A stretch of DNA of 64,000 bases, taken from positions 32,001 to 96,000 of IMG/VR virus record IMGVR_UViG_3300021979_000004; one strand, written 5' to 3'. This document shows, piece by piece, positions 1-64,000 of the stretch; positions within the stretch are counted from its first letter, which is position 1; the number at the start of each line of letters is the position of its first letter. Source of the stretch: a virus (lineage: Duplodnaviria > Caudoviricetes). Under the pieces are notes generated by a model. It was not told the DNA's origin. It saw nothing but the letters and a program-made list of their open reading frames with translations, and searched no databases. Position numbers and translations under genes: made by a program.

Positions 1-32
1 TGTAGTTTATACCAAGCGTGTAGCTCCTGACG

Positions 33-57
33 TGCCTGTTCTTTAACAGGCATTTTT
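33..57 (+). terminator. Rho-independent terminator-like hairpin; overlaps a boxA-like TGTTCTTTAACA (38-49)
   Basis: TGCCTGTT/AACAGGCA 8-bp stem followed by TTTTT. Confidence 0.55.
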
Positions 58-70
58 ATAAAGGTGTTTT

Positions 71-397
71 ATGTTCTTTAGAAATAAATCAAAAGAAAGT
101 TCCAAGAAGACTATTGATAAAAGTCTTCCTAGTGCAGAAAGTGCTAGGAATAGAACATTTGCTGTTCGACGTAAAGAGAGTGATGACAAAGATCGTTATC
201 GTCGTGGTGGAATGACAGTAAAAGAAGCTATCCAATATCGAATAGAATTGGGTGAGTTTGACTGCACGGTTGACGTATCCGGTAAAGATTATGATGAACT
301 TAAACATCTTTGTTGGGCAAATGGTTACAAAATTCGTATTGGTGTCATGGCGGGTACTGGTGATGATGCTCAAATAACAGCTAGAATTTCATGGTGA
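71..397 (+). CDS. hypothetical protein
   Basis: 108-aa ORF, AAGGTG RBS, tiles with the next ORF. Confidence 0.75.
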   Translation: MFFRNKSKESSKKTIDKSLPSAESARNRTFAVRRKESDDKDRYRRGGMTVKEAIQYRIELGEFDCTVDVSGKDYDELKHLCWANGYKIRIGVMAGTGDDAQITARISW

Positions 398-401
398 ATT
401 T

Positions 402-893
402 ATGGATAAGTCTTTGATATTTTTTGGGTTTAATGTTTATGGTGAAACTAAACCTATGAATCTAGAAAAAGCGTCTATGTATATCAAAGCAATTATTGAT
501 GATATTGTGAAAGATGCTAAAGCTAAAACCGAACAGCTTTCTTTTTCTGAATATGGTCATATACATCCAATTGAATTTGAAGTACATAAAGCATCAGGGA
601 AGAAAAATCTTATAACTATTGGAACCTTTGCTTTTGTTTGTAATGATATCGAAAGCTTCAGAAAACTCAAGCTTATGCTCCCAGAAAAAAATATTAAAAA
701 GGTGAAGATTGATGCTAACTATTTTGAGGTTGTGCATCATAATAGTTTGAATATGGCTAGGTTGCCAGAAAGGAATAATCATATTGTTCGTATACGGTAT
801 GAAAGCTCTTTGAAGACTAATGATAAAAGATTTAATACATTTTATAACTGTGAGAATAATAAAGTGGGTAATGGATTTGCAACAGTTCTTTAA
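402..893 (+). CDS. hypothetical protein with KLK-motif variant (FAFVCNDIESFRKLKLMLP)
   Basis: 163-aa ORF; motif resembles that of the 32.6-39.5 kb array. Confidence 0.75.
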   Translation: MDKSLIFFGFNVYGETKPMNLEKASMYIKAIIDDIVKDAKAKTEQLSFSEYGHIHPIEFEVHKASGKKNLITIGTFAFVCNDIESFRKLKLMLPEKNIKKVKIDANYFEVVHHNSLNMARLPERNNHIVRIRYESSLKTNDKRFNTFYNCENNKVGNGFATVL

Positions 894-900
894 AAGAGTA

Positions 901-929
901 TTGACATCGCCTTTGTAGTTCTGTAAAAT
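901..929 (+). promoter_or_regulatory. sigma70-type promoter
   Basis: TTGACA-17 bp-TAAAAT. Confidence 0.85.
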
Positions 930-937
930 TGTTAAAA

Positions 938-1051
938 TAGATACTGTGCGCGGACCCATGTTTGGGCAGGCTGGATGAACTTCTGGCCTTGACGGTTTAA
1001 TTCCGAGGCCGTGTATGACATTTGTGAGTGGATTGGGCAAGGCAGTATCTA
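938..1051 (+). ncRNA. structured 5' leader or small RNA, family unknown
   Basis: Closing stem TAGATACTG/CAGTATCTA; internal GGCCT-TGA-CGG..CCG-AGGCC hairpin; begins at the predicted TSS. Confidence 0.6.
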
Positions 1052-1072
1052 CCAAACTATTATGGGGATTCT

Positions 1073-1396
1073 ATGGCTACTAAACAGAAAGTACTCAAAG
1101 AACTTGAAAAGAAAGCTCCCGGTGCAACTTTGGTCATCATTGACGAAGGACTTAGCTTTCAGGCTCAGCTAGACGCTCCTGAAGGGCATCATTGGGAACT
1201 TGAGACTCATACTATGTGTGCACCCGAATGGTACACAGGACCGCGCTCAGAGTATTGGGACATGATTCTAGAAATGATCGATGAACTCCCACGTGCGGTT
1301 CCCTGCTCAGAAGAACATCCATGTGAAGGTATTACTGAATTTGGAGCATGTGAATTCTGGGATGAAGAAGATCGTGAACTGTTTCAACTCCATTGA
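1073..1396 (+). CDS. hypothetical acidic protein
   Basis: ATG 1073 with GGGGA RBS (the track's GTG 1028 start lies inside the RNA structure). Confidence 0.75.
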   Translation: MATKQKVLKELEKKAPGATLVIIDEGLSFQAQLDAPEGHHWELETHTMCAPEWYTGPRSEYWDMILEMIDELPRAVPCSEEHPCEGITEFGACEFWDEEDRELFQLH

Positions 1397-1405
1397 GGAT
1401 TGCTG

Positions 1406-1504
1406 ATGATTAAAAAAGCGTTTTTGTTACTGATATTCGTTCCGATTGGACTTTTCCTTATCGGGTATGTAAAATGGAAAAAATACAAAATTAAGAGGAA
1501 TTGA
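1406..1504 (+). CDS. small membrane peptide (MIKKAFLLLIFVPIGLFLIGYVKWKKYKIKRN)
   Basis: Read manually; GAGG RBS; hydrophobic stretch with basic tail; below the track cutoff. Confidence 0.6.
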   Translation: MIKKAFLLLIFVPIGLFLIGYVKWKKYKIKRN

Positions 1505-1505
1505 T

Positions 1506-1814
1506 ATGCAAGCGTTTCTGTCTTTTATGCTCATTATGAGTCTTTACTGTAGTGTATTTGTAATTGGTGGACCAATGCTTATGCTTGAAGCATGTTCAGA
1601 TGGAGAAATGTTCGGACGTGGTTGTGAAATGGCAGATAACTATGGTGAAGCATATATGGTAGCAGCCTTTGCTTGGATCATGGGTTCTATTCCGCTTGGA
1701 ATCTTTGTGATGTTTATCTATACACTTAGTCGTTCTATTTATGAAGCATATCAAAAACGTAAAGTGGAAAAGGAAATTGAGAAAAATAAACCTAAGTATT
1801 CTTGGGAAGAGTAA
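1506..1814 (+). CDS. predicted two-TM membrane protein
   Basis: 102-aa ORF, GAGG RBS, two hydrophobic segments. Confidence 0.75.
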   Translation: MQAFLSFMLIMSLYCSVFVIGGPMLMLEACSDGEMFGRGCEMADNYGEAYMVAAFAWIMGSIPLGIFVMFIYTLSRSIYEAYQKRKVEKEIEKNKPKYSWEE

Positions 1815-1829
1815 GTTTTGTTTTGGTGT

Positions 1830-1915
1830 GTGATCGCCTAACGTAAACGCGAAAGCGGGGCGCACGTGAGGTTGCTTTAGTTGCCCTATTTAGGTGGCCG
1901 CGTGTAGACTATCAC
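1830..1915 (+). ncRNA. three-stem structured RNA with c-di-GMP-I (GEMM)-like P2 hairpin
   Basis: GTAAAC-GC-GAAA-GC-GGGGCGCA; P1 GTGAT/ATCAC; long P3 hairpin; ligand-pocket positions not conserved. Confidence 0.45.
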
Positions 1916-1919
1916 TTTA

Positions 1920-1994
1920 CTGACAATGGTGGGGGTTCGATTCCCTCAGTTGGGCTTCTAGCTGTATTTGGTTAAGAGCGGTTGTCAGGCACCA
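1920..1994 (+). ncRNA. circularly permuted tRNA-like element (T-arm before D-arm), YrlA/Y-RNA-like topology
   Basis: CTGACAAT/GTTGTCAG 8-bp closing stem; GGGGG-TTCGATT-CCCTC T-arm, then TAGCT..GG..AGAGC D-arm-like segment. Confidence 0.5.
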
Positions 1995-2008
1995 TTTTTA
2001 TTTCAAGG

Positions 2009-2090
2009 TTTTGGGGTATGTGCCAAGAACGCTTAGCGATGGTGGTGCGGATAATTTAATATCTTAATGGGTTCAACTCCCATCCCAAAA
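2009..2090 (+). pseudogene. degenerate tRNA-like element
   Basis: TTTTGGG/CCCAAAA acceptor, ATGGG-TTCAACT-CCCAT T-arm, 6-nt anticodon-like loop, no CCA. Confidence 0.5.
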
Positions 2091-2094
2091 TTAG

Positions 2095-2177
2095 TTTCCA
2101 CTGGTGAGCGTTGATGGAGAGGTCAGGGGATATACCCATAGAGGTGTTAGGGCTGGTGAGAGGCCAGTTAGTGGAAA
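2095..2177 (+). ncRNA. structured RNA, unknown
   Basis: TTTCCACT/AGTGGAAA closing stem; internal GGG-ATATA-CCC and CTGG..CCAG hairpins. Confidence 0.4.
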
Positions 2178-2196
2178 TATAATTTAAAGGTAAATT

Positions 2197-2634
2197 ATGA
2201 TTAACGATGAAGCGTTACAAAAACAATTGTTAGATAAGATTAAAGAACTTGAAATCTTAAATGATTCAGTTGCGCCTACCAACCTTCGTCATCACATTAG
2301 TGAAACGGTTGTTAGGCTTAGACAAGATATCAATAACTTCGATCAAGAACGTGACGAGGGGAATAGAAAACTCTTTGATCCCGAAGTTGTTGTAGCAAAT
2401 AAGTATATTGACCTTTTAGAAAGTTATGATATAACTTATGAAAAAGATGAAAATAATCCTACGTCACATCCACATTTACTATGGATGCTATATGAGATTA
2501 GGCTTGATCGATACATGACTCACACTAAAAAGAATAGATGGTTGGGTTATGTTCAAGGGTGCTTGGTAAAAGATGGGCTGATTGATGTAGAAGATGAAAG
2601 AAACGAAACTAGAAATATTTTTAAAGGAAGATGA
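2197..2634 (+). CDS. hypothetical protein
   Basis: 145-aa ORF with AAGG RBS; C-terminal KKNRWLGYVQGCL segment. Confidence 0.8.
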   Translation: MINDEALQKQLLDKIKELEILNDSVAPTNLRHHISETVVRLRQDINNFDQERDEGNRKLFDPEVVVANKYIDLLESYDITYEKDENNPTSHPHLLWMLYEIRLDRYMTHTKKNRWLGYVQGCLVKDGLIDVEDERNETRNIFKGR

Positions 2635-2640
2635 AAAGTC

Positions 2641-2669
2641 TTTACACACTGCTTAACTGTCTGTATAAT
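2641..2669 (+). promoter_or_regulatory. sigma70-type promoter
   Basis: TTTACA-17-TATAAT. Confidence 0.75.
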
Positions 2670-2703
2670 GGTTTTAAATAAACTCACTATTACGAGGCAC
2701 ATT

Positions 2704-2916
2704 ATGTCTAGGAAAGTACATGCCGAAATTGAATATGTAGATCAACATGGTAACAAAATTCATTCAGACATCTGCCCGAGGAATTGTGATAGCTCCAATC
2801 TCTCAGATAAAGAGTATCGTCAGTTCTTACATGATTGCCTTGATGAGTGGTTAGATAAGTCTGAAGGATCATGTGGATTTTACATCAAAGATGAAAACTA
2901 TGAGTTCGATCATTAA
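2704..2916 (+). CDS. hypothetical protein
   Basis: ATG 2704 with GAGG RBS, in the frame of track ORF 2668..2916. Confidence 0.7.
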   Translation: MSRKVHAEIEYVDQHGNKIHSDICPRNCDSSNLSDKEYRQFLHDCLDEWLDKSEGSCGFYIKDENYEFDH

Positions 2917-2942
2917 GTAATAAAAAAAGTTTGAAAAAGTTA

Positions 2943-3007
2943 TTGACGAACCATAAATAACTCATTATAATGGTTCCATAAATTAAGGAAACGTTCTTTA
3001 AAAACTG
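2943..3007 (+). promoter_or_regulatory. sigma70 promoter plus boxA-like antitermination site for the tRNA operon
   Basis: TTGACG-17-TATAAT; CGTTCTTTAAAAACTG at 2992-3007. Confidence 0.8.
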
Positions 3008-3024
3008 ATAGAATATTTTTATTT

Positions 3025-3110
3025 GGAGAGGTTCCCGAGCGGTCAAAGGGATCAGACTGTAAATCTGACGCGAACATGCTTCGGAGGTTCGAATCCTCCC
3101 CTCTCCACCA
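3025..3110 (+). tRNA. trnY: tRNA-Tyr (GUA)
   Basis: Full cloverleaf, long variable arm, anticodon loop CT-GTA-AA, TTCGAAT T-loop, encoded CCA. Confidence 0.97.
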
Positions 3111-3127
3111 AATTTATTGGAGTTAAT

Positions 3128-3250
3128 ATGAACTGGAAATGTTTTATCCTTGGTCACAAGAAAGTTTTGCAAACCGGTGGCGACCCTAATGGTTCAAAGC
3201 CAGAATGCTTACATAGATGTGAACGCTGTGGTGAAATATTAATCAGTTAA
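3128..3250 (+). CDS. small Cys/His-rich protein (MNWKCFILGH...CERCG)
   Basis: ATG 3128 with GGAG RBS; zinc-ribbon-like residues. Confidence 0.65.
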   Translation: MNWKCFILGHKKVLQTGGDPNGSKPECLHRCERCGEILIS

Positions 3251-3261
3251 TATTAATTCCT

Positions 3262-3368
3262 TGACTTATAGCAATCTAGGGTTCGACGCTCTAGTGGAGG
3301 CTTAAAAACGCCTTGACTGCGGCCTATAGCCCAATACGCTATTCAATTGTTGAAATTGCTATAAGTCA
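3262..3368 (+). ncRNA. structured RNA closed by a 14-bp stem, with a T-loop-like hairpin
   Basis: TGACTTATAGCAAT/ATTGCTATAAGTCA; CTAGGGTTCGACGCTCTAG hairpin. Confidence 0.55.
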
Positions 3369-3377
3369 TTTTATTAT

Positions 3378-3452
3378 CGCGGGGTAGAGCAGTCTGGTAA
3401 GCTCGTCTGGCTCATAACCAGAAGGTCGGGGGTTCAAATCCCTCTCCCGCAA
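3378..3452 (+). tRNA. trnM: tRNA-Met (CAU), initiator-type; CCA not encoded
   Basis: CGCGGGG start with C1:A72 mismatch, anticodon loop CT-CAT-AA, TTCAAAT T-loop. Confidence 0.9.
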
Positions 3453-3465
3453 ATTCAGGGGTAAT

Positions 3466-3951
3466 ATGAAAATAACAACATTAGAAGATATAAAGTCTAG
3501 ATTACTAGGCAAGATTGAAATCAATAATGAGTGTTGGGAGTGGCAAGGTGCTACAAACAATCACGGTTATGGCACTATGAAGATCACAAACCTACAGGGT
3601 AGTGATGAAGGAAGAAAAACATGTTATGTTCACAGAATGTCATACCTGTGTCATAATAATGAATTGCCAAGTGATCAGCTTGTTTGTCATACTTGCGACA
3701 ATCCTATTTGTATTAACCCCGACCACTTATTTTTAGGATCAAATCAGGATAATATGAATGATATGAAATCTAAAAATAGGCAGGGAACTAATAACACCAT
3801 TCATTATGGGAATAACCATGCTGGAAAGAAAGTTATAGCTGATGGAATTGAATATAAATCATTTTCAGAAGCTGGACGTGCATTAGGTGTTTCTTGTACA
3901 ATGATTCGTAAAAGAGTCAAGAATGGTGTAAAAGGCTATAAAAAGCTTTAA
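3466..3951 (+). CDS. HNH homing endonuclease (I-HmuI/Mob-like, C-terminal DNA-binding tail)
   Basis: CWEW..YG..VHRMSY..VCHTCDNPICINPDHL..GSNQDNMND motif. Confidence 0.92.
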   Translation: MKITTLEDIKSRLLGKIEINNECWEWQGATNNHGYGTMKITNLQGSDEGRKTCYVHRMSYLCHNNELPSDQLVCHTCDNPICINPDHLFLGSNQDNMNDMKSKNRQGTNNTIHYGNNHAGKKVIADGIEYKSFSEAGRALGVSCTMIRKRVKNGVKGYKKL

Positions 3952-3980
3952 CGTAGATCGTGTGTCTGCATAAAACAAAA

Positions 3981-4247
3981 TTCCATTCAATTGCTAACGT
4001 GGTGTTCACCTTAGTTAACATTGGAAGTGTTAGTAGGCACCATCTTTTAGCTTAGGTTTCTGGGACGCTTGCATTTTATAGATAAAATAGTAGGCCATCC
4101 CCATACTAAGCTGCGAATCCGAAGTACCGTTGACCAAACGTTTTAAAGAAAAATAGTAGTCATCAAACGTCATATCGGAAACGCTAGGCTATGTCCTGAC
4201 TCGTGCGAACCATACTAGATTTGGCAATCAGAGCGATTAGGATGGAG
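3981..4247 (+). ncRNA. ~270-nt multi-stem structured RNA, unknown
   Basis: No ORF; nested stems 3993-4051 capped by a GGAA tetraloop; TCCATT/GATGGA and TTGCTA/TGGCAA long-range pairs. Confidence 0.45.
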
Positions 4248-4302
4248 GTTAATAAAATTTGACAAGAATATCTCTAGCTAAAAAAAGTTTTTCTCAAAGT
4301 GC

Positions 4303-4368
4303 TTGACACTGAATTCGAATGACCTTATAATGGTTACAGAAGTTGAGGAAAACGCTCTTTAAAAACTG
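4303..4368 (+). promoter_or_regulatory. sigma70 promoter plus boxA-like site driving the ncRNA cassette
   Basis: TTGACA-17-TATAAT; CGCTCTTTAAAAACTG at 4353-4368. Confidence 0.85.
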
Positions 4369-4371
4369 AAT

Positions 4372-5281
4372 AGCTTTGGTACTCGCTTGACCGTCCCGAT
4401 AGTAAGAGCAAAGGTCATAAATCATTGCCACCAAAGCTTTTTGCCCATAGGCTTACTCACCTATGTTACAGGCGCGGTAACCAATCCGAAGAGTAAGAGT
4501 TACGAGAGTATATAGGCATGGTCCTTTTTCATCATGTGAAATTCCTATCAAGTAAGGGTCATGACCTATATACTCTCAACGACCGATGGCACCCTTGGAC
4601 TAGCTCATCCATGTTACAGGTGCGGTATCCAGCCCGAAGAGCTACCGAATTTTCTAACCAAGGTTTGGCGTAATATGGCCTTGGTTCTAAAAACCACAAG
4701 TGTCTGTTTTTTCCTCCTTTGTCGGACACGCTACCAGTGGGTACAGGGGATAGAGGTTCACCCTGAAGTGGGTATACAGGACAAATATTTAGTTTCTGTC
4801 TCCGGTCCTGTATACCTAAACTTATTTGCCGAAAACCTGTAGACGGTTCTTTGCAGTTGTCCGTCAATAACCGCAGGGTAAGGGGTATTGTGGTTCACCC
4901 CAAATGTTTTGCCTAATGGGTTGTAAATAATATAATTACAATACATTAAGAAGTAGAGGTGAGGTTATGTATACAGGTCATTCCTGTGTGTAGGTTGAAC
5001 TCCTGCTAACCAACACCCTCTGCGACAAGTTTATAACCATGGGAATAAGACCTCTGCAAGCAAGTCCATCTGTGAAATCTCGTAGGAGAAGCGACGGTGA
5101 GGAACCTACGGAAGTGAGTAACATACATGGTTAAAGTTTTGTGCATATGGGTTTGAATTGTTTTTAAAACTTTAAATATCTAATCTAATTTCTCCATTAG
5201 GTTTCCATATGCACAATTTATTATGTACCTGACCGATCCTCTTGGTGCCCTCCGTCTCAGCATAACCAATGGTCAGGTACA
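4372..5281 (+). ncRNA. cassette of back-to-back structured RNA modules (one large ncRNA or an sRNA array)
   Basis: Perfect 9-13-bp stems at 4372-4438, 4504-4577, 4771-4816, 5139-5216 and 5224-5281; no credible ORF. Confidence 0.65.
4453..4644 (+). repeat. two copies of a 44-nt structured motif (4453-4496 and 4601-4644)
   Basis: Core AyCyATGTTACAGGyGCGGTAwCCAryCCGAA; closing stems TTACTC/GAGTAA vs TAGCTC/GAGCTA (compensatory changes). Confidence 0.8.
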
Positions 5282-5289
5282 GTTTTTAT

Positions 5290-5431
5290 GCGTCGTAGGA
5301 CTGCCGGAATTGGACTACAGTCATCAATGGTCTTCTTCTGGGGTGTCTGAACGTTTATAGTGATTAGAGATAGATGACTCAATACTCAACTCATTATAAA
5401 CCTCCCTGTTCGACTCGGGGGCGACGAGCCA
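5290..5431 (+). ncRNA. 142-nt tRNA-like RNA with CCA end and oversized central arms
   Basis: CGTCGT/GCGACG acceptor, GACTG/CAGTC D-like stem, CCCTG-TTCGACT-CGGGG T-arm, 11-bp extra arm, 3' GCCA. Confidence 0.6.
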
Positions 5432-5437
5432 ACTTCA

Positions 5438-5507
5438 AGTCGGGTAGCTCAGATGAATAGAGCGCGTCACTGATAAGGACGAGGCCGGTAGTCACTACCC
5501 CCGAATT
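5438..5507 (+). pseudogene. degenerate tRNA-Ile (GAU) with 3-nt T-loop
   Basis: TAGCTCAG..TAGAGC D-arm, anticodon loop CT-GAT-AA, T-stem GGTAG/CTACC with loop TCA, no CCA. Confidence 0.7.
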
Positions 5508-5517
5508 AAAAAATTAT

Positions 5518-5594
5518 GGTGCTGTTGCTTGCTGATCACAAGTAGGGAATATACTGATCTAGACAGGAGTGGGTTCGAATCCCATCCAGTGCCA
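5518..5594 (+). pseudogene. degenerate tRNA-like element
   Basis: GGTGCTG/CAGTGCC acceptor, GTGGG-TTCGAAT-CCCAT T-arm, non-canonical D and anticodon regions. Confidence 0.5.
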
Positions 5595-5598
5595 ACCG

Positions 5599-6312
5599 AA
5601 TTGAGTATGAATATCTATTGGTTTTGATATTTTCTTATTGTATCGATATGTTTATATGCTAGGTTTATAAAATAGTCAGAAGAAATGCCTATGTTAGAAA
5701 CGAATTCTTTTTCTGAAATTTCTTCATCAGTATCATCATAAAGGGTTGATCCTATATCATCGAACCGAATAGCATATTTATTTTTATCACTGAATACATA
5801 AATTAAAACGAATTTGTCTTTTTTAAAATATTCATTCCAATCATCAGGTGAGTATGATGAAGTGCACCATTTTGTTGATCTTCCATAGTACTTGCTAGCT
5901 GAATGATTAAGAGGCACAATTGCGAATAAATTGCCATTATTATATAAAATTATTTTATTAGATTTCTCTTTCTTTTTTTGTTGACGATTAGATTCTTTAT
6001 GTCGGTTCTTATCAACATAATCAACGAATGAATTCCATCCTTCCTTTACCCAATAGGATATATCCTTATGATCTATGAGTTGTTTTTGGGATAATTTTTT
6101 AAATGTTTCTATATAATCTTTAACTAAAGACTCGTCATTATTTTTAGAAAATATCCTATAAGCATCTTTGTAAGACTCAAATAATATTAAATCTGTTATT
6201 TTCATCATATAATCCTTGATTATTATCTAATGTATGATACTATTTATTTAAGAGAGAACCTTTCAAACCTAGATAATAACAGGGCTAGGCTCTCAAAAAA
6301 TTGAGTATGAAT
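5599..6312. repeat. 14-bp direct repeat AATTGAGTATGAAT at 5599-5612 and 6299-6312
   Basis: Exact duplication bracketing the inverted gene. Confidence 0.85.
5615..6208 (-). CDS. late protein with MKITDLILFE N-terminus and ASKYYGRSTKWCTS motif (PcfJ-like WC domain, tentative)
   Basis: 197-aa ORF; upstream TAAATA on the minus strand (6241-6250); flanked by a 14-bp direct repeat. Confidence 0.8.
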   Translation of the reverse strand: MMKITDLILFESYKDAYRIFSKNNDESLVKDYIETFKKLSQKQLIDHKDISYWVKEGWNSFVDYVDKNRHKESNRQQKKKEKSNKIILYNNGNLFAIVPLNHSASKYYGRSTKWCTSSYSPDDWNEYFKKDKFVLIYVFSDKNKYAIRFDDIGSTLYDDTDEEISEKEFVSNIGISSDYFINLAYKHIDTIRKYQNQ

Positions 6313-6408
6313 GTAACCGAAACTGCTATCGGAAGTGCGAGTGTACATAAGCTGCCAATGTATATGTAGTGGGGATCGTTACATCAGCCCTGAGAAGGCC
6401 ATACTCAA
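6301..6408 (+). ncRNA. ~108-nt multi-branch structured RNA, unknown
   Basis: TTGAGTATG/CATACTCAA, ATGTAAC/GTTACAT, CCGA/TCGG and TGTACAT/ATGTATA stems. Confidence 0.6.
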
Positions 6409-6431
6409 ACCAATTACTATGAGTAACCTAT

Positions 6432-6647
6432 ATGTCTGATATTAAAATGGTCGCTAGTGAAATTCTAAAAATTGATTGGCGAAGTGAAAGTAAATGGGAT
6501 GTGTGTGATAAAGTCTCTGAATCGATGCAGGAAAATGACTGCTATACTTTTACTATTGATGATCTTAAGAGTGAAGGATTCAATGGTGATCAGATTTCTG
6601 AGATAATGCAATGTTTGCATATCCATTGTTTGTTGGTGATGATCTAA
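6432..6647 (+). CDS. hypothetical protein
   Basis: 71-aa ORF in a coupled run. Confidence 0.65.
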   Translation: MSDIKMVASEILKIDWRSESKWDVCDKVSESMQENDCYTFTIDDLKSEGFNGDQISEIMQCLHIHCLLVMI

Positions 6648-6826
6648 TGAGTAATGTAATCTATCCTAAAAAGTTCTTTATAGAGGACACCGCAGAGAAT
6701 TGGGAAAATGGTTCTCTGGGTTGTGATGAAAGGTTTGTAAAAGTTGCGGACGATTCGATCAATGATTTGATCGATGAAGCTGCTAAAAATGGTCGAATAC
6801 AATGGGAAGACGAAGATGAACATTAA
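6647..6826 (+). CDS. hypothetical acidic protein
   Basis: ATG 6647 overlaps the upstream TAA. Confidence 0.65.
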   Translation: MSNVIYPKKFFIEDTAENWENGSLGCDERFVKVADDSINDLIDEAAKNGRIQWEDEDEH

Positions 6827-6998
6827 ATCAAAGATTAAGTTTTATATTCATAAAGGCTTTAGTGAACTCGATGCTACCAAGATGGCGATTGAAGATGCAC
6901 AAAAAGTCATTAATGATATGGATGAAAAGCTTTCTAAAACACTTAATTATTTGAGTGTAGATGAAGTTAAAGAAGTCTATGGAGACATGAATGGCTAA
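6816..6998 (+). CDS. hypothetical protein
   Basis: ATG 6816, overlap-coupled. Confidence 0.65.
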   Translation: MNIKSKIKFYIHKGFSELDATKMAIEDAQKVINDMDEKLSKTLNYLSVDEVKEVYGDMNG

Positions 6999-7167
6999 AT
7001 CATGTGGAACTTGCAGACATTGGACTAAGATGAAGTTTGCCTTTCGTGGTCGTGGTCTGTGTGAGAAATATGATATAGGTTGGTGTTCTCCAAATTCCTA
7101 TCGTGATTGTAAAGGATGGGAATCTATAAAATACAAGAGAAAAATAAAGCATAAGCAATTGTTTTAA
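6991..7167 (+). CDS. small Cys-rich protein (MAKSCGTCRHW...C...C...C)
   Basis: Read manually, 58 aa, GGAG RBS; possible metal or Fe-S binding. Confidence 0.65.
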   Translation: MAKSCGTCRHWTKMKFAFRGRGLCEKYDIGWCSPNSYRDCKGWESIKYKRKIKHKQLF

Positions 7168-7174
7168 AATATTA

Positions 7175-7204
7175 GCCGGGGTGGTGGAATTGGTAGACAC
7201 AAGA
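7175..7204 (+). pseudogene. 5' half remnant of a tRNA-Leu gene
   Basis: GCCGGGGTGGTGGAATTGGTAGACAC closely matches the 5' halves of the tRNA-Leu genes at 7696 and 9431; breaks at the anticodon arm. Confidence 0.75.
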
Positions 7205-7252
7205 TAAACGCAATGATTCTTCTGTTTAGTATAAATAAAACAGGAGGTCATT

Positions 7253-7705
7253 ATGATAGATATAAAAGAATATATAAAATTACCAAAGGAAGAAAGACAA
7301 ACACATTTAAAATTGGAAGAACCTTGTTGTGAACGTGGTGGAAAGTCAACACAACACAAGGGCGTACTAGCGCAGTATTTGAATACAACTATACCGTCTG
7401 GTAGAATATTGCTATGTCATGCTTGTAACAATGCAGATTGTAGTAACCCCAATCATTTATATTTTGGAACAGATAGGGAGAATATAATAGAAGACGGTAA
7501 GAAATTTGGTACATTTAGATCGCCGTGGGAAAGTATGGTAGCAAAACATGGTTATGAAAAAGCGTGTCAAATGCAGAGTAGAAAAAGTGATCATTCTAAG
7601 GCTGGAAAAGCAAACACAAAACCTAAGTCAGAAGAACACAAGAGAAAAATTTCAGAAGCTGTTAAAAGAAAACATGCTGAAAGAATTAAGAATAACCCGA
7701 AGTGA
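7253..7705 (+). CDS. HNH homing endonuclease
   Basis: LCHACNNADCSNPNHLYFGTDREN motif; C-terminal KSEEHKRKISEA (NUMOD3-like); stop codon lies inside the tRNA. Confidence 0.88.
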   Translation: MIDIKEYIKLPKEERQTHLKLEEPCCERGGKSTQHKGVLAQYLNTTIPSGRILLCHACNNADCSNPNHLYFGTDRENIIEDGKKFGTFRSPWESMVAKHGYEKACQMQSRKSDHSKAGKANTKPKSEEHKRKISEAVKRKHAERIKNNPK

Positions 7706-7781
7706 TGGAATTAGGTAGACATGGAGAACTTAAAATTCTCTGGCGTATGCCGTGCGAGTTCAAGTCTCGCCTTCGGGACCA
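7696..7781 (+). tRNA. trnL: tRNA-Leu (UAA)
   Basis: CCCGAAG/CTTCGGG acceptor, anticodon loop CT-TAA-AA, long variable arm, CCA. Confidence 0.95.
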
Positions 7782-7795
7782 AATTGGAGAAATAT

Positions 7796-8359
7796 ATGTT
7801 AGATATTTTTAAAACGATTGTTCAATTCATACCAGTTTTTGGTAATTATATTGTAAGAAAAATAGACAATAATGAACTTAGAATAATGTTTAAAAAAAAT
7901 AACGATCCCTTTTATTCTATCATGGAAGGTAATCAACATATTTTAGATATATTTGTAAATGAAATTGAGAATCATAAAAATGATACATGTTGTCTCATAG
8001 AAAGTGAAAATTCTTTACAAAACTTAAATGTTAATGAAACTAGGGATATTTTAATTCAATTGGAAGAATACAGTTATTTGGAACTTCATGGATCAATTGG
8101 AACATCAAACTTTTATGCAATAACTTTATCAAATAAAATTATCTATTGTATATCAGACTTAAAATATAGTAAAAAAGTGAAAAAATTAGAATCTATGGTA
8201 GATGATATGTCTCCGGGGCAAGAACTACAGGGACATGATGTTAAAGAGAAGCTTGGTCTACCATTGCCTATAATAGATTCATACTTTAAAAAATTTAAAA
8301 AAACTAAAAATGGCTTGGTCAGCGATGAAGTGGGTCAATGTATGTTTAGAAAAATGTAA
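7796..8359 (+). CDS. hypothetical protein, possible C-terminal winged helix
   Basis: ATG 7796 with GGAG RBS (the track start overlaps the tRNA). Confidence 0.75.
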   Translation: MLDIFKTIVQFIPVFGNYIVRKIDNNELRIMFKKNNDPFYSIMEGNQHILDIFVNEIENHKNDTCCLIESENSLQNLNVNETRDILIQLEEYSYLELHGSIGTSNFYAITLSNKIIYCISDLKYSKKVKKLESMVDDMSPGQELQGHDVKEKLGLPLPIIDSYFKKFKKTKNGLVSDEVGQCMFRKM

Positions 8360-8373
8360 TCAAAGTAACTCCT

Positions 8374-8766
8374 ATGAATAAACTCCAACGTATAAAAGAT
8401 AAAATCGAAAGCATTCTTGACTATTGGAATGGTGACTATAACGAACTGGCTATGCGTGATGCATTATGTCATTATAGTGACTCGTTTGATGAAGTTATGG
8501 AAGACATAGATGATATAGATCAAAGCAACATTCTGGATGAAACATGGCGCTACTGCGAAGAATATGGTTTACCAGAATGTATCGGTGAGTTTGGTGGCAG
8601 TGGCTTTTCAGAAGACGTTTTAGTAACTGATGGTAAGCGAAAATGGGTAGACTCAGTTATGTATCCTCATGGTGTTTACGGTGGTGATACTACCCCAAGG
8701 TTTTGTAAGAATCATGACTCTGTAATAGCATGGATGAGAATACCAGCATTACAGAACAGAAAATAG
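8374..8766 (+). CDS. hypothetical protein; C-terminus VLVTDG...VIAWMRIP resembles DUF551-like phage domains
   Basis: 130-aa ORF. Confidence 0.75.
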   Translation: MNKLQRIKDKIESILDYWNGDYNELAMRDALCHYSDSFDEVMEDIDDIDQSNILDETWRYCEEYGLPECIGEFGGSGFSEDVLVTDGKRKWVDSVMYPHGVYGGDTTPRFCKNHDSVIAWMRIPALQNRK

Positions 8767-8791
8767 TATTACATTGTTAAAAGGTGAGTTT

Positions 8792-8977
8792 ATGTCTGAA
8801 ATGGAAATGCCTGAAGTCGGCAAAGTTGTGAATGCTGTTCTTGAACATTGGTATACTAAAGGACGTGTTGGTGCAGAGCTTGTTCATGTTGATGAGGATG
8901 ACTGTGACTGGCGAACGGCTGATGATAACTCAGAGCTTGATCTTAACTGGAATGTGGTTGAATGGGAATATAAGTAA
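8792..8977 (+). CDS. hypothetical protein
   Basis: ATG after AGGTGAG RBS. Confidence 0.7.
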   Translation: MSEMEMPEVGKVVNAVLEHWYTKGRVGAELVHVDEDDCDWRTADDNSELDLNWNVVEWEYK

Positions 8978-9394
8978 ATGAATTATGGTTTCGATTATAA
9001 AAAATATTATATTGTTACTGAGATTTCTGTACATTATTCTCATAGAAACAGTTGTATAGGATTTGTTAAATATCCAGATTCTGAAGATAAAGAACTTCTT
9101 AGGCATAAAGATATGGTTATGAAAGAAGTTGAAAAGGTTGAAAGTTCAACAGGTGCTAAGTTTTGTCATCTTTGTTTTTATAGTCACACATTGCCACACA
9201 GGTTTATATTGATATTTGATATGGGCTTACAAGATAAGAATTTTATTAATAAAATGAAAATGAAAATTCCTCATATGGTTGAGGATATTAGGCCAGATGA
9301 TGATAGCTATATTGTTCTGATGAAAAACCGTTATGAAACAATGGATGTTTATGAGCATGATGGATTCACTGCATTTACAGATGCTACTAGTTGA
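8978..9394 (+). CDS. KLK-motif family protein (FINKMKMKIP)
   Basis: 138-aa ORF; motif shared with the array. Confidence 0.75.
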   Translation: MNYGFDYKKYYIVTEISVHYSHRNSCIGFVKYPDSEDKELLRHKDMVMKEVEKVESSTGAKFCHLCFYSHTLPHRFILIFDMGLQDKNFINKMKMKIPHMVEDIRPDDDSYIVLMKNRYETMDVYEHDGFTAFTDATS

Positions 9395-9430
9395 TCTTTA
9401 TATCGATAGTATGTTAAAATAGTTTGAATA

Positions 9431-9515
9431 GCCGAGGTGGAGGAATTGGTAGACTCGGGAGACTCAAAATCTCCTGTCTTCGGGCGTGTGGGTTCAAGTC
9501 CCACCCTCGGCACCA
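9431..9515 (+). tRNA. trnL: tRNA-Leu (CAA)
   Basis: Full cloverleaf, anticodon loop CT-CAA-AA, CCA; upstream TTGATC-N-TAAAAT promoter-like site. Confidence 0.95.
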
Positions 9516-9530
9516 AATTGGAGCATTACT

Positions 9531-9743
9531 ATGTTTAACGTTGATCCTAATAGTGTATTTTACCCAGAAAACAAAGACGGTGAATTCATTCGAGACACCA
9601 CTAAGTTTCTTTGGCTTCCAACTACAGCGTATGTTGATCACTCCCTTGGGTATGTTACCGACGATACCCGCTGGTTGAGAATTTCACGTGTTCGCCAAAA
9701 ACTTGAAAATGGCAAATGGGTAACCTTCGAATTTTTGGATTGA
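9531..9743 (+). CDS. hypothetical protein
   Basis: ATG 9531 with GGAG RBS. Confidence 0.7.
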   Translation: MFNVDPNSVFYPENKDGEFIRDTTKFLWLPTTAYVDHSLGYVTDDTRWLRISRVRQKLENGKWVTFEFLD

Positions 9744-9744
9744 T

Positions 9745-10134
9745 ATGATTACGATTGAAGATATTGCAGCACAAGTTGTTAATGAGTTTGTTAAACCTAA
9801 GTTCAAAACAAATCCTGAATTTGTTGCATTGAATTATCATGCGGAAGAAGAAAATCGATATTACTCATGTTCTATTCATTTATTGATTTCAGACTTTGAC
9901 GCTGATAGTGAAGGCGTTGAGCCTCATCTACTAAATGAAGAGTTGTGTGAGTATCTTATTGATAATAAAATATCACAGTTTGGGTCGTTACATTATTATG
10001 AGTTTGATCAATATGGATTAGAAGTTTTATTTTATATTGATTTCAGTACTGTTCGTGAGTTTATGAACCGACTAAAGTTAAAGAATGAAAAGCCTGAAAA
10101 GTTATATCAAATGTCTAAAATATTGGTGGCTTAA
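9745..10134 (+). CDS. KLK-motif family protein (FMNRLKLKNEKP)
   Basis: 129-aa ORF. Confidence 0.75.
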   Translation: MITIEDIAAQVVNEFVKPKFKTNPEFVALNYHAEEENRYYSCSIHLLISDFDADSEGVEPHLLNEELCEYLIDNKISQFGSLHYYEFDQYGLEVLFYIDFSTVREFMNRLKLKNEKPEKLYQMSKILVA

Positions 10135-10554
10135 ATGAAACTAAACAAGTATCTTTTTAATTTCGCACATTCTATTGGTGAACATAAACCTGATGTTTAT
10201 TTTAAAGAGTTTGTTAAGAACCTAAAAGGTTATCAGGTGGAAGATTTTACTGTCGAAGAGCTTAACAAAATCTGTGAAATTGTCCGTCGAGGGTTTGAGA
10301 GTGACTTTTATTCGTCGTTGGCGAATTATGTGTACGATAAGTATGAAGACACTGATGTTATGACTGAACTCAAGATGATTGCCTATGAAGAAGGTGAGTT
10401 TGAATACAGCGATAACTTTCGTATTAGTGATGGTAGTGCTATTGATGAAGCCATTTATTTTGTTACAAAGGCAACTGGATGTTGTGGGTTCTATGATGAT
10501 GAAGTTATCATTAAAGGTAAAAAGTATAAAATTGGTTTCAACTATGGACATTAA
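10135..10554 (+). CDS. hypothetical protein
   Basis: 139-aa ORF, coupled. Confidence 0.8.
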   Translation: MKLNKYLFNFAHSIGEHKPDVYFKEFVKNLKGYQVEDFTVEELNKICEIVRRGFESDFYSSLANYVYDKYEDTDVMTELKMIAYEEGEFEYSDNFRISDGSAIDEAIYFVTKATGCCGFYDDEVIIKGKKYKIGFNYGH

Positions 10555-10599
10555 TATTTTTTCAATGCTATAATGATTTATCAATAAAGGGGATGTATT

Positions 10600-10875
10600 A
10601 TGCGTATTGGATTCAGTGTTCTGACTTTTAATAGTGATGGAAGTGCGCAGATAACTCACCGTCCTAATGGTGGTGATGAACTTCTTAAAGAAGAGCTTCA
10701 GGAAGCCGTGGATAAAGGTAAGCTGGTATCGGGAACCGTTGTTAAGTATCCTATGTCATATATGCTTGAAGATGTCATTAACATTTGTAAAACTGTAGGA
10801 ATCAATGTTCGATACAATGAAGTTGGTACAGACGAATACAAAAAGTACGGATGTATGAGTGTTTCGTTGACATAA
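10600..10875 (+). CDS. hypothetical protein
   Basis: GGGGA RBS. Confidence 0.75.
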   Translation: MRIGFSVLTFNSDGSAQITHRPNGGDELLKEELQEAVDKGKLVSGTVVKYPMSYMLEDVINICKTVGINVRYNEVGTDEYKKYGCMSVSLT

Positions 10876-10921
10876 AGATAATATTCCTGTATTATTAATA
10901 ATAAATCAAGGGAGAAATCTT

Positions 10922-11131
10922 ATGGCACGTTTCAATGAAGTTAATCAGGCAATCAAAAAAGAATTTCCGAATCTTGATATTGAAGTAGTACGTGGTGAAG
11001 GCTATGTTTACTTCACTGGTGACTCAGCTTATGAACATGATGTTGAATCTATCATGACACATCCAGTAAGCACGTCCACTGAAGACCTTATCAGAATGTG
11101 TAAAGAAGAGTTAAAAGACCTTGCACAATAA
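10922..11131 (+). CDS. hypothetical protein
   Basis: GGGAG RBS; upstream TTGACA promoter-like site. Confidence 0.75.
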   Translation: MARFNEVNQAIKKEFPNLDIEVVRGEGYVYFTGDSAYEHDVESIMTHPVSTSTEDLIRMCKEELKDLAQ

Positions 11132-11149
11132 TCAATAAGCTAGTATAAT
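11121..11149 (+). promoter_or_regulatory. sigma70-type early promoter
   Basis: TTGCAC-17-TATAAT followed by GGTT. Confidence 0.75.
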
Positions 11150-11180
11150 GGTTATATAAAGTTGATCAGAGGCAGAACTT

Positions 11181-11465
11181 ATGAACGTATCATCTTTCTA
11201 CTACAACGAAGATCAAGAAATGGCAGTGGTGGTTTTGAAAAACGGTGATCAGTATTCTTTTGACTCTTACAATAATACTGAAGAGCTTGATGGAATTGTC
11301 GATGAGTTCATTTATAAATATGATGAGGCTATTTCAAAGTTCTCGCCCAACGAAGACGATGAAGTTATCCATAGCTTCGAAGACAGTGAGTGGGAAGATA
11401 TCACTCATGTTTATGTAGACCTCAAGTTCGTATCTGGTAATTATATTCCAGAACGACTTAAGTAA
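11181..11465 (+). CDS. hypothetical acidic protein
   Basis: GAGG RBS. Confidence 0.75.
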   Translation: MNVSSFYYNEDQEMAVVVLKNGDQYSFDSYNNTEELDGIVDEFIYKYDEAISKFSPNEDDEVIHSFEDSEWEDITHVYVDLKFVSGNYIPERLK

Positions 11466-11478
11466 AAGTAAGGGACTA

Positions 11479-11506
11479 TTGACAGTATACTAATAAATGC
11501 TAAACT
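11479..11506 (+). promoter_or_regulatory. promoter for the tRNA-CAU gene
   Basis: TTGACA-16-TAAACT with extended -10 TG. Confidence 0.65.
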
Positions 11507-11525
11507 GTTTATAGTTAATGATTAA

Positions 11526-11603
11526 GCGTCTGTAGCTCAGTTGGTTAGTAGCAACCGTCTCATAAACGGTAGGTCGGTGGTTCAAGTCCACCCAGACGCA
11601 CCA
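11526..11603 (+). tRNA. tRNA with CAU anticodon (elongator Met or lysidine-modified Ile2)
   Basis: GCGTCTG/CAGACGC acceptor, anticodon loop CT-CAT-AA, CCA; non-initiator features. Confidence 0.93.
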
Positions 11604-11626
11604 AATTCAAAATAATAGAATATTGT

Positions 11627-12016
11627 ATGGCATGTGAAAAATTAGAATACCCATGGGATGGGTGTAAAGGATATAAAGTCTACCATAAAAAAGAAGGTAG
11701 ATATATGTTGTGTATAATTCATCCAGATGGATCGAGAACAACTACTTCTTATGCAAGATACTTAATGTCTGTTTATTTAAAAAGATTCTTATTAGAATCT
11801 GAACATGTTGACCATAAAGATGAAGATAAAACAAACGACTCTATATCTAACCTTCAAATACTTTCCCAAGTAGAAAACAATATAAAGCATGTTGTGTCTG
11901 CAAACAAATCATCTAAGTTAATAGAACTGAAATGTCCAGTATGTGGGACAGATTTTCACCAATTCTGCCTCACGTTACAACGTGAGGCTTTTTTGTTTAT
12001 ATTATATTTACTTTAA
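11627..12016 (+). CDS. HNH endonuclease, probably 3'-truncated
   Basis: EHVDHKDEDKTNDSISNLQIL motif and CPVCG; the tail of the ORF runs through a terminator. Confidence 0.8.
   Translation: MACEKLEYPWDGCKGYKVYHKKEGRYMLCIIHPDGSRTTTSYARYLMSVYLKRFLLESEHVDHKDEDKTNDSISNLQILSQVENNIKHVVSANKSSKLIELKCPVCGTDFHQFCLTLQREAFLFILYLL
11967..11994 (+). terminator. Rho-independent terminator
   Basis: GCCTCACGT/ACGTGAGGC stem plus T6. Confidence 0.85.
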
Positions 12017-12030
12017 GAGTAAATAAAGAT

Positions 12031-14592
12031 ATGACTAGAAAGCAAAGATTGGTTGATAACTTATCTTATTTGGAAAATGATATATCTAATAAGAGCGAAG
12101 TTACAAGCCGTGATTATAAACCCTACTATCAATATAAAATTGGATTCCTTGACGAACAATTTGTTCCGGTCTATGGATATCTGAATTTTGGTTATTTGCC
12201 ACATTCAACAAAGTATTTTTTATTCAAGGACAATAAAGGTAGGGAAGTTATTCTCTACAAAGGGTCACAGGGCAAACCCGAAACTGATAGTTTCTTTAGA
12301 GCCTACCGGTATGATAAGAACGATGATTTCATTTATGATAACTCACCACTTAGCACACCTTTTATGTCATCCAATCAGCGCATCAACTACATTGATTGTT
12401 GTAGTACAAATTACATAGTTGCTCAAATTAAAACGTTGGGTGATCCCAACACATACAACTATTATCTTATTCGAACTAACTCAAGTTACGACACGTCTGA
12501 GTGGCAGAATGTTTTGGACATATCAAGTTCTATGGGGTTTAGTGCATCGGTTGCTAATAATATGACTATCGATGAAAAAGAACAAAAGCTTTATGTTATA
12601 GCATCAGAAAATGCGAGTGGTGGGTTAACAAGTTTTGGTACTATTAAATTAAAAATATATGACCTTACTAATGGGAACTTCATCAACGAATATTCTATAT
12701 TTGATATGCCAACTGACTTAAATTACAGCGCCTATCCTACATCAACTAAAGCGTTAAACTATGGTGGTCTTCGTGCAGTCTTTAATTACAATACGGGCGA
12801 TCTTTTAGTGAGCCTTAAAACCATTATCTATTATGATATAAACGGTGGACGAACTTATATTACCAAAGACATTAACCTTTCTTTAAATCTTAGCAATACC
12901 TTAAGACAAACTGGCACAGGAACCTATAGTTATTACATACCTATTAATTCAACTAACTATGACTTCTTTAACAATGGTATTGGTATTGGTTCTTGGAATA
13001 CTGGCGGTAGACATGATGCTTACTCTTTTAATGAGTATGACGACTCGATCTATTATATCGATAGATCAACTTGGATCGATACCGGTTTCAACTTGAGACA
13101 TCGTGATTTCAGTAGTCCACTAACAAGCTCTGGATACTTCTTAGATTCGTTGCCAGAAATTTACCCTACACAACGACATAACGTACCGGATTCCTCGCCT
13201 TGGTCAAAAACCTGTTATAGAAAATGTATAATGACCGATGATTACTATATTGGATATGGAAACAGTACGAAATATGGTGTTACTTATTTTATTTCAAAAT
13301 ATAATATAAACGGACAGGATATAGAATTTATAGCTGGTCAATGGAGAATACTGGATGATATAAATCCGAATGGTAATATTAATATAAAATCCTTGGATAG
13401 ATGGTTTATAACAAAAAATGGATCAACTGTAGAATACTACATATATGATAATTCACTTAATGTATTTAAAATAGATATAGATAGTAACTTTAATATAACA
13501 TATACTGATATGGGATTGCAGTTGCCCACTCCTAGCTCTTCATCCTATGGTAGGCAGAATCAATGGGCAATAGACTTTTCTAATAACAAAATATATTGGG
13601 TTGTATTAGACTATGCGGACTCTCATAAAGCTAAAATCATATGGACCGATAATAATGGATCAACATGGAACTTAGGACCAGTACTTAACAGTACACAAGC
13701 CAGTGGATCGGCTTCGCAATTTAGTGATGGGAATGCTAGGGTATATAACTCTGGTGGCTCTAACATGTTTATGGAAAACAATTTGGTTTATGTCAACATT
13801 ACATATCGAAGTGTTGGTGGCGCATACGGAACTCCATACGAACAATACGATAGTACTACCAATACACTGACTACATTCTCAAATTCAAATAATCCATATA
13901 ACGGTGGCAACTCAATAGGACATAATAGTCGAATAAATTATTATGTTAGTGACACAAATATTGGTTATTATTCTATGCGCTTCTATAGTCAATCGGTGCT
14001 TTCTAATTTATTAAATGGAAATTCATTGAGTACACTTTATACCAATGTATCTACGTCATCTGGACTAGGTGCAACTCTTTTAAACTTTCCAGTATTTCTA
14101 GATGGTTATTATTATCAAACACCTACTACTGATGTTGCATTGGAAGCGAACGCAGATAACTTTGTTTATCTTGAGACAGTAGATAATACTACATTGAATG
14201 CTTATGCTAGTGTAACGGATTTGAACAATACTACTGATCGTATTAAGATTGCAAAAATAACAACGGATGCAGCAAACCCAATATCACAAGAACTGTATGA
14301 TTTAAGTTTCAATGATACGACAGCACCGAAGTATATATTTAAAAAAATAAAACTAGAAAATGTTTCTCTTTCTCAAGGACAATCAATCACCGTACTATCA
14401 AGTGAATATGGGTTAAATGATTTTGATAGGTATCGAGTTATGGACTTCAGAAGTGATGGAACTGGTGACTATTTGTTAAATAGCAATGTAGAGTACAGTT
14501 TGAGTTTTGATAAAAGTCAGATAGTCATTACATCACAAGAGAGTGGAACACAAACATATACATTTTTAATACACGTATATTTGGGGATATAA
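12031..14592 (+). CDS. large Asn/Ser/Tyr-rich virion fibre or receptor-binding-like protein with probable beta-propeller
   Basis: 853 aa; TAAATA upstream; Asp-box-like WTDNNGSTW; shares N-terminal and late modules with 14597-15286. Confidence 0.7.
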   Translation: MTRKQRLVDNLSYLENDISNKSEVTSRDYKPYYQYKIGFLDEQFVPVYGYLNFGYLPHSTKYFLFKDNKGREVILYKGSQGKPETDSFFRAYRYDKNDDFIYDNSPLSTPFMSSNQRINYIDCCSTNYIVAQIKTLGDPNTYNYYLIRTNSSYDTSEWQNVLDISSSMGFSASVANNMTIDEKEQKLYVIASENASGGLTSFGTIKLKIYDLTNGNFINEYSIFDMPTDLNYSAYPTSTKALNYGGLRAVFNYNTGDLLVSLKTIIYYDINGGRTYITKDINLSLNLSNTLRQTGTGTYSYYIPINSTNYDFFNNGIGIGSWNTGGRHDAYSFNEYDDSIYYIDRSTWIDTGFNLRHRDFSSPLTSSGYFLDSLPEIYPTQRHNVPDSSPWSKTCYRKCIMTDDYYIGYGNSTKYGVTYFISKYNINGQDIEFIAGQWRILDDINPNGNINIKSLDRWFITKNGSTVEYYIYDNSLNVFKIDIDSNFNITYTDMGLQLPTPSSSSYGRQNQWAIDFSNNKIYWVVLDYADSHKAKIIWTDNNGSTWNLGPVLNSTQASGSASQFSDGNARVYNSGGSNMFMENNLVYVNITYRSVGGAYGTPYEQYDSTTNTLTTFSNSNNPYNGGNSIGHNSRINYYVSDTNIGYYSMRFYSQSVLSNLLNGNSLSTLYTNVSTSSGLGATLLNFPVFLDGYYYQTPTTDVALEANADNFVYLETVDNTTLNAYASVTDLNNTTDRIKIAKITTDAANPISQELYDLSFNDTTAPKYIFKKIKLENVSLSQGQSITVLSSEYGLNDFDRYRVMDFRSDGTGDYLLNSNVEYSLSFDKSQIVITSQESGTQTYTFLIHVYLGI

Positions 14593-14596
14593 TAAA

Positions 14597-15286
14597 ATGC
14601 CAAGCATGTATAAACGATTAACCGATTACTTAGAATACCTAGAAAATAGTGTATATAACCGTGATGAGGTTGATTCTCGTGACTTCCTAAACTTTGAGCC
14701 TAAAGTGGGAGTTGGAAACAATAACATCGTAAGCTACACAACATCAGGTCTAACATTTACCGTAACAGAAACGCGAATATTTTTAGGTGGGTACTCACAC
14801 ATTGTTAGTAGTCTTCCATATACGTTACCTTCTAATACATTGTCTTATGTTTATTTGGAAAAAGGATCGGGTCGTGATGATATAACTATTTCTCACACAA
14901 CCACCGAGCTTCAAAACTCTTTTAATAAAATTTATATAGCTAAAGTTGAAACGAATGCATCCAGTATTACTAATGTTGATGCATATTCAGTGACACCATT
15001 TGGTTCCTTTGCGGACTATGAGAAAATGTCTTCGTTCACTACAACGGTTACGGTAGCATCCGGTTCGTCTTATGCTATAACCCTAAGTCAGTTGAGTAAT
15101 ATTAATACATTAAATAAAACGTTCTTAGACTTTACGATTCAATACAGTGTGTTTGATTCTCAATCTAGTACATATCGATATCCGGTTGTAGGAATAGAAC
15201 AGCGAATAAATTCTACTGCGGATACCTTGACAATAACAAACAATACCGGCTCTTCTGTAGATATTACAATAAATATTCATGGATAA
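14597..15286 (+). CDS. short paralog of the preceding virion protein
   Basis: Shared RL.D.L.YLEN...EV.SRD and F(L)xGY...YVYLE...IAK modules. Confidence 0.75.
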   Translation: MPSMYKRLTDYLEYLENSVYNRDEVDSRDFLNFEPKVGVGNNNIVSYTTSGLTFTVTETRIFLGGYSHIVSSLPYTLPSNTLSYVYLEKGSGRDDITISHTTTELQNSFNKIYIAKVETNASSITNVDAYSVTPFGSFADYEKMSSFTTTVTVASGSSYAITLSQLSNINTLNKTFLDFTIQYSVFDSQSSTYRYPVVGIEQRINSTADTLTITNNTGSSVDITINIHG

Positions 15287-15306
15287 AAATTTTGTGGAGA
15301 TAACCA

Positions 15307-15699
15307 ATGAAGATATATGATTTATTAGAAGCTCCGGTTCCCAAACCCCTTGATAATGACATTGAAGATGCTATCGAACATGCTGATACCGAAGGCAATG
15401 GATGGGATAGAACAGACTTCCATCTTGAGTATGAAGGATACATGTCTGTTGATGAGATTGGTCAATATGACGATATAGATGGTTGGTTGGAAGTACATAC
15501 AGTAGAAGACCTAGAAGATTTTCGTGACGGTAAGTTTATGAATTTAGAAAAAGAACCGGCTCCTATTATTGTTATTGTATATCCTGATGAAGGTGGTTGT
15601 CATGAAGAAATTGGCGATGGTCGTGGACGCGTAAACTATGCTAACGCTACTGGCTCCAAGCTTCATGTTTATAAACTAACTCACAAATCTTGTATGTAA
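15307..15699 (+). CDS. ParB/Srx-like domain protein with MKIYDLLE N-terminus
   Basis: PIIVI...IGDGRGRV resembles the ParB-N IxDGxHR motif. Confidence 0.6.
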   Translation: MKIYDLLEAPVPKPLDNDIEDAIEHADTEGNGWDRTDFHLEYEGYMSVDEIGQYDDIDGWLEVHTVEDLEDFRDGKFMNLEKEPAPIIVIVYPDEGGCHEEIGDGRGRVNYANATGSKLHVYKLTHKSCM

Positions 15700-15756
15700 A
15701 TTTGACTTTGAATTTTAATTCCTGTATCTTACTATAATATGTAAGCGGAGGAAATT

Positions 15757-15969
15757 ATGAAATTCAAACGGGAAATATTTGTTGAAACACGTGGTGAAGG
15801 CTTCATGGCGTTTATTATGACCTTGTTGTTTGGTTGGGTTCCTGCGGATGCGTTCTTGATGGCCCTAATCCCTATCCCCAAGGTTGCGCTTATTTTGAGC
15901 TTTGTCCTTACCTTTATTTTTTTATTTTTCTTGGTGACACTTCCTTATCGTTTTGAATCAGAAGGTTGA
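15757..15969 (+). CDS. small two-TM membrane protein
   Basis: GGAGG RBS, hydrophobic. Confidence 0.7.
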   Translation: MKFKREIFVETRGEGFMAFIMTLLFGWVPADAFLMALIPIPKVALILSFVLTFIFLFFLVTLPYRFESEG

Positions 15970-15972
15970 TAG

Positions 15973-16614
15973 ATGATTCAACTAGCTACAAAAATTCCAA
16001 AAGGTAAAACGGTCTACGTTGCATTTTCTGGTGGGGTAGACAGCCTTTGTGCTGCACTCTATTATAAGAACAAAGGATTTAACGTAGAACTTCTACACTT
16101 CAATCATGGGTGTGAGTATTCCAATGGTATTGAAGAAGGTTGTAGGAAGCTCTCAGAAGCCTTAGAATTAGATATTGTGGTTGGCTATAATGACACACCT
16201 CCTAAACCTAAACAGTCCATTGAGGATGCGTGGAGACGAGCTAGGTATCGTTTTCTATACTCATCTGTACCAGATGGTGGATATCTTGTAACCGCACATC
16301 ATCTTAACGATGCAGTAGAAACGTGGATTTGGTCATCGATGCACGGTGAAGGGAAAGTTATTGAACCTCACCAAGAAATTGTGTATGATGATAAGTTGTG
16401 TAATCTTGTAAGACCTTTTCTTATTTCTACGAAAAGTGAACTAGAAAAGTATGTAGAGAATAGTGGTATGCATCCTGTTCCTGATGCGTACAATAAAGAT
16501 AATTCTCTAACGCGTAATTATATTCGTAATGTCATGATGCCCCATGTATTGAAGATCAATCCGGGCATTGAGAAAGTTATCAAAAAGAAATATCTAAAGC
16601 GAGGAAAGATATGA
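15973..16614 (+). CDS. tilS: tRNA(Ile)-lysidine synthase-like PP-loop ATPase (N-terminal domain only)
   Basis: VAFSGGVDS PP-loop, TAHHLND, RPFL and D.YN.D...RNYIR motifs typical of TilS. Confidence 0.88.
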   Translation: MIQLATKIPKGKTVYVAFSGGVDSLCAALYYKNKGFNVELLHFNHGCEYSNGIEEGCRKLSEALELDIVVGYNDTPPKPKQSIEDAWRRARYRFLYSSVPDGGYLVTAHHLNDAVETWIWSSMHGEGKVIEPHQEIVYDDKLCNLVRPFLISTKSELEKYVENSGMHPVPDAYNKDNSLTRNYIRNVMMPHVLKINPGIEKVIKKKYLKRGKI

Positions 16615-16823
16615 AGCTTAAAGGTAAACGGGTAGAAAAACCTAAAATCTATACTGGTAAGAAGAATGCTAAACGTCCGATGGAGGAACGTTTAGATGAT
16701 TATATTGAATTCACTCACAATACTAAAAATTATTCTGATGCTGGATTCTTTGAAGAAGTTAAAGATTATATTGCTGACCTCAAAGAGCGTATTAAAGAGC
16801 TAGAGGATAAAAATGATATCTAA
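16611..16823 (+). CDS. hypothetical protein
   Basis: ATGA overlap. Confidence 0.7.
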   Translation: MKLKGKRVEKPKIYTGKKNAKRPMEERLDDYIEFTHNTKNYSDAGFFEEVKDYIADLKERIKELEDKNDI

Positions 16824-17097
16824 TAAAACTAAAATCAAATTGATGAAAAAGTTGTATTTTTATTCCAGACAAAAACTTAGAAAACTTATCCTCAGTGAGC
16901 GTAAGGTAGATACCAAATGTCATAACTGCAACCAATGGGATTCACTGGTCGAGCTAGAATATGGACCATCTGATTTATTTTCAACATCTTATGGCTATGG
17001 CGTGACCTGTTCTAATTGTAAGAACACTACATACTTTAACTGTGAGCTTGCTCCTATACCATTACGTTGTGACCCAAATGGAACTCCAATACAATAA
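16813..17097 (+). CDS. hypothetical zinc-ribbon protein
   Basis: CHNC...CSNC. Confidence 0.7.
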   Translation: MISNKTKIKLMKKLYFYSRQKLRKLILSERKVDTKCHNCNQWDSLVELEYGPSDLFSTSYGYGVTCSNCKNTTYFNCELAPIPLRCDPNGTPIQ

Positions 17098-17099
17098 TA

Positions 17100-17375
17100 A
17101 TGAGCGACGTAATTTATTCAGTTGTAATATCTTATCTTCGATCTAGTGTAGAGATTTCTGAATTGAAGTTAACATATGACGAAGATTACAAACAGAATAT
17201 GTACATTGGTATAGATAGCGAAGGTTTGTGTGGTTATTTTACGTCAGATATAGAATGCCATGCTATAACACAGGATTATCATGATCCAAAATTACATTAT
17301 TTCACAGACGATGTACAAAGTGCAGTTGCCAACCTTAGTGATGAAATGTCATTCACCTATTATAAACTTCTTTAG
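17100..17375 (+). CDS. hypothetical protein
   Basis: 91-aa coupled ORF. Confidence 0.7.
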   Translation: MSDVIYSVVISYLRSSVEISELKLTYDEDYKQNMYIGIDSEGLCGYFTSDIECHAITQDYHDPKLHYFTDDVQSAVANLSDEMSFTYYKLL

Positions 17376-17378
17376 CGC

Positions 17379-17407
17379 TTTACTTTTCATTTTTATTCCT
17401 CTATAAT
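17379..17407 (+). promoter_or_regulatory. sigma70-type promoter
   Basis: TTTACT-17-TATAAT. Confidence 0.7.
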
Positions 17408-17434
17408 GGTATAAAACATTGTAGGAGAATTGCT

Positions 17435-17764
17435 ATGCGAGTTAAAGCTATCGATATCACATCCCAACGGTCTGACGGTCGTTCCAAAGTAACTTCTATC
17501 ACCCTCGGAAAAGAGTATGAAGTTGCTGCTATCGAAGGTGATCGTTACGTCCTTCTTAGTGACCAGCACAAACTCACACGCCACTCACAATATCGATTTG
17601 AAGTGGTTGACAACTCACCTGTACCTACCGTGCGTGAAGCATACAACAAACTGTCTCACCCAATTCGTATGAAAGCAAAAGCACTTCAGTCACAAGTGGA
17701 TGATCTTGAAGTTGAAGTTGCTATGCTGAAAAAAGAATTGGAAAAGATTAAGTCTGGTAATTGA
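17435..17764 (+). CDS. hypothetical protein, SH3-like N-terminus and coiled-coil tail
   Basis: AGGAG RBS; ITLGKEYEV...YVLLSD pattern. Confidence 0.75.
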   Translation: MRVKAIDITSQRSDGRSKVTSITLGKEYEVAAIEGDRYVLLSDQHKLTRHSQYRFEVVDNSPVPTVREAYNKLSHPIRMKAKALQSQVDDLEVEVAMLKKELEKIKSGN

Positions 17765-17812
17765 TTGTAGCGTTTAACTAGTTTATAATTAAATTATCAG
17801 GAGGGAATTGTT

Positions 17813-18298
17813 ATGATGAATAGTAAGCCAATCATTGGTATTTGTATCGCTCGTACAGAAACATCAACAGACCTTGTGGATGTTATCTTTGATGTCATGG
17901 AATATCTGGATTATTCTGAAGACTTTGGTATCGATCCTGATGACTTGGATAACCTAGACGAAAGTCTTTTTCAAAATCGTGACGGTGTGTCGTGTTTCAA
18001 CCTCGTCAAACTGTTCTTTCAATGGTCTGAAAGTGTAGGTGATCAAACTACCATTCAGGTTCATGAAACAGCATGTGGTGATGTAGCATTTGCTTTCACA
18101 CACAATGAGTTTAATTACAATACTGATCTTATTCCATGGCGACAAGATGATTGTTATACACTCACGGTTTCAGATATGAATATGATTATCGAAATGACCA
18201 AGGTGTATGATGATTTCTGCCGGTCTACCATGAACGAAACACTGTATGAACATTTTTCAAATCTTGGAAATATTGGTCTTCATTACGTTGCAAAATAA
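17813..18298 (+). CDS. hypothetical acidic protein
   Basis: GGAGGG RBS. Confidence 0.8.
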   Translation: MMNSKPIIGICIARTETSTDLVDVIFDVMEYLDYSEDFGIDPDDLDNLDESLFQNRDGVSCFNLVKLFFQWSESVGDQTTIQVHETACGDVAFAFTHNEFNYNTDLIPWRQDDCYTLTVSDMNMIIEMTKVYDDFCRSTMNETLYEHFSNLGNIGLHYVAK

Positions 18299-18341
18299 AA
18301 TTTTATTCTGTATACTGTAGTTAACTATTTGGGAGAATTAT

Positions 18342-18854
18342 ATGGGCATTAAAAAACTTATTCTGAGTCTACCGTTTGTGAAAGATGAGATTCGTCGCAA
18401 TTCACTGTATTCGGTTGAACAAACTCGTAGATACTTGCGCGAAGATGAAGAGCGTCGTCACGAGCAAATGATGAACCTGCGTCTGGGTATGCCCATTATT
18501 ATCCTGACTCCCGAAACTACACCAGAACTTGGTGTCATCACTGGTTGGTTCAACAAAGATGTGCCTATCGTTAAGGTATACAGTAATCGAATCGTGAAAG
18601 AAGTCACTCTTTTTTCAACGTACATTCCTTACAACGCACAGAACTTTCAACTTCTCTATAATATGAAAAAGAGCGAAGCGTTGGGGTTGATTAATCCTGT
18701 ACATCAAGAGAAGGGGAAGGGATTCACTATCAAGAATGAAGATAATCGTGATGGTCGTGTATACATGGACACGGTTAACGATGCTGCACAGAATGGTTTC
18801 TTTGAGTTGGCAAAAGAATACTGGAAAAAGAAGCGAGGCATGGCATATGAGTAA
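18342..18854 (+). CDS. hypothetical protein
   Basis: GGGAG RBS. Confidence 0.8.
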   Translation: MGIKKLILSLPFVKDEIRRNSLYSVEQTRRYLREDEERRHEQMMNLRLGMPIIILTPETTPELGVITGWFNKDVPIVKVYSNRIVKEVTLFSTYIPYNAQNFQLLYNMKKSEALGLINPVHQEKGKGFTIKNEDNRDGRVYMDTVNDAAQNGFFELAKEYWKKKRGMAYE

Positions 18855-19026
18855 AATTCTGATAAACGCATTAGTAATTTTCTTTACTATTGTGTCCGTG
18901 TCAATGTTTGGATTTTATCTGGATGTTAATAGCTTCGTGGCACTTACTGGTGACCATCTTATGAAGTCGTGTGTCTACGGTTTTATTGGTCTTTTATTTT
19001 CATACCTAGTTGCAACGGTGATTTAA
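18847..19026 (+). CDS. small two-TM membrane protein
   Basis: ATG 18847 overlapping the upstream stop. Confidence 0.65.
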   Translation: MSKILINALVIFFTIVSVSMFGFYLDVNSFVALTGDHLMKSCVYGFIGLLFSYLVATVI

Positions 19027-19572
19027 ATGGATGAAAGAATCGAGTATGTAGATAACAAAATAATCTTTCTAGTTGAACGTGGGTTTACTTCAAGTTGTGG
19101 AAAGAATATTACTAAAGGTCAACGTCTCAAGTGTATTGCGTATTACTTTAAAGGTAATGATCTTTTCTTGATTATCATTGATGAGGTTGGTAAAGAGACT
19201 ACTTGTATCATAGACAAAATTATGAATTACACCCACGAGTGTTCGGAACCACTTCGAAACGATATTGAAGTTGGTGATGTTGTAGCTATTCTCATGGAAG
19301 GAAAGAAATTCATTGGAAAGGTACTAGCGGAAAAAGAAAACGAATATGTAGTTTCTATCAATGGGATTTCAAGCTTTACTAAAATTGATGAGGCTGTTGT
19401 AGATAAATCAATGGTTGCACATTTTGAAGATTGTTGTACTATTGTTTGTGATTATAAAAAAGACCCTAAAAATCCTGAAATGCGTTTCGATTACTCTATT
19501 GAGTATCTACGTACCCATAAGAGAATGCAATTCTGGGATCATCAGGGGGATGTCTTTGTAAAAGAACAATAA
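19027..19572 (+). CDS. hypothetical protein
   Basis: 181-aa coupled ORF. Confidence 0.75.
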   Translation: MDERIEYVDNKIIFLVERGFTSSCGKNITKGQRLKCIAYYFKGNDLFLIIIDEVGKETTCIIDKIMNYTHECSEPLRNDIEVGDVVAILMEGKKFIGKVLAEKENEYVVSINGISSFTKIDEAVVDKSMVAHFEDCCTIVCDYKKDPKNPEMRFDYSIEYLRTHKRMQFWDHQGDVFVKEQ

Positions 19573-19580
19573 GGTATGCT

Positions 19581-19847
19581 ATGTTAAAAAAAGAACAAAA
19601 TATTACATTGGATGCTAAACTTGCGATTGTAAAGAAAATGCTTAACCGCTTGGACTACCCTGAATCGGCTAAAGCAATAGAAGAAGCTGAACAGCTTATA
19701 GAAGAACTTAAAACTGATGCCCAACGTTATCGTTGGTTGAGGGATAACAAACATCTTGATATTTGGTGGAGTGTAGAAGGCCCTGCTAATAGATGTGAAA
19801 ATATTGATGTTGATATTGATGAAGCCATGAGTGAATCAAAGGAATAA
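19581..19847 (+). CDS. hypothetical protein with DAQRYRWLR motif (Ead/Ea22-like tail)
   Basis: DAxRYRWLR is a recurrent phage motif. Confidence 0.75.
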   Translation: MLKKEQNITLDAKLAIVKKMLNRLDYPESAKAIEEAEQLIEELKTDAQRYRWLRDNKHLDIWWSVEGPANRCENIDVDIDEAMSESKE

Positions 19848-19850
19848 TGT

Positions 19851-20156
19851 ATGAAGACTGTGCCTGAGTATGAAGTTGATTTGGATAATACCGTAAATCA
19901 AACGATCCGGTCAGGGCAATTGGGTGTTATTGTAAATGATGCACAGCGTTATGAAGTTGTATATTTTACACATTGTCATTATCTCGGTAGCAACGGAGGT
20001 ATTTCAAACACATTTTCCTATCGTAGCTTTTCTAAAAATGGTGTACTACGTAATAAAGTAAAATCTTATATGTATAAGCCAATTTACCCATTAAAAAATA
20101 ATAAAAATTATCGCACCGAAATTGTACTTATAACAGGAGAAAATGATGCAGATTGA
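19851..20156 (+). CDS. hypothetical protein
   Basis: 101-aa ORF. Confidence 0.7.
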   Translation: MKTVPEYEVDLDNTVNQTIRSGQLGVIVNDAQRYEVVYFTHCHYLGSNGGISNTFSYRSFSKNGVLRNKVKSYMYKPIYPLKNNKNYRTEIVLITGENDAD

Positions 20157-20559
20157 TTCGAAAGATATTGCAAATGGTTCTTATAACGGTCAGAAAGTTT
20201 TTATTTGTGATTACCGTGTTCCCGATCTTGATAAAAAGCCCATCCGGTCAGTAGAGCCAACGGAAGTTATGGTTATGGATAACGATACTACAAAGAAACG
20301 TATCTACTATTCCAACTCACACTTTGTTGCTCTCAAGAAAAATGGTGAACCATCCAGTAAAGTCATTCCTCTTTATGACAACACGGGTTTCCGTTCTTAT
20401 ACTGGTGAACCGGTGAAAGTATTTGACAACCTTGCTGAATGTGAGGCACAATGGAACGACGATCTTAAGAAAGTTCAAGAGCGTTGGGCCGAACGTCGTA
20501 AAACTGCATTGCAGGATATCGATAATCAAATTAACAAAATCGATGGTATGTTCCGATGA
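20143..20559 (+). CDS. hypothetical protein
   Basis: AGGAG RBS. Confidence 0.8.
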   Translation: MMQIDSKDIANGSYNGQKVFICDYRVPDLDKKPIRSVEPTEVMVMDNDTTKKRIYYSNSHFVALKKNGEPSSKVIPLYDNTGFRSYTGEPVKVFDNLAECEAQWNDDLKKVQERWAERRKTALQDIDNQINKIDGMFR

Positions 20560-20804
20560 CCGAAAGTAACAAAAGCACATTTAAAACCGTACTTCATATA
20601 GGAGGTATTTGTATAGCAGCTTCTATTTTGGGTATGTTTTTACTATTCTATTCACAAAGCGTTGTTGAATATCAACAGGAAAGTGATTCAGAAAAGTTAT
20701 GTGGTTTGCTTGAACGTTCATCTATTGAATTGAAATTGCGACTTGTTGAAGACACTAACACTAACGAACTACTGGTGATTGATTGTGACGAATACACTGA
20801 TTAA
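20556..20804 (+). CDS. single-TM membrane protein
   Basis: ATGA overlap, hydrophobic N-terminus. Confidence 0.7.
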   Translation: MTESNKSTFKTVLHIGGICIAASILGMFLLFYSQSVVEYQQESDSEKLCGLLERSSIELKLRLVEDTNTNELLVIDCDEYTD

Positions 20805-21069
20805 AGAATACACACTTCTTCAATCTCTCTATGAGAAGCGGGAAGAAGAATATAAAAACGGTGACTATCAAGATGTGGATTTTGATATTAGCTGTGGTAT
20901 TACTGAAGATGAAATAAAAGAATTTATCGATTTCTTAAATAGTAAGAAAGATTTCACTCTCCAAGATATTCGTTTTCGAGTTCTATACCTTGCTAACAAA
21001 TATCATTTTAGTGTCAATAGTTTTTGGCACTATATCATGTACCGTACAGGTAAATGGATTAAAAAATAG
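20779..21069 (+). CDS. hypothetical protein
   Basis: 96-aa ORF. Confidence 0.65.
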   Translation: MIVTNTLIKEYTLLQSLYEKREEEYKNGDYQDVDFDISCGITEDEIKEFIDFLNSKKDFTLQDIRFRVLYLANKYHFSVNSFWHYIMYRTGKWIKK

Positions 21070-21078
21070 GAGATTGTT

Positions 21079-21597
21079 ATGCGTTCATTAAAAGTTATTT
21101 TTTTGGTAGGATTTCTATGGAGTATGTCAATGCACTCTCACTCAGAGGTCTTGAGTTATTCCCAATTGGAAGATTGTATTGAAATGAGCTATGATATAAC
21201 TCGTGATAAAAAGAAAGTAGATCAGAGAAAGCAAGCACTTGTTCGTCAGAGCAATGAGCTTAATCATTTGGAATCAACACTTAAGGGTCTTGATTGGGAT
21301 TACGATAGAGCAAACGATTCTCTAAGGAATTGTCAAATTATGAATAGCTCGAACTGTTATGCTGAAGCAAACAGAGTAAATTCTTTAGCCAATCAATACA
21401 ACTCCATTCTCAGAAAATATGAACATATTCGAGTTAGATATAATGATCTTATTGATATTCATAATGAAGAACTTGAAGAGCTTAGAACGTTGCTAAGTCG
21501 TTCACAAAATCAATGTTACGGGAAGCAATTTGCATCTAGCGATGTTCGCCGTGCATGTGATGGCGAAACTGCACATTTCTGTAAAGTATTAAAGTAA
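21079..21597 (+). CDS. exported coiled-coil protein with Cys pairs
   Basis: Signal-peptide-like N-terminus, heptad repeats, 6 Cys. Confidence 0.75.
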   Translation: MRSLKVIFLVGFLWSMSMHSHSEVLSYSQLEDCIEMSYDITRDKKKVDQRKQALVRQSNELNHLESTLKGLDWDYDRANDSLRNCQIMNSSNCYAEANRVNSLANQYNSILRKYEHIRVRYNDLIDIHNEELEELRTLLSRSQNQCYGKQFASSDVRRACDGETAHFCKVLK

Positions 21598-21607
21598 GGA
21601 TAAAAAG

Positions 21608-22438
21608 ATGAAACCATATTGGGTTGTTGACGAATATATGTTGGAAGTGTCTGAGAGAAAAAATGAAATACTATCTTTCTTAAATGATAACTGTGAGTGT
21701 TCTATCAGACCACTTCAAAGGTTTTCTTCTATGAACTTCCCAGAACAAATTGATATTAATAGTTCAAAGTCTACCTGTGGTATCGTTTATGGAAGTATCC
21801 AATTTGTCACGAAAGCTGTTAAAGAAACTAATCTGTATCCTAGTTCTTATTACGATCCAACCCGTTATGAACTGATGAATTATATGAGCGAGTATCAACC
21901 AAGCCTGTTTCTCAATAGTGATGGTTTCTTTGTTTCTTTCATGTGGTTGTATAAAAGGTTGAGTTACTATCAATCTATTTTAGGTAAAAAGATTTTTGTT
22001 CGACCGAACAGTCCGAAGAAATTATTCACTGGTTTAATTGTGGAATCAACTGATGATCTAGACTTAATGTTTAAAACATCATCAGTTACATACAACACGC
22101 CGGTTTTTATATCATGCGCAAAACACCTTGAAAGAGAAATTCGTTATTTTATTGTGGATGGTCAAGTTGTGTCACATAGTCAATATCATAAAAACCATGA
22201 AATATGTATTACTGAGGATGATGATATTGAGTGTAGAAAGCTAGCCCAGAAAGTGGCGGATCAGACTGAAGAGTTTCATAATACGTTTGTGTGTGATGTT
22301 GGACTTTGGAATGGAATACCGAGAGTTGTTGAATTAAATTGTATTAACACATCAGGCTGGTATCTCGGAGATATTAATGCTATAATGGGTTCATTAAATG
22401 ATAAGTTAATTAAGGATTATAAAGACTATGAGCTATAA
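21608..22438 (+). CDS. ATP-grasp domain protein (R2K/DUF4343-like)
   Basis: IFVRP....K.FTG, E.RYFIVDGQVV...Y and DVG......VVELN....SG.Y motifs. Confidence 0.8.
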   Translation: MKPYWVVDEYMLEVSERKNEILSFLNDNCECSIRPLQRFSSMNFPEQIDINSSKSTCGIVYGSIQFVTKAVKETNLYPSSYYDPTRYELMNYMSEYQPSLFLNSDGFFVSFMWLYKRLSYYQSILGKKIFVRPNSPKKLFTGLIVESTDDLDLMFKTSSVTYNTPVFISCAKHLEREIRYFIVDGQVVSHSQYHKNHEICITEDDDIECRKLAQKVADQTEEFHNTFVCDVGLWNGIPRVVELNCINTSGWYLGDINAIMGSLNDKLIKDYKDYEL

Positions 22439-22673
22439 TCCGATGCGGACACACTGTAAAGAACACAATTACGTCAAGATCGAAAAGTTTATTACGTCGC
22501 CGGAGATAGGTGGAAAAATAAACTTGGAATATTCTATAACAACACGATTACAAAATGATGAGTGGGTAAAGAGAGAACCCTTGACGGTGTTTACCTTTTC
22601 ATGTGGTGATGATTCAGAGAAATTATCAAAGATAGTAAACTTTATGAAACTGTTGGGAGAGGATCATGTCTAG
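22428..22673 (+). CDS. hypothetical protein (IVNFMKL motif variant)
   Basis: Overlap-coupled. Confidence 0.7.
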   Translation: MSYNPMRTHCKEHNYVKIEKFITSPEIGGKINLEYSITTRLQNDEWVKREPLTVFTFSCGDDSEKLSKIVNFMKLLGEDHV

Positions 22674-22908
22674 GTATGTTATCACATCAGTAGACTTTCA
22701 AAAGAATATAGATTCTCTTGCGAAGTTCAATCGCGAGAATGTAAAGTCATATCAAAAGAAACATCAGAAAACAAGGTTTCTTGATAAAGCTACTGGTCAG
22801 CATATGTATACCCTATGGCTTGTTGTAGACATGGATCAAATGACTAAGATCAAAAACTACTGTAAAGTCAAAAACATCAAAATGCCTTTGTGTAAAGAGG
22901 AAATATAA
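22666..22908 (+). CDS. hypothetical protein
   Basis: GGAGGA RBS. Confidence 0.7.
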   Translation: MSRYVITSVDFQKNIDSLAKFNRENVKSYQKKHQKTRFLDKATGQHMYTLWLVVDMDQMTKIKNYCKVKNIKMPLCKEEI

Positions 22909-22910
22909 TC

Positions 22911-23783
22911 ATGGCTTCATCTTATGGTGTCGTTAAAAATAATATTCAAAACTTTCTGAAAAATACGAAAGCATATAACTATTCTCCTATTGACGATAAG
23001 ATTGCTTTTATGGAGAAGAATTTTCATTCAGTACCGGGGCAATTCTATGAGCTTATGGCTTTTGGAAATGTGAAACACATGGTACACAACGGTGAAGTTA
23101 TCTTTGGTGTTTTTGTAGACTCTAAGTATAAAGATGAAAGTTCGCTTGGTGTATTTTCCTTTGTCATTTATGATGAAAAACTCTATGTTTCTGATCGACT
23201 TAATGCGAAAGTTTTCAATCCAGCTATGCGAAAGTTCAACGGTTTGTTTAAGGTATACTGTGGCTTTAGTTCGGAAAAAGCATTTGAATATTTTGTTGAA
23301 TGTTTTGCATGTGTCAATGATAAAGATCGGGATATAAAAGAAATCATCGTGGATAATATCTGTGAAGAAGTAACTGATCTTTTAAATGAATATCATGATA
23401 ATCATGTTGAATATCTCAATGCTAAACGAACCTATGTAGATACAAACACTGAAGTTCATCGTAGGGTTCGTGAGTCTGAAGAGCAACAGATTGTAAATGA
23501 TTTACAGGCAAGGTTGGCAGCGGCTAAAGAAAACCTGAACAGAAAGCGTAATGAAATTATTGAAGAGGAAAACCTAGAACTTTTGAAAGCAAGATCACAG
23601 ACACTAAAGTCTCACAGTGAAAGTCTTCTCTTGTACTATCGTGAGACTATTAAGTATCATATTACATCAAAGCCTATCCCGAATGGCCTTTCTAATAATA
23701 TAGAAGGAACCTTTTTGAGAATGTTTGATAAGGTTAAGATAAAAGCCGTTGATGCATCAAAAGAAAATAAAAGTGGGGATTAA
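22911..23783 (+). CDS. hypothetical protein with coiled coil
   Basis: 290-aa ORF, GAGG RBS. Confidence 0.8.
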   Translation: MASSYGVVKNNIQNFLKNTKAYNYSPIDDKIAFMEKNFHSVPGQFYELMAFGNVKHMVHNGEVIFGVFVDSKYKDESSLGVFSFVIYDEKLYVSDRLNAKVFNPAMRKFNGLFKVYCGFSSEKAFEYFVECFACVNDKDRDIKEIIVDNICEEVTDLLNEYHDNHVEYLNAKRTYVDTNTEVHRRVRESEEQQIVNDLQARLAAAKENLNRKRNEIIEEENLELLKARSQTLKSHSESLLLYYRETIKYHITSKPIPNGLSNNIEGTFLRMFDKVKIKAVDASKENKSGD

Positions 23784-24808
23784 CCCCACTTCTCATTACC
23801 ACTCATACCTGTTACTTCTATTATATAAAAATCGGAATCTGGTGCGGTTAGGGACGTATTGGACCATAACAAATTACCATCTGCATCAAACTTATGTATA
23901 TTTGCATTTGTTGTTGAAAGATAAATGTTTCCATCCATATCACACTCTATGTCTTGTGGTATATCGCCACTCAATGATAATGATATTTCCCATAATTTAT
24001 TACCACTAGCATCTACCTTACCTATGAAATTTCCCACTGATGAAGCAACTAGTGAATTACCATCGTAGTCTACTGCGATAAAAGAAAGGTTTGTGCTGAA
24101 AGCCGGTGACTCCCAAGAAACGTCACCACTTTCATTTAATTTAATAACGGTATCACTTACTGCATTATTGTTTATAAACACCACCCCATTATCTGGGGTC
24201 GCACCTAACCTATAAGTACCATTTACATCACCAGCTTCATAATCCCATACTAAATTAGCAGAAGAGTCATAGCGATGTATATAGTGATCATCTGCTACAC
24301 CACCAATAAATACATCACCATTTGTTGCAGTATCCATAGATTGGTAAGTTTTAGATGAAGTAGTGGCATCACCGGCTTGTATGTTCATTTGAGAAAAAAG
24401 AATTGTAGATAAATCATTTACATCATAGACATCAAGTCTATTGCTAGAACCTAACATGGTATACAAAACACCATCTTTTGTTACCGATGTAGTTCTATAT
24501 ACATTATTAACTGCGGTACTATCTAGAGTATTTCCAGTAAGACCATCATATGCTGTTATTTCTCTATAACCGGCTGGATATATAACATTGTCTTTCGATA
24601 CTGCAAACTCAGGATGATACTGTGTTAATGCTTGTTCTACGATCAATGTTTCTGAACCATCGCTCAAATCTATTCTATATATTTTTTCTGGTGTGCTAGT
24701 ATTATAGTACTCTAGTGCGTATAGGTATTGATCATACTGAGGCTTTGTAAAAATTTGACGCATACGAACGCCACCAAACTTCCTCATACCTCTTATAATT
24801 ATTGACAT
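23780..24808 (-). CDS. beta-propeller (PQQ/WD-like repeat) late protein
   Basis: Repeated D..GN..W units; short basic N-terminal leader; upstream TAAATA; GGAG RBS. Confidence 0.8.
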   Translation of the reverse strand: MSIIIRGMRKFGGVRMRQIFTKPQYDQYLYALEYYNTSTPEKIYRIDLSDGSETLIVEQALTQYHPEFAVSKDNVIYPAGYREITAYDGLTGNTLDSTAVNNVYRTTSVTKDGVLYTMLGSSNRLDVYDVNDLSTILFSQMNIQAGDATTSSKTYQSMDTATNGDVFIGGVADDHYIHRYDSSANLVWDYEAGDVNGTYRLGATPDNGVVFINNNAVSDTVIKLNESGDVSWESPAFSTNLSFIAVDYDGNSLVASSVGNFIGKVDASGNKLWEISLSLSGDIPQDIECDMDGNIYLSTTNANIHKFDADGNLLWSNTSLTAPDSDFYIIEVTGMSGNEKWG

Positions 24809-24886
24809 AAACTTATTCTCCTAATTTATATCTATTATTTATTAGAAAATATTTTTTTAAATATGCTATCTTTTTCACTAAAAGGG

Positions 24887-24915
24887 TTGCACTTTAAAAT
24901 TAGATCATCTATAAT
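24887..24915 (+). promoter_or_regulatory. sigma70-type early promoter
   Basis: TTGCAC-17-TATAAT followed by GGTT. Confidence 0.8.
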
Positions 24916-24972
24916 GGTTACATAAGGTTGAGGAACAGACCTCACCGACTAAGCCAAAAGAGGAATTACATT

Positions 24973-25263
24973 ATGACTAACGCATCTACTACTCAAGCAC
25001 AAACCACTCGTCCTGTAGGTCGTCCGCTGTCCAAGCGCGGTCGTAGCGCAAAACGTGCAGTCGAGAAGTTTCTGGAACAGCACGAAGGTCAGTTCACTGC
25101 CGCTGATGTACGTCGAGTAGCCAAGCAGTCCAAGGTTACTGTACGTAACCGCCTGAACGCTCTGGTTGCCGCTGGTGCCATCAAGCAAGTTGCCAGTGTA
25201 CCGGTTCAGAAGGCAGGTAAAGCTACTCGTGGTCGTCCTCTGGCGGTTTACGAAAAAGCATAA
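24973..25263 (+). CDS. basic winged-helix DNA-binding protein flanked by GRP (AT-hook-like) motifs
   Basis: RPVGRP...FTAADV...SKVTVRNRLNALVAAGAI...RGRP; GAGG RBS; higher GC and biased codon use. Confidence 0.75.
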   Translation: MTNASTTQAQTTRPVGRPLSKRGRSAKRAVEKFLEQHEGQFTAADVRRVAKQSKVTVRNRLNALVAAGAIKQVASVPVQKAGKATRGRPLAVYEKA

Positions 25264-25271
25264 GGAAAGTG

Positions 25272-25301
25272 TTGACAGGGATGTCCTTTTAGGATTATAA
25301 T
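25272..25301 (+). promoter_or_regulatory. sigma70-type promoter with no long downstream ORF
   Basis: TTGACA-18-TATAAT. Confidence 0.7.
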
Positions 25302-25528
25302 GAAGTCCTAAGATCGAAAAAGTAAAGAGACAACTAGATAACTAGGAATAAGGGGGGTAGGTTATGTAATACTTTAAACTTAATAATATTTTAAATATAT
25401 AGATAGAGTAAACTTAGACAAATGAAAAAGTGTAAAAGAGAATCTAACTAATATAGGAGAAATTATTATGCGTTAATACATAACTTATAATACTTTTTAA
25501 TTTTCAAAATATCTAAGACGAAGAAAAG

Positions 25529-25557
25529 AAAAAGGGGTCAATTAAGACCCCTTTTTT
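25529..25557. terminator. bidirectional terminator
   Basis: AAAAAGGGGTC/GACCCCTTTTT. Confidence 0.85.
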
Positions 25558-26414
25558 ATTTTTAGTACTTCAGAAAGAAAGTCGTTGAAATTCTCAGCAT
25601 ATACTGCCGCTATCTCATCTGCTTGAATCATAATCTCTTCGTTATTAATATCATGCATTGATTGAGTAACTTCAATACTATTAACATAGTTATTGAACTG
25701 CTTGAATATTTTCTTTCCATATTCATAAAAACGCTTCTCTAGAATCTTCACATCACTCTGCTTATAGTTACTAATCCCTTCTGGATCGTTGTAATATTCA
25801 GATGCCATCTTACGTGCTAACTTTTTAAGAGACTTATCAAATGTCTTTAGATTCTTAAAATCGAATTCATATCTTTCGAAGGTATCAGTTAGACTTTCCA
25901 TGATCATTTCATCGTAAGTATCTTGGAATTGTAATAGAACTTCATTGACAATAAAGAATATCATATCACTGTCGGTATTGTAATGTGCAGTAAAATCTTT
26001 AACATTTTCACTATAAAACAAACGATAATCGCCTAATGGAAACAGTACATATGGGTTGCCATATTCTGACGCTGTTTTTATATTCTTATCAGCAAAGATA
26101 AGATTTCTAATTGGGACACCAAACTTTTCGCTTGATAGCATGTTTACATATTTGTGAATTTCTATATTAGTATCAGTGGGAATACGATTCTCACTGTATG
26201 GCGTAATAACAAGATATGGAGTTGTATATTTGTGTGATCCACGAAAAATATTGGCAAACTCATTCACTAAGTTATCGTTTTCCAAGTCTTCAGGTTCGAG
26301 TGTTTTTAATTGCATACTGTACATTTCGTTGAAGTACTTTGAGTTAGCAACACGTTCTATGATCTGCCTATAGTTTCCTTGGTTGTCGTCTTCTAATAAA
26401 TGTTTTATTAGCAT
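25542..26414 (-). CDS. late protein, ADP-ribosyltransferase-like fold (tentative); paralog of the next gene
   Basis: MLIKHLLE start; IFRG...LIFA...YGNPYVLFPLGDY. Confidence 0.7.
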   Translation of the reverse strand: MLIKHLLEDDNQGNYRQIIERVANSKYFNEMYSMQLKTLEPEDLENDNLVNEFANIFRGSHKYTTPYLVITPYSENRIPTDTNIEIHKYVNMLSSEKFGVPIRNLIFADKNIKTASEYGNPYVLFPLGDYRLFYSENVKDFTAHYNTDSDMIFFIVNEVLLQFQDTYDEMIMESLTDTFERYEFDFKNLKTFDKSLKKLARKMASEYYNDPEGISNYKQSDVKILEKRFYEYGKKIFKQFNNYVNSIEVTQSMHDINNEEIMIQADEIAAVYAENFNDFLSEVLKIKKGS

Positions 26415-27259
26415 TATTTCCTATACCTTTTAGTCATTTCTATAAAAAATTCATATTCTAGTTTAATATCGATTGCTATTATTTCAGGAGATTGTATCAT
26501 TGCTTCAGCATTACCAACATCACCAACCATCTTTGTCACCTTCATATCAGTAACGTATTTCTCTATGGCATCAAGTTGTCCATTTATATATTCGGATATT
26601 GTTTCATGTAACAACTCTTCTGAAACGACAACTTTTTCATAGGTATCCTGCACACTTTTATATATAATTTCCGAAACTTTTTTGAGATTTCGGTTTATTG
26701 TTTCTCGAAAACTTTTATGATCTTCAACTGGTATACCATCAATTAATACTTCCACATCCATTTTAACAGGAACGTAAGCCTTATAGTTACCAAACAACTT
26801 CCTCATAGCTCTCATAACCATTGTTGAGAGCTTTATATCTGCGTCATAAGAAGTAGTAAAGTCTCTGACTTTATCATTGTAGTATATATTGTAATCACCA
26901 ATTGGAAACAAAAGATAAGGGTTCCCATAATCTTTTAATGGACCCGCATGAAGTCTGGAAAAGATTAAGTCACGAACACTTACCCCAAGAACTTCATTAC
27001 TTTTACTATTAGCAAATGCATGATACTGTAAGATCGTATCAAGTGGCTTTCTTTTTTTGTAAGGTTTGATTATAGTAACAGGCTTAACTGACTCCATACC
27101 ACGATACAGCTTACGGATTGGATCATCATCGATATCACGGTTTTTATCATTAAGCCATGATTCATAGTTATTTTTGAAGAATTCCGAGTTTCTAATTTGA
27201 TCAAAGACCTCATCTGGTATAAAAGAAACCTCATTCTCAAATAATTGTTTTATTAGCAT
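26414..27259 (-). CDS. late protein, ADP-ribosyltransferase-like fold (tentative)
   Basis: MLIKQLFE start; LYRG...LIFS...YGNPYLLFPIGDY; upstream TAAATA. Confidence 0.7.
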   Translation of the reverse strand: MLIKQLFENEVSFIPDEVFDQIRNSEFFKNNYESWLNDKNRDIDDDPIRKLYRGMESVKPVTIIKPYKKRKPLDTILQYHAFANSKSNEVLGVSVRDLIFSRLHAGPLKDYGNPYLLFPIGDYNIYYNDKVRDFTTSYDADIKLSTMVMRAMRKLFGNYKAYVPVKMDVEVLIDGIPVEDHKSFRETINRNLKKVSEIIYKSVQDTYEKVVVSEELLHETISEYINGQLDAIEKYVTDMKVTKMVGDVGNAEAMIQSPEIIAIDIKLEYEFFIEMTKRYRK

Positions 27260-27356
27260 TTATCTATTTCCTAGTTTATTAATATTTATTCTTTACACAA
27301 AACAATCTTTTGTTACTATAAATAGTATAAACAATGAACACATAGGAAGGTAAATT

Positions 27357-27920
27357 ATGGCTAATTTTGAAATAACAGATTTAAGTAAGTTCCTTGAAGA
27401 ACAATCTGAAGAAATTAAAGTTGTAGAAGAAAAGAAAGACAAAGTTGAAGATAAAGAGGAAACCATGGAAGATGAGCATGGTGAAGTTGATGAAGAAGAT
27501 GTATTAATGCCACCTGAAGACTCTGAGGGAGAAGATAGCTCATATGATGGCGATATGCCAGAACACTGCGAAAACTTCTGCCTACAGTCCATGAGAATGT
27601 ATGTGAACGTGCACCTATGGCATTTCCAAACAGATAGCTATGCAGAACACGAAGCATTGGAAGATTATTACGAAGACTTATTTGAGTTGACCGATACCTT
27701 TGTTGAAACAACTATTGCAAACCAAGGTTCTTTATCGTGTGACCATTCCTATAACTTAGAAATTCTACCTTATAGTGAAATGCTCGATGAGATTGAATCG
27801 TATAAGGAATTGGTGGAGCAACATAAAGAAGGTATTGAAGACGAAGGTATGGTTAATACACTTGATGATATTTTGACTATTACCGACGAAGTACTATATA
27901 AGTTGAAGAATTTGAAATGA
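27357..27920 (+). CDS. ferritin/Dps-like four-helix protein (DUF5856-like) with acidic N-terminal extension
   Basis: HLWHFQTDSYAEHEALEDYY...D.FVE...LYKL; TATAAATA upstream. Confidence 0.8.
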   Translation: MANFEITDLSKFLEEQSEEIKVVEEKKDKVEDKEETMEDEHGEVDEEDVLMPPEDSEGEDSSYDGDMPEHCENFCLQSMRMYVNVHLWHFQTDSYAEHEALEDYYEDLFELTDTFVETTIANQGSLSCDHSYNLEILPYSEMLDEIESYKELVEQHKEGIEDEGMVNTLDDILTITDEVLYKLKNLK

Positions 27921-27930
27921 GGTGTGAATC

Positions 27931-28323
27931 ATGTGGGAAAAAATCAAACGACATTGGGTTAGATACTTGACTATTTTTGTGACTGTTCTAATACCCTTAT
28001 TTGCATGGGTTGGTGGATTTTTTCCCACATTTGTAAGTGCTGAAGACTTACAGGTATATGAAAGACGTTTTCAGGATTTAGATATCAAGCAAACTGATTT
28101 GGCTATTGAATTTAAAAGATCAGAAAGGGAAGACACTGAAGAAGATAGGTTACGTATAGAAAGGGAAATATTTAATATTCAAAGAGAAAATGATGATGTG
28201 CCACCTTTTTATATTGAACAGCAATTAAGATATGAACAAAAAATAGACAGGTTAAACCAAGATATTGAAGACCTTAGACAATACCGCTTGGATAGTCAAC
28301 AAAGCGGGGGGAGTATACAGTAA
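27931..28323 (+). CDS. single-TM coiled-coil membrane protein (lysis accessory possible)
   Basis: N-terminal TM segment followed by heptads. Confidence 0.7.
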   Translation: MWEKIKRHWVRYLTIFVTVLIPLFAWVGGFFPTFVSAEDLQVYERRFQDLDIKQTDLAIEFKRSEREDTEEDRLRIEREIFNIQRENDDVPPFYIEQQLRYEQKIDRLNQDIEDLRQYRLDSQQSGGSIQ

Positions 28324-28808
28324 TGGATTTGTTAGTTACATTTGATAATGGTATGATAGTGATTGAAGATATGAGCCGTAAAGCACGTGCCGGTCTTCGT
28401 CGTGATAATGACGTAATGTCTATGTTTTATTTCTTCAATGGTGATTATGAAATCACAGAAAAAGAAGATAGTTATCTAATTGTGGGCGACCGTAAAGGGT
28501 TATTTGCTATCCCTGAAAAGAAAATTATTCCACGTGATATTCTTGACGCACACCACATTCCAACAAAGCGTTTAAGAAAAGCTATACGCAATCCTCTTGA
28601 TATTTTCAGAACACGCCCTAGCTGCTACATGGCGGATGACAGAATGGTTATTCCGTTGACTGAAATACATAAGCATGTTACCATTGAAGTTCCTAAAAAC
28701 ATTGCAGTTAGATTAAAGCAAGGTGAGTGGTTCTTCGATGAAGATGAGAATGAATCTAAACCTGTGGAAAAGGGTTTGATAGACCCTGAGAAAAAATCTG
28801 ACTCTTAA
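28323..28808 (+). CDS. hypothetical protein
   Basis: TAATG coupling. Confidence 0.8.
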   Translation: MDLLVTFDNGMIVIEDMSRKARAGLRRDNDVMSMFYFFNGDYEITEKEDSYLIVGDRKGLFAIPEKKIIPRDILDAHHIPTKRLRKAIRNPLDIFRTRPSCYMADDRMVIPLTEIHKHVTIEVPKNIAVRLKQGEWFFDEDENESKPVEKGLIDPEKKSDS

Positions 28809-28828
28809 CTTTTAACTAGAGATATTGT

Positions 28829-29908
28829 ATGAAAGTTGTTAATCTCTCAGAGTTTGTTTCTGACAATTCCTGTCGTTACGACTCGGAAATGACCCCTAAG
28901 CTTTCAAAAAAGTTTTTCCGTAAAGAAGATTTAATTGATGAAGTTGTAAATGATACAGAACTGTTTGATTTGTATGGATTGCTTTACATCTATCGATCAT
29001 ACTTTTTAATTTTAAATGGATCAATCGTTCAGAAGATTCTAGAGCGTTGTCTTGACTTTATGGCAACTAATCCCCATGCCGTTCCCGAATATATGTTTAA
29101 ATCGGTAATGCGTCCATTAAACAACGATAAGGTTTTAACCAATAACTATCGCAATGATAATGTTCGTAGTGTTAATATTAATACAATCCTAAGCTTCGTT
29201 AATGACTTAGTAGAATCACGAATTGTGGAACAGCATTACGCGGAATATGAAGTATTACTAAAAAAAGTTGACGAAGTAACTGATAAATATTTCCCCGGCT
29301 ATAAAATCCAGATGGTCTTACTGGACGATGTAATAGCTGGTTCCGAATCACATACAAGAATACTCTCTGGGGAAAGTGTTAAAAATCCCAATAGCAGACA
29401 TTTAGAAAATGTTTCAAATAATTATTACTTAGAAAAACCTATCAACAAAACGATAGGTAAAGAATTACTAATATATAACATGATAGTTACACAATATACC
29501 AGAGATTGTGTTGAGTCACTATCAAGTAATATGATGATTGTTTTCAATACAGATGAAGTTGAAAACTATAGAGAAAAAATTACTAAAAATATAGTTTTCT
29601 TTAACGGCGTAAAAAGGTATACTTGTTTCTGTTCTTGGAATGATATGCGCCAATGGGTAGCCAACAATTCTAAAAGGATTGAAGATGTTATTGGTATGAT
29701 CAAAAGCGTAAGACAGGGTGATGCTGTAATACCCAAGGACAATACTGTATTGTATGATTACTTTACTGTATTGAAAGCGCCACTATTTAATCACGTGGAT
29801 TCTCTTAAAGTAGGATGCACTCGTGAAGATATAGAGAGGAATAAAAATAGGCAAAAGCTTTTTGCAGGAATGGAAACCATTCTTGAAAGACAATTAGGCA
29901 ACAAGTGA
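28829..29908 (+). CDS. hypothetical protein
   Basis: 359-aa ORF. Confidence 0.8.
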   Translation: MKVVNLSEFVSDNSCRYDSEMTPKLSKKFFRKEDLIDEVVNDTELFDLYGLLYIYRSYFLILNGSIVQKILERCLDFMATNPHAVPEYMFKSVMRPLNNDKVLTNNYRNDNVRSVNINTILSFVNDLVESRIVEQHYAEYEVLLKKVDEVTDKYFPGYKIQMVLLDDVIAGSESHTRILSGESVKNPNSRHLENVSNNYYLEKPINKTIGKELLIYNMIVTQYTRDCVESLSSNMMIVFNTDEVENYREKITKNIVFFNGVKRYTCFCSWNDMRQWVANNSKRIEDVIGMIKSVRQGDAVIPKDNTVLYDYFTVLKAPLFNHVDSLKVGCTREDIERNKNRQKLFAGMETILERQLGNK

Positions 29909-29914
29909 GGAAAT

Positions 29915-30418
29915 ATGATTAAAGATATTGTTTTATATAAACCGCGTTCAGATAATAGCATACTGACTACTGCTATTCCTGAGAAAGATTATAGTGATGA
30001 AGAAATTCGTCAGACACTACACCAAGTTCTTGAAGAAAATAGAGTTCATCATAAAGGATTGGGTATTGCCGCCAATCAGCTTGGAATGCATGAACGTGCA
30101 TTTAACATCGAAGGAAAGACTTATTTCAATCCGAAAGTTCTCGGCAAGGCAGAAGATTCTTATGAACCATTCAGCGAAGGTTGTCTTTCATTCCTGAGTG
30201 TACGTGCTTCTATTAAACGTGCAAATGAAATTCAAGTCAGTTACATAGATATAGAAGGTAATGTTATTGAAGAGGAACTTGATGGTATTGATGCCATTGC
30301 GTTTCAGCATGAACTTGATCATCTAGAAGGGATTACGATGGTTGATAATATCGACTCTAATATTCAGAAAAAGAAGTTTATGGAGAAGTACAAAAAAGCC
30401 CTTAAGAAACACAAGTAA
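29915..30418 (+). CDS. def: peptide deformylase
   Basis: All three PDF motifs: GLGIAANQLG, EGCLSF, QHELDHLEG. Confidence 0.95.
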   Translation: MIKDIVLYKPRSDNSILTTAIPEKDYSDEEIRQTLHQVLEENRVHHKGLGIAANQLGMHERAFNIEGKTYFNPKVLGKAEDSYEPFSEGCLSFLSVRASIKRANEIQVSYIDIEGNVIEEELDGIDAIAFQHELDHLEGITMVDNIDSNIQKKKFMEKYKKALKKHK

Positions 30419-30429
30419 GAGAACCATAT

Positions 30430-30921
30430 ATGAACCTAGCACAAATCCGTGATGTTATTAGTAATAATTTTAAACGGGTACAGGAAGACCCTTGTGAACT
30501 CAGTCATCTATTGACTCTTAAGGTACAGAAACCAGAAATAGACTTTATTATTTGTGACGATTCCGTCAACCCATACCAAATGTTTGACCAATATTTTTTC
30601 AGAAACAATTTTAGAATCAATAAACATAATATCATCATTCCAAAATACATTCTTGAAAAAATTTACAATACTGGATTTCATGCTGGTGAGTCTGCAATTG
30701 AATACCGAGACTATAGGGGCATTAGTCCACTAAAGATGAAGAAGAGTGAATTTGTGACAGCTATTGCTGTTCACGAACTTTCTCATGTTTTTCAACTGTA
30801 CATTCAAGATTACATTTCTGATGATGATCATACTGAAGAATTTTACGATGTACTGGAATCGTTTTATGACTCGCCATTTGTCAATAAACTAAATCAAGAC
30901 CTAAGTTTTCTTAATATATAA
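30430..30921 (+). CDS. HExxH zincin (SprT-like) metalloprotease domain protein
   Basis: AVHELSHVFQ...DDHTEEF. Confidence 0.75.
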   Translation: MNLAQIRDVISNNFKRVQEDPCELSHLLTLKVQKPEIDFIICDDSVNPYQMFDQYFFRNNFRINKHNIIIPKYILEKIYNTGFHAGESAIEYRDYRGISPLKMKKSEFVTAIAVHELSHVFQLYIQDYISDDDHTEEFYDVLESFYDSPFVNKLNQDLSFLNI

Positions 30922-30990
30922 GTACCGTCACATTTTGATAAATAATATGTATAGATAACAAGTATAATAATATTAAAAGGATGGCGCAAT

Positions 30991-32317
30991 ATGCCAAAAA
31001 TAACAATATCTTCAAATTTATTAATGAGAAAACTCCGTATTGATGATGGTCAAGATAACAATGGGGGTGGAAATGAAAACACAGGCCCATATCCATACAG
31101 TGTTCTAAACTTAGAATATGTTAATAGTTTATCTGTTAGTATTTTCGAAAATGCTAGCGAGGGTTTGTCTGCAAAACCCGATGGTACTAGAATGTATGTG
31201 TATGGTTTAAGTGGGAATGATGTGACTCAGTTTAATTTATCAGAGCCATGGAACTACTGCTATAGCAAGAGAAAACTCTCCTGTATTTGACAGTGAAACA
31301 CAATATGGTAATGAAATATTTTTTAAGCCTGATGGTACAAAGTTCTATTTAACAACACAAAATAGTACAATTCACCAGTATTCACTTTCTACGCCATGGG
31401 AAGTAGATACAATGACTTATGATAATGTTATGTTAGATTATAGTCAAACGCCTATCGCAGATTATACTAGCTCTTTATCTATTACTAATGATGGTGTTAA
31501 TGTGTATATGGCGAAGGATGGAACCATCCATAGGTTCGAAATGTCAGTTCCATGGGATATTTCTACTGCTACGTGGCAAGAATCTGCCAATACAACCGCC
31601 AGAAATGGTTCTGTTATAAATGACTTAACTATGGATAGTACTGGTACAAAACTTATTGTATTAGATACACTATTTGAAATGGACACGTTCTTTGATCTTT
31701 ATGATTTGTCTACACCAAATGATCTTAGCACTATGACGTACAATTCAACATATACAGTAGATACTAATATAGTACAACAGGCCGAATCAATCTATATAGA
31801 TACTACCAACGAAACTGAAATGTATGTACTCGCAAATAATAAAGTTCACCGTTATGTATTCTATGAGCTACCAGAAGTAATTCCACTATGGCATGAGTCT
31901 AACTGGAATCTTACTGATTGGGGTCTAAATGATGCAGGCGGTGAGTGGATAACTCCTACTGAGCTTGCCTTTACTGGTTATTCTGGTAATGCTAATACTA
32001 CATTATTTGAGTATAAAGGTGAAAATGGTATTCCAGAATCTGTAGGATTACAACTATCGCTTACTATCGAATTCCAAGATACAAGTGGAGAAGTTGTGTA
32101 TAGAGTATTTAACTTAGATGGTAACAGTCCAAGTGTAGATTCATATTTCTATCCGCCTGCTAATGGGGAACCCGTTACAGTAGTATCTGATCCTGTTCCA
32201 TCATCAGATATAAAATCGGTGGCGTTATTTAATAACTATGGCGCATCCCAACCCTTTAAAATAATTAATGCCGAACTGGTAAATCCTTTTGGTGAAGGTG
32301 CCGAAGGCGGACCATAA
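30991..32317 (+). pseudogene. frameshifted beta-propeller/fibre gene (track ORFs 30991..31290 and 31412..32317 are one gene)
   Basis: Repeats of KPDGT.....Q..LS.PW continue in the second frame from 31253; frame break near 31252; late TAAATA upstream. Confidence 0.75.
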
Positions 32318-32332
32318 TTAAGGAGATTAAAA

Positions 32333-32650
32333 ATGATTAATAGTTGCCAATTAGAATCTGTCGTAGAACGTTTAAATACTGCGTTTGAAAAAACAGAAAA
32401 AGACTACGATAAAATTCTTAAAGATATTAGCTTAAATGAGTCTACGTTAATGAACAAGATTGAATCTGATCTGGATGACCTTTCTAGGAAGTTTGAGGCC
32501 GCTAAGAGAGGACTTCAGCTTGTAAACAAGCTTTCCATGGGGATGACAAAACTAAAGCATACACAGCGTGTGATGAGCAATCTAAGCACTCTTAGAAGCA
32601 GTATCTTAAACCTAGAGAAGAAGGTAAAAGAAATGCTTTCTAAAGCTTAA
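32333..32650 (+). CDS. coiled-coil protein
   Basis: AAGGAG RBS. Confidence 0.75.
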   Translation: MINSCQLESVVERLNTAFEKTEKDYDKILKDISLNESTLMNKIESDLDDLSRKFEAAKRGLQLVNKLSMGMTKLKHTQRVMSNLSTLRSSILNLEKKVKEMLSKA

Positions 32651-33021
32651 ACAATGTGAACAAACTTCTTTAGAAATTGACTTTCATTATCCCTCATGTA
32701 TTCATACTTCGAGGGATTTGTTATTTTAATGCGGTTATTATCGTGAACACTTATCAATAGTTTACAACGTATAACAAACTCTTTATAAACTGTGTCGTCG
32801 GTAGGAATATAACTGGTAACCGTAGTACTATCTTTACTGCTTTCAAAACAATCAACCTGTACTTTGAAGCCACATGGTATTTGCATTACATCCTTAAAGT
32901 ATTCTCGAATGTATTCCTGTATCAAGTGTTTGTAATCAGAAATGTCAGACGAAGCAGATTCATGGATAGAAACAATAACCATACCAAAATTGTAATAGTA
33001 ATGACGAAATTCTTCACTCAC
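32647..33021 (-). CDS. KLK-motif array protein 17
   Basis: NNRIKITNPSKY. Confidence 0.75.
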   Translation of the reverse strand: MSEEFRHYYYNFGMVIVSIHESASSDISDYKHLIQEYIREYFKDVMQIPCGFKVQVDCFESSKDSTTVTSYIPTDDTVYKEFVIRCKLLISVHDNNRIKITNPSKYEYMRDNESQFLKKFVHIV

Positions 33022-33347
33022 AAAAAGTCTTCCTTACATACTAATTGAGGGTGTTCTTTTCTCAAGTTTACATAAAGGTTCATATGTTTTAATTTAAAAT
33101 ATTGTAGAGAACGTTTATTTAAAAACTGTACTCTTATAACATATGCATCATAATGTCTACTGTAAAAAACATTCCCATAACTACTTTTAATTGTTGGATA
33201 GGTTATTTTAGTGAAAGCGTACCCGTAAAGTATTTGGTTGATACTTTTCACTTTCTGATTCATGTCATCTTCAGAAACATGATCAGGCTTCTTTATCTTG
33301 TAGTAATACGTCAGTTCTTTCTTCATTACTCGACAAATACCTTCCAA
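33018..33347 (-). CDS. KLK-motif array protein 16
   Basis: LQYFKLKHMNLY. Confidence 0.75.
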   Translation of the reverse strand: MEGICRVMKKELTYYYKIKKPDHVSEDDMNQKVKSINQILYGYAFTKITYPTIKSSYGNVFYSRHYDAYVIRVQFLNKRSLQYFKLKHMNLYVNLRKEHPQLVCKEDFL

Positions 33348-33822
33348 GATATTTATCGTTTTGAGTAATGATCATCTTGTTGATTCTATTGGAATTGTCA
33401 AAGTTAAGCTCAAACACAACGTAAGATTCTATGGCTAACAAGGTATACCGTTTATGTTCACTATCTGCAATCACACAGTCTATAGACCTTGAGTTATCCA
33501 TATAATGCTGAACCTTAGAATCTGGGTCTGTTTGGCATCTTCGGAAAGATACAAACCCTTCGAAATCAGACATATCTCTTTTTGAAAAATGCTCCCTAAC
33601 TTCTCTGTAAATTTCTTCAGACACATTTTTACGATTAGAGTTATCCGAGACTTCAGGAATAAGTAAAGTAATCATCATAGAAAATAATACTTCAATTGAC
33701 GTGTCGCCTGTACGTATAAAAGAAACTGGCTTAAACTTTATATACTTGTCATGTATAGACATTTCACTGCATAATCCACCAGACCGGAGCAAACATTTAT
33801 GGTATAAGTTAAAATGTTTCAT
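33283..33822 (-). CDS. KLK-motif array protein 15 (weak motif)
   Basis: FELNFDNSNRINKMIITQNDKY. Confidence 0.7.
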   Translation of the reverse strand: MKHFNLYHKCLLRSGGLCSEMSIHDKYIKFKPVSFIRTGDTSIEVLFSMMITLLIPEVSDNSNRKNVSEEIYREVREHFSKRDMSDFEGFVSFRRCQTDPDSKVQHYMDNSRSIDCVIADSEHKRYTLLAIESYVVFELNFDNSNRINKMIITQNDKYLGRYLSSNEERTDVLLQDKEA

Positions 33823-33823
33823 A

Positions 33824-34153
33824 TCAGATAACTCCCAAAAATACTATAATGTAGTCCTGCTCACCGTCGTTTTTTATATCACGTTTGTATAGTTCTAACA
33901 ATTCTATCTTGTTGAGAAGCTTAAGCTTATTGAATATTGAAGATTTCTTGTCATTGAATGTTACGGTAGCTTCCATACTACTAAGAATATCTTTTCGATC
34001 AAACATATCAGTCGCGTCTTCGTTTACTTCAACCGTTTCGACTGAAGAATTGCTAGGTAAAAAAGATGTTATCAAGTAATCTTGTATAAATCCTGCGGTA
34101 GGAGGTGCATCACTCCTAGCCACAAAATACATTTTAAACTTAAGCGTATACAC
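33824..34153 (-). CDS. KLK-motif array protein 14
   Basis: IFNKLKLLN. Confidence 0.75.
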   Translation of the reverse strand: MYTLKFKMYFVARSDAPPTAGFIQDYLITSFLPSNSSVETVEVNEDATDMFDRKDILSSMEATVTFNDKKSSIFNKLKLLNKIELLELYKRDIKNDGEQDYIIVFLGVI

Positions 34154-34545
34154 TAATCGATCACCTTCATTTTTGAAAACATTTGATACTCATCTGGGTT
34201 GGACAATTTAAACTTATTTAACTCTTTCTGTGACTCGAATGCTAACGTGACTACTGCGTCAATCTGCATATAACAGTCAAATGTACTGATGTAGTAATCA
34301 TCAATGTAGTAGTCTTCTATTGACATCATGCGGTATATATCATGTTTAAAATTGTCTGACAAAAATCGATCAATATGACACTCTGCTACTTCGTATATAA
34401 GGTCAACAAAAATTTCTGACCTAGCGAACTCTTCCGTAATAACTTCGTGGAAGGGTTCTGTAGCATCTAACATTATCTTTGCAGAAAGCGTTACCTTTTT
34501 AGATTCGGATGTCATAGCACTTCTTAATCTTATCGGCCAAGTCAT
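34153..34545 (-). CDS. KLK-motif array protein 13
   Basis: LAFESQKELNKFKLSNPDEY. Confidence 0.8.
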   Translation of the reverse strand: MTWPIRLRSAMTSESKKVTLSAKIMLDATEPFHEVITEEFARSEIFVDLIYEVAECHIDRFLSDNFKHDIYRMMSIEDYYIDDYYISTFDCYMQIDAVVTLAFESQKELNKFKLSNPDEYQMFSKMKVID

Positions 34546-34876
34546 AGTTAATGAGTTTAATACGATTCAAATCAGATGCGTTGGAAATTTCGAATCCAAT
34601 CTTAACTTCACACTTACTTATAACGTTTCGCAAAACTTGTGGATAGCGACTAATTACAATTTTATCAAACCGCACTTCCTTACGGATATGATTTTCCAAT
34701 AACTCGTAAGCTTCGTCCATACTTTCCGATGACATTAGGTTGACTAACGACTTCAAGAACGTATGATCTGTGATACTGACAGGTAGGATAGGAGCCTTCA
34801 TCACACTAAACTTCATTCGAATAATATCATCTTTTTCAAGCTTCATAACTATTCCTCTTTTACAACATTGTAACAT
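34499..34876 (-). CDS. KLK-motif array protein 12
   Basis: FEISNASDLNRIKLINY. Confidence 0.75.
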   Translation of the reverse strand: MLQCCKRGIVMKLEKDDIIRMKFSVMKAPILPVSITDHTFLKSLVNLMSSESMDEAYELLENHIRKEVRFDKIVISRYPQVLRNVISKCEVKIGFEISNASDLNRIKLINYDLADKIKKCYDIRI

Positions 34877-34896
34877 ATCGACTTAAGTAATGCACC

Positions 34897-35379
34897 TCAA
34901 TTAGGAAGAACCATATCAATATCTATTGAGTACATAGTGGGTCCAGTTCCTTTTAAAATCTCTTGGTATATTTTTGCGTTTTTTAATTTAGCATAATTAT
35001 GATTAGAAAAGTCAGCGATATTGAATTTCACAGTGCTATATATAATATAATCATCTACCCATTCGTTAGGTCGTACCAGTGTATGTTCCAAAGGCTTACC
35101 TTTAAGACCGTTATCATCGATCCATTTCTGAGACTCTTTAGTAATCTCTTTCATGAAGTTTTTAATAGCAGTATCTTCGTCTACACCTTTCTCGCCTTTG
35201 AGATAATTATGCAATGCAAGACTGATATCAAATAAATCATCCTCACCATTAGAAGGATCAACAGTCTCGTCACCAATGGTGATTTTTTTTATAGAAAAGT
35301 TTAAGGTGATAAGAATACTTTCTTTTTGTTCAACTACATATACAATATTACCATTGTCTAGCTTTACAACTTCAGGCAT
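34897..35379 (-). CDS. KLK-motif array protein 11
   Basis: FNIADFSNHNYAKLKNAKIY. Confidence 0.75.
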   Translation of the reverse strand: MPEVVKLDNGNIVYVVEQKESILITLNFSIKKITIGDETVDPSNGEDDLFDISLALHNYLKGEKGVDEDTAIKNFMKEITKESQKWIDDNGLKGKPLEHTLVRPNEWVDDYIIYSTVKFNIADFSNHNYAKLKNAKIYQEILKGTGPTMYSIDIDMVLPN

Positions 35380-35900
35380 TAGTACTTCCCCATTATATAC
35401 CTTATTATGGATTCATTAGATAAGTCTTCTGATAAAACAGTATGAAGTGTTTTATCTTTTATCTTCATTAGATGTGCTTGCTTTTTAGGAATTTTAATAC
35501 AAATACGGTCGTATATTAGAAAACCAACTTCGTAAGCAAATGTCTGATGTATCTTTACTACACCTTGTCTGACAACATTTGAAAATGACGCAGAATGTTT
35601 CTGTCTGAATACATATGGTGATAGAAAGTCAGACATAGCAGAATACTCTTCATCCATACCCGAAACGACTTTTCTCTTTACTGTCATTTTGTAATCGTAT
35701 CCTTTTAGGAAATCCCTGATCATATTGTTTATCTTTCTATCTCGGTCTAGGTCTTTTACGAAGCTTTCTTTTAAGGTATTAACATATTTTTCAACTTTTT
35801 CTTCATTTTCAAAGTTATGATAATCGACATTTATCATTTCGTGGTCTACCATTTTTAGTAGATACATATAGTAATCTTCATTTTTCGATTTTATAGACAT
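35379..35900 (-). CDS. KLK-motif array protein 10
   Basis: IKIPKKQAHLMKIKDKTL. Confidence 0.75.
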   Translation of the reverse strand: MSIKSKNEDYYMYLLKMVDHEMINVDYHNFENEEKVEKYVNTLKESFVKDLDRDRKINNMIRDFLKGYDYKMTVKRKVVSGMDEEYSAMSDFLSPYVFRQKHSASFSNVVRQGVVKIHQTFAYEVGFLIYDRICIKIPKKQAHLMKIKDKTLHTVLSEDLSNESIIRYIMGKY

Positions 35901-36190
35901 TATGATTTTATTTCCACTATGTTATCTAATTGTGACATGAACTTGATTTTAAACTTATTAACATTATAAGTATCAGGGAATTGTAAAATTACCGTGCATG
36001 ATATTCGATAATCATGGCATTCAGTTGCTGTTTTATCAAAAAGCATTGGGTGGACTGTACACAATCCATCAAATTCATCCCCAACCCTATCTGAAATCAT
36101 TTGACGAATTTTAAAATCACTAAGGTCGTCTGGGTCGGGGATATGGTAAGTTCCTTTATGTTCCATAAGGAACAATCGTTCATCACTCAA
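35900..36190 (-). CDS. KLK-motif array protein 9
   Basis: LQFPDTYNVNKFKIKF. Confidence 0.75.
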   Translation of the reverse strand: MSDERLFLMEHKGTYHIPDPDDLSDFKIRQMISDRVGDEFDGLCTVHPMLFDKTATECHDYRISCTVILQFPDTYNVNKFKIKFMSQLDNIVEIKS

Positions 36191-36482
36191 CTTCTCTCTC
36201 CCTTATTTCATCTTCAAGTAAATTATATAAGTCAGGCTCTTTCATTTTAAGTAAGTTGAGCTTATTCTTTTCGAAATACAAGGTGAACCAAATATCAAAA
36301 ATAGATTGCTTTCTATCTCTCATATCCATATACATTTTCTTTTCTATAATGCAGTATTTTGAGAACTGTTCATTGATGGTATCAGAAGCATTACTCATTT
36401 CTGTACCTAAATCTACCTGCTTTATTTTTGCAATGCGATAATAGTTTATCACTGTTACGCATGTATATTTTGTAATAGTCAT
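36183..36482 (-). CDS. KLK-motif array protein 8
   Basis: LYFEKNKLNLLKMKEPDLY. Confidence 0.8.
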   Translation of the reverse strand: MTITKYTCVTVINYYRIAKIKQVDLGTEMSNASDTINEQFSKYCIIEKKMYMDMRDRKQSIFDIWFTLYFEKNKLNLLKMKEPDLYNLLEDEIREREVE

Positions 36483-36895
36483 AACTTTAACTTGTTTAAT
36501 AAATGTAACCTTTCGGAAAATAATTCATTATATGTTTTGGGGTTTTTCAACTTATATAAGTTCATTTCACGGTCAGATTCAAACGTAAAACGAAACTCTA
36601 TATACATTGCTTTATTAGGGAAAGAATACGCGCTGGTTAATGATTCAAGATATTCACTATTATATCCCATAGAAACAACTTCAAAGCTATCTGTGTCAGT
36701 CAATGACTTAATTAATGACTGACACACCCAATCCATACCTATATCTTCAGGTTTCATATCGTGCACATCGACACCATATAATTCCATGATACGGGCAGCA
36801 ATTACTTTTTCAGGAACTAGTGTGCCAAGTATTTTCGAGTTTATGTTCTCAAACATTTCACTTTCATTCAAGACCGGCTTTTTTACGCAACGCAT
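36479..36895 (-). CDS. KLK-motif array protein 7
   Basis: FTFESDREMNLYKLKNPKTY. Confidence 0.8.
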   Translation of the reverse strand: MRCVKKPVLNESEMFENINSKILGTLVPEKVIAARIMELYGVDVHDMKPEDIGMDWVCQSLIKSLTDTDSFEVVSMGYNSEYLESLTSAYSFPNKAMYIEFRFTFESDREMNLYKLKNPKTYNELFSERLHLLNKLKL

Positions 36896-37460
36896 TTACT
36901 GTTCCTCTGTCGTCAATACTATCTTTTGATTCTTGTATTATAACTTTATTAAACCATTCTTTGATTTTTTCTTCATTCTCATTATATTCGCCATTGAACA
37001 AACCGATATTTGTTAGTTCTGGATGCTTGAGCTTAAATTGGTTTTTATGTTTTCCTTCCTTGAGTCTTAGCTTATACGTATGTACTACCATCACATAGAC
37101 TGTGGTGGACTCTGCATAAAACTCATCGTCGTCATCGTCATCCCACGAATGAGATTCGACTTCACTGTGAACCGCTATGTTACGATCAACATCAATGTAT
37201 GATCCATATCTTTCTTCAATGATATCTGCAACTTTTTTTGAATAGTGGTTTACAAAACCACCATAAGCTTTTTCACAACGTTCACAAAAATCATCAATAA
37301 AGAATGCACGACATTCCTTTGTTCCATAGTGTATACGAAATCGCCTAAAACGCTTCAGTATCAGTTGTTCATTTTCATCATAACCACTTTCTTCGTCACG
37401 TTGATTAAGATACTCTATATACGGCGTTGGAGTTAACAACTCTACATTGATTGAATCCAC
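36864..37460 (-). CDS. KLK-motif array protein 6
   Basis: LRLKEGKHKNQFKLKHPEL. Confidence 0.8.
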   Translation of the reverse strand: MDSINVELLTPTPYIEYLNQRDEESGYDENEQLILKRFRRFRIHYGTKECRAFFIDDFCERCEKAYGGFVNHYSKKVADIIEERYGSYIDVDRNIAVHSEVESHSWDDDDDDEFYAESTTVYVMVVHTYKLRLKEGKHKNQFKLKHPELTNIGLFNGEYNENEEKIKEWFNKVIIQESKDSIDDRGTVNALRKKAGLE

Positions 37461-37930
37461 TCTTTATACTCCCAATAAGCCATTCTTTTATCAATACATT
37501 CTTGGTGAACAAACGCAGTAACAACTTCGAATGATTCGTCATACAAGTCATCACGGTAATGTTTTCCGTGTTTCAATTTTATACGATTGAGGGATTCCTT
37601 GTCAACGGTATTGGCCGTTATGATAGTGTTATAAACATAGGAATCATATATTCTTGTGGCAATCATATGCTCATCACCGTCGTCATCAACCTCTTGTTTT
37701 TTATCAAAATACTCTAAGAAGTCAGGATCATTAAAGAAAAGCTTAGACATAGCATGATTATTAGCTTTCATATAATCAGCAAACTGTCCATAACTAAGAT
37801 TTACCGACGACTTATAATCATCGACGTAATCTATATCAATACGTTTCAATGTGGTTTCAGTATTATCCTCATTAACTTCTTCAATGTAGTAGAGAAAGCA
37901 CATGTAATGCTCGTCGTCTACTTTAATCAT
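37442..37930 (-). CDS. KLK-motif array protein 5
   Basis: DKESLNRIKLKHGKHY. Confidence 0.8.
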   Translation of the reverse strand: MIKVDDEHYMCFLYYIEEVNEDNTETTLKRIDIDYVDDYKSSVNLSYGQFADYMKANNHAMSKLFFNDPDFLEYFDKKQEVDDDGDEHMIATRIYDSYVYNTIITANTVDKESLNRIKLKHGKHYRDDLYDESFEVVTAFVHQECIDKRMAYWEYKEWIQSM

Positions 37931-38268
37931 AAGTATTCTCCTACTAAATCGTGAACCCCGTATCTTTCACTGTTGTACGGAATTTCATATGGTTTTTCAT
38001 TAGGCGCTGATCTAAACTTTTGATATAGGTCAGGATATTTTAATTTGATTTTTCTAAACAATACTTCATTAAAAATTTCAACATCCATACTAACGTAACA
38101 TAGAGGATACGCTTTTGTTCCTCGAACTTCAATATCTGTAATTAAAATAAAAGAACAGTTTAATAGTTCTTCTAAAAACCCATGGTACTCAATCAATAGT
38201 TGTGACTTAAGCCACTCTGGGTTTTTGTAACCCAACAATATAATTCTATGCTTTGTTTCAAATATCAT
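37927..38268 (-). CDS. KLK-motif array protein 4
   Basis: VEIFNEVLFRKIKLKYPDLY. Confidence 0.8.
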   Translation of the reverse strand: MIFETKHRIILLGYKNPEWLKSQLLIEYHGFLEELLNCSFILITDIEVRGTKAYPLCYVSMDVEIFNEVLFRKIKLKYPDLYQKFRSAPNEKPYEIPYNSERYGVHDLVGEYL

Positions 38269-38677
38269 CAGTATCTTCGACTCTATAATCCTTGTAATAA
38301 TTTGGGTCTTTCAGTTTTATCAAGTTAATATTTTTACTACCCTTTGCTACAACCGCTTTTATAAAATATGTTACTGTGATGGTGTTGGGAGAGTCAAGCC
38401 TTCTCATGCCAGTATGACCCCAATTAGCTTCTACGTTTATAAAATCCATTTGTGATTCTCTAGAATACGAAACCGGATCGCAAATAATTTCTATTGGTTT
38501 TAGTTCATATCTAGCCCACAATTCTATAGCAGCTTGCTTTTTAACTTTTTTAATAATAGACTCTGCCATTAGGCATTCTTTTTCACTACTATTAAGCAAC
38601 AGTTCTACATCACTACCAGTGAACATGTCAGGAGTAATGCAAAAAACTATTGTATGTGGTCTGTATAATATTTTCAT
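38258..38677 (-). CDS. KLK-motif array protein 3
   Basis: KGSKNINLIKLKDPNYY. Confidence 0.8.
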   Translation of the reverse strand: MKILYRPHTIVFCITPDMFTGSDVELLLNSSEKECLMAESIIKKVKKQAAIELWARYELKPIEIICDPVSYSRESQMDFINVEANWGHTGMRRLDSPNTITVTYFIKAVVAKGSKNINLIKLKDPNYYKDYRVEDTDDI

Positions 38678-39108
38678 GTTTTATGTGAGCAATCTATCCC
38701 ATAGAAATACGAACCGTCACTGGTTGAAAAGTTTGCATATTTATGATTAATTAGCTTAGTCATAAAGTTATTTTGAATCTTTAATCTGTTAAAAGATTTG
38801 TTAGAAATCCACACTTTATAACACAACGTAAATGTACAGCATATCCCATCTGCTATAAAAAAGTATTCTGATCTAAAGTTTTCGGATAATTCAAAATCAT
38901 CGAAATCATCTACGAGCCAATCAGGTAAGCCACTATTATCAAAAACATAATTACGATTTTTGAATTCCCATTCTCTAATTATCTGGCTCATGTTTTTTAT
39001 AATTGAAACTTTCTTGAATTCCATAGGTATGAGAACATTCATTACTCGGAATTTTAGATACAAAAAGTTTTCATTGCTTGAAACTAAAGAAGGTTTGGTA
39101 GTAGTCAT
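38674..39108 (-). CDS. KLK-motif array protein 2
   Basis: VWISNKSFNRLKIQN. Confidence 0.75.
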   Translation of the reverse strand: MTTTKPSLVSSNENFLYLKFRVMNVLIPMEFKKVSIIKNMSQIIREWEFKNRNYVFDNSGLPDWLVDDFDDFELSENFRSEYFFIADGICCTFTLCYKVWISNKSFNRLKIQNNFMTKLINHKYANFSTSDGSYFYGIDCSHKT

Positions 39109-39475
39109 AATCCTTGATCTTTAACAAACGTAATTCGTTTTCACTTAGAGAAAGCTTGATTATTCCAGTTACATTAAAGTATAGCATAGCCCTTTGATTC
39201 TGTCCGGTGTTTACTTCACTTGACGCTATACTAAAGCTATTTGTCGTCAACGGGCTTACACATTCTAGAATTGCGCCATACTCTATATCATTCTGATATG
39301 CATGACCGTGTTCAATTAAAAACTTTAAATCAACACGATGTTTATATGCTTCCTCATAGTAATGGTTTGGATCGCCACACTTAGCTTTGTAATGTTGTTC
39401 TTGTATCTCATTACGTATAAAATTCGTGCTAGCTTTATACATAAATGTTCGATAAAGATTTATTGTTTTATCCAT
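39071..39475 (-). CDS. KLK-motif array protein 1
   Basis: LSLSENELRLLKIKDYDYY; probable ATG start (MDKTINL), since the track's TTG start is the promoter -35 box. Confidence 0.75.
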   Translation of the reverse strand: MDKTINLYRTFMYKASTNFIRNEIQEQHYKAKCGDPNHYYEEAYKHRVDLKFLIEHGHAYQNDIEYGAILECVSPLTTNSFSIASSEVNTGQNQRAMLYFNVTGIIKLSLSENELRLLKIKDYDYYQTFFSFKQ

Positions 39476-39512
39476 ATTTTTATAATGTGAGTAATGGAAT
39501 TCCCAACCTAAG

Positions 39513-39541
39513 AATATACTCCTAGAGCCTTGTACTGTCAA
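39513..39541 (-). promoter_or_regulatory. sigma70-type early promoter for the 17-gene array
   Basis: Minus strand TTGACA-17-TATATT. Confidence 0.8.
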
Positions 39542-39545
39542 GGTC

Positions 39546-39553
39546 TATAAATA
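39546..39553 (+). promoter_or_regulatory. T4-type late promoter
   Basis: TATAAATA ending 25 nt before the terminase-C ATG; AGGAG RBS at 39569-39573. Confidence 0.75.
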
Positions 39554-39578
39554 ATGTTATAGATTTATAGGAGTGATC

Positions 39579-39908
39579 ATGAAATCTAATGAGAAGTATG
39601 AAATCTTAACGCCCACAGGATGGAAAGATTTTACAGGCGTTGAATATACTGGAATGAAACAAACATTGAAGATTACCTTAGATTCGGGTAAAGATATTGT
39701 ATGCACCCCAGAGCATAAACTGAAAGTTAATGACAAATATCTTACCGCAGAAAAGATTAAAGTTGGAGACACGATATCATCTGTGTCTTCGGATGTCCAT
39801 AAAGTAACTTCAATAACTGAACATGGAACATCTGCCTGCTATGATTTGGTAAATGTAGAAAATGATGATCACTCTTTTGTAATTCAAAATGATTTAATAT
39901 CTAGTAAC
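39579..39908 (+). mobile_element. C-fragment (110 aa) of an atypically split intein
   Basis: Starts at Met without block A; has block B (IVCTPEHKL), block F (CYDLVNV) and block G ..SSN|C. Confidence 0.82.
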
Positions 39909-41663
39909 TGCGATGAGCTTGCATTCGTTAACAAACGTATTGCTCTCGAATTCTGGACCTCTGTATTCCCCACTCTTTCCTGTGTAACTTACGATACTAT
40001 TATCCTGACTAAAGATGGTTTCATGAGAATTGGAGACGTTTTCAAAGATGTTGATTATAAACCGGGAGACTATTTCACCTTAGATAATTTCGAAGTATGG
40101 GGTAAGTATGGATTTGAAAAAGTATCACATGGTTATATCTCACCAAGTTCCGAAACTGTCATTGTTAGTCTGAAGAATGGACAGTCAGTTGAAGTAACAA
40201 AAGACCATCCATTGTTTGCTAACCGTAATGGTGGTGAAATGGTTCGTGCTGAAGATTTAAAAGTTGGTGATAAACTACGCGTAGATAAAGGCATGATGGT
40301 CGATTTCGGTGGGTTTACAGATTTCAAATGTTTAATTGAAACGGCACACGAAAATCCTGAAATAATACTTAATATGAGCTTCGAATGTTTCAAAAACCTT
40401 ATAGATTTCTTAGACTATAAAATTTATTGCGACAATCAACAAATGATGAATTGCTTTACGCAGGTTCTTAATAACTATGGGTATAATTATGAGTGTAAAG
40501 TTACTACGTTACACGTAAAAGAATGTGTTAGACAATATCGAACTGAATGGGTTGATATCGAATATATTTCCCAAGGCTGTACTAAAGTAACTTATGACTT
40601 TACGGTTCCTGCAACAAAAAGCTTTTTACAAAATGGTATTCTGGGTAGTAACACTGGCGGTTCATGTATTATCACTTCCACACCTACGGACGATGAAACT
40701 CTATTCGCTGACATATGGAAGAAAGCCAATGAAACTATGGATGAGTTCGGTAACACCACTGAGGTAGGTAGTAATGGTTTCAAAGCACTAAAAGTAAAGT
40801 GGGATGAACACCCTGATCGCGGTGAAGAATTCAAAGATTTAATGATTAAGCAGTTTGGTGAAGAGAAATTCAGACGTGAACATGAACTTGATTTCGTTGC
40901 AGAAGATGAAACCCTAATATCACCATTGTACTTGAGTGAAATGAAACACCAAGAACCTATAAAGAAAACAGGTCAGGTAAGATGGTATAAAAAGCTTGAT
41001 CGCAATAAAGTTTATTTTATAGGCTATGATCCAAGTCTAGGTACTGGTGGCGATAACTCTGCTATTCAAATATTTGAATTTCCAAGTATGGAACAAGTAG
41101 GTGAGTGGATGCATAATAAATCTGACGTTCCTACACAATTAAAAGTGTTGAAAAATATACTTAAAATGTTCGAGGATGCCGGTTTCGAAGAAGACAATGT
41201 ACGTTGGACTCTCGAAAATAATTCCATTGGTGAAGCACCATTGGTTCTTATTGAAGAATATGGTGAAGACGAATTCTTTGGATACTTCATGAGCGAACCA
41301 TACAATCCACGTCAACCTAGAGCGCGTTCTAGATTCAGAAAAGGGTTCAATACCAGCAACAGTAGTAAGCTTACTGCGTGTACTCGTTTCAAGCGTTGGG
41401 TTGAGAATGATAAGATGTTAATACATAGTAAGCCTATGATTAAAGAACTAAAAGGTTTCGTATCTCGTGGTAGAACATATAAAGCACGTGCTGGTGATAA
41501 CGATGACTTGGTTATGGCTACACTTCTATGTGTGAGGATGGCTATGATTACTATGCAGGAAGAAGATGAGTATATGGATGCGCTTGGTGTAGGCAATGAG
41601 ATAGATGACACTGAAAGTGATGACGATAGTGATTGGGATCAGCCATTGCCGGTTGTATTTTAA
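39579..41663 (+). CDS. terL: terminase large subunit, C-terminal part (Walker B to nuclease domain), with split-intein C-fragment and a cis intein
   Basis: CDELAFV Walker B, IITSTP motif III, IGYDPSLG / LENNSIG / NDDLVMA RNase H-like nuclease motifs; no Walker A in the ORF. Confidence 0.9.
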   Translation: MKSNEKYEILTPTGWKDFTGVEYTGMKQTLKITLDSGKDIVCTPEHKLKVNDKYLTAEKIKVGDTISSVSSDVHKVTSITEHGTSACYDLVNVENDDHSFVIQNDLISSNCDELAFVNKRIALEFWTSVFPTLSCVTYDTIILTKDGFMRIGDVFKDVDYKPGDYFTLDNFEVWGKYGFEKVSHGYISPSSETVIVSLKNGQSVEVTKDHPLFANRNGGEMVRAEDLKVGDKLRVDKGMMVDFGGFTDFKCLIETAHENPEIILNMSFECFKNLIDFLDYKIYCDNQQMMNCFTQVLNNYGYNYECKVTTLHVKECVRQYRTEWVDIEYISQGCTKVTYDFTVPATKSFLQNGILGSNTGGSCIITSTPTDDETLFADIWKKANETMDEFGNTTEVGSNGFKALKVKWDEHPDRGEEFKDLMIKQFGEEKFRREHELDFVAEDETLISPLYLSEMKHQEPIKKTGQVRWYKKLDRNKVYFIGYDPSLGTGGDNSAIQIFEFPSMEQVGEWMHNKSDVPTQLKVLKNILKMFEDAGFEEDNVRWTLENNSIGEAPLVLIEEYGEDEFFGYFMSEPYNPRQPRARSRFRKGFNTSNSSKLTACTRFKRWVENDKMLIHSKPMIKELKGFVSRGRTYKARAGDNDDLVMATLLCVRMAMITMQEEDEYMDALGVGNEIDDTESDDDSDWDQPLPVVF
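39981..40652 (+). mobile_element. cis intein (224 aa) with degenerate endonuclease region
   Basis: CVTYDTIILTKDG block A, VTKDHPLF block B, TYDFTV..NGILGSN|T. Confidence 0.9.
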
Positions 41664-41734
41664 AAGTATTAATATAACTTAGACTCATTAATAATAAATA
41701 TTAAATATTAATACAAAATATAGGAATACTTATA

Positions 41735-42379
41735 ATGGCTGTAAAAATTTTCAATGTTAGTTTAAAAGATGTTAAGCTTTCCAAAGGAAACCCACCTTTT
41801 TTATACAACATCCAAGAGTACAATGGTAGTCCATTAAACTACCAGTTTGAAGAGGTTGATTCTTCATTTAACGACCCTATAAATACCACAACTTATGCGG
41901 AAATGAGTAGCTTGGCAAACCAAAACTATACCTATCGTCTTTCTAATACAGGCGATGAAAGTGGTGGGTTTTATGATATAAGCAATGCTTCTGAAATTGA
42001 TCTATCATATGACTGGAAAAGGTTTGACTATGCATCAAACTATCAAACAACACTTATTCTCGGAAACGTTTTTAGTATGGATTGGCTTCGTGCTGGATCA
42101 TACGGGACAGAGCCGGGGAATCTGGATATTTACACATTGGCAGGAACTGACGCAAACTATCCAATATTAAGTAACGTAACTCTATACACTTGGAGTACTT
42201 ACAGATTTGTTATCAACTCAGAAGGCTTAAAGTTCTATATAAATGATACACTGTATCGTGATCTACCTTCCTACACGTTAGATGAGGTGCGCAATAGAGG
42301 GATTAACGTAACGTCATTAACTGTTTATACAAGCTCTAATAAAGTTAATATTAGAAACTTGAGTCTAGTTATAAAATAA
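41735..42379 (+). CDS. late beta-rich (lectin/glucanase-like) protein
   Basis: TAAATA upstream; W.TYRFVI...LKFYIND pattern. Confidence 0.7.
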   Translation: MAVKIFNVSLKDVKLSKGNPPFLYNIQEYNGSPLNYQFEEVDSSFNDPINTTTYAEMSSLANQNYTYRLSNTGDESGGFYDISNASEIDLSYDWKRFDYASNYQTTLILGNVFSMDWLRAGSYGTEPGNLDIYTLAGTDANYPILSNVTLYTWSTYRFVINSEGLKFYINDTLYRDLPSYTLDEVRNRGINVTSLTVYTSSNKVNIRNLSLVIK

Positions 42380-42437
42380 AATTTGATTTATATTCGTCGG
42401 ATGTGTTAAAATAGTATTATCAAAAGAGGGTGATACT

Positions 42438-42824
42438 ATGACAGTTTACACAGAAACCACACGACGTAAAGAAATCATTTATAAAACCACCTTTCGCAAT
42501 GGTGGTTTTATTATGTATTGGAAGTTGTATTTCCAATTTATTCCTACCTACAATCAGGCAGTAAAGTCATTCCCGTTTCTCAAAAAGACTTGGGCATGGA
42601 TTACATTCTTCTTTAAAACATTTTGGTGGCTTTTGATCAAACCTTTTGGTGTGATTTACAAACGTAAACGTATTATGAAAGGTGATATTTTGATTAAAAA
42701 TGGTCAGGTTGTTGCCAAAAATACTAAGGTCAAGAAAACCAATATCCATTATCTTTTTTGGATTCCTGTATTTGCTAATCCTTGGTATCTTACTGAAGAA
42801 GATTGGAACGATATTTTAAAGTGA
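42438..42824 (+). CDS. aromatic/basic hypothetical protein, possibly membrane-associated
   Basis: GAGGG RBS; TTGATT-N-TAAAAT promoter-like site upstream. Confidence 0.75.
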   Translation: MTVYTETTRRKEIIYKTTFRNGGFIMYWKLYFQFIPTYNQAVKSFPFLKKTWAWITFFFKTFWWLLIKPFGVIYKRKRIMKGDILIKNGQVVAKNTKVKKTNIHYLFWIPVFANPWYLTEEDWNDILK

Positions 42825-42839
42825 GGGATATACCCTCAC
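42821..42839. terminator. hairpin between convergent genes
   Basis: GTGAGGG/CCCTCAC. Confidence 0.55.
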
Positions 42840-42849
42840 TTATACATCC

Positions 42850-43482
42850 TTATAGTTTTTGTTCCTTTACTTTCTTATATTTATCATCCTCAAAACTTCC
42901 TTCATATGTTAATTTAATGGGCTTGCGGTAGTAGTAATAGTTTGGATGTTTCAACTTATGCAGTCGTTCTAATCTATCTGCTTCTACTTCCATTGAAATA
43001 AAATGTGCGTCAACTGCACTATTCAAGAAATCAAAATCATCTATGAAAATCTTAACATCAAATGCATAGTTCATTGCCAAATAAAGTTCGCCATCTTTCA
43101 TATATTTTACAGAGCTTCCACCACCCGAGCCAAGATTCACACCAGCAACTGAGTGTGCGCCTCGGTTTCCAAACATACCACTACATGACGATATACGATG
43201 GTTATTGATAATAGTGAACTCTATTCTTCCCTGAAGACCCTTGTAATATAATGGCTTTGAATTATCTCTCATGAAGTTCTCAACACCATCGATAGGGCAG
43301 GAATGGGAGTTGCTAACTTCTTTCTTATATTCGACACTGTACTGTAAGCTGATAATATCTGCGTCAAAGTTTTCTTTTATAGCCTCTGGGAGATACTTGA
43401 AAATATCACCCACTTCTTTTGCATCCTCACACAACTTTATTAGAACAAACCTATCAGGCTTCTTACTTACTTTTGGAAACAT
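42850..43482 (-). CDS. hypothetical protein (RLHKLKHPNYY motif variant)
   Basis: ATG 43482 with AGGAGG RBS. Confidence 0.8.
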   Translation of the reverse strand: MFPKVSKKPDRFVLIKLCEDAKEVGDIFKYLPEAIKENFDADIISLQYSVEYKKEVSNSHSCPIDGVENFMRDNSKPLYYKGLQGRIEFTIINNHRISSCSGMFGNRGAHSVAGVNLGSGGGSSVKYMKDGELYLAMNYAFDVKIFIDDFDFLNSAVDAHFISMEVEADRLERLHKLKHPNYYYYRKPIKLTYEGSFEDDKYKKVKEQKL

Positions 43483-43565
43483 GAAATACCTCCTGAAATA
43501 AGAAAGTATAACATCGGCGTTGGTACGAATCAATAAATACTGTAAACAATAATGGAGTTGAAAGT

Positions 43566-44159
43566 ATGAGTTTAAAAAAATATGTAGAACTTTTAGAATC
43601 TGCATCCCAAAGTGGTAAAAATCAGGAAGACACGATACAGGAAGAATTGTTTCTGGTTTTTCAACAAGAAGTTAAAAAACACTTTGGTGATAAAATAGAA
43701 TCATCTGGTTATGAATTTACGTATAATGGCACTGATAAGAATGGTGGTCTTGTTGATGTTTATTATCTTAATGACGAAAAGAATGATAAAATTTCTATTA
43801 GTTTGAATACCGAAGTTTTATCTATTGAAGATAAAGACTACGATGATGAAGAAGCAACTAACATGGAGAAGAAGAGTAATGTTGTTATTAGTCTTCGATT
43901 TGAAGGAACTCTATCTGTATTCTTTGAAACTGAAGTGGGCGATGTAGAAATAACATCTGTACCGGTCAACGAAGAATATGGATTGGTAGTCAAGAAATAC
44001 AATGATCATCTTGGAGCGTATTGGGATAGTCTACTGGATACAAAGAGTGAACAGGACATTGTAGACGATATGAACGCCTACCATGTTGCCTTAGACACCT
44101 TCTTTAAAGAAGCACAGTATGACATACCAAATTATATAAAGATGTACTACGGCTCTTAA
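43566..44159 (+). CDS. acidic late protein with MSLKKYVELLE N-terminus
   Basis: TAAATA upstream; GGAG RBS. Confidence 0.8.
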   Translation: MSLKKYVELLESASQSGKNQEDTIQEELFLVFQQEVKKHFGDKIESSGYEFTYNGTDKNGGLVDVYYLNDEKNDKISISLNTEVLSIEDKDYDDEEATNMEKKSNVVISLRFEGTLSVFFETEVGDVEITSVPVNEEYGLVVKKYNDHLGAYWDSLLDTKSEQDIVDDMNAYHVALDTFFKEAQYDIPNYIKMYYGS

Positions 44160-44566
44160 AAGAAGTCTGAGATATATTCTATTTTGTGTTTAGTGGCATC
44201 ATAAACACATGCACTATGTACTAATCCACTGAATTCACAAAGTTTATGCTGTACGTGGAGAACAAACTTAATGATGGGATTTATATTGTAGTTACGAATC
44301 CATACATCCGCGTATAGAGACATTATGTTACGGTCACAGAATAAAACCTCGTGGCCGTTTTCTTCAATCTTTTTAGAAAAGTTTTTTATAAAATGTATAT
44401 CTTCTTCTAGCAAACGTATTTTATAAAGAAAGGACAACTTTTTATTTTCATCAAAAAGATATCCATAACAAAGTTCAAACTTTTCAGGATACGCACCCAC
44501 TTTATTGAGGATGCGCCTGACTAGATATCCATGTAAAAGAAAATTACGGTCTTCAATGCTTTTCAT
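44156..44566 (-). CDS. hypothetical protein
   Basis: Probable ATG 44566 coupled to the upstream gene. Confidence 0.65.
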   Translation of the reverse strand: MKSIEDRNFLLHGYLVRRILNKVGAYPEKFELCYGYLFDENKKLSFLYKIRLLEEDIHFIKNFSKKIEENGHEVLFCDRNIMSLYADVWIRNYNINPIIKFVLHVQHKLCEFSGLVHSACVYDATKHKIEYISDFF

Positions 44567-44963
44567 CAACGCGACCTTTAACACCTTCTTTAAAACACTT
44601 ATCAGCACTACCTTTGATCTTATGGAGATTAAGAGTACGACGAATGTTAGGGTAGTGTTCAAGGTTTAAAACGATTTCAACGTTTTCGATGTAGATACGT
44701 TTACCTTTCAGTTCACCAATACCGAATGCACCTTTGGAACGTGACTTGCATTTAGCTGATGCAATTTCCAGATCAGCATCTTTCCAAAGAGGATACTTTT
44801 CAACATCTTCACAGTAAATTTTCCCAACAATAACAACACTTTTCTTTTCATCTGAATAGATGGATTTGAGGTTTACCTTGACTACATCAACTCCGATAGA
44901 GTCTTTGAAGGCTGTAGGAAGGTCTTCGTTGATAACCGTTTCAATGTTCTTTGCCTCAGACAT
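44553..44963 (-). CDS. hypothetical protein (TLNLHKIKG motif variant)
   Basis: ATG 44963 with AGGGG RBS. Confidence 0.75.
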   Translation of the reverse strand: MSEAKNIETVINEDLPTAFKDSIGVDVVKVNLKSIYSDEKKSVVIVGKIYCEDVEKYPLWKDADLEIASAKCKSRSKGAFGIGELKGKRIYIENVEIVLNLEHYPNIRRTLNLHKIKGSADKCFKEGVKGRVDEKH

Positions 44964-45033
44964 GAAAAATCCCCTTACGACTATTTCCATCTATTATAGA
45001 GGATACGTAAGGGGATTGCAAGCTATTTTACAA

Positions 45034-46203
45034 TTATGTTGTTAGAGTGAAAAACTCATAAGCGTTTGTATAAGTTTGTATATAGAATCGCTGATCGTCT
45101 ACACGATTTATCACTGTCCCGTTATAGAAATTAGACATTGTTGTATAATATCCAGCATAGTTGGAAGTAACAATAACACCGTCAGTACCGTTGCTATTAT
45201 CAGAAACGTATGCATAGTTTTCATCAACTATTTTCACAACCCTAGCATATATGTTGCTATCTTGTGCAGAGCTTTGATAACCCGGCTTATCAAATATGAT
45301 CATGTGTTGGTCATCTAGCTTAAATGTTTCAAGTATACGGCCTGCATCTTGAAATATTGGCGCAATTGAGCTTACTGTTGGTATAAACTGGCTGTATGGC
45401 CCTGAGTTTATACTGGAACGAGTCGGTAAAGATGATTGTAAAGAATACTGTAAAGTTGCAGTATTATTTTCATAACGTACAATAGCATACTTGTTTTCTA
45501 AAAGCTTACAAACATAAGGAAAATATGACATTGGGTTCGTGTCAAAATTATCCGTTGTAATATCGTATTCAAAAGTTTGTCCATACGAGTAACATGAATT
45601 TCGTAGATATAATTTATCATCAACTATATTTAAAGAATGATTAGAAGAATGATAGTATGGGCTATCAAAAATACTAGTACTATTCATGGTATAGATAGTT
45701 GTTGTTGTTGCTGTACCAGAGCCAAACACTATTTTAATCAAAGAGGCAGAAGTATTTGGGTCTGCCGCTACAATGAATACTGTGTCTTGACCGTATGGCT
45801 GGATACACAAATAATTGTAGTTTGAATTATTCATTTGAGTATTTGATAAATATATTTCATCACTTTTAATAAAGGTATTGTTTACGTCGTCATATTCAAT
45901 AATAAATGCATGGTAAAAGTTTGTGCTATATTGCTTAGCAAAAACAACAATTCTACCATCACCTAATTGCGTTATTTTTATTCCCGTATAGGATCGTCCT
46001 GCATAAAGAACTTCAGAGCATATTTGTGTGGTTGTTGCATTATTATCAAATACATCTGATGTCTCGTACATAACTCCAATTGTTGAATCGTTATCTCTTT
46101 GAGAGACAAGACGGAAAAATCTATTATTTCCTACGTAAGCGCTTGCGTCACCTACCGAGACTCCTCCATAGAAAGGAAAGTCACCTAAATTAATTTCTGC
46201 CAT
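45034..46203 (-). CDS. beta-propeller-like virion accessory protein
   Basis: 389 aa, N/S/T/Y-rich; paralog of 46216-47370. Confidence 0.75.
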   Translation of the reverse strand: MAEINLGDFPFYGGVSVGDASAYVGNNRFFRLVSQRDNDSTIGVMYETSDVFDNNATTTQICSEVLYAGRSYTGIKITQLGDGRIVVFAKQYSTNFYHAFIIEYDDVNNTFIKSDEIYLSNTQMNNSNYNYLCIQPYGQDTVFIVAADPNTSASLIKIVFGSGTATTTTIYTMNSTSIFDSPYYHSSNHSLNIVDDKLYLRNSCYSYGQTFEYDITTDNFDTNPMSYFPYVCKLLENKYAIVRYENNTATLQYSLQSSLPTRSSINSGPYSQFIPTVSSIAPIFQDAGRILETFKLDDQHMIIFDKPGYQSSAQDSNIYARVVKIVDENYAYVSDNSNGTDGVIVTSNYAGYYTTMSNFYNGTVINRVDDQRFYIQTYTNAYEFFTLTT

Positions 46204-46215
46204 ATTAAATACCCC

Positions 46216-47370
46216 TTATGATGTACTCATTGTTAAAAATGTAAATTCGTTTGTGTTAGTCTGTAGCCAGAATTGAGTTGGTGAAATCTGGTTGATCATT
46301 CTTCCAGTATGATAATCATTAATATTATTGCCATTCTGAGTTATATTACATACAAAAATTCCGTTTCCTGCTGCTGGTGATCCAGCTTGGCTATTGTCGG
46401 AAACAAAACCATAGTTTTCGTCTATTACTTTTAAGAACAATGCATAGACTGAATCACCATTTTCTGGTCTGTAAAAGTAAATAATATGCTGCCTATCAAG
46501 ACCAATAATGTCACACATTCTGTCATCATCGGTCGAAACACCTAAGTCAACCAATGGAGCGAACAAAACAGAACCCGAAAGACTAGAAGTCTCAAGTCCA
46601 CTAGTTTTTATTTTAAACCGCAAGTATGCACTATTATCGACCATTATACTTAAATACCTGTCAGTATCTAATTTTATAGCGGAATTGTAGTAAGTAAACC
46701 TATTCATAATCGAGGTTTTGTTGACCATATCAACCGCAAATCCTTGATATGAGGCTTGAGAACTTAATGATAAGAAAATATTATCATCAATAACTCTTGT
46801 ATAAACTGAACGTTCTGTAAAATAAGCATCTGCTGAGCTATCGTTTATAACTAAATTTTTTGTTATTGTTCCTGTGGTCAGCCCTTCAAAAATATATGCC
46901 ATGAAAGTACTTCCGCTATTACCAAACACAAGAATAGAATCATCATTATATATCTCAAAACAATATTCATAAAAGTTATATACGTTAGCATCACCTAATG
47001 TTATGTCATAATCTCCAACAATCTCGAATAGTCCATTAACATCATTATACGTGAGAATTATTGCACTATTTAAATAAGTACCTAATCCACTTTGTTTACT
47101 ACCAAGGATTAACAAGTTTCCATTTGATAATTGTTTCATTTTAAAATATCGTATGTAATCGTTATTGATAATTACTTGTTCGTGGACGTTAGTAAGTGTT
47201 TGTGTTCCACTAAAAACATCTGAAGATTCAGAAAGTACTGCAATAGTTCTATCAGGATTGCTTTGTGTCAGTAGCCTAACAAATCTATTGTTTCCTATAT
47301 AAATGCTTTTTTCTTCGGTTGTGGTGCCTTCTCCTGTTGGGTAAGCACCTAAGTTAATTGTATTTGCCAT
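46216..47370 (-). CDS. beta-propeller-like virion accessory protein
   Basis: Shares I.LG..P, Y.GNNRF.RL and K..DENY..VSDNS segments with the neighbouring gene. Confidence 0.75.
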   Translation of the reverse strand: MANTINLGAYPTGEGTTTEEKSIYIGNNRFVRLLTQSNPDRTIAVLSESSDVFSGTQTLTNVHEQVIINNDYIRYFKMKQLSNGNLLILGSKQSGLGTYLNSAIILTYNDVNGLFEIVGDYDITLGDANVYNFYEYCFEIYNDDSILVFGNSGSTFMAYIFEGLTTGTITKNLVINDSSADAYFTERSVYTRVIDDNIFLSLSSQASYQGFAVDMVNKTSIMNRFTYYNSAIKLDTDRYLSIMVDNSAYLRFKIKTSGLETSSLSGSVLFAPLVDLGVSTDDDRMCDIIGLDRQHIIYFYRPENGDSVYALFLKVIDENYGFVSDNSQAGSPAAGNGIFVCNITQNGNNINDYHTGRMINQISPTQFWLQTNTNEFTFLTMSTS

Positions 47371-47383
47371 TATTCAAATCCTA

Positions 47384-48016
47384 TTAGAATGTTACTGTTG
47401 TTGCGTCGTAATATGTGTTTGTTAATATTGTTTCGTCCGTATAGCCTTCAACGTTATCTACTGAATTGGTATTAGATATAACATTTGCAGTGAATGTAGT
47501 CGTACCATCATAGTAAGTGTTATTTAGTAGCGTCTCGTCTGTATAGCCTTCAACGTTATCTATTGAGTTAGTATTAGCTATAACATTTGCAGTGAATGTA
47601 GTCGTACCATCATAGTAAGTGTTACTTTGTACTGGCTCTGTTGTTTCACCAGTAATATTAGTTACAGTAGCTGATGTGTCTTTGCTAGATACATTAAATG
47701 TTAATGTAGCAGCATCGTAGGTGCTGTTGGCTCGGATAGTATCTTCGGTAAATCCAGTAACGTTAGTTACAGTAGCTGACGTGTCTTTGCTAGATACATT
47801 GAATGTTAATGTAGCAGCATCGTAGGTGCTATTAGCTCTGATAGTATCTTCAGTAAATCCGGTGATATCAGTTACAGTAGCTGATGTGTCTTTCGAAGAA
47901 ACAACTATTTTCGACATTAAGTTTTCAGCTTCGAAAATAGTTCTTCCGAGTTGAGGATATCGCGGCCCAAACTTTAGTGTTGGAAGGTGTACACCACCAT
48001 AAAATTTTATACCCAT
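47384..48016 (-). CDS. Thr/Asn-rich repetitive fibre-like protein
   Basis: MGIKFYGGVHLPT leader; ~35-aa tandem repeats; TAAATA upstream. Confidence 0.8.
   Translation of the reverse strand: MGIKFYGGVHLPTLKFGPRYPQLGRTIFEAENLMSKIVVSSKDTSATVTDITGFTEDTIRANSTYDAATLTFNVSSKDTSATVTNVTGFTEDTIRANSTYDAATLTFNVSSKDTSATVTNITGETTEPVQSNTYYDGTTTFTANVIANTNSIDNVEGYTDETLLNNTYYDGTTTFTANVISNTNSVDNVEGYTDETILTNTYYDATTVTF
47390..47900. repeat. intragenic tandem repeats (~102-105 bp units, two subtypes)
   Basis: SSKDTSATVT.(I/V)TG.TEDTIRANSTYDAATLTFNV x2-3 and EGYTDET.L.NTYYD x2, near-identical in DNA. Confidence 0.85.
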
Positions 48017-48060
48017 ATTTAAAACCCTTTTAGTTTTATTTATAGGTATATAATTTGAGT

Positions 48061-48378
48061 TTACATATAATATTTCTCAACGATTTTCATTAAATCGTCA
48101 AATGTATCTGCATATTTCTCAAATGGTGGCATATCATTATGGCGTTTTTGATTTATGATATAAGTCATTTCTTCTTCGGATCGGTGCCAGCACTTTTCAC
48201 AAGGTATGAAGCCGGTTCCCATAAATGGATTGTCGTCACCTCGTGTGTCCTTAACAATAAGTCCATGAGGGCCATCGCACTCGACATGTTCTTTAATACA
48301 GCACTCTGGATAACCGTATAAAGTACCAAACAACCACCCACGTTCTTTATAGTCCATTTCCTTGAATGTTTTACTCAT
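48061..48378 (-). CDS. DUF483-like hypothetical protein (G.LYGYPECCI)
   Basis: Conserved GYPxCCI motif. Confidence 0.7.
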   Translation of the reverse strand: MSKTFKEMDYKERGWLFGTLYGYPECCIKEHVECDGPHGLIVKDTRGDDNPFMGTGFIPCEKCWHRSEEEMTYIINQKRHNDMPPFEKYADTFDDLMKIVEKYYM

Positions 48379-48923
48379 TAGTATTTACCACCGTTTTTAT
48401 TACTGTATTTCCGGTAAGCTTCCCAAATGTCGTCTGATGGTAAATGTTCATCTTCGTCTTTTACATAATCATCATAGTTATACATCGACTTTATAATTTC
48501 TTCTTTCTGCTTAAGAGCTTCCGTATACTTGTCTTTCATTGCAGTTATCATTTTTACTTTTTCTAAATACTGCCTTTCTTCTTCACGTTGCCTTGCTCGA
48601 CTATCGTCAAAGAACTTTGGATTAGACATCTTCATGAAATTTCTGGCTTTTACAAATGAATCTGAGTCACCACATACTTTCTCAATGGTTGAAACATCTT
48701 CAATATGCTCCACTGACTTCATGATATCTATCATTGTTGAACGATTTATTGCATTTCCTACGTTTGGTCGTACATCGTCTTCAAGGTAACCAAATGCCCC
48801 ATCTACTGATACCTTACTCATTTCAAGACAGGATTTTACTAAATCATTAACTTCATCAATACTGTTTGTTCTTACTAAGGAATTGATAGCCATTCCTAAA
48901 ATCTTTTCACTATCTTTAGCCAC
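48378..48923 (-). CDS. hypothetical protein
   Basis: GTG start with AGGAGG RBS. Confidence 0.8.
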   Translation of the reverse strand: MAKDSEKILGMAINSLVRTNSIDEVNDLVKSCLEMSKVSVDGAFGYLEDDVRPNVGNAINRSTMIDIMKSVEHIEDVSTIEKVCGDSDSFVKARNFMKMSNPKFFDDSRARQREEERQYLEKVKMITAMKDKYTEALKQKEEIIKSMYNYDDYVKDEDEHLPSDDIWEAYRKYSNKNGGKY

Positions 48924-49527
48924 GGAATCCTCCTAGCGATTTCATAGTTGGTATATCACATGCTGATAATACCTCAATTCTACACTGATCCGACCTGACT
49001 TTTTCAGGTACGCTTGAAAACAAAATTTCTATTCTCAATAGTTCAACATTAATTTTCCCCGGTGTATCCATACCACCAAGTAATGTACAATTAGGTTTTT
49101 TCAATTTTAAATAATTTAACGTCCTTTTAATATCTTCAGAGTCTTTATTTATAACAAATACAGACTCCAAATCTATAAGATAAAAACCATCGTAAACATC
49201 TTCCAACATAATAAACTTTGCAATAATCTTGTTGCTGATTAATGGACCATAGTTACCTAACCCAAAGCAATAGTGGTTATTCAGAACATAACTTATGTAA
49301 TGCTTTATTAGGTCTTCTTTAATAACCCTTTCAGTGCAATATGCCATTGCATTTTCGAATGTATCTCCCTTATCAATCATATCCTTGCAGATTGCTAGAA
49401 TTGTGTAAATTCTAGTAGATTGTAAAGCTTTACGATATTTCTCAAGTGGTGCAAAATTTATGCCATATTTCAAGTTATTTCTAACATTCTTAGCTATAAC
49501 TTTTTTGAATGTATAAATGTCCATCAC
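48916..49527 (-). CDS. KLK-motif family protein, helical subtype
   Basis: IKRTLNYLKLKKP. Confidence 0.8.
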   Translation of the reverse strand: MMDIYTFKKVIAKNVRNNLKYGINFAPLEKYRKALQSTRIYTILAICKDMIDKGDTFENAMAYCTERVIKEDLIKHYISYVLNNHYCFGLGNYGPLISNKIIAKFIMLEDVYDGFYLIDLESVFVINKDSEDIKRTLNYLKLKKPNCTLLGGMDTPGKINVELLRIEILFSSVPEKVRSDQCRIEVLSACDIPTMKSLGGFRG

Positions 49528-49955
49528 ACGAATACCTTAGTCTTGGGACTTTTGATTTTCATATAGTTTAGTGCTTTCTTCACACAATTGGTATTTCTTA
49601 GTATTTCCCAAATAAGAACACCTTGACTATCTTTGCCCAACGCTGAACTTAGATATATCCCATTAGGGAAGTTCGTGGTTATATCACATGAAATAGCCTT
49701 TTTAATAAGAGCTTCAGCGAAAGTTGGTGTGAATATTAAATGAATATTTTCCTTAACAATCTTTGGTATGTAGCAACCTGTCAAACGATATAGAACCATG
49801 TCAATTACCATATCATTTTCAATGATACGCTTTCGGACTATGTTAAAAACATTGTCTCTAGACTTTCCTTGTGTTTTCCGTACCAAGGAATCCTCTATAA
49901 GGCGCATAGATTGATAGATGTAAAGCATACGATGTTTTGAATTAGATATTTCCAA
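49524..49955 (-). CDS. KLK-motif family protein, helical subtype
   Basis: VKKALNYMKIKSP. Confidence 0.8.
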   Translation of the reverse strand: MEISNSKHRMLYIYQSMRLIEDSLVRKTQGKSRDNVFNIVRKRIIENDMVIDMVLYRLTGCYIPKIVKENIHLIFTPTFAEALIKKAISCDITTNFPNGIYLSSALGKDSQGVLIWEILRNTNCVKKALNYMKIKSPKTKVFV

Positions 49956-49957
49956 TG

Positions 49958-50422
49958 TTATTCTCCCAAATCTAAGTCTTCACGAGGAAACTTTATCTTG
50001 ACGTAGTTTATTGACTTCTTCATAGAATCATGGTCTTTATTGTTTGGATACCAAGTATACCAAGATAGCCCTTGTTGGTTTCTAAACATGGTTCCCAACA
50101 TACACGCAAGATTACATGGGCCTTCTAGATAAGTGCCAGTTTGTTTAAGTAGGCATGTAGGTACTCTCTTTATGAACCTAGAAACAATCTCAGAAGTTAC
50201 AAAGTATGGCATGTTTATTCCAACTTTTCTTGGAATGAACTTGTTTTGGTTAATGTCCGTAAAATAGCAGAAAAATCGTATAAGGTTGAGGTCATCCCCG
50301 ACAAATTCATCGAATGTTTTCTTAGCCACATCAAACCCATAAAGTGACAGATCACTTTCAACAGTTTGTAGAAAGTAATACACTCTTAAGGCGTCAACTT
50401 TTTTCTTTGCTATTTCTTCCAT
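49958..50422 (-). CDS. KLK-motif family protein, helical subtype
   Basis: MKKSINYVKIKFP. Confidence 0.8.
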   Translation of the reverse strand: MEEIAKKKVDALRVYYFLQTVESDLSLYGFDVAKKTFDEFVGDDLNLIRFFCYFTDINQNKFIPRKVGINMPYFVTSEIVSRFIKRVPTCLLKQTGTYLEGPCNLACMLGTMFRNQQGLSWYTWYPNNKDHDSMKKSINYVKIKFPREDLDLGE

Positions 50423-50428
50423 AGGAAG

Positions 50429-50457
50429 ATGTTATCAGGAAATTTTAGGAAGGTCAA
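50429..50457 (-). promoter_or_regulatory. sigma70-type promoter
   Basis: Minus strand TTGACC-17-TAACAT. Confidence 0.6.
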
Positions 50458-50479
50458 TAAAAAAGGATGAGCTTTTGAC

Positions 50480-50638
50480 TCATCCTCTACGTACATGGTA
50501 GAAATTGCTTGGGCGAACAGTTCTTTTTGAATCGAAGATAGTATCTTTGGTAGCCCAATAGCTGATCCCGACAGATGCAAATCCTAAAGCAACTATAAGC
50601 CCAACAACTCCAACGTATAGAAGTGCTGCGCTAAACAT
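50480..50638 (-). CDS. small single-TM protein (52 aa)
   Basis: Read manually; AGGAG RBS; followed by AGGATGAG/CTCATCCT hairpin. Confidence 0.7.
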   Translation of the reverse strand: MFSAALLYVGVVGLIVALGFASVGISYWATKDTIFDSKRTVRPSNFYHVRRG

Positions 50639-50686
50639 AAATAATCTCCTAAATAGCCTAATTATTTATGTTCAAAATACGCTATT

Positions 50687-51250
50687 TTAAGCAGCTTGTG
50701 AATCAGTATTTGCACTTACAGGCATCAGTGAAAGATAGTCCACTATTTCATAGATAAAGCATAGGAAGCTCACCTTATCGATATAGACTCTTTCCATATC
50801 ATCCTCTCTCTCAACACCACTGCGAATGATTATTGGAAGGTCTAGTATATCTTGAATACCATAGTCGAGAATATTTTCCTCAACGTCGTTACCAATTCCA
50901 GAGTATACACTGATATTGGTATACGTTTCAGTACGGCACACACTCTCTTCATTGTAATAAAGCTCATGAATATATTCAAACGATAGGTAATTCAAACGAT
51001 GATTTCTGCCTAGTATATTTGAAGATTCCGTCATATTGATAAGCTCTTCTATAAAGCTATGAACCTTTTGTAGTTCAGGATACGCCTTAAGAGTCATTAT
51101 CAAGTCACGTACTGAATAAGTACGTTCCAGTTCAATACTCTCCTGAAGATACTGAATAATTGACGCATCCATGATTGGTGTGTTGATTATTTCTGGTTCT
51201 TCATAAGTGAATGCAATATTACCTTTCTTGTATAGAGATATATGTTCCAT
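50687..51250 (-). CDS. hypothetical acidic protein
   Basis: 187-aa ORF. Confidence 0.75.
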   Translation of the reverse strand: MEHISLYKKGNIAFTYEEPEIINTPIMDASIIQYLQESIELERTYSVRDLIMTLKAYPELQKVHSFIEELINMTESSNILGRNHRLNYLSFEYIHELYYNEESVCRTETYTNISVYSGIGNDVEENILDYGIQDILDLPIIIRSGVEREDDMERVYIDKVSFLCFIYEIVDYLSLMPVSANTDSQAA

Positions 51251-51277
51251 ACCATGTTCCTTCTATTATAATAGTAA

Positions 51278-51421
51278 TTATTTAAAGATTTTGAACCACC
51301 AACGATTAGAATACTTTTCGTAGAATGAATCGCTTACTGTGATGATTCTATAACAAAATAGGAGCTTGGTCGTGCAAAGACCAGCGAAGAGAATGAGTAG
51401 TGATAGGATGAGAATTGCCAT
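51278..51421 (-). CDS. small membrane protein (47 aa)
   Basis: Read manually; GGGAGG RBS. Confidence 0.6.
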   Translation of the reverse strand: MAILILSLLILFAGLCTTKLLFCYRIITVSDSFYEKYSNRWWFKIFK

Positions 51422-51487
51422 AGGAACCTCCCAATATATAACGTAAGTAAAAACACTAATATACTAAGATAATATATCAGTAACTAG

Positions 51488-51516
51488 AAAAAAGCAAGGG
51501 AGCGTCAAGCTCCCTT
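51488..51516 (-). terminator. terminator downstream of nadV
   Basis: AAGGGAGC/GCTCCCTT stem with U-tract on the minus strand. Confidence 0.75.
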
Positions 51517-51518
51517 TA

Positions 51519-52883
51519 TTACGCGGCTAGTTCTCTTATTTCATCGAAGGTTTGACGACGCTTAATCACACCATCTTCATACACTACTTCAAGTAGGTTG
51601 GAATCACCAGCAAAACTCTCTGGGACTGTCTTGTAGCCTTCATCCACATCTGGGACTAGTGCTAACCTACCTTTCTTAGAAGTCTTACCAGCGTCGGTCA
51701 CAGGGTCTTTAAAGACGTTTCGACCCTCGCCATTGACTTCGATGTAAGAGCATTTCATAGCGAACTTCTGAGTGTCACGGTTGTGGTCTTGTAGAAGTTT
51801 ACCACCCATACCGAATACAACATTCTCAACAGACCATCCGTTAGTTTTTAGGTTCTCGCAGATTCTACGGATCATTTCGATATCGATACCGTCACCCTGT
51901 AGAACACGAACCTTATCATTTAGAACTTTGTATCCTTTGGTATTCTTATAAGAACCAAACTTCTCATCTAGAGCGGTGATAACATCATAAACAACTTCAA
52001 TCGGATTGCCACTATCAGGACGAACTACTAACACACCGTCACGCTTTAGAATTTTATCTTTAAGCTTCTCACCAAAGATGTTGCTAACTGCATTGTAAAT
52101 GTCATAGCTATCTGCAACGATAGATAGAATACCAGTTGGGTTTTCATCAATTAGTTTCTCGTATGCAGCCGCTTCACCATCTTTACCGTGGGAGGTGATT
52201 GTGCTGTGTTCTGCCGCAACAACACTGTAAGCGCACACGTTAGAATCGTAGTAGCGCATAGCTGTTAGAATACCTTCCATAGTATCTGTACCGCTGAAGT
52301 TGATAAGGTGCGCTGCACCACCAATACCAGCAGTGGTATCAGAAGAAGCACCACGATAGCCGAAATCATGTAGTTTGAATGGTAGGCTATCGGTATTATC
52401 AGATGTTAGTTCTAGATATTTTTTAATAATTTTCTTGCATTCTTTACTGTAAGTTGCTACAGTAGATGCATACCATACGGCAGAAAGTAGACGTGGCTCT
52501 AAGAAAGATGGTAGCCAGTAAAATTCTGGTAGGGTATTTTCAATAACAGCAAGTACGTTTTTGACAGGTAGTACCATACCTTCTTTTACAGCACTGATCT
52601 TAATAGGTAGGTAGCCTAACTCAACGAGTGCTTTAGCACCTTCGTAGTTAAATGGTACGCCGTGTAGCTCAGTGAATGTTTTAGCTTCTTCAACATCCGC
52701 CATGGTTGGAAAATTGTCATTGATATCTTGAATAGCTTTCTGTAGGCCGAAGAATAATACTTCGTCAAACTTGCCGCCACGGCTTTCAATGTAAGAATAT
52801 ACTTTAGTAGTACCAGTTGGGTACTGGCTGAAGTGGGATAGTTTGTAGGAATCTGTTTTTAGAAAAAAGTTATTATAGTTCAT
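51519..52883 (-). CDS. nadV: nicotinamide phosphoribosyltransferase (NAMPT)
   Basis: TDSYKLSH, LHDFGYRG, AAEHS, VVRPDSG, QGDG, FGMGGKLLQ, KDPVTD.GK.SKKG motifs. Confidence 0.95.
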   Translation of the reverse strand: MNYNNFFLKTDSYKLSHFSQYPTGTTKVYSYIESRGGKFDEVLFFGLQKAIQDINDNFPTMADVEEAKTFTELHGVPFNYEGAKALVELGYLPIKISAVKEGMVLPVKNVLAVIENTLPEFYWLPSFLEPRLLSAVWYASTVATYSKECKKIIKKYLELTSDNTDSLPFKLHDFGYRGASSDTTAGIGGAAHLINFSGTDTMEGILTAMRYYDSNVCAYSVVAAEHSTITSHGKDGEAAAYEKLIDENPTGILSIVADSYDIYNAVSNIFGEKLKDKILKRDGVLVVRPDSGNPIEVVYDVITALDEKFGSYKNTKGYKVLNDKVRVLQGDGIDIEMIRRICENLKTNGWSVENVVFGMGGKLLQDHNRDTQKFAMKCSYIEVNGEGRNVFKDPVTDAGKTSKKGRLALVPDVDEGYKTVPESFAGDSNLLEVVYEDGVIKRRQTFDEIRELAA

Positions 52884-52971
52884 GATATTATCTCCTAATT
52901 TTGGTTTGGCTCTTTCGCCGTAATATAAGACCTTTGGTCTTTTTGGATGGGTCTTTCTGACCTCTGATAAT

Positions 52972-53000
52972 ATTTATACCACGAACAACAATTCTGTCAA
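52972..53000 (-). promoter_or_regulatory. sigma70-type promoter for nadV
   Basis: Minus strand TTGACA-16/17-TATAAA(T). Confidence 0.7.
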
Positions 53001-53065
53001 CCCCCTTTCTGAATTTTTTCATCATCATAAATACTATAAAATAATGTAAAATAAAAAGGACGGTT

Positions 53066-54448
53066 ATGGGTGTGCGATTTTATGGTAACGTACAGTTACC
53101 AACCATTATAATTGGTAAGGGTAGAGGAAGGTTTGCTACCATCTATCTTTTATCAGCCAATGAAGACGGTACATTTTTCAGACAGAGTATAAGTAATGGT
53201 TCGATAACTTGGAGTGACACGTTAACTGAAGCTTCAATACCAGTCGCTATTGATGGTAATGCTTATACGAATTATTCTTATATAGCTTATCAAAATAAGT
53301 TTGTAAAAAAGTTTGATATTAGAGGAACAGAGCTTTGGAGTAATACACTTACATATATTCCAACAGACTTGGCATTGGGTTCCAATAATAAAGTATACGT
53401 AGTTCAAAACAGTAATACGATTTCAGTGTTTGATACTGACACTGGTGAAAAAGAAACTGACATTACTATTGAAAATGTTTCGAAGGTAGCAGCCAAGTAC
53501 GGCTTACATGTTGGTACAACTAATGGATATGTACATTATGTGGATCAAGATGGTGTAATACAATCATCATATAATACTGGTAGTTCTGTTATTGATCTAC
53601 AAAATAATAAAGATGGGAGTGTTATATCATTATCATCAAATAAGATATCAAGGATATCTAACACAAGTAATCTCGTATGGTCGTATAACGATACGTCTTA
53701 CGGAACTTTCAAATCATTTACATATGATCCCTTTGATAAATTTACCTACGTGGGAACAACGTCTGGGAATATCATTAAGATAAACGACTCTGGACAATAT
53801 ATAAACCATTTTAATGTATCATCCAATCCAATGAATGCTATATCATTCTGGTATGATACGTTATATGTAGCCGACTCAAACGGAAATGTGTCAGCCTATG
53901 ATGAATCATTTGTTGAGAAATGGTATAGGGAAGGTAGCTCTATTGCTAAGGTGGATTTGCATGTGACTCAATCACAAGAATCCATTCACCCACCGATTAA
54001 AACTATCAATAAAGGATCACTTAGTAATGTGGTTGTATCGCCACAAGTTAATGAGTCTTATTCTGTTTTAGTAAGCGATTATACAGAAACCGACTATGCT
54101 AATACGTTACTACCAACCGAGTTTGATGTATCTAAAGGTATAGCGGTAACAACCAAGCCACTGTCTAATGAAGCCTACGAAGTGGTATCTAATTATAGCG
54201 ATCAAACCAGTGTTTATAATGATACTTTGCTACGAACTGAATTTGATATATCTAAGGACATTGTGGTTGTTACTAAGCCGTTGTCTAACGAATCTTATGA
54301 AGTAGTAGCTAATTACACAGACAACACACAAACTTATAATGACACTTTAATATCACCTATGGTGGATATTAATACTTCTTCGTCATTCAATACGAAACCA
54401 GTCATTAACCGATCATACGAATTAAATATTAATTACACAGGGGAATAA
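53066..54448 (+). CDS. beta-propeller (PQQ-like) virion accessory protein with C-terminal repeats
   Basis: MGVRFYGNVQLPT leader; G...W repeats; TKPLSNE.YEVV repeats; TAAATA upstream. Confidence 0.8.
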   Translation: MGVRFYGNVQLPTIIIGKGRGRFATIYLLSANEDGTFFRQSISNGSITWSDTLTEASIPVAIDGNAYTNYSYIAYQNKFVKKFDIRGTELWSNTLTYIPTDLALGSNNKVYVVQNSNTISVFDTDTGEKETDITIENVSKVAAKYGLHVGTTNGYVHYVDQDGVIQSSYNTGSSVIDLQNNKDGSVISLSSNKISRISNTSNLVWSYNDTSYGTFKSFTYDPFDKFTYVGTTSGNIIKINDSGQYINHFNVSSNPMNAISFWYDTLYVADSNGNVSAYDESFVEKWYREGSSIAKVDLHVTQSQESIHPPIKTINKGSLSNVVVSPQVNESYSVLVSDYTETDYANTLLPTEFDVSKGIAVTTKPLSNEAYEVVSNYSDQTSVYNDTLLRTEFDISKDIVVVTKPLSNESYEVVANYTDNTQTYNDTLISPMVDINTSSSFNTKPVINRSYELNINYTGE

Positions 54449-54451
54449 GAA

Positions 54452-55684
54452 ATGCCTTCTATAATAATAAATTTAAGTTGGGTTGATACCAACCGTGTAG
54501 AGGATGGATACCGAGTATATAAAAGTACTAGTCCCATGGACCCAGAAGTATCTATGCCTGCACCAATTGCTACACTAGACCCAAATAGCGAGTCTTATGT
54601 AGACACTGATGTAGTCTATGGTCAAACCTATTACTACATTGTAAGCTCATTTAATAACTTACAAGCCAATGAAGTTTTTTCTGAAAACAAAGAAGTTGTT
54701 TGTGAAGAAAATATTTACGCAATATCTGTTGATGGTGAGACGCATAAGTTAGACACTAACGGAAATAGAATATTTGTTGATAAAACGACTAACTTGTTTG
54801 GTTCCATAAGAGCAGAGTTCACAATGGATATGGATTACAAAGGAAACTTTTATTACGTTTCTGGAAATACTATTAAAAAGGTAGACAAAAATTTCCAAGA
54901 GGTTTGGACGTATGACTTTGCACCATATACTCTGTATAATAATAATTTTGCATTTTATGTTGGCGTTGATGAGTGTGTTTATGTAATTAACACCTACTAT
55001 CAAAATTATAGCGCAGGAACACAAATCTTTAAAATTAATAAAAATGGTACTGAGGGTGATATTATCGATAGTTTTTCTGGGACTTCGTTTTCTAATCCGT
55101 CAATTACATTATCCCCAGATATGTCAATGTTGGCTACAGAGATAACTTCTGGTAGTACTACATATACACATTTATATGATACGCTTACTGGATATAAATA
55201 TACATATATCAAGGGCGGCAACCAAAACAATACGTATGCACCTCAAAGGGGTATAGCTATTGATAAAGAAAATAATGTGTATAGTAGTGGTTTAGACTAT
55301 TACTCTTCTTGTGATAAGTATGGCGATGAAAGGTGGTCGGTTAACTCTTCTAATTATAATCAATCTTATGGTTCAGTTCTCTCGATGGACGACGCATTTG
55401 TATACTCAATTAACGATAATAAAAGAAGACTATACCGCTTCAATACATCTAATGGGTCTGCGGTGAGTAATGCTTTTCAATATGAAATGACTGATATCTG
55501 TATTGATAGTAATAATAACATTTATGTGTGTACGCATTACAATAATGATGGAGTTATTAGAAAGTATGATAATACCCTATCACCAGTGTGGTCTTATAAT
55601 ACACTATCGACAGGGTTCGATTTCATATTAATCGAACCGGGGATGCATTATCAATCGATACATAAAAGCTTAGGAGACGAATAA
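54452..55684 (+). CDS. fibronectin-III-like domain plus beta-propeller protein
   Basis: LSW......GYRVYKS...YVDTDV..GQTYYY.VSS followed by propeller repeats. Confidence 0.8.
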   Translation: MPSIIINLSWVDTNRVEDGYRVYKSTSPMDPEVSMPAPIATLDPNSESYVDTDVVYGQTYYYIVSSFNNLQANEVFSENKEVVCEENIYAISVDGETHKLDTNGNRIFVDKTTNLFGSIRAEFTMDMDYKGNFYYVSGNTIKKVDKNFQEVWTYDFAPYTLYNNNFAFYVGVDECVYVINTYYQNYSAGTQIFKINKNGTEGDIIDSFSGTSFSNPSITLSPDMSMLATEITSGSTTYTHLYDTLTGYKYTYIKGGNQNNTYAPQRGIAIDKENNVYSSGLDYYSSCDKYGDERWSVNSSNYNQSYGSVLSMDDAFVYSINDNKRRLYRFNTSNGSAVSNAFQYEMTDICIDSNNNIYVCTHYNNDGVIRKYDNTLSPVWSYNTLSTGFDFILIEPGMHYQSIHKSLGDE

Positions 55685-55685
55685 A

Positions 55686-56831
55686 ATGAGTGTAAATATA
55701 AAAATAAACTTTTTTTCAAGTGAAGATGCTGACAGCATCAATATTTATCGTGCAACACCAAGTATAAATGTAAACAGCTTACCGGCTCCTATCGCAAACA
55801 TTCCATCAACATCTAAAGAATATCAGGACAGCGGTTTAACAAAGAATACAACATATCAATATGTCGTGGGGTCTGTATACGGTTCTGAAGAAAAAATATC
55901 TGATGTAATTAATGTCAATACGTCCGAACCTATTATTGGAACATACTCGAATCTCGTTTATAAACTTGATCAAGACTTTAATTTATTTTACTATAACAAT
56001 ATTAACACCCTTTCAGGAACAGCATATGCAGTTGACATGGATTCTGATGGAAACTATTATGCAGTTGGAGCTACTAATATTGTTAAAACTGACAAGGATA
56101 ATAATTTAGTCTGGGAATACATATACGATACTGAAACCGTGTGGGGAGATACTATAGTAAAGGGACAAGATGGTTATGTATATGTTGGTCTTAGGGACGG
56201 TAGAGTCTTAAAAATAAACGATGCCGATGGTACAATAGTTTGGACTAATACTGATCATACGCTACAAGTCAACCAATTGGTCGTATCTTTTAGCGGCAAT
56301 GTATACACCGCTTCTGACGATGATTCTATTAAAAAAATACTCCCTGATGGAACAGTGTCTTGGACTTTTGATTTATTTACAAACAATGTTAGAGGTATAT
56401 GTATGGATGAGAATGAAAACATATACGCACATGGTAGTGACAACACATTCAGAAAAATAAGCCCAAGCGGCACCGAACTATGGAGTAAATCTGGTGCATA
56501 CCTTACGTATTACCGAAGAATGTTTTATAGAGCAGACAGCGGGATTTTATACTTAATTAGTTCTAACAATTTGTATAATGTAAATAAGCAAGATGGATCT
56601 TTAACACTTTTGTTCAGCTTAAACTTATATAACAATGCTGCGTCTTTAATCGATATGTTTGTTTATGACAACGGTAATATATTATTAACAACATCATATA
56701 CTAATGATGGATTCTATATTTTTTATGATCCTACGGGCAATATTCTCCATTCTGGAACTGAATTCGGGAGGATTGATAGAATTGCTTCAAGTCCCGGTAC
56801 ACAATCCATACAATTAGGATTACATACTTAA
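55686..56831 (+). CDS. fibronectin-III-like domain plus beta-propeller protein (paralog)
   Basis: NIYRA...YQDSGL...TYQY.V.S; DG..W repeats. Confidence 0.8.
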   Translation: MSVNIKINFFSSEDADSINIYRATPSINVNSLPAPIANIPSTSKEYQDSGLTKNTTYQYVVGSVYGSEEKISDVINVNTSEPIIGTYSNLVYKLDQDFNLFYYNNINTLSGTAYAVDMDSDGNYYAVGATNIVKTDKDNNLVWEYIYDTETVWGDTIVKGQDGYVYVGLRDGRVLKINDADGTIVWTNTDHTLQVNQLVVSFSGNVYTASDDDSIKKILPDGTVSWTFDLFTNNVRGICMDENENIYAHGSDNTFRKISPSGTELWSKSGAYLTYYRRMFYRADSGILYLISSNNLYNVNKQDGSLTLLFSLNLYNNAASLIDMFVYDNGNILLTTSYTNDGFYIFYDPTGNILHSGTEFGRIDRIASSPGTQSIQLGLHT

Positions 56832-56832
56832 C

Positions 56833-56856
56833 AAAAGGCTCCATATGGAGCCTTTT
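56833..56856. terminator. bidirectional terminator
   Basis: AAAAGGCTCCA-TA-TGGAGCCTTTT. Confidence 0.8.
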
Positions 56857-57260
56857 TAATTATTTACAATTTTGACCATATTCAAGGTTGGTTCAAGTCC
56901 ATGGTACAAAGCGTATTCAAATTGAGACTTGTCGTATTTTGGTATACATGGAAGCAACCCCTGAAGATCAATCTTATAATAATTAGGGTTCTTTTCATAA
57001 TGGTATTCAAGTTCTAAAAGAACCTCGTAAAAGTCTAAACCAATTTTAGCTGTACCATAACTATAACTTATATCAATTCCATCGTGGTAACAAAACTTGA
57101 TTTTTTGAATCATCATATCAATTTTGTCTTGAACCCTATCATAATATGGAGCATCACTATCTAAAGAGCCTTTCATATCAAAACCAATAGTAAGGGATTT
57201 GAGAAGACTGGTATTTCCATATTCTTCATAACGGACAATGGTTACTAATGTATTATTCAT
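56856..57260 (-). CDS. hypothetical protein (TLNMVKI motif variant)
   Basis: Probable ATG 57260 coupled to the upstream stop. Confidence 0.7.
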   Translation of the reverse strand: MNNTLVTIVRYEEYGNTSLLKSLTIGFDMKGSLDSDAPYYDRVQDKIDMMIQKIKFCYHDGIDISYSYGTAKIGLDFYEVLLELEYHYEKNPNYYKIDLQGLLPCIPKYDKSQFEYALYHGLEPTLNMVKIVNN

Positions 57261-57727
57261 TTCATAATCCTTACAATATCCAATGCTGAATTGAAGTTTG
57301 TTTTGTCGATCAAACTCACGTTTACGTCCATTGTCATCAAAGGTTTTACTGATGCACATATAATTTTATAATATCTCATTATCTCATTCAAGTTTTCTTT
57401 ACATCCTTCAAGATCAAATATATAAATTTCAAGCTCACTTATTTTATATACCTTGCGTGTAACCAATCCTTGTTCTTCATAAGAAAATTTCAGACTAACA
57501 TATTCATTAGAAAGATGTTTAACTGCTTCATAAAACTTTGGCATCTTATATGCTGTCTTGTCGTCAATTGAAGAGACATTAATCTGGAACATCAAATACG
57601 ATCCCGGTTTGTACATTTCCTTGTCAGTACAGATATCATGTTCCCACAAGGTGTACTTGTAAGAGTCTTCTATCATGTCGGACAACAAAGTATAGTCGGG
57701 TAACTCTTTCTTTTTCAGTTTGGTCAT
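57257..57727 (-). CDS. hypothetical protein (ALDIVRI motif variant)
   Basis: 156-aa ORF. Confidence 0.75.
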   Translation of the reverse strand: MTKLKKKELPDYTLLSDMIEDSYKYTLWEHDICTDKEMYKPGSYLMFQINVSSIDDKTAYKMPKFYEAVKHLSNEYVSLKFSYEEQGLVTRKVYKISELEIYIFDLEGCKENLNEIMRYYKIICASVKPLMTMDVNVSLIDKTNFNSALDIVRIMK

Positions 57728-57770
57728 AATAAAAAGGGGAGCTTACGCCCCCCAAACCTCAATATTGGTG

Positions 57771-58343
57771 TTAGTTAATATTGATTGCACTGTCTGTACC
57801 AGATTCAAATTCTTGGCGGGTAGATTCAGCAACAATAGTGTTGTACTCATCAAGGTTAATCTTTGGAAAGTCGTTAACACTTGTCATGAAGAAGCCACTA
57901 AAGAAGCTGTTCAGTTCACGGTTATAGATACGCTTAGTATCAAGGAAGCGAGTCTGTGCGTTCTGAAATTCTGCACGACCAGCTTTAATAGTCACTTGAA
58001 TCTCTTTATACATACCCGGATCAAGGTTGATATTCTGTTCCTGAATCCACTGGAACATAGCTTGTGAACCGTCTTCACCATAACGGCCTTCGAAGGTTGC
58101 ATCAACAATTTCACTCAGGTCTTCTTTGTACTTGTCAGTGACTTGTACAATCTCCTGAACCTTAAGAGTGTAATTAGACTTGATGTTCTGAAGATCATCA
58201 TATTGTGCAACAATCTGTGACTCAAGATCAACGGCACGGTCGTTATACGAAACGTACATACCGCCGAAGGTTGCACCCACTGCGATTAGAACACCCAGAA
58301 GGGACAATACTGCAATGATTGCGATTTTAGCACCTGTACTCAT
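57771..58343 (-). CDS. LemA-like membrane-anchored coiled-coil protein
   Basis: N-terminal TM, YN..V.LE, ..R..YN..L.SF pattern. Confidence 0.65.
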   Translation of the reverse strand: MSTGAKIAIIAVLSLLGVLIAVGATFGGMYVSYNDRAVDLESQIVAQYDDLQNIKSNYTLKVQEIVQVTDKYKEDLSEIVDATFEGRYGEDGSQAMFQWIQEQNINLDPGMYKEIQVTIKAGRAEFQNAQTRFLDTKRIYNRELNSFFSGFFMTSVNDFPKINLDEYNTIVAESTRQEFESGTDSAININ

Positions 58344-58345
58344 AA

Positions 58346-58600
58346 TTACTTTTTCCTATAGTGTTTGTGTAAGTTTTTAAGTTTGAATCTACCCATTGCA
58401 TGGGTGTCATCTTCTAGTATTATAACATGCACCTCTAAAAGTGCAACATCATTTCCAATTCCAATCATGTGTCTTGTGTAGAAACCGATGCCTTCAATCT
58501 CTCGGTCTACATACCTAAGAGAGTTTTCAATACCATTCTCAACACATCGACACTCGATACCTCGGATGTTGGTTATTTGTTTAGTTAGGAACCAATTCAT
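58346..58600 (-). CDS. KLK-motif family protein (AMGRFKLKN)
   Basis: 84-aa ORF. Confidence 0.7.
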   Translation of the reverse strand: MNWFLTKQITNIRGIECRCVENGIENSLRYVDREIEGIGFYTRHMIGIGNDVALLEVHVIILEDDTHAMGRFKLKNLHKHYRKK

Positions 58601-58685
58601 TTTCCGTTTTTGGAAACACGATGAACATATGTCTATTTTACATTCTTTAACATATGTCCATTCGTTGTAAGGTATATCTAACTTT

Positions 58686-59744
58686 TCACACTTCGTTTTT
58701 GTAGAAATAAACAGCCGCTCCTACGTTGACAGCAATTTGTAGAATAATAACAAGCAGGAATGTCCACCAACTAATTTTGTTTTCCCAAAGATAGCTTTTG
58801 AATTCTTCCATTGGACGACGCTTAAAATCACGCACTACGTTGTTTTTAACAATAAGCGCAAGCTTACCAGCAGTTAGGGTATCAACTTCACTAAGATCAT
58901 AGTCGATAGCCGGATTAACCTCTTGGTTTTTAGACCAGCCGAACGAGTAAGACCATGACACTTCAGGGAAATTCGGCGCACCGATAACAACTACCTGATC
59001 ATTCTTACGGCCATTACGCCATTCGTTACGCAGGTATTCACCGAACTCAGAGCGATCACTATTAACAATGACAACCACAACATTGACTTGTTTTTGACCA
59101 CCGATTTCTTTTAGAACATTACGCATAGCCAAATTATATTCTTCTTGCGTAGCTTTATTAGCACTTACACCACGGAAGATTACAGGCTTGGCACGGTAAT
59201 AGTCGTACACACTCGGATAGTTCGGAACCAGCTTTTGAAGGTCTGGATCGACACGATGATTCTTACGATATAGAAGTGAAGAATCTACGCCCTTAAGGTA
59301 ATCAACATAAGAGTTTTCCATCGCTACGTGTTCACCAACAATAACTTTAGAAAATCGTGGTGGTTCTTCAGTACCCTGACGATCTACACGATTAATACGA
59401 ATATCACCAACTGTAGTACGAACCATCCAGTCATAATCCCAATTGTGGTCATAATACGTAGTACAAACTCGGTTGTTACCAGTACCGCTACAGATTTCAT
59501 AGCTATGTTCACAACTTACTTGTACCTGCTCTTTCCCAACTACTTTTCCGTTTAGAATTTCGGTGTTGAACTTTCCACCAAATAGAACAACCAGAGTACA
59601 AACAACACTGAAAAGAACTGAGATAATTACGCTGATTCCAACTTCACGCCACGAGACTTTGTGAGGGAATGCAAAACGCATTACAAATGGTGCGACAATA
59701 GCAACCACTGTAATTCCAACAATAAGCCAAATAAATCCAATCAT
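58686..59744 (-). CDS. membrane protein with periplasmic TPM-like domain
   Basis: Two N-terminal TMs, W.NGRKND.VVVIG, C-terminal TM. Confidence 0.7.
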   Translation of the reverse strand: MIGFIWLIVGITVVAIVAPFVMRFAFPHKVSWREVGISVIISVLFSVVCTLVVLFGGKFNTEILNGKVVGKEQVQVSCEHSYEICSGTGNNRVCTTYYDHNWDYDWMVRTTVGDIRINRVDRQGTEEPPRFSKVIVGEHVAMENSYVDYLKGVDSSLLYRKNHRVDPDLQKLVPNYPSVYDYYRAKPVIFRGVSANKATQEEYNLAMRNVLKEIGGQKQVNVVVVIVNSDRSEFGEYLRNEWRNGRKNDQVVVIGAPNFPEVSWSYSFGWSKNQEVNPAIDYDLSEVDTLTAGKLALIVKNNVVRDFKRRPMEEFKSYLWENKISWWTFLLVIILQIAVNVGAAVYFYKNEV

Positions 59745-59805
59745 ACTTTCACCCTTTTAGTTTATTACCAGATAAGTATACCAAAGGGTGAAAGTTATGT
59801 AAAGG

Positions 59806-60243
59806 TTAACCATTCAAAACATTAAGAACAACGGTCTTTGCTACCTTACCATCGAACCGACCTTTGTAATTTTTAGACAGATGACCCATTACTTGACCCA
59901 TTGCCTTATTACCTTCGGGTAGTTCATTGTTGTTAACAAACTCGTTAACGATGTTCTTGATATCGTCTTCAGAAAGTTGCTTAGGTAGGAACTCTTCTAA
60001 GATTTCCATTTCTTTATCAACTTCCGACACATCTTGATTTCGCTCAACATAGATAGCACGGTTGTCTCTTAAATTTTTGTAAAACTTTCCAACCTTTTCC
60101 TCTACGTCGGCATCCGTTACGGTTTGATTTCCTGATGGGGAAGCTTCACCGATAACTGTAGTAAGCAGTGACGCACGTAATGTATCTTTAGCTTTTCTAG
60201 CTAGTAATTGTTCTTTTTTGATTTTATTTAATAGATCAGACAT
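59806..60243 (-). CDS. yqeY: GatB/YqeY domain protein
   Basis: LL..IK.....ARKA.D...E..ILEEFLPKQLSE...MG.VM..L.....GR.DG. Confidence 0.88.
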   Translation of the reverse strand: MSDLLNKIKKEQLLARKAKDTLRASLLTTVIGEASPSGNQTVTDADVEEKVGKFYKNLRDNRAIYVERNQDVSEVDKEMEILEEFLPKQLSEDDIKNIVNEFVNNNELPEGNKAMGQVMGHLSKNYKGRFDGKVAKTVVLNVLNG

Positions 60244-60276
60244 ATAATACCTCCATGAGGTATAGATTATAAGACT

Positions 60277-60768
60277 TTATTGTTTCTTGTCAATATCTAT
60301 ATTTGAATGAATTTTGACAACACCAGAAAGGGCGTAAACGTATCCGAATGCATTATTACATTTAATTGCGTTAGCTAAAATAGTACAATCTTTGATATAA
60401 TGGGTGTAGTTTTTATTAGGAACAAAATCACTAAGATTCTCTATAGTATATGTTGGACAATCACCACATGTTTCATAGATTTTTTGTATTGAATCCATTG
60501 CTGAAATAGGATTTTCTGTATAAACTATCATACCATCAAGTTGTTCATTGAGTTTTCGAGAGACAAAGGAAGTTGTAAGGCCATATTCTATACAGTCTTT
60601 ATAGGTGGGCTTGCAGCCAGTACTTATTCCATCATGTTCCCAATAGTCAGAGGGTTTTATGACATAATAGGCACCTTTTTTTGTGTTGGTGTCATACCAC
60701 GCAACACATACTGGAATTGTTCGTATTCCAGTGTTACTTGTACCAAAATGTATAATTATCATTTTCAA
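60277..60768 (-). CDS. RNase H-like/exonuclease-like hypothetical protein, probably inactive
   Basis: MIIIHFGTS...PVCVAW...YYVIKP resembles DEDD-family phage proteins but lacks the acidic catalytic residues. Confidence 0.55.
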   Translation of the reverse strand: MKMIIIHFGTSNTGIRTIPVCVAWYDTNTKKGAYYVIKPSDYWEHDGISTGCKPTYKDCIEYGLTTSFVSRKLNEQLDGMIVYTENPISAMDSIQKIYETCGDCPTYTIENLSDFVPNKNYTHYIKDCTILANAIKCNNAFGYVYALSGVVKIHSNIDIDKKQ

Positions 60769-60823
60769 CTCACAACTATGTTGTAATTTACAATCTTACA
60801 ACATTATTTATAAACAAAAACAA

Positions 60824-60846
60824 AAAAGAGGGCATAGCCCTCTTTT
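60824..60846. terminator. terminator after the duplicated clpP 3' end
   Basis: AAAAGAGGGC-ATA-GCCCTCTTTT. Confidence 0.8.
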
Positions 60847-60849
60847 AAT

Positions 60850-61017
60850 TTAACCATTCAGTTTGTTCTTATCCATGATTTCATCAACAAGGCCAAACGC
60901 TAGAGCTTCTTCTGCAACCATGTAATTGTCACGGTCACATGCAGCGTGAACTTCCTCTAGTGTCTTTCCAGTACAATCAGCATAGATTTCTTCTAGCCTT
61001 TGACGTGTACGTAGAAT
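60850..61017 (-). pseudogene. duplicated 3' end of clpP (~55 codons)
   Basis: [41 protein letters not shown] vs clp[42 protein letters not shown]. Confidence 0.9.
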
Positions 61018-61512
61018 TATTACAGGAATACTAAGTACACCCTTGATGAAATTATTGAAAAGTTTAAAAAAGTTCACGGTGAAAAATATAGTTACAGATA
61101 TGTTAAATATTCTGGAATATTTAATTTAGTGAAAATAGAATGCCCTTTTCATGGTATGTATGAGCAATCGCCTAAAAACCACATATCAGGAAACGGTTGC
61201 CCTAATTGTACTGGTCGTGTTTCGAAGTCTTCAAACAAATGGTTAGATTCGTTTGAGAATAAAAACATTATCTATGAATATTCGATACCTGAAAATAAAA
61301 ACCTTATAGTAGATGGATATGACCCCACTACCAACACTGTTTATCAATATCATGGAGACTATTGGCACGGCAACCCCCGAAAATATAATCCAAATGATAT
61401 AAACTCGCATAATGGAGAACGTTTTGGGGAGTTATACAAAAAGACTTTAGAAAACGATAATTTTCTAAAGTCTTGTGGTTACCAACTCATTGTGAAGTGG
61501 GAAAGTGAATAA
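61015..61512 (+). CDS. zinc-finger plus Vsr/DUF559-like (PD-(D/E)xK) putative homing endonuclease, 5'-truncated
   Basis: Frame open from 61015 (KVHGEKYSY...IECPFHG..Q.P..H..G.GCP.C); VDGY...YQYHGDYWHG...W(E); first start codon is GTG 61129. Confidence 0.75.
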   Translation, partial: NYYRNTKYTLDEIIEKFKKVHGEKYSYRYVKYSGIFNLVKIECPFHGMYEQSPKNHISGNGCPNCTGRVSKSSNKWLDSFENKNIIYEYSIPENKNLIVDGYDPTTNTVYQYHGDYWHGNPRKYNPNDINSHNGERFGELYKKTLENDNFLKSCGYQLIVKWESE

Positions 61513-61538
61513 TATACCATATCACAATTTCTATAACT

Positions 61539-62135
61539 TTATGGCTTTTTCATTTGGTCTGGGTACATAACCGCGTCTGCTAAACCAAAGTCAACAGCTT
61601 CTTCGGCGGTCATAAAGTTATCGCGATCACAAGCCGCATGAATTTCTTCTAGTGTCTTACCAGTGCATTCTGCATATATAGTCTCCAAACGCTTTCTGGT
61701 TCGTTGAATATGCTTTGCATGAATTTCAATATCACTAGACTGACCTTGAAAACCGCCCAAAGGCTGATGGATCATGTTCTCTGCCATTGGAAGCATGTAA
61801 CGCTTGCCTTGTGTACCACCACATGCTGCAAGGAAGCTACCCATAGACGCTGCCATACCGGTTACAACAGTAGTAATGTCTGGCGTGACATACTTCATAG
61901 TGTCGTAAATCGCCATACCTGCGGTTACAGAGCCACCGGGGCTGTTAATGTACACATGAATGTCTTTATTAGCGTCTTGGTTTTCAAGATACAGAAGCTG
62001 TGCACAAATTAGCGATGCCATTTCATCATTGACACCACCGGTCATCATAATCACACGTTCCTCTAGAAGACGTGAATAGATGTCCATTGAGCGTTCACCG
62101 TTAGAGGTGCGTTGGATTACCATAGGTACTAGCAT
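61539..62135 (-). CDS. clpP: ATP-dependent Clp protease proteolytic subunit
   Basis: [23 protein letters not shown] (Ser), MIHQP (His), DRDNFM (Asp). Confidence 0.96.
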
Positions 62136-62208
62136 ATTATATTTCTCCTGATTTATGTTTGTGATTACATCTTAACGTATTCATAAGGTTTTGTAAACCC
62201 TACAAATT

Positions 62209-62649
62209 TTATTCAAAATACTTATCAACGAATAGTTTCGATCTTTTAATATTGAAAAGATCATCGCGATCAAGTTCAATGATAGAATTGAAAAAGTCGG
62301 CGTTTTCAATATCACCAAATGTAACCGATTCGCCTTTTATAGCGGTATACTTAAGACCACTATAATCGATTAAATATTTCATGGTTTTACAAAAGTCTTC
62401 TGCGCCATCAAGGTCACAGAGAAATTCAATCTGGTCTGCTCCAAGCTGAACTTTATCATTTACTAAATCCGCATAGAAATCCCTGTCGGATTTAGGAACC
62501 TTACGGAATATTTCTTTACGCTCGGATGGATAAATTTTCTTTGCTCTGTCTACAAATATCTGTGCATAATTATCAACGTAATACTTTACCCTTTCATAAA
62601 GAACAATATTATCTTTAATAAAATTACCAACGGTGTATTTTACAATCAT
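62209..62649 (-). CDS. hypothetical protein
   Basis: 146-aa ORF. Confidence 0.75.
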   Translation of the reverse strand: MIVKYTVGNFIKDNIVLYERVKYYVDNYAQIFVDRAKKIYPSERKEIFRKVPKSDRDFYADLVNDKVQLGADQIEFLCDLDGAEDFCKTMKYLIDYSGLKYTAIKGESVTFGDIENADFFNSIIELDRDDLFNIKRSKLFVDKYFE

Positions 62650-62650
62650 A

Positions 62651-63685
62651 TCAATTCTCTTCTGTTATTGAATCAATTCCCTTCTTAATCTTCATGTAAT
62701 TAAGGACTTTAGAAGGACTATACCGTACATGCCCACTATTATCAAGCTTTGCATCTTTTAAGTGCCGCACAATTTTATCTGTGTTACGTCTCTTTAACAC
62801 TAACTGATTGATAATTCGTGTTTTATCATCATTAGACACTTTTGAAATTCCAGTAAACTTGCAACCTTTATGCTCAAGGAATGTGTTACTGACCATAGCC
62901 AAGTCTTGCATACGTGATATCAATGCCTCCATGTGATATTCAATCACTGATTCATAATTACTTTCCTTGAGATTATTAATCACACGACTGGAATCACCTT
63001 TCAAAAATGAAAACTTCAAATACAAAGACAGAAGTGCATTGGGCATCTTACCATTTCTGATATTCTTTTCGTAATATTCAGAACCTTTAACAATAGAATT
63101 CTTAAAGAATTCCAGTGACAGCTTAGTCAGAATTTGATCTTTCATCATTCCATTAATAATTTCCCGATACTCTTCTGTACTGGTTTCATTATAAAGCATT
63201 TCTTTTGCTTTAGTAAACTCTTCGCGTGTCTTATCGTTCTCCACTTGATTTAGATACTTATCAAATTTGAGAAGATGACGTGCACATTCTTTGCCATACT
63301 TTTTATAAATTTTTACTAACTTCTTCTTGTAACATTTTAAAAAGTAATTTAACTCATCTACGTTTGAGATATGTAGCAAGTCCGCATCAATATAGTAATC
63401 CATGATGTGACTATCAATCCAAAGGTATAAGGAATACGATACAAATACCGTGAGCATATCAAGAGTTTGAAAGCACTCTGGGATTTCTCCGTTTTTGACA
63501 CACTCAGATACAGTTTCGTAATCAATATATTTTGAGATAACACCTATACACTCTTTGTTTCTACTAAGGCTTATATCAGTCATAGGCTGACTATCCATGG
63601 GATTATTCTTTCTAAGCTTCTTCAAAGAATCGATTTTGAAGTTCTCAGCAGTAAGCATATAGTTATATCTAATAAAAAGATTCAT
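62651..63685 (-). CDS. KLK-motif family protein, large helical subtype (VLNYMKIKK)
   Basis: 344-aa ORF. Confidence 0.8.
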   Translation of the reverse strand: MNLFIRYNYMLTAENFKIDSLKKLRKNNPMDSQPMTDISLSRNKECIGVISKYIDYETVSECVKNGEIPECFQTLDMLTVFVSYSLYLWIDSHIMDYYIDADLLHISNVDELNYFLKCYKKKLVKIYKKYGKECARHLLKFDKYLNQVENDKTREEFTKAKEMLYNETSTEEYREIINGMMKDQILTKLSLEFFKNSIVKGSEYYEKNIRNGKMPNALLSLYLKFSFLKGDSSRVINNLKESNYESVIEYHMEALISRMQDLAMVSNTFLEHKGCKFTGISKVSNDDKTRIINQLVLKRRNTDKIVRHLKDAKLDNSGHVRYSPSKVLNYMKIKKGIDSITEEN

Positions 63686-63978
63686 TACACTTCCTTATAC
63701 TTAATAATTGACATTATCTTTAGTAAGAATGATACCATGTAATACACAATACAAGCAATGATAATATGACCAACAGATGACATCATTACAGCCGGATTAT
63801 AAAATATTGCAGCATTTACGAATATTGAAATAATAAGCATAAACGAGAGAAACATTACGGTCCTAAAGATCATAGTAACATTATAAATCAATCTCAGTTT
63901 CTTATTATGGGTCTTATCTTGTGTGTCTGATAGAGAGACTTTCGATGTATCCATTACTAGACTAACATTATTAATCAC
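63685..63978 (-). CDS. two-TM membrane protein
   Basis: Hydrophobic C-terminal half. Confidence 0.65.
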   Translation of the reverse strand: MINNVSLVMDTSKVSLSDTQDKTHNKKLRLIYNVTMIFRTVMFLSFMLIISIFVNAAIFYNPAVMMSSVGHIIIACIVYYMVSFLLKIMSIIKYKEV

Positions 63979-64000
63979 AAAGTTTGACTCAGTGTCAATA

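Follow-up and report, generated by a model that had tools for sequence, protein, structure and literature searches.

About 40 small proteins of an uncultured marine jumbo phage carry a short Asn- and Lys-containing element close to their end

The window that we analyzed, a stretch of 64,000 nucleotides from the 218-kb record of an uncultured marine jumbo phage, contains on its minus strand a 17-gene array of alpha/beta-type proteins (32647..39541), with an orthologous array in a 458-kb relative, as well as scattered genes whose products carry the same short sequence element. An initial annotation had listed 13 scattered genes as sharing a K-[LIM]-K motif, and all 13 peptide strings that it quoted were found in their named ORFs. 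Judged from the sequences, what actually recurs is a more extended element, h-N-x-h-K-h-K-x-P(-x-x-Y), with h denoting a hydrophobic residue in all element patterns; bare K-[LIM]-K would only be the core of these 12-16 residues, which appear to belong to the last third of the protein. Of the 382 called ORFs of the record, about 40 (about 1 gene in 10) encode small proteins of unassigned function that have the element close to their end, with the alpha/beta family contributing about 35 copies. The earlier estimate that a quarter of the window's small genes carry the motif is about right if the array genes are included, which gives 24-28 of about 118 window ORFs.

Counting across the genome (382 ORFs, 67,923 aa), we found that the bare triplet K[LIM]K, with 118 occurrences against 79.3±9.0 in shuffled sequences, was only weakly enriched (about 1.5x) and thus barely above chance, while the recurrence that had been claimed for it held for the longer element: N-x-[LIMVFYH]-K-[LIMV]-K occurred 26 times versus 2.4±1.6 in shuffles, and the form [LIMV]-N-[YFH]-[LIMV]-K-[LIMV]-K (hereafter the LNY form) 11 times versus an expected 0.07. 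The extended motif was thereby 11-fold to more than 100-fold enriched, far above reversed patterns (5 and 0 occurrences) and look-alike patterns (1-5). A bias towards the C-terminus was found as well: the last third of the protein holds 23 of 26 sites (binomial p = 9e-9). Distances to the C-terminus range from 4 to 77 residues. Motif density was 5.7 per 10,000 residues in proteins of up to 250 aa versus 1.35 in longer ones. In genome ORF 19827-20684, what looks like an N-terminal copy probably reflects a TTG start called too early, because an ATG follows three codons later. It is conceivable that an AT-rich genome, in which Lys, Asn, Ile and Tyr are common, produces meaningless K-h-K strings, as the modest excess of the bare triplet would allow, but the enrichment of the extended motif, its strong C-terminal-third bias and its conservation in orthologues make such a compositional origin of the element very improbable. 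A signal in the DNA itself, for example an internal promoter or recombination site translated by accident, would fit the AT-rich codons of the motif; we regard it as practically negligible, given that the motif stands anywhere from 4 to 77 codons before the stop codon and that synonymous codons vary freely among copies with identical peptides. Because the codons differ between copies, the motif is selected at the protein level.

To score the listed genes (named here by their first coordinate), we used a 14-column matrix trained on 18 members absent from the 13-gene list, which yields per-protein p-values. The core element h-N-x-h-K-h-K was supported at p < 0.01 in seven of the 13 genes, namely 9745, 48916, 49524 and 49958 (each p < 0.001), 8978 (p = 0.002), 62651 (p = 0.007) and 42850 (p = 0.009). 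It was borderline in 44553 (p = 0.03) and 22428 (p = 0.06), and the values for 402 (p = 0.40) and 58346 (p = 0.84) carry an unfair penalty, as the training set required Asn; these four genes are plausible motif carriers. The sites listed in 56856 (p = 0.13) and 57257 (p about 1.0, score -10.6) lacked the core element and scored like random sequence, as 402 and 58346 did under the strict matrix. Overall, support is lacking for two to four sites of the 13-gene list. Chance is refuted for the seven supported genes and could still account for two to four listed sites. The weak site in gene 22428-22673 (IVNFMKLLGE, 22632..22661, plus strand) lacks the second Lys. In gene 56856-57359, the listed string TLNMVKIVNN (56859..56888, minus strand) is conserved in an orthologue, but a better site lies upstream and was absent from the first list: YEKNPNYYKI (56970..56999, minus strand), a degenerate P-N-Y-Y half that reads N-Y-Y-K-L-K in the orthologue and aligns with array member 38258 over 13 columns (hhalign). 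The string ALDIVRIMK in gene 57257-57727 (57260..57286, minus strand) is the other unsupported site.

Outside the array, we assign two plus-strand genes to its alpha/beta family: gene 8978-9394 (138 aa; motif FINKMKMKIPHM, 9242..9277), with a leave-one-out family HMM E value of 2.9e-4 and a motif kept in two orthologues, and gene 9745-10134 (129 aa; motif FMNRLKLKNEKPEKLY, 10060..10107), with an E value of 6e-5 and one orthologue with a degraded motif. Gene 42850-43605 (motif LERLHKLKHPNYYY, 42931..42972, minus strand) is probably a further member: Arg replaces Asn and the stretch before the element is not strand-like, and the K-L-K-H-P-N-Y-Y half of the motif corresponds to array member 38258 (14 columns by hhalign). 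Its true start probably lies later than the ORF start, because the orthologue has 206 aa. Three more genes possibly belong to the family. Gene 402-893, with motif SFRKLKLMLPEK in mid-protein (654..689, plus strand), shares F-R-K-L-K-L-x-x-P closely with array member 37927, to which it is plausibly related (44 hhalign columns, E = 0.002), and its motif is conserved in orthologues. In gene 44553-44990, the borderline, probable site TLNLHKIKGS (44607..44636, minus strand) follows a beta-strand, shares R-T-L-N with 48916 and is kept in an orthologue. In gene 58346-58600 (84 aa; motif AMGRFKLKNLHKHY, 58358..58399, minus strand), Gly replaces Asn, and the site fails the Asn-trained matrix; G-R-F-K-L-K-N-..-Y otherwise fits, as does the strand-loop-helix context, and a relative of 60% overall identity shows no change in the element.

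In most alpha/beta members, a long amphipathic beta-strand comes first, then a polar loop and then the element. A strand and a polar loop of 4-6 residues precede it as a sequence pattern in 8978, 9745, 44553, 58346 and 402, and in 9745 also in the model. Across 35 alpha/beta members, the consensus follows a hydrophobic strand and the polar loop and has N in 31, K in 33, a hydrophobic residue in 35, the second K in 26, P in 16 and Y in 20; positions +2 and +4 form a hydrophobic pair that is conserved. The AlphaFold model of 9745 is an alpha/beta sandwich of order helix-strand-strand-helix-strand-strand-helix (pLDDT 69) in which the element forms helix 104-113, after strands 80-87 and 89-98, at the low confidence of pLDDT 48-61 over the motif. 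A module profile built without the trio of genes at 48916-50422 found 28 sites in the genome, and alpha/beta members matched nearly all of its 38 columns. Leave-one-out HMMs recognized members mainly through the motif, and hhalign of orthologue groups returned low probabilities except within the trio. Beyond the motif, even the alpha/beta members retain almost no common sequence signal. Because motif-masked sequences mostly lost significance, common descent of the alpha/beta family rests on shared architecture and tandem arrangement rather than on full-length statistics. We suggest that small, soluble alpha/beta proteins of this jumbo-phage clade form a large multigene family, so strongly diverged that the element is its only recognizable sequence feature, and that this element would stand after the last long beta-strand and polar loop, usually continued by x-x-Y. 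For the array, 8978, 9745, probably 42850 and possibly 402, 44553 and 58346, the motif would thus be tied to the protein architecture.

A second set of carriers appears to have a different body. The trio lies on the minus strand and comprises gene 48916-49527 (203 aa; motif TLNYLKLKKPNC, 49087..49122, of the helical subtype and followed by 66 residues), gene 49524-49955 (motif ALNYMKIKSPKT, 49539..49574) and gene 49958-50422 (154 aa; motif SINYVKIKFPRE, 49979..50014, of the helical subtype). The true start of 49524 is probably at 49928, giving 134 aa. Its AlphaFold model is all-helical with no long strand (pLDDT 89, pTM 0.84), and the element forms the last helix (114-126), which holds its residues N121, Y122, K124 and K126. 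Gene 49958 is related to 49524 over 79 columns (hhalign, 88% probability), and the trio paralogues are 18-20% identical, with N, Y, K and K making up four of five invariant columns. In gene 62651-63685 (344 aa; motif VLNYMKIKKGID, 62672..62707, minus strand), the element lies 16 residues from the protein end, its 7-mer LNYMKIK is identical to that of 49524 with different codons, and conservation in four relatives is highest over the C-terminal 50 residues; the protein may be helical, an impression from its sequence. When compared with the alpha/beta module by hhalign, the trio and 62651 aligned over 12-16 columns (E 2e-5 to 1.6e-3), with 14 columns for 49524 (E = 2e-5) and only 12 for 62651. 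The trio, 48916 included, matches the profile in columns 17-31 only, and the strand and loop context is absent from the trio and 62651. Similarly, a 304-aa protein outside the window has the element at the very C-terminus, and nothing strand-like precedes it there. The LNY form itself, which had been read as a mark of helical proteins, does not distinguish them, as four alpha/beta-type members outside the window also carry it.

Orthologue comparisons showed that the motif is kept at 48-77% overall identity, with a pooled identity of 80% in the motif versus 69% elsewhere. The helical carriers showed 75-92% in the motif versus 48-63% elsewhere (92% versus 63% for the 49958 orthologue), while in alpha/beta members the motif was conserved between orthologues no better than the rest of the protein. 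The initial annotation had called the motif a transferable tag rather than a fold remnant. This description suits the trio and 62651, which share just 12-16 columns with the family and include the all-helical 49524, so that the motif would be fold-independent there, on a scaffold with no other similarity to the alpha/beta family; it does not suit most carriers (the array, 8978, 9745 and probably 42850), in which the motif is the hallmark of one diverged family. In both models, the element forms a structured helix rather than a loose appended peptide. A terminal degron or leader tag (ssrA-like or T4-type) was rejected on the same helical placement and on the variable position, 4-77 residues from the C-terminus.

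Searches for known families and folds gave few leads. Among 20 carriers, Pfam and PHROGs returned nothing significant, the sole match being the unnamed phrog_12523 in 42850, and profiles found nothing below E = 0.03 among PDB sequences. Structure searches yielded no clear match for 49524 (helical-hairpin and TPR/PPR-like folds at TM <= 0.5, Z <= 5.6) or for 9745 (generic two-layer sandwiches, Z <= 6.8, TM < 0.5). Ribosomal protein L30 (PF00327) was rejected: it was hit by 48916 only, at 12 bits versus a Pfam gathering cut-off of 23 (E = 0.2), and although residues 130-149 align to the T-L-x-x-L-G-L-R-K-type positions 13-32 of the L30 profile, the alignment covers 20 residues only and no L30 fold was matched in structure searches. 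The 9745 model has the same order of helices and strands as LAGLIDADG homing endonucleases. Its likeness to I-DmoI is weak (Foldseek probability <= 0.28, TM ~0.27), VIA-align ranks other folds first, and this lead was likewise not supported, with no LAGLIDADG motif with its acidic residue at the end of the first helix in 9745 or array members and no Pfam match at E <= 1 or <= 0.1. The string h-h-K-h-K-P presumably resembles motif V of ligases and capping enzymes, a reading that we rejected as the proteins are too small and K-x-D-G was not seen in the sequences inspected. Word-based searches found only 4-6 close relatives per query, and the 9745 profile, run with HMMER against 1.84 billion representatives, returned its own cluster only. 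We found no relative of 62651 in IMG/VR, no match in the phage collection by DNA or short protein queries, and no usable lead for 38258 or 62651 in the ESM Atlas, whose model of 62651 has a pLDDT of 0.38.

The cultured Salicola phage SCTP-2 carries the alpha/beta family as a tandem array; its genes 340-345, and 348 as well, have the same strand, followed by S-Q-H-D, then h-N-R-L-K-L, then F-Y. Because these genes have the same arrangement, we judge the alpha/beta family to be old in the clade formed by marine uncultured phages and SCTP-2. The trio and 62651 had no match in SCTP-2, and the module profile had none in two other jumbo phages. Bacillus phage G provides a precedent for such a lineage-specific jumbo-phage multigene family, with a zinc-ribbon expansion of about 35 copies (Iyer et al. 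2021, PMC7824862); that paper names SCTP-2 once and does not mention the K-h-K family. Expansions of this type and the family described here alike consist of dozens of small proteins without known relatives, partly tandem and partly scattered in one clade, which have diverged until one short motif remains recognizable. What sets the present case apart is its motif, its predicted alpha/beta body, its clade and the occurrence of the motif on a second, all-helical scaffold. The alpha/beta K-h-K family of this clade was previously undescribed.

Regarding its role, we consider it somewhat more probable than not that the element is a family hallmark in most carriers, fold-independent in a few, and most likely a common binding surface. 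We infer the latter because Asn and two Lys are kept across about 40 otherwise unrelated sequences and because stability alone seldom preserves polar residues. The conserved residues make a shared docking role plausible: the one partner might be an acidic protein patch or a phosphate-bearing ligand, and the variable protein bodies would supply different activities. Pure descent of all carriers, helical ones included, from a single ancestor, with the element capping or stabilizing the C-terminal end of the domain and having no common partner, agrees with its being a structured helix of the domain in both models and with the strand-loop-helix context of most carriers; we consider it rather unlikely, as the kept residues are not mainly core residues, the confident trio model lacks long strands, similarity to the alpha/beta family ends after 12-16 columns, and SCTP-2 has the alpha/beta family but none of the helical carriers. 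Alternatively, the element could be a self-association helix that drives homo- or hetero-oligomerization, for example in the translationally coupled trio or among array neighbors. Carriers are indeed often adjacent, with overlapping stop and start codons, and the hydrophobic pair at +2 and +4 would suit such pairing, but two like-charged Lys per copy would not obviously favor it and many carriers are single and scattered, leaving this explanation improbable.

A bolder form of the binding-surface reading, which we hold only tentatively, is that the element is a portable docking helix through which about 40 functionally different proteins, with two or more unrelated folds among them, would attach to one hub. 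The T4 capsid-targeting sequence is a short N-terminal targeting tag common to unrelated phage proteins, and it resembles the K-h-K element in that one short element sits on different folds in one phage, hinting at a common address or partner. Unlike this N-terminal leader, the K-h-K element is found in the C-terminal third, where its distance from the end varies; it is a predicted structured helix and shows no sign of virion association or cleavage. If true, the hub would be a conserved host machine or phage assembly, and the element would constitute a phage-wide addressing system, exchanged between scaffolds or convergent, and conserved from marine jumbo phages to SCTP-2. If the motif is only a family hallmark, it would represent one more lineage-specific expansion, of annotation value and little surprise. 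Element carriers make up about one gene in ten of this phage record, none with a known relative, and a single shared partner, if true, would open a functional route into a large part of the jumbo-phage 'dark matter', an idea that is testable at the bench, since the family is present in the laboratory-growable SCTP-2.

We found that the K-[LIM]-K motif, which the initial annotation had reported as recurring across the window, is part of a longer element. Every peptide quoted for the motif was present in its named ORF. In the 382 called ORFs, the bare triplet showed a weak excess (118 occurrences versus 79±9 expected upon shuffling each protein), whereas alignment of the sites yielded a longer element, h-N-x-h-K-h-K-x-P (h, hydrophobic), frequently followed by x-x-Y, that was enriched over shuffled proteins: N-x-[LIMVFYH]-K-[LIMV]-K occurred 26 times versus 2.4±1.6, and the seven-residue LNY form, [LIMV]-N-[YFH]-[LIMV]-K-[LIMV]-K, 11 times versus 0.07. 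Read in reverse, the two patterns gave 5 and 0 occurrences, and compositionally similar ones gave 1-5. The last third of the protein held 23 of the 26 element sites (p = 9e-9), and the density of the element per residue was 4x greater in proteins of ≤250 aa. Copies with identical peptides differed in their synonymous codons, as for LNYMKIK in genes 49524 and 62651 (named by the lower coordinate of the ORF), where codons differed at 6/7 positions; selection therefore acts on the protein, and a DNA signal as the cause is ruled out.

The window spans bases 32001-96000 of a single record of 217,982 bp (35.5% G+C). For comparison, we used portions (loci L001, L003, L005, L007, and L009) of the phage's close relatives, which are contigs from marine metagenomes with lengths of 401-462 kb. 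The elements were retained in all orthologues examined (48-77% identity), with a pooled identity of 80% in the 12-residue core versus 69% elsewhere. The data show a genuine element that is under protein-level selection, favors the C-terminal third, and is old in the clade. In one orthologue of 9745 (L005 10001-10390), it is degraded to S-L-E-K-L-K-N while the remainder is ~72% identical, which shows that the motif can decay in individual members.

The element marks a large family of small alpha/beta-type proteins, including a 17-gene array, and several of the genes listed as dispersed are simply members of it. In 35 alpha/beta members anchored on the Asn, the consensus consisted of a hydrophobic stretch (-15 to -7), a polar loop (-6 to -2), and a hydrophobic residue at -1, followed by N (31/35), x, h (94%), K (33/35), h (35/35), K (26/35), N/D/H, P (16/35), x, h, and Y (20/35). 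Median member length is 146 aa; the pI is ordinary, there is no membrane-type segment, and no Pfam or PHROG family matched. A leave-one-out family HMM, run against 350 proteins, recovered each member at E 6e-9 to 1e-2 with the exception of 35379, and a module profile (A5), for which 19 members were used, found 28 sites in the phage's own genome, including the 17th array ORF at 33018-33347. As masking the element removed nearly all of the family-HMM signal, the case for common descent depends on the architecture that members share and on their tandem arrangement. An AlphaFold model of 9745 from a 54-row family alignment (pLDDT 69, pTM 0.67) ordered helix 4-19, strands 25-34 and 39-47, helix 65-73, strands 80-87 and 89-98, and helix 104-113, with the element placed at low confidence within the last helix; fold searches with this model returned generic two-layer sandwich matches only. 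The divergently oriented start of the array lies 32 bases from a 696-aa ORF (39573-41663, +) with a terminase nuclease domain and an intein (Intein_splicing and PT-HINT matches). Adjacent paralogue pairs without the motif occur at 25542-27259 (-; 290 and 281 aa) and 45034-47370 (-; 389 and 384 aa), each with 28% identity and no Pfam family in the members tested.

Seven of the 13 sites listed in the initial annotation proved solid, four are plausible, and two are unsupported. We scored them against shuffled proteins with a 14-column matrix trained on 18 members outside that list, which gave p < 0.01 for 8978, 9745, 42850, 48916, 49524, 49958, and 62651, borderline values for 44553 (0.03) and 22428 (0.06), and no support for 402, 56856, 57257, and 58346. 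Because the training set required the Asn, 402 and 58346 merit re-examination: F-R-K-L-K-L-x-x-P in 402 closely resembles array member 37927 (hhalign, 44 columns, E = 0.002), and M-G-R-F-K-L-K-N-..-Y in 58346 comes after a clear strand with an acidic loop, and stays unchanged in a relative with an overall identity of only 60%. The 57257 site looks like chance. For 56856, a better site, Y-E-K-N-P-N-Y-Y-K, lies upstream of the listed one, and the orthologue reads N-Y-Y-K-L-K there. The ORF 56856-57359 (-) was called too long and overlaps gene 57257-57727 (-); its orthologue has 129 aa with a start Met corresponding to ~57245, which removes the overlap with this real gene.

The element also appears on predicted helical proteins, namely the trio 48916, 49524, and 49958, which are mutually paralogous over 79-116 columns, and the putatively helical 62651. 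The AlphaFold model of 49524 (11 sequences; pLDDT 89, pTM 0.84) was all-helical with the element in the last helix (114-126), and structure searches with it returned no more than weak resemblance to TPR/PPR-like helical hairpins (Z ≤ 5.6, TM ≤ 0.5). The similarity of these carriers to the alpha/beta family does not extend past the element: A5 aligned with the trio in columns 17-31 only (E 0.003-0.02), and profile-profile matches to the alpha/beta module extended over 14 columns in the trio (E = 2e-5) and over 12 in 62651 (E = 1.6e-3), with 11 columns between the trio and 62651. A protein of 304 aa encoded outside the window (genome 146299-147213) has N-F-I-N-K-M-K-L-K-H-G-V-E as its C-terminus, without a strand-like stretch upstream, and has 8/9 residues in common with 8978 in differing codons. 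With one of the models no better than fair, our confidence is moderate that the same 12-16 residues sit on a different, helical scaffold too. The proposal that the LNY form defines a helical subtype did not hold, as four alpha/beta-type members outside the window carry it as well.

The contrast in identity between element and remainder is large in the helical carriers (75-83% versus 48-62% in 62651, and 92% versus 63% in 49958), and N, Y, K, and K make up 4/5 invariant columns among the trio paralogues and orthologues, which are 18-20% identical. Since what stays invariant is the Asn and two Lys, and not residues of the core, we infer that the element is a putative shared binding surface; one partner common to the carriers is a tentative suggestion, somewhat short of an even chance. 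The element had been proposed to be a transferable tag and not a fold remnant, which fails for most carriers, where the motif tracks the fold, and stands for four or five, where it is fold-independent. That the element was inherited by descent as a structural hallmark and nothing more is an unlikely reading, and self-association through the element is more improbable still.

Elsewhere in the window, a 75-aa ORF (60850-61077, -) ~500 bases from the gene of a ClpP-like protease (61539-62135, -; named from a Pfam match on the orthologue) matches residues 143-195 of the protease with 68% identity across 53 residues and looks like a partial duplicate of its C-terminus. A 210-aa protein (47384-48016, -) and a 460-aa PQQ-like beta-propeller (53066-54448, +) are 43% identical in their first 30-35 residues, with no similarity reported past these in the comparison, and may have a common N-terminal leader. 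Three tandem PQQ/BamB-like beta-propeller genes (53066-56831, +) lie beside the NAMPT gene, with a fourth at 23780-24808; in a 458-kb relative, only one gene, of 457 aa, occupies this position (L001 17678-19051). Among cultured phages, the best match of the NAMPT gene is Salicola phage SCTP-2 (57% identity).

In SCTP-2, A5 matched one ORF (E = 0.0015), whose neighborhood is a tandem array of genes 340-345 plus 348, each encoding a protein of 134-166 aa that ends in a hydrophobic strand, S-Q-H-D, and then h-N-R-L-K-L-x-D-x-x-F-Y-D or a close variant. Genes 340-345 (L033 18921-22859, MF360958.1 298920-302858) are clear paralogues of 148-166 aa, all annotated as hypothetical, that have in common a basic stretch near the N-terminus, a Y-W-x-D/N-V/I block at the center, and N-R-L-K-L as the C-terminal element. 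This array strongly backs the alpha/beta family from outside this phage; A5 found no match in the jumbo phages RsoM2USA and LucasX, nor did the trio and 62651 in SCTP-2. The closest known kind are lineage-specific multigene families of jumbo phages, such as the zinc-ribbon expansion in Bacillus phage G (PMC7824862), a paper that names SCTP-2 once only and does not mention the alpha/beta element family, of which we found no description. The family is undescribed and falls within a known kind, differing from the known ones in its motif, its clade, and the presence of the motif on two scaffolds. As SCTP-2 is cultured, the finding is testable there.

Follow-up and report, generated by a model that had tools for sequence, protein, structure and literature searches.

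Ever since T4, stable RNAs have been recognized in the tRNA clusters of phages, and fifty years later they have no assigned function. In T4 these include rnaC (species 1, 139 nt) and rnaD (species 2, 119 nt), stable non-tRNA RNAs on the same strand as the tRNA genes, and in the Karamvirus phages rnaC lies between tRNA-Trp and tRNA-Gly. The large structured RNAs GOLLD and ROOL have been found among phage tRNA genes, as outlined in 10.1101/2024.12.08.627333, and phage UG27 reverse transcriptases adjoin arrays of noncoding RNAs with units of ~135 to 167 nt and diverse sequence (bioRxiv 10.64898/2026.09.22.753630). We analyzed a 64,000-nucleotide stretch (the window) from a 218-kb record of an uncultured jumbo phage, which contains a protein-free predicted operon of ~1.3 kb at 4303-5597 on the plus strand. 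Our favored reading, which we hold to be probable rather than firm, is that this is a dedicated stable-RNA operon, whose transcript would form a chain of separately folding modules and yield small RNAs.

The region begins with a sigma70-type promoter (TTGACA-17-TATAAT; 4303-4331, plus strand) that matches the consensus at 12 of 12 positions, as an earlier note on this DNA had proposed, and is the best-scoring promoter of the region 2800-6400. An A-rich tract upstream of the −35 hexamer (4278-4302) resembles an UP element in sequence and may act as one, and an A7-GTTT tract lies upstream of both this promoter and a paralogous one at 2943-2971, which scores 11 of 12 and precedes tRNA-Tyr. The leader contains a 13-nt rrn-type boxA (4353-4365), also anticipated in the earlier note, which is situated 22 nt after the −10 hexamer and ~20 nt into the predicted transcript. 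It is a GCUCUUUAA-type site early in a predicted untranslated transcript, and by blastn it holds a 12-mer identical to the boxA of the E. coli rrnH 16S-23S spacer. The boxA pattern occurs four times in the 218-kb genome, compared with 0.31 expected, and three of the four copies are in stable-RNA contexts, including further copies before tRNA-Tyr and within a minus-strand tRNA cluster. The whole promoter-leader unit is duplicated at 2943-3008, where it heads the neighboring tRNA-Tyr/tRNA-Met operon (85% identity between 4331-4369 and 2971-3008), and the same promoter and boxA leader is found inside a tRNA array of an unrelated phage (locus L060). Bacterial boxA recruits NusB/NusE together with other Nus factors. 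We infer that the near-consensus promoter fires and that the nascent leader, carrying boxA, recruits Nus factors, such that a modified polymerase would cross the 1.25 kb of structured untranslated RNA and aid its folding. Nus factors are reported to favor Rho termination in some contexts and to prevent it in others (Baniulyte et al. 2017, PMC5725501), which makes the outcome of boxA in this leader uncertain. The arrangement suggests that, to make untranslated RNA, phages adopt the mode in which their hosts transcribe rRNA.

Coding potential is absent across the ~1.25 kb downstream of the promoter and boxA, in keeping with the prior description of ~1 kb with no credible open reading frame. ORFs of 42 to 102 aa within the 4303-5597 stretch have uniformly negative codon-usage scores (−0.13 to −0.39), compared with mostly +0.1 to +0.4 (minimum, +0.06) for the neighboring genes, and a PHROG search of the ORFs gave no match at E≤1. 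The stretch is also GC-rich, as had been claimed, at 42.8% versus 35.5% for the genome, placing it at the 99th percentile of equal-sized windows. An HNH endonuclease gene (3466-3951) lies directly upstream, and a convergent gene begins at 5615, just 3′ of the operon; a search for a terminator at the 3′ end of the operon found none.

The stretch is unusually rich in perfect hairpins. It contains six perfect inverted repeats of ≥9 bp, compared with 0.24 in shuffles, and its perfect-hairpin count exceeds that of every other window of the 218-kb genome; all five of the perfect 9- to 13-bp stems listed in the earlier note are present (13, 12, 12, 11, and 9 bp). Folding-energy z-scores are strong for the long hairpins only, and the overall minimum free energy (MFE) shows a small asymmetry between strands (−383 kcal/mol on the plus strand versus −361 kcal/mol on the minus strand). 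An alternative explanation for a large, GC-rich, ORF-free, and densely paired stretch among phage tRNA genes is one large ornate RNA of the GOLLD, ROOL, or OLE kind, with a single architecture of 1.1 to 1.25 kb acting as one molecule or as a multimer, and the earlier note had left the choice between a new large noncoding RNA and a processed array. However, in the predicted fold each domain is closed locally, with no long-range helices, and complementarities more than 200 nt apart comprise only four arms of 9 to 11 nt each. Rfam 15 yielded no family at gathering scores over 4335-5300, and so no match to any large RNA, in accord with the failure to recognize GOLLD or ROOL by eye; permissive searches (a 10-kb region at E≤5 and 966 nt at E≤10) returned generic microRNA-hairpin matches only, at 14 to 22 bits. 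Together with this local closure, the autonomy of module 1 at other loci, the tandem duplicates, and the tRNA-derived last modules, with CCA-bearing ends indicative of separate units, make the array the better fit, and we consider the single large fold unlikely.

Module 1 (4372-4438, plus strand; 67 nt), which we refer to as motif A, is composed of a closing stem (P1), a helix (P2), and a probable pseudoknot (P3), and is followed directly by four U residues (4439-4442). We aligned 30 distinct copies of motif A (alignment A1) from Rhodococcus phages and Sulfitobacter phages, both represented by cultured isolates, and from viral and metagenomic contigs; the phage hosts span Actinobacteria, Alphaproteobacteria, and low-GC hosts. 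Family members are 66 to 73 nt long, with a ~47-nt near-invariant core between the P1 strands in which ~40 bases are nearly invariant. The copy in the window departs from the consensus at variable positions only, is 94% identical over 49 nt to that of phage Francesca, and scores 89.2 bits with covariance model R1, of which it is itself a part. P1 in the window has nine Watson-Crick pairs (4372-4380/4430-4438), and across the family eight of the nine pairs vary on both sides, with none of 500 shuffles reaching the observed values; its inner end is a conserved GG/CC. RNAalifold recovers both P1 and P2 independently. P3 (columns 37-40 with 56-59) pairs in 99% of cells, but the variation is small, with one covarying pair being A-U in 24 copies, G-C in five (in two lineages), and C-C in one, and another showing G-U twice; a rival 4-bp pairing uses the same 3′ bases. 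On this structural modeling, we regard the pseudoknot as likely.

Motif A has no match in Rfam, and searching the literature by sequence string turned up no relevant paper. A blastn search of the cassette against 50,697 phage records gave matches to motif A alone, and its copies stand alone, without the rest of the cassette, in ~30 other phage or metagenome loci. Scanned twice with exact core words, the genomes of 185,579 bacterial and archaeal species gave zero matches to the core. Judged from its sequence, motif A is an uncatalogued and very strongly conserved RNA family, uncatalogued being meant with respect to Rfam, with the ~10,000 viral structured RNA candidates of 2023 (PMC10690425) outside the comparison. 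The homologs and covariation that the earlier note had proposed as a check are available for motif A, whereas in the phage collections searched we detected no relative that carries the full cassette.

About 20 of the ~30 other motif A loci are within tRNA arrays and on the tRNA strand, and in at least nine of the tRNA-array copies P1 begins 0 to 9 nt after a tRNA; in phage Francesca, a tRNA starts 1 to 2 nt after the motif. In the window, at loci L011 and L029, and in the Sulfitobacter phages, motif A heads long untranslated or late transcription units. No gene is shared downstream of the copies, and motif A is therefore not a cis-regulator of one gene family. In Sulfitobacter-type temperate phages, the motif lies immediately before the terminase genes, a common location for cos or pac sites. 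This location, the absence of ORFs from the region, and the many stems that are perfect Watson-Crick palindromes would fit a DNA-level element, such as a replication origin or a packaging or recombination region, with the palindromes acting as DNA hairpins or protein sites and the promoter serving in transcriptional activation. We view this as quite improbable, as some P1 pairs are U-G when read on the tRNA strand and would become A-C mismatches on the opposite strand, motif A is always on the tRNA strand, and several modules fold far better on the plus strand (see below). Moreover, the stretch has no iterons and no AT-rich unwinding region, being GC-rich instead, and the GC skew has no turning point at the operon.

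An invariant core beside a diverged closing stem is typical of ribozyme and aptamer cores and not of host-specific regulators, and the strong conservation of motif A across distant hosts implies that all bacteria share its target or chemistry. With ~40 near-invariant core bases beside a completely diverged P1, it is conceivable, and we offer this tentatively, that motif A represents a new functional RNA class with intrinsic activity or a universal target, and that the cassette is a toolkit of RNAs of this kind, for whose expression the phage hijacks rRNA-type transcription. Motif A could then be a small ribozyme, self-cleaving or self-processing, with a role in trimming phage tRNA transcripts, an aptamer for a universal metabolite or an immune signaling nucleotide, or a ligand of RNA polymerase or of the ribosome. 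We sought mimicry of E. coli rRNA by covariance model and by antisense pairing and did not find it: the motif A model matches neither the rrnH operon of E. coli nor the tRNA region of T4, and antisense duplexes of the core with the 16S, 23S, and 5S rRNAs of E. coli and with three tRNAs have energies within the shuffle distribution. A decoy role for the RNAs, as suggested previously, is a guess.

Downstream of motif A, the middle modules are dominated by hairpins and by two tandem duplications. Modules 2 and 3 (4452-4497 and 4601-4644, plus strand) are copies of motif B, the first with a 7-bp closing stem around a conserved core, and they correspond to direct repeat D1 (4444-4493 and 4592-4641; spacing, 148 nt), which is 78% identical over 50 nt and 84% over the best 38, consistent with the duplicated motif recorded earlier. 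Copies of a second direct repeat, D2 (4739-4763 and 4876-4900), add to that record; they are 80% identical and 137 nt apart, and the first is a small hairpin with GGUUCA in the loop. Following the first motif B copy is a long hairpin (4504-4577) with 13 perfect pairs (4504-4516/4565-4577), a bulge, and further pairs including G-U (window z-score, −4.3), which may serve as an RNase III-type processing site. Hairpin I4 (4650-4692) has 14-nt arms that are 86% complementary, and a 7-bp hairpin (4700-4729) has a 16-nt loop with CCUCC, resembling an anti-Shine-Dalgarno sequence. Perfect hairpin I5 (4771-4816; 4771-4782/4805-4816) has 12 bp, or 13 with a flanking pair, and a window z-score of −3.4. 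A 77-nt multi-helix module (4950-5026; MFE −28.2 kcal/mol on the plus strand versus −20.2 on the minus strand) contains, at 4990-5006, the T-loop-like hairpin that the earlier note had pointed out, and hairpins I6 (5139-5216; perfect 12-bp base, 5139-5150/5205-5216) and I8 (5224-5281; perfect 11-bp base, 5224-5234/5271-5281) complete the series, all on the plus strand.

An 853-aa neighbor protein has one relative, whose fragment lacks the cassette region, and a search for relatives of the adjacent 197-aa protein found none. The only contig recovered from Logan matches the window at 100% identity, and searching IMG/VR with the motif B and D2 patterns gave either nothing or chance-like coding matches. 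With no relative of the whole cassette found, modules 2 to ~9 are without covariation support.

The tandem units invite comparison with the UG27 arrays, which are likewise phage-encoded structured units of similar size. Spacings of 148 and 137 nt are near the reported 149, 167, and 135 nt (bioRxiv 10.64898/2026.09.22.753630), and each tandem unit combines a small motif at its base with a long hairpin, as might be expected if the operon were a template array for a reverse transcriptase. However, RVT_1 has no match in the 218-kb record (estimated 73% complete) in a search that detects the family in control genomes, unit architecture differs between the two duplicate pairs, and the cassette has a tRNA-type leader, tRNA-like ends, and a tRNA-type context, and we consider this explanation very improbable.

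The last three modules of the proposed operon derive from tRNA. The tRNA-like end described previously is present and comprises three elements (5290-5431, 5438-5507, and 5518-5597, all on the plus strand), but the unit runs to ~5597 and not to 5431. The first, at 142 nt, opens its acceptor stem with a G:A pair, carries two long arms and then a T arm, and has G-CCA encoded at its 3′ end (MFE −46.0 on the plus strand versus −31.0 on the minus strand). The third has a 7-bp acceptor stem, a canonical T arm, and a single long arm that replaces the D and anticodon arms (MFE −24.0 versus −17.4), and is called by neither ARAGORN nor Rfam. The second (5438-5507) passes the Rfam tRNA model (RF00005) at 32.5 bits, against a gathering score of 29, and is 80% identical over 49 nt, through the D and anticodon arms, to E. 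coli ileV, tRNA-Ile(GAU). It retains D and anticodon arms, its T loop has 3 nt instead of the 7 nt of the tRNA elbow, its D loop is without GG, it has no CCA, and ARAGORN calls no tRNA there, indicating that it is a tRNA derivative and not a standard tRNA. A tmRNA or tmRNA-like tag was also considered and rejected, as ARAGORN reports none and there is no short frame in 3952-5620 with an AA-type tail.

These tRNA-like elements raise the question of whether the region is mostly decaying sequence, a residue of duplicated hairpins and pseudo-tRNAs from recombination in a plastic region beside the gene of a homing endonuclease, with function confined to motif A and, perhaps, a single tRNA-like RNA. 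The T loop and D-loop GG are gone from the tRNA-Ile-like element, while the genome retains a separate intact tRNA-Ile(GAU); several modules, including motif B (z = −0.4, a thermodynamically ordinary fold), fold no better than shuffled sequence; the middle modules have no homologs in the phage collections searched, save a single possible motif B-like element in Sulfitobacter phage pCB2047-A; and the HNH gene is immediately upstream. Nonetheless, the consensus promoter and boxA are retained before the stretch, and perfect stems of 11 to 13 bp, at a density that is the maximum for the genome, would erode fast if unselected. Furthermore, the two copies of motif B have different closing stems, both of which nevertheless pair, and because the T loop and D-loop GG pair with each other in tRNA, their joint loss looks coordinated and not random. 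Decay is therefore an unlikely account of the region as a whole, if marginally less so than the single large RNA.

Returning to the stable-RNA operon, we infer that it is not only transcribed in a Nus-dependent manner but is also processed and functional. The primary transcript would be a chain of at least 10 independently folding modules with spacers of 3 to 10 nt. Host RNase P and RNase Z would cut it at the tRNA-like modules, while double-strand-specific and single-strand-specific enzymes (RNase III, RNase E) would act on the long perfect hairpins and the spacers. The 218-kb record encodes no Ro60/TROVE, RtcB, CCA-adding enzyme, or RNase III; with the last two missing from the record, processing would rely entirely on the host. 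The products would be about a dozen small stable RNAs of ~45 to 150 nt. Among them, module 1 would be a free-standing RNA of ~67 nt, matured elsewhere by the abutting tRNAs and here ended by its own closing stem and the U run; the middle modules arose through local tandem duplication, and the last three are tRNA derivatives stripped of decoding features. The RNAs would most likely act in trans, either on conserved parts of the tRNA or translation machinery of the host or on its tRNA-attacking systems.

Several described systems share features with this locus. The HK022 put RNA, which has two stem-loops, and other RNAs that promote processive antitermination in cis resemble motif A alone, in that motif A is ~65 to 70 nt and at several loci leads a long untranslated or late transcription unit, and by analogy RNA polymerase as a universal target could explain its conservation across hosts. 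However, put is not known to be a stem-closed pseudoknot, and many motif A copies are in the middle of tRNA arrays with tRNAs abutting on both sides, which fits a released small RNA better. GOLLD and ROOL likewise derive from large, ORF-free, structure-dense regions near phage tRNA genes, but the region here is modular, with autonomous and duplicated units, no long-range architecture, and no Rfam match. An rrn operon has in common with it a strong promoter with an A-rich tract, boxA, a long untranslated structured RNA, and a tRNA-Ile(GAU)-like element; it differs in that the window encodes no rRNA and no boxB or boxC was identified, and the boxA comparison is with E. coli. An rRNA remnant or mimic was rejected, as blastn against E. 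coli rrnH matches only boxA and the tRNA-Ile-like arm, and no similarity to 16S, 23S, or 5S rRNA is detectable in the stretch by Rfam or blastn.

A further parallel is with T4 and the Karamvirus phages, whose tRNA clusters bear the passenger RNAs rnaC and rnaD, comparable to those of this operon: in T4 too, stable RNAs of ~120 to 140 nt lie beside phage tRNAs and a homing endonuclease gene. In MFE folds, the 142-nt element at 5290-5431 shares the part order of rnaC (terminal stem, long arm, second arm, and canonical T arm), a resemblance of form only. Membership in the rnaC family was rejected, as a model of T4 and Karamvirus rnaC (R2) gives only a 4.5-bit partial T-arm match (5404-5420), and blastn of the window cassette against phage records returned no T4-type record. 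The annotated rnaC is also without an encoded CCA, which 5290-5431 has, and the window adds ~10 modules, its own consensus promoter, and boxA. The motif A family, which is defined here, provides a concrete, testable object with a covarying stem and a near-invariant core in cultured phages, and its target, once found, could reveal new ways in which phages handle tRNA processing, translation, or defense. Compared with the tRNA-cluster RNAs described previously, the locus is a much richer example, a whole operon with an rRNA-style promoter and boxA.

The cassette lies on the plus strand within a gene-free gap (3952 to 5614) of a 217,982-bp virus record (35.5% GC, 18 tRNA genes, estimated completeness 73%). 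The gap is bordered on the left by an HNH endonuclease gene (3466 to 3951), located downstream of tRNA-Tyr and tRNA-Met, and on the right by a convergent gene coding for 197 amino acids (5615 to 6208). The earlier note had described 4303 to 5431 as GC-rich, dense in stems, and devoid of credible open reading frames, and these attributes hold: ORFs within it score negatively for codon usage and match no PHROG, with the neighboring genes scoring positively; the 42.8% GC content is at the 99th percentile of the genome; and perfect inverted repeats of 9 bp or more number six, versus 0.24 in shuffled sequences, the genome maximum for windows of that size. The individual stems, the duplicated motif, the T-loop-like hairpin, and the tRNA-like 3′ end were also found, and the start at 4303 stands, but the end does not, as the unit reaches approximately 5597. 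The 350 nt from the HNH gene to the promoter (3952 to 4302) are likewise noncoding; AAAATAGTAG occurs twice in them, and a GGAGG there lacks a usable start codon. A 40-codon ORF preceded by GGAG lies between tRNA-Tyr and tRNA-Met (3129 to 3251), its peptide having a zinc-ribbon-like CxxH...CxxC spacing. Elsewhere in the window, the large terminase gene (39573 to 41663) contains an intein, with Intein_splicing and PT-HINT domains, ahead of its Terminase_6C domain, and 51519 to 52883 encodes nicotinamide phosphoribosyltransferase (NAMPT; NAMPT_N and NAPRTase domains).

The proposed sigma70 promoter and boxA are both present. The sequence TTGACA-17-TATAAT at 4303 to 4331 scores 12/12, and the site at 4353 to 4365 holds a 12-mer identical to the boxA of the Escherichia coli rrnH 16S-23S spacer, a pattern with four genomic occurrences where 0.31 would be expected. 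The A-rich tract, promoter, leader, and boxA form a duplicated unit whose second copy (2923 to 3008) is ahead of tRNA-Tyr; a third boxA copy is within a minus-strand tRNA cluster. Because an identical 19-nt leader word is present downstream of TTGACA-17-TAGAAT within a 29-tRNA array of an unrelated phage (IMG/VR contig L060), the boxA leader signal is not peculiar to this genome. In that 54.5-kb contig, the promoter and leader word (4420 to 4510) are immediately 5′ of tRNA-Leu(UAA), and a 256-nt non-tRNA spacer with a long closing helix is 3′ of it. A boxA-bound Nus factor complex can block Rho-dependent termination and also aids RNA folding, its effect being context dependent (Baniulyte et al. 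2017, PMC5725501). The promoter and boxA sequences point to rRNA-mode transcription, and the product would be an untranslated 1.25-kb transcript needing help from the Nus complex in antitermination and folding.

When the whole gap was compared with 50,697 phage records, 4377 to 4433 was the sole matching segment, with ∼90% identity to unannotated regions of Francesca and Dorin, both Rhodococcus phages, and of three Sulfitobacter phages. It lies within the first module, motif A (4372 to 4438), which is single-copy in this genome. Scans of IMG/VR and JGI metagenomes raised the total to 30 distinct sequences, although these scans required exact core words and divergent members are missed. No match was found in Rfam, two exact-word scans of 185,579 bacterial and archaeal species (one genome each) gave no copy of the core, and we found no paper containing the core sequence. 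The motif A model has no matches in the E. coli rrn operon, and antisense pairing of the core with E. coli rRNA or tRNA is unexceptional. No mimic of the 23S GTPase-associated center was found in the cassette.

Approximately 40 of the 49 to 51 bases between the strands of the closing stem P1 are invariant or nearly so, an invariance partly imposed by the exact-word search in the searched core words but not at the 5′ junction and 3′ linker, which are outside them. P1 itself, usually 6 to 13 bp, has no sequence common to the copies, yet pairs in 92% of cells. For this module, the covariation expected of a structured RNA was found: both sides change in eight of nine aligned P1 pairs, and none of 500 shuffles reaches the observed values. 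RNAalifold unaided recovers P1 and the 4-bp helix P2, whose only variation is a single C-to-U substitution that still leaves a wobble pair. An additional helix, P3, which would form an H-type pseudoknot, is likely but not proven; one pair covaries (24 copies with A-U, five from two lineages with G-C, and one with a C-C mismatch), and a second is G-U twice. Because P1 has U-G pairs at its inner end, the RNA can be assigned to the tRNA strand. A role for the cassette at the DNA level is decidedly unlikely, since its wobble pairs and its folding are strand-specific.

About 20 of the 30 motif A loci are tRNA arrays, with the motif always on the tRNA strand. P1 starts 0 to 9 nt 3′ of a tRNA end in at least nine loci, and in Francesca tRNA-Lys starts 1 to 2 nt past P1; abutting tRNAs in this way, motif A would be released by the enzymes maturing its neighbors. 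At other loci, including ours (four U residues at 4439 to 4442), a solitary motif A has P1 followed by a U run, and in Sulfitobacter-type temperate phages it is within a 500-nt gap 5′ of the terminase genes. No gene is common to the downstream flanks. In L023, a short metagenome contig with tRNAs, ARAGORN calls a tmRNA-like element ∼140 nt 5′ of motif A; its 18-residue tag terminates in FAA.

The remainder of the cassette, folded in silico with pairing limited to 150 nt, separates into locally closed domains with short spacers between them. A single large RNA is improbable, as there are no long-range helices and no match to a family. Two direct repeats, at 4444 to 4493 and 4592 to 4641 (148 nt apart) and at 4739 to 4763 and 4876 to 4900 (137 nt apart), show tandem duplication, and hairpins downstream of the repeats have an additional 12-mer in common. 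UG27-type arrays share a unit length with these repeats (bioRxiv 10.64898/2026.09.22.753630, a 2026 preprint), but we give very little credence to a reverse-transcriptase template array of this kind, the record having no reverse transcriptase. The first repeat overlaps motif B (4452 to 4497 and 4601 to 4644), whose closing stems differ in sequence between copies and both pair; fold stability is not unusual. In Sulfitobacter phage pCB2047-A, a B-like element (L002:3108-3160) is ∼85 nt downstream of motif A, and shares GUUAC, GGUGCGG, an 8-nt loop, and GA-GAG with motif B and has its own closing stem, CCAGA/UCUGG; a related locus (L008) retains this stem with the interior replaced by 5 nt. Further IMG/VR matches to a loose motif B pattern resemble chance matches in coding DNA, and the co-occurrence in pCB2047-A is therefore unlikely to be chance. 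Nonetheless, three examples are too few to define a family. At its 3′ end (4485 to 4499), motif B copy 1 agrees with the invariant center of motif A (4394 to 4408) at 12 of 15 positions, the shared part terminating in GUAAGAG; this agreement may be coincidental or may reflect shared ancestry. The long hairpins are built on perfect bases of 11 to 13 bp, at least one extended by G-U pairs, and by their form could be RNase III sites.

Three tRNA-derived modules complete the cassette. The first (5290 to 5431, plus strand, 142 nt) has an acceptor stem of 6 bp plus G:A as the first pair, followed by two long arms and a canonical T arm; its G-CCA terminus is encoded, and it folds far better on the plus strand. 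The second (5438 to 5507) scores 32.5 bits with the Rfam tRNA model, above the threshold of 29, and across the D and anticodon arms it has 80% identity to E. coli tRNA-Ile(GAU); its T loop is shortened to 3 nt and its D loop has no GG. In tRNAs, the D-loop GG pairs with the T loop. An intact tRNA-Ile(GAU) is present elsewhere in the genome. The third (5518 to 5597) keeps the acceptor stem and T arm, with one long arm replacing the D and anticodon arms. That the region is mostly decaying would account for this broken tRNA-Ile and for the weak folds, but is a poor fit to the consensus signals and perfect-stem density, and seems to us rather improbable. We favor a transcript that host RNases, those for tRNA processing among them, would cut into small RNAs; the phage record (estimated 73% complete) has no gene for RNase III, CCA-adding enzyme, RtcB, or Ro60.

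The 142-nt RNA has its parts in an order identical to those of rnaC, the 139-nt species 1 RNA of the T4 tRNA cluster. When the rnaC sequences of T4 and Karamvirus phages were made into a covariance model, it did not match this RNA, which is rnaC-like in form and context but not a member. Karamvirus rnaC homologues lie between tRNA-Trp and tRNA-Gly (AS6, L056:301-441; COW86c, L057:301-440; PG7, L058:301-439), and are unannotated or overlain by an opposite-strand hypothetical protein, with the PG7 copy labeled as a 95-nt tRNA-Met. Stable non-tRNA RNAs within phage tRNA regions are already known; so far as our checks reach, what is new is the size of this cassette, its drive by a promoter and boxA of the rRNA type, and the family to which motif A belongs.

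Follow-up and report, generated by a model that had tools for sequence, protein, structure and literature searches.

The window, the whole 64,000-nucleotide stretch of DNA that we analysed, is part of a 218-kb linear virus record that is ~73% complete. Its tail sheath protein shares 54.5% identity with the one from Salicola phage SCTP-2 and 38% with those from PA5oct-like phages, and we therefore assign the window to an uncultured jumbo myophage. The motif locus contains few open reading frames (ORFs) and lies amid tRNA genes. It comprises the following features:

4303-4331, + strand: putative sigma70-type promoter of the RNA operon (12/12 consensus match, 17-nt spacer)
4353-4364, + strand: boxA-like antitermination site, identified from sequence (10/12 positions as in the E. 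coli rrn boxA consensus)
4372-4438, + strand: element A, a separate pseudoknotted small RNA just 5' of copy 1 (homologues, covariation)
4443-4496, + strand: motif copy 1 (sequence, alignment, covariation; 82.5 bits with covariance model R1, which was trained on copy 1)
4504-4577, + strand: long hairpin separating the two copies, probably an RNase III stem (z = -6.05)
4591-4644, + strand: motif copy 2 (sequence, alignment, covariation)

The first motif copy lies ~110 nt 3' of the promoter, and the same promoter leader is found in three related metagenome contigs (L033, L036 and L137). BoxA-like sites also flank the motif in contigs L032 and L034. In the long hairpin a stem of >20 bp is kept and the loop varies freely in L036, L033 and L137, where the hairpin is always located directly 5' of a motif copy. 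A long stem combined with a freely varying loop is the shape of an RNase III site.

The initial annotation described a duplicated 44-nt motif at 4453-4496 and 4601-4644. Both copies are present, with starts 148 nt apart, and the conserved unit begins 10 nt further 5' (from 4443 and 4591), a stretch that holds one side of two helices missed in that description. The unit in the window is 54 nt long and its copies are 74% identical over 54 nt, with 94 nt between them. All lengths from 51 to 54 nt (51, 52, 53 and 54) occur among homologues. The covariance model and a structure descriptor revealed no third copy in the 218-kb record.

Fold of the 54-nucleotide motif

The fold was evaluated on an alignment of 11 rows representing 10 distinct cores from three contig groups. 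Four helices account for the covariation, namely a clamp, a main stem, a pseudoknot and a linker hairpin, with the following positions in the window:

Copy 1: clamp 4443-4445/4471-4473; stem 4446-4451/4460-4465; pseudoknot 4453-4458/4491-4496; bulge 4466-4470; hairpin 4475-4477/4486-4488; AA 4489-4490
Copy 2: clamp 4591-4593/4619-4621; stem 4594-4599/4608-4613 (one U.U); pseudoknot 4601-4606/4639-4644; bulge 4614-4618; hairpin 4623-4625/4634-4636; AA 4637-4638

The 3-bp clamp pairs a 5' RCC with GGY, its first pair being A-U or G-C. The 6-bp main stem stacks on the clamp and carries an invariant UUACA bulge on its 3' side. Six bases of the 8-nt apical loop pair with the 3' end of the motif, forming a pseudoknot in which three pairs covary, and the 3-bp linker hairpin closes over 5-8 free loop nucleotides. 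Within the variable loop, one A and one U never change and may make a tertiary contact.

Across the 11 rows, 97.5% of cells in the four helices are paired and 7 of 18 pairs are changed on both sides; such cells are not independent events, and we count ~8-9 independent double substitutions. The only unpaired cells belong to a single U.U present in five rows. The observed four-helix score was reached by 0 of 500 shuffles, and sliding the registers lowers pairing to 24-37%. Copies in L137 and L140, obtained via neighbouring proteins and not by pattern, contributed new compensatory pairs, among them a pseudoknot change in L137 that came to light after the model was built and an A-U pair in the linker hairpin of L140. 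An alternative hairpin register leaving a CGAA strand free looked possible on 7 rows and was overturned by L140 and L149.

This covarying four-helix fold supports the earlier proposal of selection for a functional RNA structure and leads to a different architecture. What had been read as a closing stem with compensatory changes does covary (3 of 6 pairs changed on both sides, 0 broken cells in 11 rows); the helix is, however, the pseudoknot. The inner CCU/AGG stem is paired in 69.7% of cells, with its third pair broken in 10 of 11 rows, and the suggested GUUAC/GUAAC kissing interaction has no both-side changes and loses two of its inner pairs in L140. Since neither the inner stem nor the kissing loop is supported, the suggested three-way junction is not supported either; what covaries is a hairpin held by a clamp, with a pseudoknot formed by its loop. 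The nested part of the clamped model also has a lower energy than the three-way form in 11/11 rows. RNAalifold, which cannot represent pseudoknots, recovers the helix of the pseudoknot along with the small hairpin and a remnant of 2 bp, and some exchange with an unclamped form is therefore possible. Single-sequence folding of the copies is uninformative (z from -0.3 to -0.9).

Distribution and genomic context

Covariance-model matches are found elsewhere in three contig groups, so that the motif does not lack homologues, the outcome that the initial annotation had named as grounds for doubting it. Five carriers (L032-L036) came from a pattern scan of metagenome contigs and further carriers were reached through neighbouring proteins, independently of the RNA sequence. 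L137 carries two copies (70-75 bits), and single copies are present in 20 marine and vent contigs (68.6-80.5 bits) and also in L164 and L166. Copies outside the training set of the model score 68.6-78.9 bits and pattern-selected decoy sequences ≤25 bits. The distance of these held-out copies from the decoy sequences, together with the 74% identity of the window's copies, excludes chance. In all, we count 10 distinct cores in three contig groups: the relatives of the window (L033, L036, L137 and L138), the group of L032, L034 and L164, and the group of L035, L140, L143 and L149. As two of the three groups have one copy per locus, the duplication is incidental.

Core identity between groups reaches 85-94% for some pairs, higher than the 74% between the window's own copies. 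Copy 2 is 94% identical to the copy in L035, which belongs to an unrelated contig group. Flanking ORFs of the different groups yield no mutual tblastn matches except one at 34%. The L032 group looks viral based on its tRNAs and a Pfam Gad2 match. The L035 group is phage-like by gene layout and tRNAs only, and six of its proteins gave no PHROG match. More distant relatives of the L035 group do not carry the motif, which consequently represents an accessory module.

Searches beyond these contigs returned no additional members. No Rfam family matched either copy, each searched singly at E ≤ 10. Six motif patterns run against IMG/VR yielded, aside from the window's own record, only chance matches devoid of the 5' half. 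Among 185,579 GTDB genomes the strict pattern had 0 matches and the loose pattern 25 chance matches of ≤25 bits. Searches with blastn against cultured phages, plasmids and E. coli genomes gave no match, and the related jumbo phages SCTP-2, RsoM2USA, PA5oct and Phosso score ≤18 bits with the motif model. A full-text literature search for the core strings retrieved only unrelated siRNA and miRNA papers. We did not find the motif described in the searchable literature; it could be an unnamed entry among 10,006 viral candidate RNAs (PMC10690425). We conclude that the motif is a real RNA family with a well-supported fold that we did not find described.

The surroundings of the motif differ from locus to locus. 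It is preceded either by a structured RNA (element A, the long stem, a tRNA-like RNA or a short hairpin) or by a promoter-like site, and it is followed by tRNA-Leu, a hairpin, boxA or an ORF. In most contexts, A and U make up 60-80% of the 10 nt immediately 5' and 3' of the motif. No gene co-occurs consistently with the motif across loci, and its orientation matches that of the tRNAs and promoters at every locus. Loop insertions and deletions of 1, 2 and 3 nt indicate that the motif is not coding. Comparison of the loci thus shows that tRNA/small-RNA operons contain a conserved pseudoknotted RNA module that keeps its strand orientation and is independent of its neighbours.

The tRNA-like neighbour is a ~130-nt RNA located 9-11 nt 5' of the motif in L035 (5218-5350), L140 and L149. 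It has an acceptor stem, a T-arm and a large central domain that may be pseudoknotted. ARAGORN and Rfam both missed the L035 RNA.

Possible functions and comparison with known RNAs

Phage tRNA clusters carry small stable RNAs of unknown function, T4 included, and these are the nearest kind to the motif. RNAC and RNAD of T4 are encoded in the tRNA cluster, are processed from the cluster precursor, measure ~120-140 nt and have a tRNA-like CCA end. Also called species 1 and 2 stable RNAs, they are small non-coding phage RNAs whose function is unknown (PMC9697503). The motif is likewise non-coding and part of a phage tRNA/small-RNA operon; compared by description only, it differs in its length of 51-54 nt, its pseudoknot and the absence of T-arm and CCA in 11/11 rows.

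We tentatively propose, with a probability of about 45%, that the motif is a free small RNA that is cut out by host RNases and serves as a decoy for a host protein. It would be a 51-54-nt free-standing non-coding RNA gene, present here in two copies, within a phage tRNA/small-RNA operon. Transcription would start at the sigma70/boxA promoter and proceed with antitermination, placing the motif inside a long precursor, from which host enzymes could release it as they do phage tRNAs, RNase III acting at the long stem and RNase E at the AU-rich linkers. The 5-nt bulge may bend the stem, allowing clamp, small hairpin and pseudoknot to pack as a compact knot with both ends buried. In the weakest step of the proposal, the unpaired positions that never vary (UUACA, the AA preceding the pseudoknot and the single A and G linkers) could then form a surface that binds a conserved host protein. 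The bound protein would most likely be an anti-phage RNase or sensor, or a translation-related factor, which the RNA would titrate, a second copy providing a higher dose. A decoy function fits a motif that has varying neighbours and no expression platform, is doubled here and is nearly identical across unrelated phages. With only 10 cores in three groups, part of the invariance stems from recent transfer, and it cannot separate binding from catalysis. A Gad2 (Gabija anti-defence) family gene is located 2.3 kb 3' of the motif in L164 (4182-5063) and weakly supports an anti-defence link.

Against a decoy, no likeness to rRNA or tRNA above chance names a mimicked target. Comparison with E. coli 16S, 23S and 5S rRNA gave a best p of 0.03 in 22 tests and model scores of ≤8 bits, which is chance level after controls. 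A stretch of 23S rRNA (677-734) is the best alignment in 4 of 11 rows; this is not significant and the pairing partners differ. Ancestry from a tRNA-Glu anticodon arm, suggested by one chance match (76/2000, unadjusted), failed controls, other registers doing equally well. Mimicry of an RNA antitoxin, raised in the initial annotation, would for the type III systems follow the decoy logic of phage-borne ToxI and pseudo-ToxI RNAs, small pseudoknots of similar size. Type III antitoxins, which neutralise toxins of the ToxN, AbiQ, CptN and TenpN kinds, are head-to-tail arrays of simple H-type knots, whereas the motif occurs as single copies or as copies with 94 nt or ~350 nt of other RNAs between them, and it matches nothing in Rfam, so that this suggestion has no support.

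A cis-acting nuclease roadblock appears rather unlikely as an alternative. The clamped pseudoknot would ring the 5' strand, shielding downstream RNA or setting a precursor end in the manner of xrRNAs. Plant-virus xrRNAs (Tombusviridae/Luteoviridae; PMC8374639) have the same topology, a bulged stem with pairing between its loop and the 3' strand, and the loop-3' strand pseudoknot of the motif could in principle encircle the 5' end. xrRNAs also halt bacterial RNase J1 (PMC8374639), and in L032 and L137 at most one other element separates the motif from a promoter-like site on its 5' side. The described rings, however, span 15-16 nt (PMC8374639) and the equivalent path in the motif, counted by hand, ~20 nt. 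The motif further differs in residing in a DNA phage and containing an inserted hairpin, the RNA downstream of it varies, and a mechanical block poorly accounts for the invariant bulge. A self-cleaving ribozyme of a new structural class, with a fold unrelated to those of the theta/HDV, hammerhead, twister, pistol and hatchet ribozymes, is in our view unlikely; it would cut the polycistronic precursor of the tRNAs and small RNAs. A small ribozyme would be in keeping with the size of the motif, its compact knot and the occurrence of A, C, G and U among its invariant unpaired bases, and in most contexts another structured RNA lies within ~20 nt 5' of the motif. The minimal HDV-like theta ribozymes, also small pseudoknotted RNAs beside phage tRNA genes, fill such a precursor-cutting role (PMC10879173), and the motif has a CGAA string before the 3' pseudoknot strand, comparable to HDV J4/2. 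It lacks a conserved P3, L3 and P1.1, however, and its strand order differs. An HDV-like nested double pseudoknot (P1, P1.1, P2, P3) with the covarying helix as P2 can be drawn for one core alone, that of the L032 group (3 of 13 contexts), using a loose descriptor that 10 of 30 random stretches also fit, and the P3 candidate is only 69.7% paired. The would-be catalytic C is base-paired, as the compensatory A-U of L140 fixes the register, and pairs with G in 11/11 rows. A theta-type cleavage site would lie ≤5 nt from a tRNA end; the nearest spacings are 9-11 nt after the tRNA-like RNA and 8 nt before tRNA-Leu. Neither copy matches hammerhead, twister, twister-sister, pistol, hatchet or any other Rfam model at E ≤ 10, and the connectivity, considered against that of twister, does not map onto it by permutation. 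The probable RNase III stem, moreover, already supplies a processing route.

We regard a small-molecule aptamer, acting as a nucleotide-signal sponge or a riboswitch-like sensor, as improbable. The pseudoknot with a hairpin in a long loop resembles the HLout fold of preQ1-II riboswitches (RF01054), consisting of a stem, a loop pairing with the 3' end and a short linker hairpin (PMC11625349), and in the L035 group an ORF begins 20-27 nt 3' of the motif. By contrast, the motif has an extra 5' clamp and a 1-nt loop, too small for the U-A-U triples. The pocket residues C30 and U41 are lost in our own mapping, which places C or U at the first loop position and an invariant A at the last and leaves a single unpaired nucleotide in the loop. 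The motif is overlapped by neither a terminator nor a ribosome-binding site, and its pseudoknot contains no Shine-Dalgarno sequence. An ORF follows in only one of three groups, being absent from the window and L032 groups, and RF01054 has no match at the motif locus even at E ≤ 10. It is very improbable that the motif does not act as RNA at all and instead belongs to a small ORF, marks a site on the DNA or forms a single-stranded DNA structure of a mobile element. The motif looks horizontally shared, L033, L143 and L149 carry IS605-type genes no more than a few kb away, and short ORFs overlap it; yet it is not located at an IS end, its lengths of 51, 52, 53 and 54 nt disrupt any reading frame, the pseudoknotted pairing includes a U.G variant, and the orientation follows tRNAs and promoters throughout.

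A decoy would be an RNA-based anti-defence or host-takeover tool passed among unrelated phages, self-cleavage would establish a new ribozyme class, and an exonuclease block would extend the xrRNA principle to DNA phages. The significance is limited by the rarity of the motif, found in three groups, none of them cultured. As the motif is short, its fold supported by covariation and natural variants exist, it can be synthesized and assayed directly.

Element A and other components of the operons

Element A is a ~60-nt pseudoknotted RNA distinct from the 54-nt motif. Homologues with ~90% identity lie in gaps without annotation in Rhodococcus phages, Sulfitobacter phages and IMG/VR contigs. In the Rhodococcus phages Francesca and Dorin it occupies the gap separating two tRNA-Lys genes and in the Sulfitobacter phages pCB2047 it lies upstream of the terminase genes. 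Besides the window (4372-4438), element A loci are L021 (2996-3061), L022 (2492-2558), L023-L027, L033, L036 and L137. Covariation (7/17 pairs changed on both sides) supports the closing stem and the crossing helices, and no Rfam family matches. Element A is more widespread than the 54-nt motif and is present in cultured phages.

Non-coding blocks at 4084-4282, 4973-5125 and 5514-5612 are 86-95% conserved in L033 and partly in L137; they are probably more small RNAs of the same operons. A degenerate tRNA-like gene at 5438-5507 (Rfam tRNA, 32.5 bits) was not called by ARAGORN. HNH endonuclease genes at 3466-3951 and 7253-7705 lie directly 3' of tRNA or tRNA-like genes, and the one at 3466-3951 is missing in the close relative L036. 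Elsewhere in the window, a nicotinamide phosphoribosyltransferase gene (51519-52883, - strand) with 57% identity to its SCTP-2 counterpart points to phage NAD salvage. Another motif is also duplicated and consists of a short hairpin and, 3' of it, a hairpin that contains a T-loop-like GGUUCA string. It is found at 4732-4772 and ~4870-4912, as well as in L032 (465-498), L033 (750-870) and L137, and is thus common to the window group and the L032 group.

Follow-up and report, generated by a model that had tools for sequence, protein, structure and literature searches.

The 17 adjacent small genes that we analysed in the window (a 64,000-nucleotide stretch of the 218-kb IMG/VR record IMGVR_UViG_3300021979_000004) are real, and they belong to a large, phyletically restricted protein family that is selected at the protein level and has no known relative. 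We consider it probable that this is a lineage-specific expanded family whose members combine variable bodies with one conserved module and site, and act early and on the host. The array would be the largest cluster of this family, whose expansion would reflect repeated birth and loss of genes. From the evidence below we infer a common fold, a shared site, early timing and a role directed at the host.

Seventeen adjacent genes share a C-terminal block

As the sequence-only reading of this DNA had stated, the ORF listing shows 17 consecutive ORFs on the minus strand, 96-198 aa long when taken as the longest ORFs and spanning 32647-39541. They had also been described as overlap-coupled, which holds for 14 of the 16 junctions (overlaps of 1-65 nt) and fails at the other two, where gaps of 1 and 20 nt are found. 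In the gene calls of a near-identical Tara scaffold (L047), several array genes start further downstream than the longest ORFs. The 156-aa ORF of the first gene, o17, would run into the promoter, so its likely start is an internal ATG. All 17 genes listed here are family members.

39513..39541, minus strand: putative sigma-70-like promoter, TTGACA-17-TATATT, an 11/12 consensus match
39071..39541, minus strand: o17, motif RLLKIKDYDYY; 15.5 bits by leave-one-out HMM; start probably ATG 39475
38674..39108, minus strand: o16, NRLKIQNN; aligns with the others, weak by HMM
38258..38677, minus strand: o15, NLIKLKDPNYY; supported by motif, HMM and dN/dS
37927..38268, minus strand: o14, RKIKLKYPDLY; motif, HMM and dN/dS
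37442..37930, minus strand: o13, NRIKLKHGKHY; motif, HMM and dN/dS
36864..37460, minus strand: o12, NQFKLKHPEL; weak by HMM
36479..36895, minus strand: o11, NLYKLKNPKTY; modelled first with AlphaFold2
36183..36482, minus strand: o10, NLLKMKEPDLY, 99 aa; motif, HMM and dN/dS
35900..36190, minus strand: o09, NKFKIKFMSQL; weak by HMM
35379..35900, minus strand: o08, degenerate motif HLMKIKDK; aligns with the others, weak by HMM
34897..35379, minus strand: o07, NYAKLKNAKIY; motif, HMM and dN/dS
34499..34876, minus strand: o06, NRIKLINYDL; motif, HMM and dN/dS
34153..34545, minus strand: o05, NKFKLSNPDEY; subject of the confident AlphaFold2 model
33824..34153, minus strand: o04, NKLKLLNK; weak by HMM
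33283..33822, minus strand: o03, degenerate motif RINKMIITQ; weak by HMM, L001 orthologue likewise degenerate
33018..33347, minus strand: o02, QYFKLKHMNLY; Asn present in the L001 orthologue
32647..33021, minus strand: o01, the array's last gene, NRIKITNPSKY; motif, HMM and dN/dS

All 17 proteins share a C-terminal block in which an aromatic residue is followed by a beta-strand with Phe at its end and then by N-x-h-K-[LI]-K-x-P-x-x-Y (h, hydrophobic). Our recount agrees with the earlier one for hydrophobic-K-[LIM], present in 16 of 17 members, and finds Asn three residues ahead of the Lys in 12-13, where 13 had been counted. Unguided MAFFT alignment places the motif in the same columns for 17/17, and the 17-member alignment contains no conserved stretch of 7-10 columns. 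The distance from the motif to the C-terminus varies from 10 to 59 residues. A leave-one-out HMM of the 37-residue block recovered 11 of the 17 members at 11.4-20.8 bits; none of 3,320 composition-matched shuffled ORFs exceeded 9.4 bits. The other six (o03, o04, o08, o09, o12 and o16) are weak by sequence alone, yet lie in the array and align. A regular expression for the motif matched 63 times in the 218-kb record versus 23.7 +/- 5.2 times in shuffles. Enrichment over shuffled ORFs had been named as a check on the motif; the family is confirmed as real, and its motif block is far above chance.

Over 59 family sequences, the conserved positions are Y/F (52), F/L (46), N (51), K (57) and L/I (53), followed by the second K (41), P (31) and Y (42); identity elsewhere is <20%. 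As had been noted before, the N-terminal parts show no detectable mutual similarity: a leave-one-out HMM on the first strand and helix gave z>3 for only about 9 of 43 members. Since N-terminal homology is undetectable by sequence, some bodies may be unrelated.

Members beyond the array and in related phages

The family is not confined to one array of 17, which corrects the earlier observation. The proposed search of the whole phage was run on the record, where an HMM trained only on the array's own genes scored dispersed members at 10-24 bits (shuffled maximum 9.4). At least 17 further members are scattered over the record, whose completeness CheckV estimates at 73%. Added to the array, they bring the total to at least 34, and 34 among about 352 ORFs is roughly 10% of the record's genes. 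Those within the window, with two weaker candidates, are as follows.

8978..9391, plus strand: dispersed family member, INKMKMKIP
9745..10131, plus strand: dispersed family member, MNRLKLKNEKPEKLY
49527..49928, minus strand: dispersed family member, LNYMKIKSP; 10.3 bits with the HMM from the array only
49961..50422, minus strand: dispersed family member, INYVKIKFP; found with the array-only HMM
58349..58720, minus strand: probable further member, MGRFKLKNLHKHY, with Gly in place of Asn; recognised by eye only
62651..63685, minus strand: 344-aa protein with the tail only (VLNYMKIKKG), without HMM support; two genes upstream of the phage clpP

A second uncultured phage (L002) has nine members, adjoining an S-AdoMet lyase gene, and the culturable Salicola phage SCTP-2 carries a tandem family array at 298.9-302.9 kb. 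Each L002 and SCTP-2 member has its best match within its own genome; the two phages have undergone separate expansions, independent of that in the window's phage. A profile search of 1.84 billion protein representatives returned 11 matches, all from related uncultured phages, and a homologue search with the 59-sequence alignment found only orthologues from sister phages. Neither megablast of the array nor tblastn of an L002 member (E up to 1) matched any of 50,697 phage records. A profile search of phages PA5oct and Atu_ph07 found nothing, with a first pass so insensitive that it detected 1 of at least 4 SCTP-2 members.

The statement that no characterised family fits was borne out, as no family match was found in Pfam, PHROGs, NCBIfam or PADLOC or by PDB profile search. 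Pfam searches of the 17 proteins at E up to 0.1 gave only scattered sub-threshold noise, with no F-box or PRANC profile match and no similarity to SspB. Membership of DUF4116 (PF13475) was rejected, with none of the 17 above 24.9 bits and a chance-level best of only 11.9 bits in the record. The sole match to Imm/SUKH immunity families was that of one dispersed member to Imm6 (E 0.026; 14.8 bits, cut-off 25). Six different PADLOC defence families were each matched by one of the 59 members, PHROGs gave only isolated matches to families of unknown function (E 0.004-0.009), and the best PDB profile match, to an NPL4 fragment (E 0.02), was judged to be chance. An ESM Atlas look-up of P0011 returned uninformative feature matches, and a literature search found no description of the family.

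The motif is predicted to lie within a folded module

The AlphaFold2 model of o05, built on the 59-sequence alignment, reached a pLDDT of 82.2 and a pTM of 0.69. It has strands at residues 18-31, 74-87 and 90-103 and helices at 38-65, 106-115 and 117-125, which form a beta-alpha-beta-beta core and a helix-Pro-helix bearing the motif. A model of o11 from 17 sequences was less confident (pLDDT 58), with a different, low-confidence N-terminal arrangement; with this shallow alignment, the C-terminal module was the only part modelled confidently. The motif module forms one compact domain in the models (pLDDT 85-93). The motif is therefore modelled as the end of a folded module some 45 residues long, comprising an aromatic residue, a beta-hairpin and a helix-Pro-helix, and not as a free tail. 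Structure prediction and Foldseek comparison, as proposed earlier, thus yielded a confident fold for o05, but not for o11, and no significant structural match: Foldseek against PDB, BFVD and AFDB clusters, wide VIA-align and Atlas gave nothing above background. The one Foldseek result to stand out came from BFVD, where four entries with accessions of the form A0A248S* were matched (best E 4e-3); these may be SCTP-2 proteins.

With one confident model, we suggest that a common fold extends across the family. Each protein would be a small alpha/beta domain, with a variable body modelled as a strand, a long helix and a beta-hairpin. The module, homologous in all members, would run from the aromatic residue through the Phe-ending strand to a pair of helices separated by a Pro kink, the first short and reading h-N-x-h-K-h-K, the second bearing the Tyr.

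A proposed shared site and its alternatives

The near-invariance of Asn (51/59) and Lys (57/59) among paralogues whose bodies cannot be aligned suggests a shared functional site over mere fold stability. Most likely, these residues form one site at which every paralogue would contact the same ligand or partner. The sequence-only reading had proposed docking through a constant tail. This is partly supported: the two residues fit a shared site, but the tail itself is modelled as part of the folded module. Also in favour of that reading are the putative sigma-70-type promoters of the family's gene units, the S-AdoMet lyase gene beside the L002 members and the similar tail on DUF4116-repeat proteins of SCTP-2.

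We find it possible, though unlikely, that N-x-h-K-h-K is instead a short transferable C-terminal tether on unrelated bodies, joining them to a single hub. The hub might be a Clp-type protease and the proteins adaptors or timed substrates, like F-box or SspB-type adaptors. The unalignable bodies are compatible with this. In SCTP-2, 31 ORFs have the motif among their final 60 residues (8.6 +/- 2.6 expected) and 18 among their final 25 (2.9 expected). Many of these ORFs encode proteins with another kind of body, built of DUF4116 repeats (62 and 31 bits to PF13475), and the family-only HMM reaches three of their tails at 9.7-12.8 bits. In the window's record, the motif occurs close to the C-terminus of 10 non-member ORFs versus 3.7 +/- 2.0 expected. 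The phage also encodes a genuine ClpP (261.6 bits) within the window, with the tail-bearing 344-aa protein two genes away, and SspB-ClpX tethering uses a short C-terminal segment (PMC9963277). However, in the family the motif is always joined to the preceding conserved strand, in a packed helix (pLDDT >85), and stops 10-59 residues short of the C-terminus, unlike a peptide ending a disordered linker. What the DUF4116 tails have in common with the family motif is a stretch of only about six residues, which may have arisen by convergence. BLAST of the record's larger tail-bearing proteins against SCTP-2 and L002 found no matches. ClpP is also encoded by PA5oct and Atu_ph07, in which the family was undetected; since all four phages checked have clpP, its co-occurrence with the family is uninformative. 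The window's contig contains no Lon and no ClpX-type ATPase. A disordered ClpX-binding segment of the SspB type was rejected, as the motif directly follows the last strand in a modelled helix (pLDDT 85-93).

It is quite improbable that the motif is purely structural, a set of helix-cap and packing residues that form the best-kept core of a fast-drifting fold whose paralogues have no common partner or site. Five conserved positions, which come after a buried strand, are hydrophobic: those preceding N and K, the L/I that follows K, the Y, and another three residues on. The module alone was modelled confidently from a shallow alignment. Against this, Lys in 57/59 and Asn in 51/59 sequences at <20% identity elsewhere would be unusual for packing alone, and the same short pattern recurs on the DUF4116 proteins of SCTP-2.

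A clade-specific tethering code is a long shot. Dozens of early proteins would plug through N-x-h-K-h-K into the same hub, such as the phage ClpP with a host unfoldase, from bodies as different as the small alpha/beta family here and the DUF4116-repeat proteins in SCTP-2, each delivering a different host or defence protein. If true, this would be a bacterial-virus counterpart of the poxvirus F-box/PRANC adaptor arsenals.

Selection and expression of the array genes

The array genes are under purifying selection. Compared with the 401-kb scaffold L047, all 17 have dN/dS of 0-0.23, the same range as flanking genes. No positive selection was seen among them at this divergence, and thus no direct sign of an arms race. 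At the motif, AAT/AAC are used 19/18 times, AAA/AAG 19/18 times and all six Leu codons occur: selection acts on the protein while synonymous codons vary freely. Colinear orthologues, 21-73% identical, are found on a more distantly related contig, L001; over 15 orthologue pairs, identity is 40% in the body and 48% in the module, so the bodies are constrained too. That bodies are conserved between orthologues and unalignable between paralogues suggests copy-specific specificity. The pI of family proteins ranges from 4.6 to 9.7 without a trend, and net charge gives no clue to DNA mimicry. That the motif is an in-frame DNA or RNA element (an internal promoter, coupling signal or slippery site), or that the ORFs are not genes, has next to no probability: although the motif is A-rich and close to gene ends in a tightly packed operon, this is refuted by free synonymous sites and dN/dS far under 1 in 17/17 genes, and motif-to-stop spacing ranges from 10 to 59 codons while conservation spans a 40-residue protein block.

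The array had been placed behind one promoter. The TTGACA-17-TATATT site is present, in the gap from which the array and the terminase gene diverge, but a second 11/12 promoter-like site lies inside the array (37605..37576), so the claim of a single promoter falls short. As a class, such sites are not enriched in the region (39 versus 40 +/- 6.7 in shuffles). A scan for the late-promoter motif TATAAATA found none inside the array on its strand, which carries little weight because this motif is not enriched genome-wide. The array genes run antisense to the late structural operons, behind putative sigma-70-type promoters. The family proteins may thus be made early by host RNA polymerase, a timing read from consensus promoter matches, and would act on the host in takeover or counter-defence.

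Significance and comparison with known systems

Some 10% of the genes of this marine phage, whose genome is roughly 400 kb, and further sets in two related lineages fall in a family with no relatives known by sequence or structure. Independent expansions, constraint on bodies among orthologues and one invariant site suggest that the family is a diversified toolkit with a mechanism in common. Once found, that mechanism, be it a partner, ligand or activity, would account for a large block of uncharacterised giant-phage genes, and it might uncover a novel means by which phages reach many host targets. Should the motif prove to be structural only, this would be just another orphan expansion.

In poxviruses, arrays of F-box/PRANC ankyrin proteins serve as eukaryotic-virus adaptors. 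These arrays and the SspB/ClpX adaptors resemble the family in concept only, as variable bodies with a constant C-terminal element that would bind a common hub. In SspB, a short ClpX-binding segment ends a disordered C-terminal region, a flexible-tail end (PMC9963277), whereas the motif of the window's family is modelled in a folded module. Many SCTP-2 DUF4116 (PF13475) proteins end in hNK[LM]KLKxGP, resembling the family's N-x-h-K-h-K-x-[PG]; their helical-repeat bodies score above the Pfam threshold, whereas the window's proteins have no DUF4116 match and its record lacks any gene of that family. Comparison may also be drawn with SHS2-type modules (FtsA domain 1C, the Rpb7 N-terminal domain and dodecin) and SEA domains; the o05 model, for one member, has the SHS2 strand-helix-strand-strand topology with a three-stranded sheet on one helix. 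Another lineage-specific expansion in a jumbo phage is the zinc-ribbon family of about 35 copies in Bacillus phage G (Iyer et al. 2021, PMC7824862). It likewise comprises dozens of small divergent paralogues, arrayed and dispersed, in one giant phage (PMC7824862). Unlike it, the window's family has no zinc ribbon and retains a helix with invariant Asn and Lys; its expansions span three or more related phage lineages, where that of phage G took place in one.

The array of 17 genes

The array and the promoter site ahead of it lie at the following window positions:

32647-39541, minus strand: 17 consecutive ORFs, from the ORF listing
39541..39513, minus strand: TTGACA-17-TATATT site in the short divergent gap ahead of the terminase gene

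Neighbouring genes overlap by 1-65 nt at 14 of the 16 array junctions; at the other two, 1 nt and 20 nt separate them. In its longest form, the ORF of the first gene would run into the promoter, which makes the ATG at 39475 the probable start. Several further array genes are also shorter in the gene calls of L047, a near-identical Tara Oceans scaffold. When anchored on the Lys, all 17 proteins show an alternating hydrophobic strand with a terminal Phe, a 4-6-residue spacer and then h-N-x-h-K-[LIM]-K-x-P-x-x-Y, and a MAFFT alignment placed this motif in identical columns in every protein. A sequence-only reading had described 17 consecutive minus-strand ORFs and a C-terminal hydrophobic strand followed by K-[LIM]-K, and had proposed comparing the motif with shuffled ORFs. 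Both descriptions were borne out, and the comparison revealed enrichment. Under an HMM of a 37-residue block, with each member left out in turn, 11 array proteins scored 11.4-20.8 bits; the top score among 3,320 shuffled ORFs from this genome was 9.4 bits. The other members (o03, o04, o08, o09, o12 and o16, numbered from the last gene, o01, to the first, o17) were weak on sequence alone. The pattern N-x-h-K-[LIVM]-x occurred 63 times in the record's ORFs versus 23.7 ± 5.2 times in shuffled ones.

Conservation of the motif acts on the protein. Synonymous codons are mixed (Asn AAT/AAC, 19/18; Lys AAA/AAG, 19/18; all six Leu codons used) and the motif lies a variable 10 to 59 codons from the stop, which rules out a slippery site, a coupling signal or a promoter. 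Compared with L047, all 17 array genes had a dN/dS of 0-0.23, as in neighbouring genes, with dS from 0 to 1.1. The array ORFs are real genes under purifying selection.

Family members outside the array

An HMM built from the 17 array members only matched other ORFs of the record at 10-24 bits. Inspection by eye and a full-length profile added 17 dispersed members, four of them within the window:

8978-9391, plus strand: dispersed member
9745-10131, plus strand: dispersed member
49527-49928, minus strand: dispersed member
49961-50422, minus strand: dispersed member

The family represents roughly a tenth of the record's genes (about 352 non-overlapping ORFs). TTGACA-type sites were also found at two dispersed loci, upstream of a cluster of three members and upstream of an ORF carrying the motif without HMM support. 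Four window ORFs outside the HMM set have the motif, or a sequence close to it, and may be diverged members or carriers of the tail only:

58349-58720, minus strand: MGRFKLKNLHKHY
48381-48893, minus strand: RNFMKMSNPKFF
48919-49524, minus strand: LNYLKLKKPN
62651-63685, minus strand: LNYMKIKKG

Neither Pfam nor PHROGs contained a family for any of the 17 array proteins or for the further members tested. NCBIfam and PADLOC gave no consistent match across a 59-sequence family alignment (34 sequences from the window's record, and nine and 16 from L002 and L001, contigs of uncultured related phages), and no significant match came from a profile search of the PDB. These searches agree with the sequence-only reading, which could name no characterised family. 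Its array of 17 also stands, but the family is larger, with as many dispersed members elsewhere in the record.

The phage and its relatives

The linear virus record, of which the window is bases 32001-96000, is 217,982 bp long (CheckV completeness 73%; G+C near 34%). The same genes occur on L047 (401,220 bp) and on another relative's 457,965-bp contig, so the phage is probably marine, with a genome of about 400 kb. Salicola phage SCTP-2 (440 kb) has a large terminase 51.6% identical to the one encoded here, and the PA5oct and Atu_ph07 large terminases are more distant relatives. SCTP-2 TerL was the only one to align along the entire terminase ORF (39573-41663, plus strand); PA5oct-type TerL aligned to residues 360-677 only, and the L047 orthologue had a Pfam Intein_splicing match. 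Synonymous divergence between window positions 25542-44159 and L047 ranged from 0 to about 1.9, differing from gene to gene, a sign that members of the phage population probably recombine often. Between its o11 and o10 orthologues, L047 carries an additional gene of 67 aa.

Searching 1.84 billion representative proteins with a family profile yielded only 11 matches, ten orthologues of array members and one protein from a more distant phage. The 6.8-kb contig L001 contains a colinear array, with orthologues 21-73% identical and one extra member (153 aa). Nine members, arranged in two runs, lie on the 107-kb contig that holds L002 and belongs to a more distant uncultured relative. Six consecutive members at 7652-10907 of L002 make up the larger run, which directly follows an S-AdoMet lyase gene, and a few kb upstream there are NUDIX, PTH2 and HNH genes. 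In the whole SCTP-2 genome there is a tandem run of members (298.9-302.9 kb), with the sequence QHD-x-NRLKL. Since the best match of each L002 and SCTP-2 member is in its own genome, the family has expanded separately in each lineage. A separate, insensitive profile search found no family match in PA5oct or Atu_ph07.

Fold and origin of the motif

From the 17-sequence alignment, AlphaFold2 built a model whose confidence was high only near the motif (pLDDT 58 overall, 85-91 at residues 100-125). The 59-sequence alignment raised confidence along the whole chain, and the resulting o05 model (pLDDT 82.2, pTM 0.69) comprises a strand (18-31), a helix (38-65), a hairpin (74-87/90-103), a helix bearing L-N-K-F-K-L-S (106-115), Pro117 and a helix with Tyr120 (117-125). 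SHS2-type modules have the same strand-helix-strand-strand order, and FtsA domain 1C, Rpb7-like subunits, dodecins and SEA domains topped the VIA-align list. Foldseek and Atlas structure searches returned nothing significant, and we treat the SHS2-like topology of the model as a description, not as family membership.

Sequence cannot decide between one fold and a shared tail: with a leave-one-out HMM of the first strand and helix, only about 9 of 43 members reached significance. In favour of a homologous domain, the conserved block spans about 45 residues, taking in the strand and, upstream, an aromatic column (Y or F in 52 of 59 sequences), confidence rose along the whole chain, and most members show, by eye, an alternating N-terminal strand. 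In favour of a portable C-terminal element, the motif is strongly enriched at SCTP-2 C-termini, with 31 ORFs carrying it in their last 60 residues (8.6 ± 2.6 expected), many of them DUF4116-repeat proteins ending hNK[LM]KLKxGP, which resembles the family motif. About six extra proteins of the window's record, some of 220-380 aa, likewise carry the tail without HMM support. SCTP-2 (MF360958) has a large DUF4116 (PF13475) repeat family with at least 25 BLAST-linked paralogues; examples among loci L024-L046 are:

25496-25915: DUF4116 repeat locus
48856-52577: DUF4116 repeat locus
396706-398907: DUF4116 repeat locus
418770-423686: DUF4116 repeat locus

Across 15 orthologue pairs, the body upstream of the C-terminal module was 40% identical versus 48% for the module. 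Being nearly as conserved, each body is under its own constraint.

A possible mechanism and comparison with known systems

The preferred reading is a domain family in which the invariant Asn and Lys would make up one functional site common to proteins that have otherwise diversified, and these proteins would be made from sigma-70-type promoters and aimed at the host. The phage ClpP is a candidate hub. Its region contains:

61539-62135, minus strand: clpP, a genuine ClpP (261.6 bits to PF00574)
61129-61512, plus strand: ORF between clpP and the 75-aa ORF, no Pfam match
60850-61077, minus strand: 75-aa ORF downstream of clpP, repeating ClpP profile positions 132-181
59806-60243, minus strand: protein resembling YqeY (PF09424, 76 bits), three genes downstream of clpP

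A tail-bearing protein is encoded two genes from clpP. The clpP gene is also present in SCTP-2, PA5oct and Atu_ph07, the last two of which had no detected family member, and the window's contig contained no ClpX-type ATPase or Lon. The clpP region looks like an insertion with duplication of the target's 3' end, and the inserted element is possibly a homing endonuclease; a similar ORF also lies next to the SCTP-2 clpP.

In SspB, the precedent for such tethering, a short C-terminal segment follows a disordered region (PMC9963277), whereas the family motif is a packed helix in the model. The literature searched held no description of the family, its invariant motif or its recurrence in three lineages. 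Small-protein expansions are already known in giant phages; phage G, for example, has roughly 35 zinc ribbons (PMC7824862).
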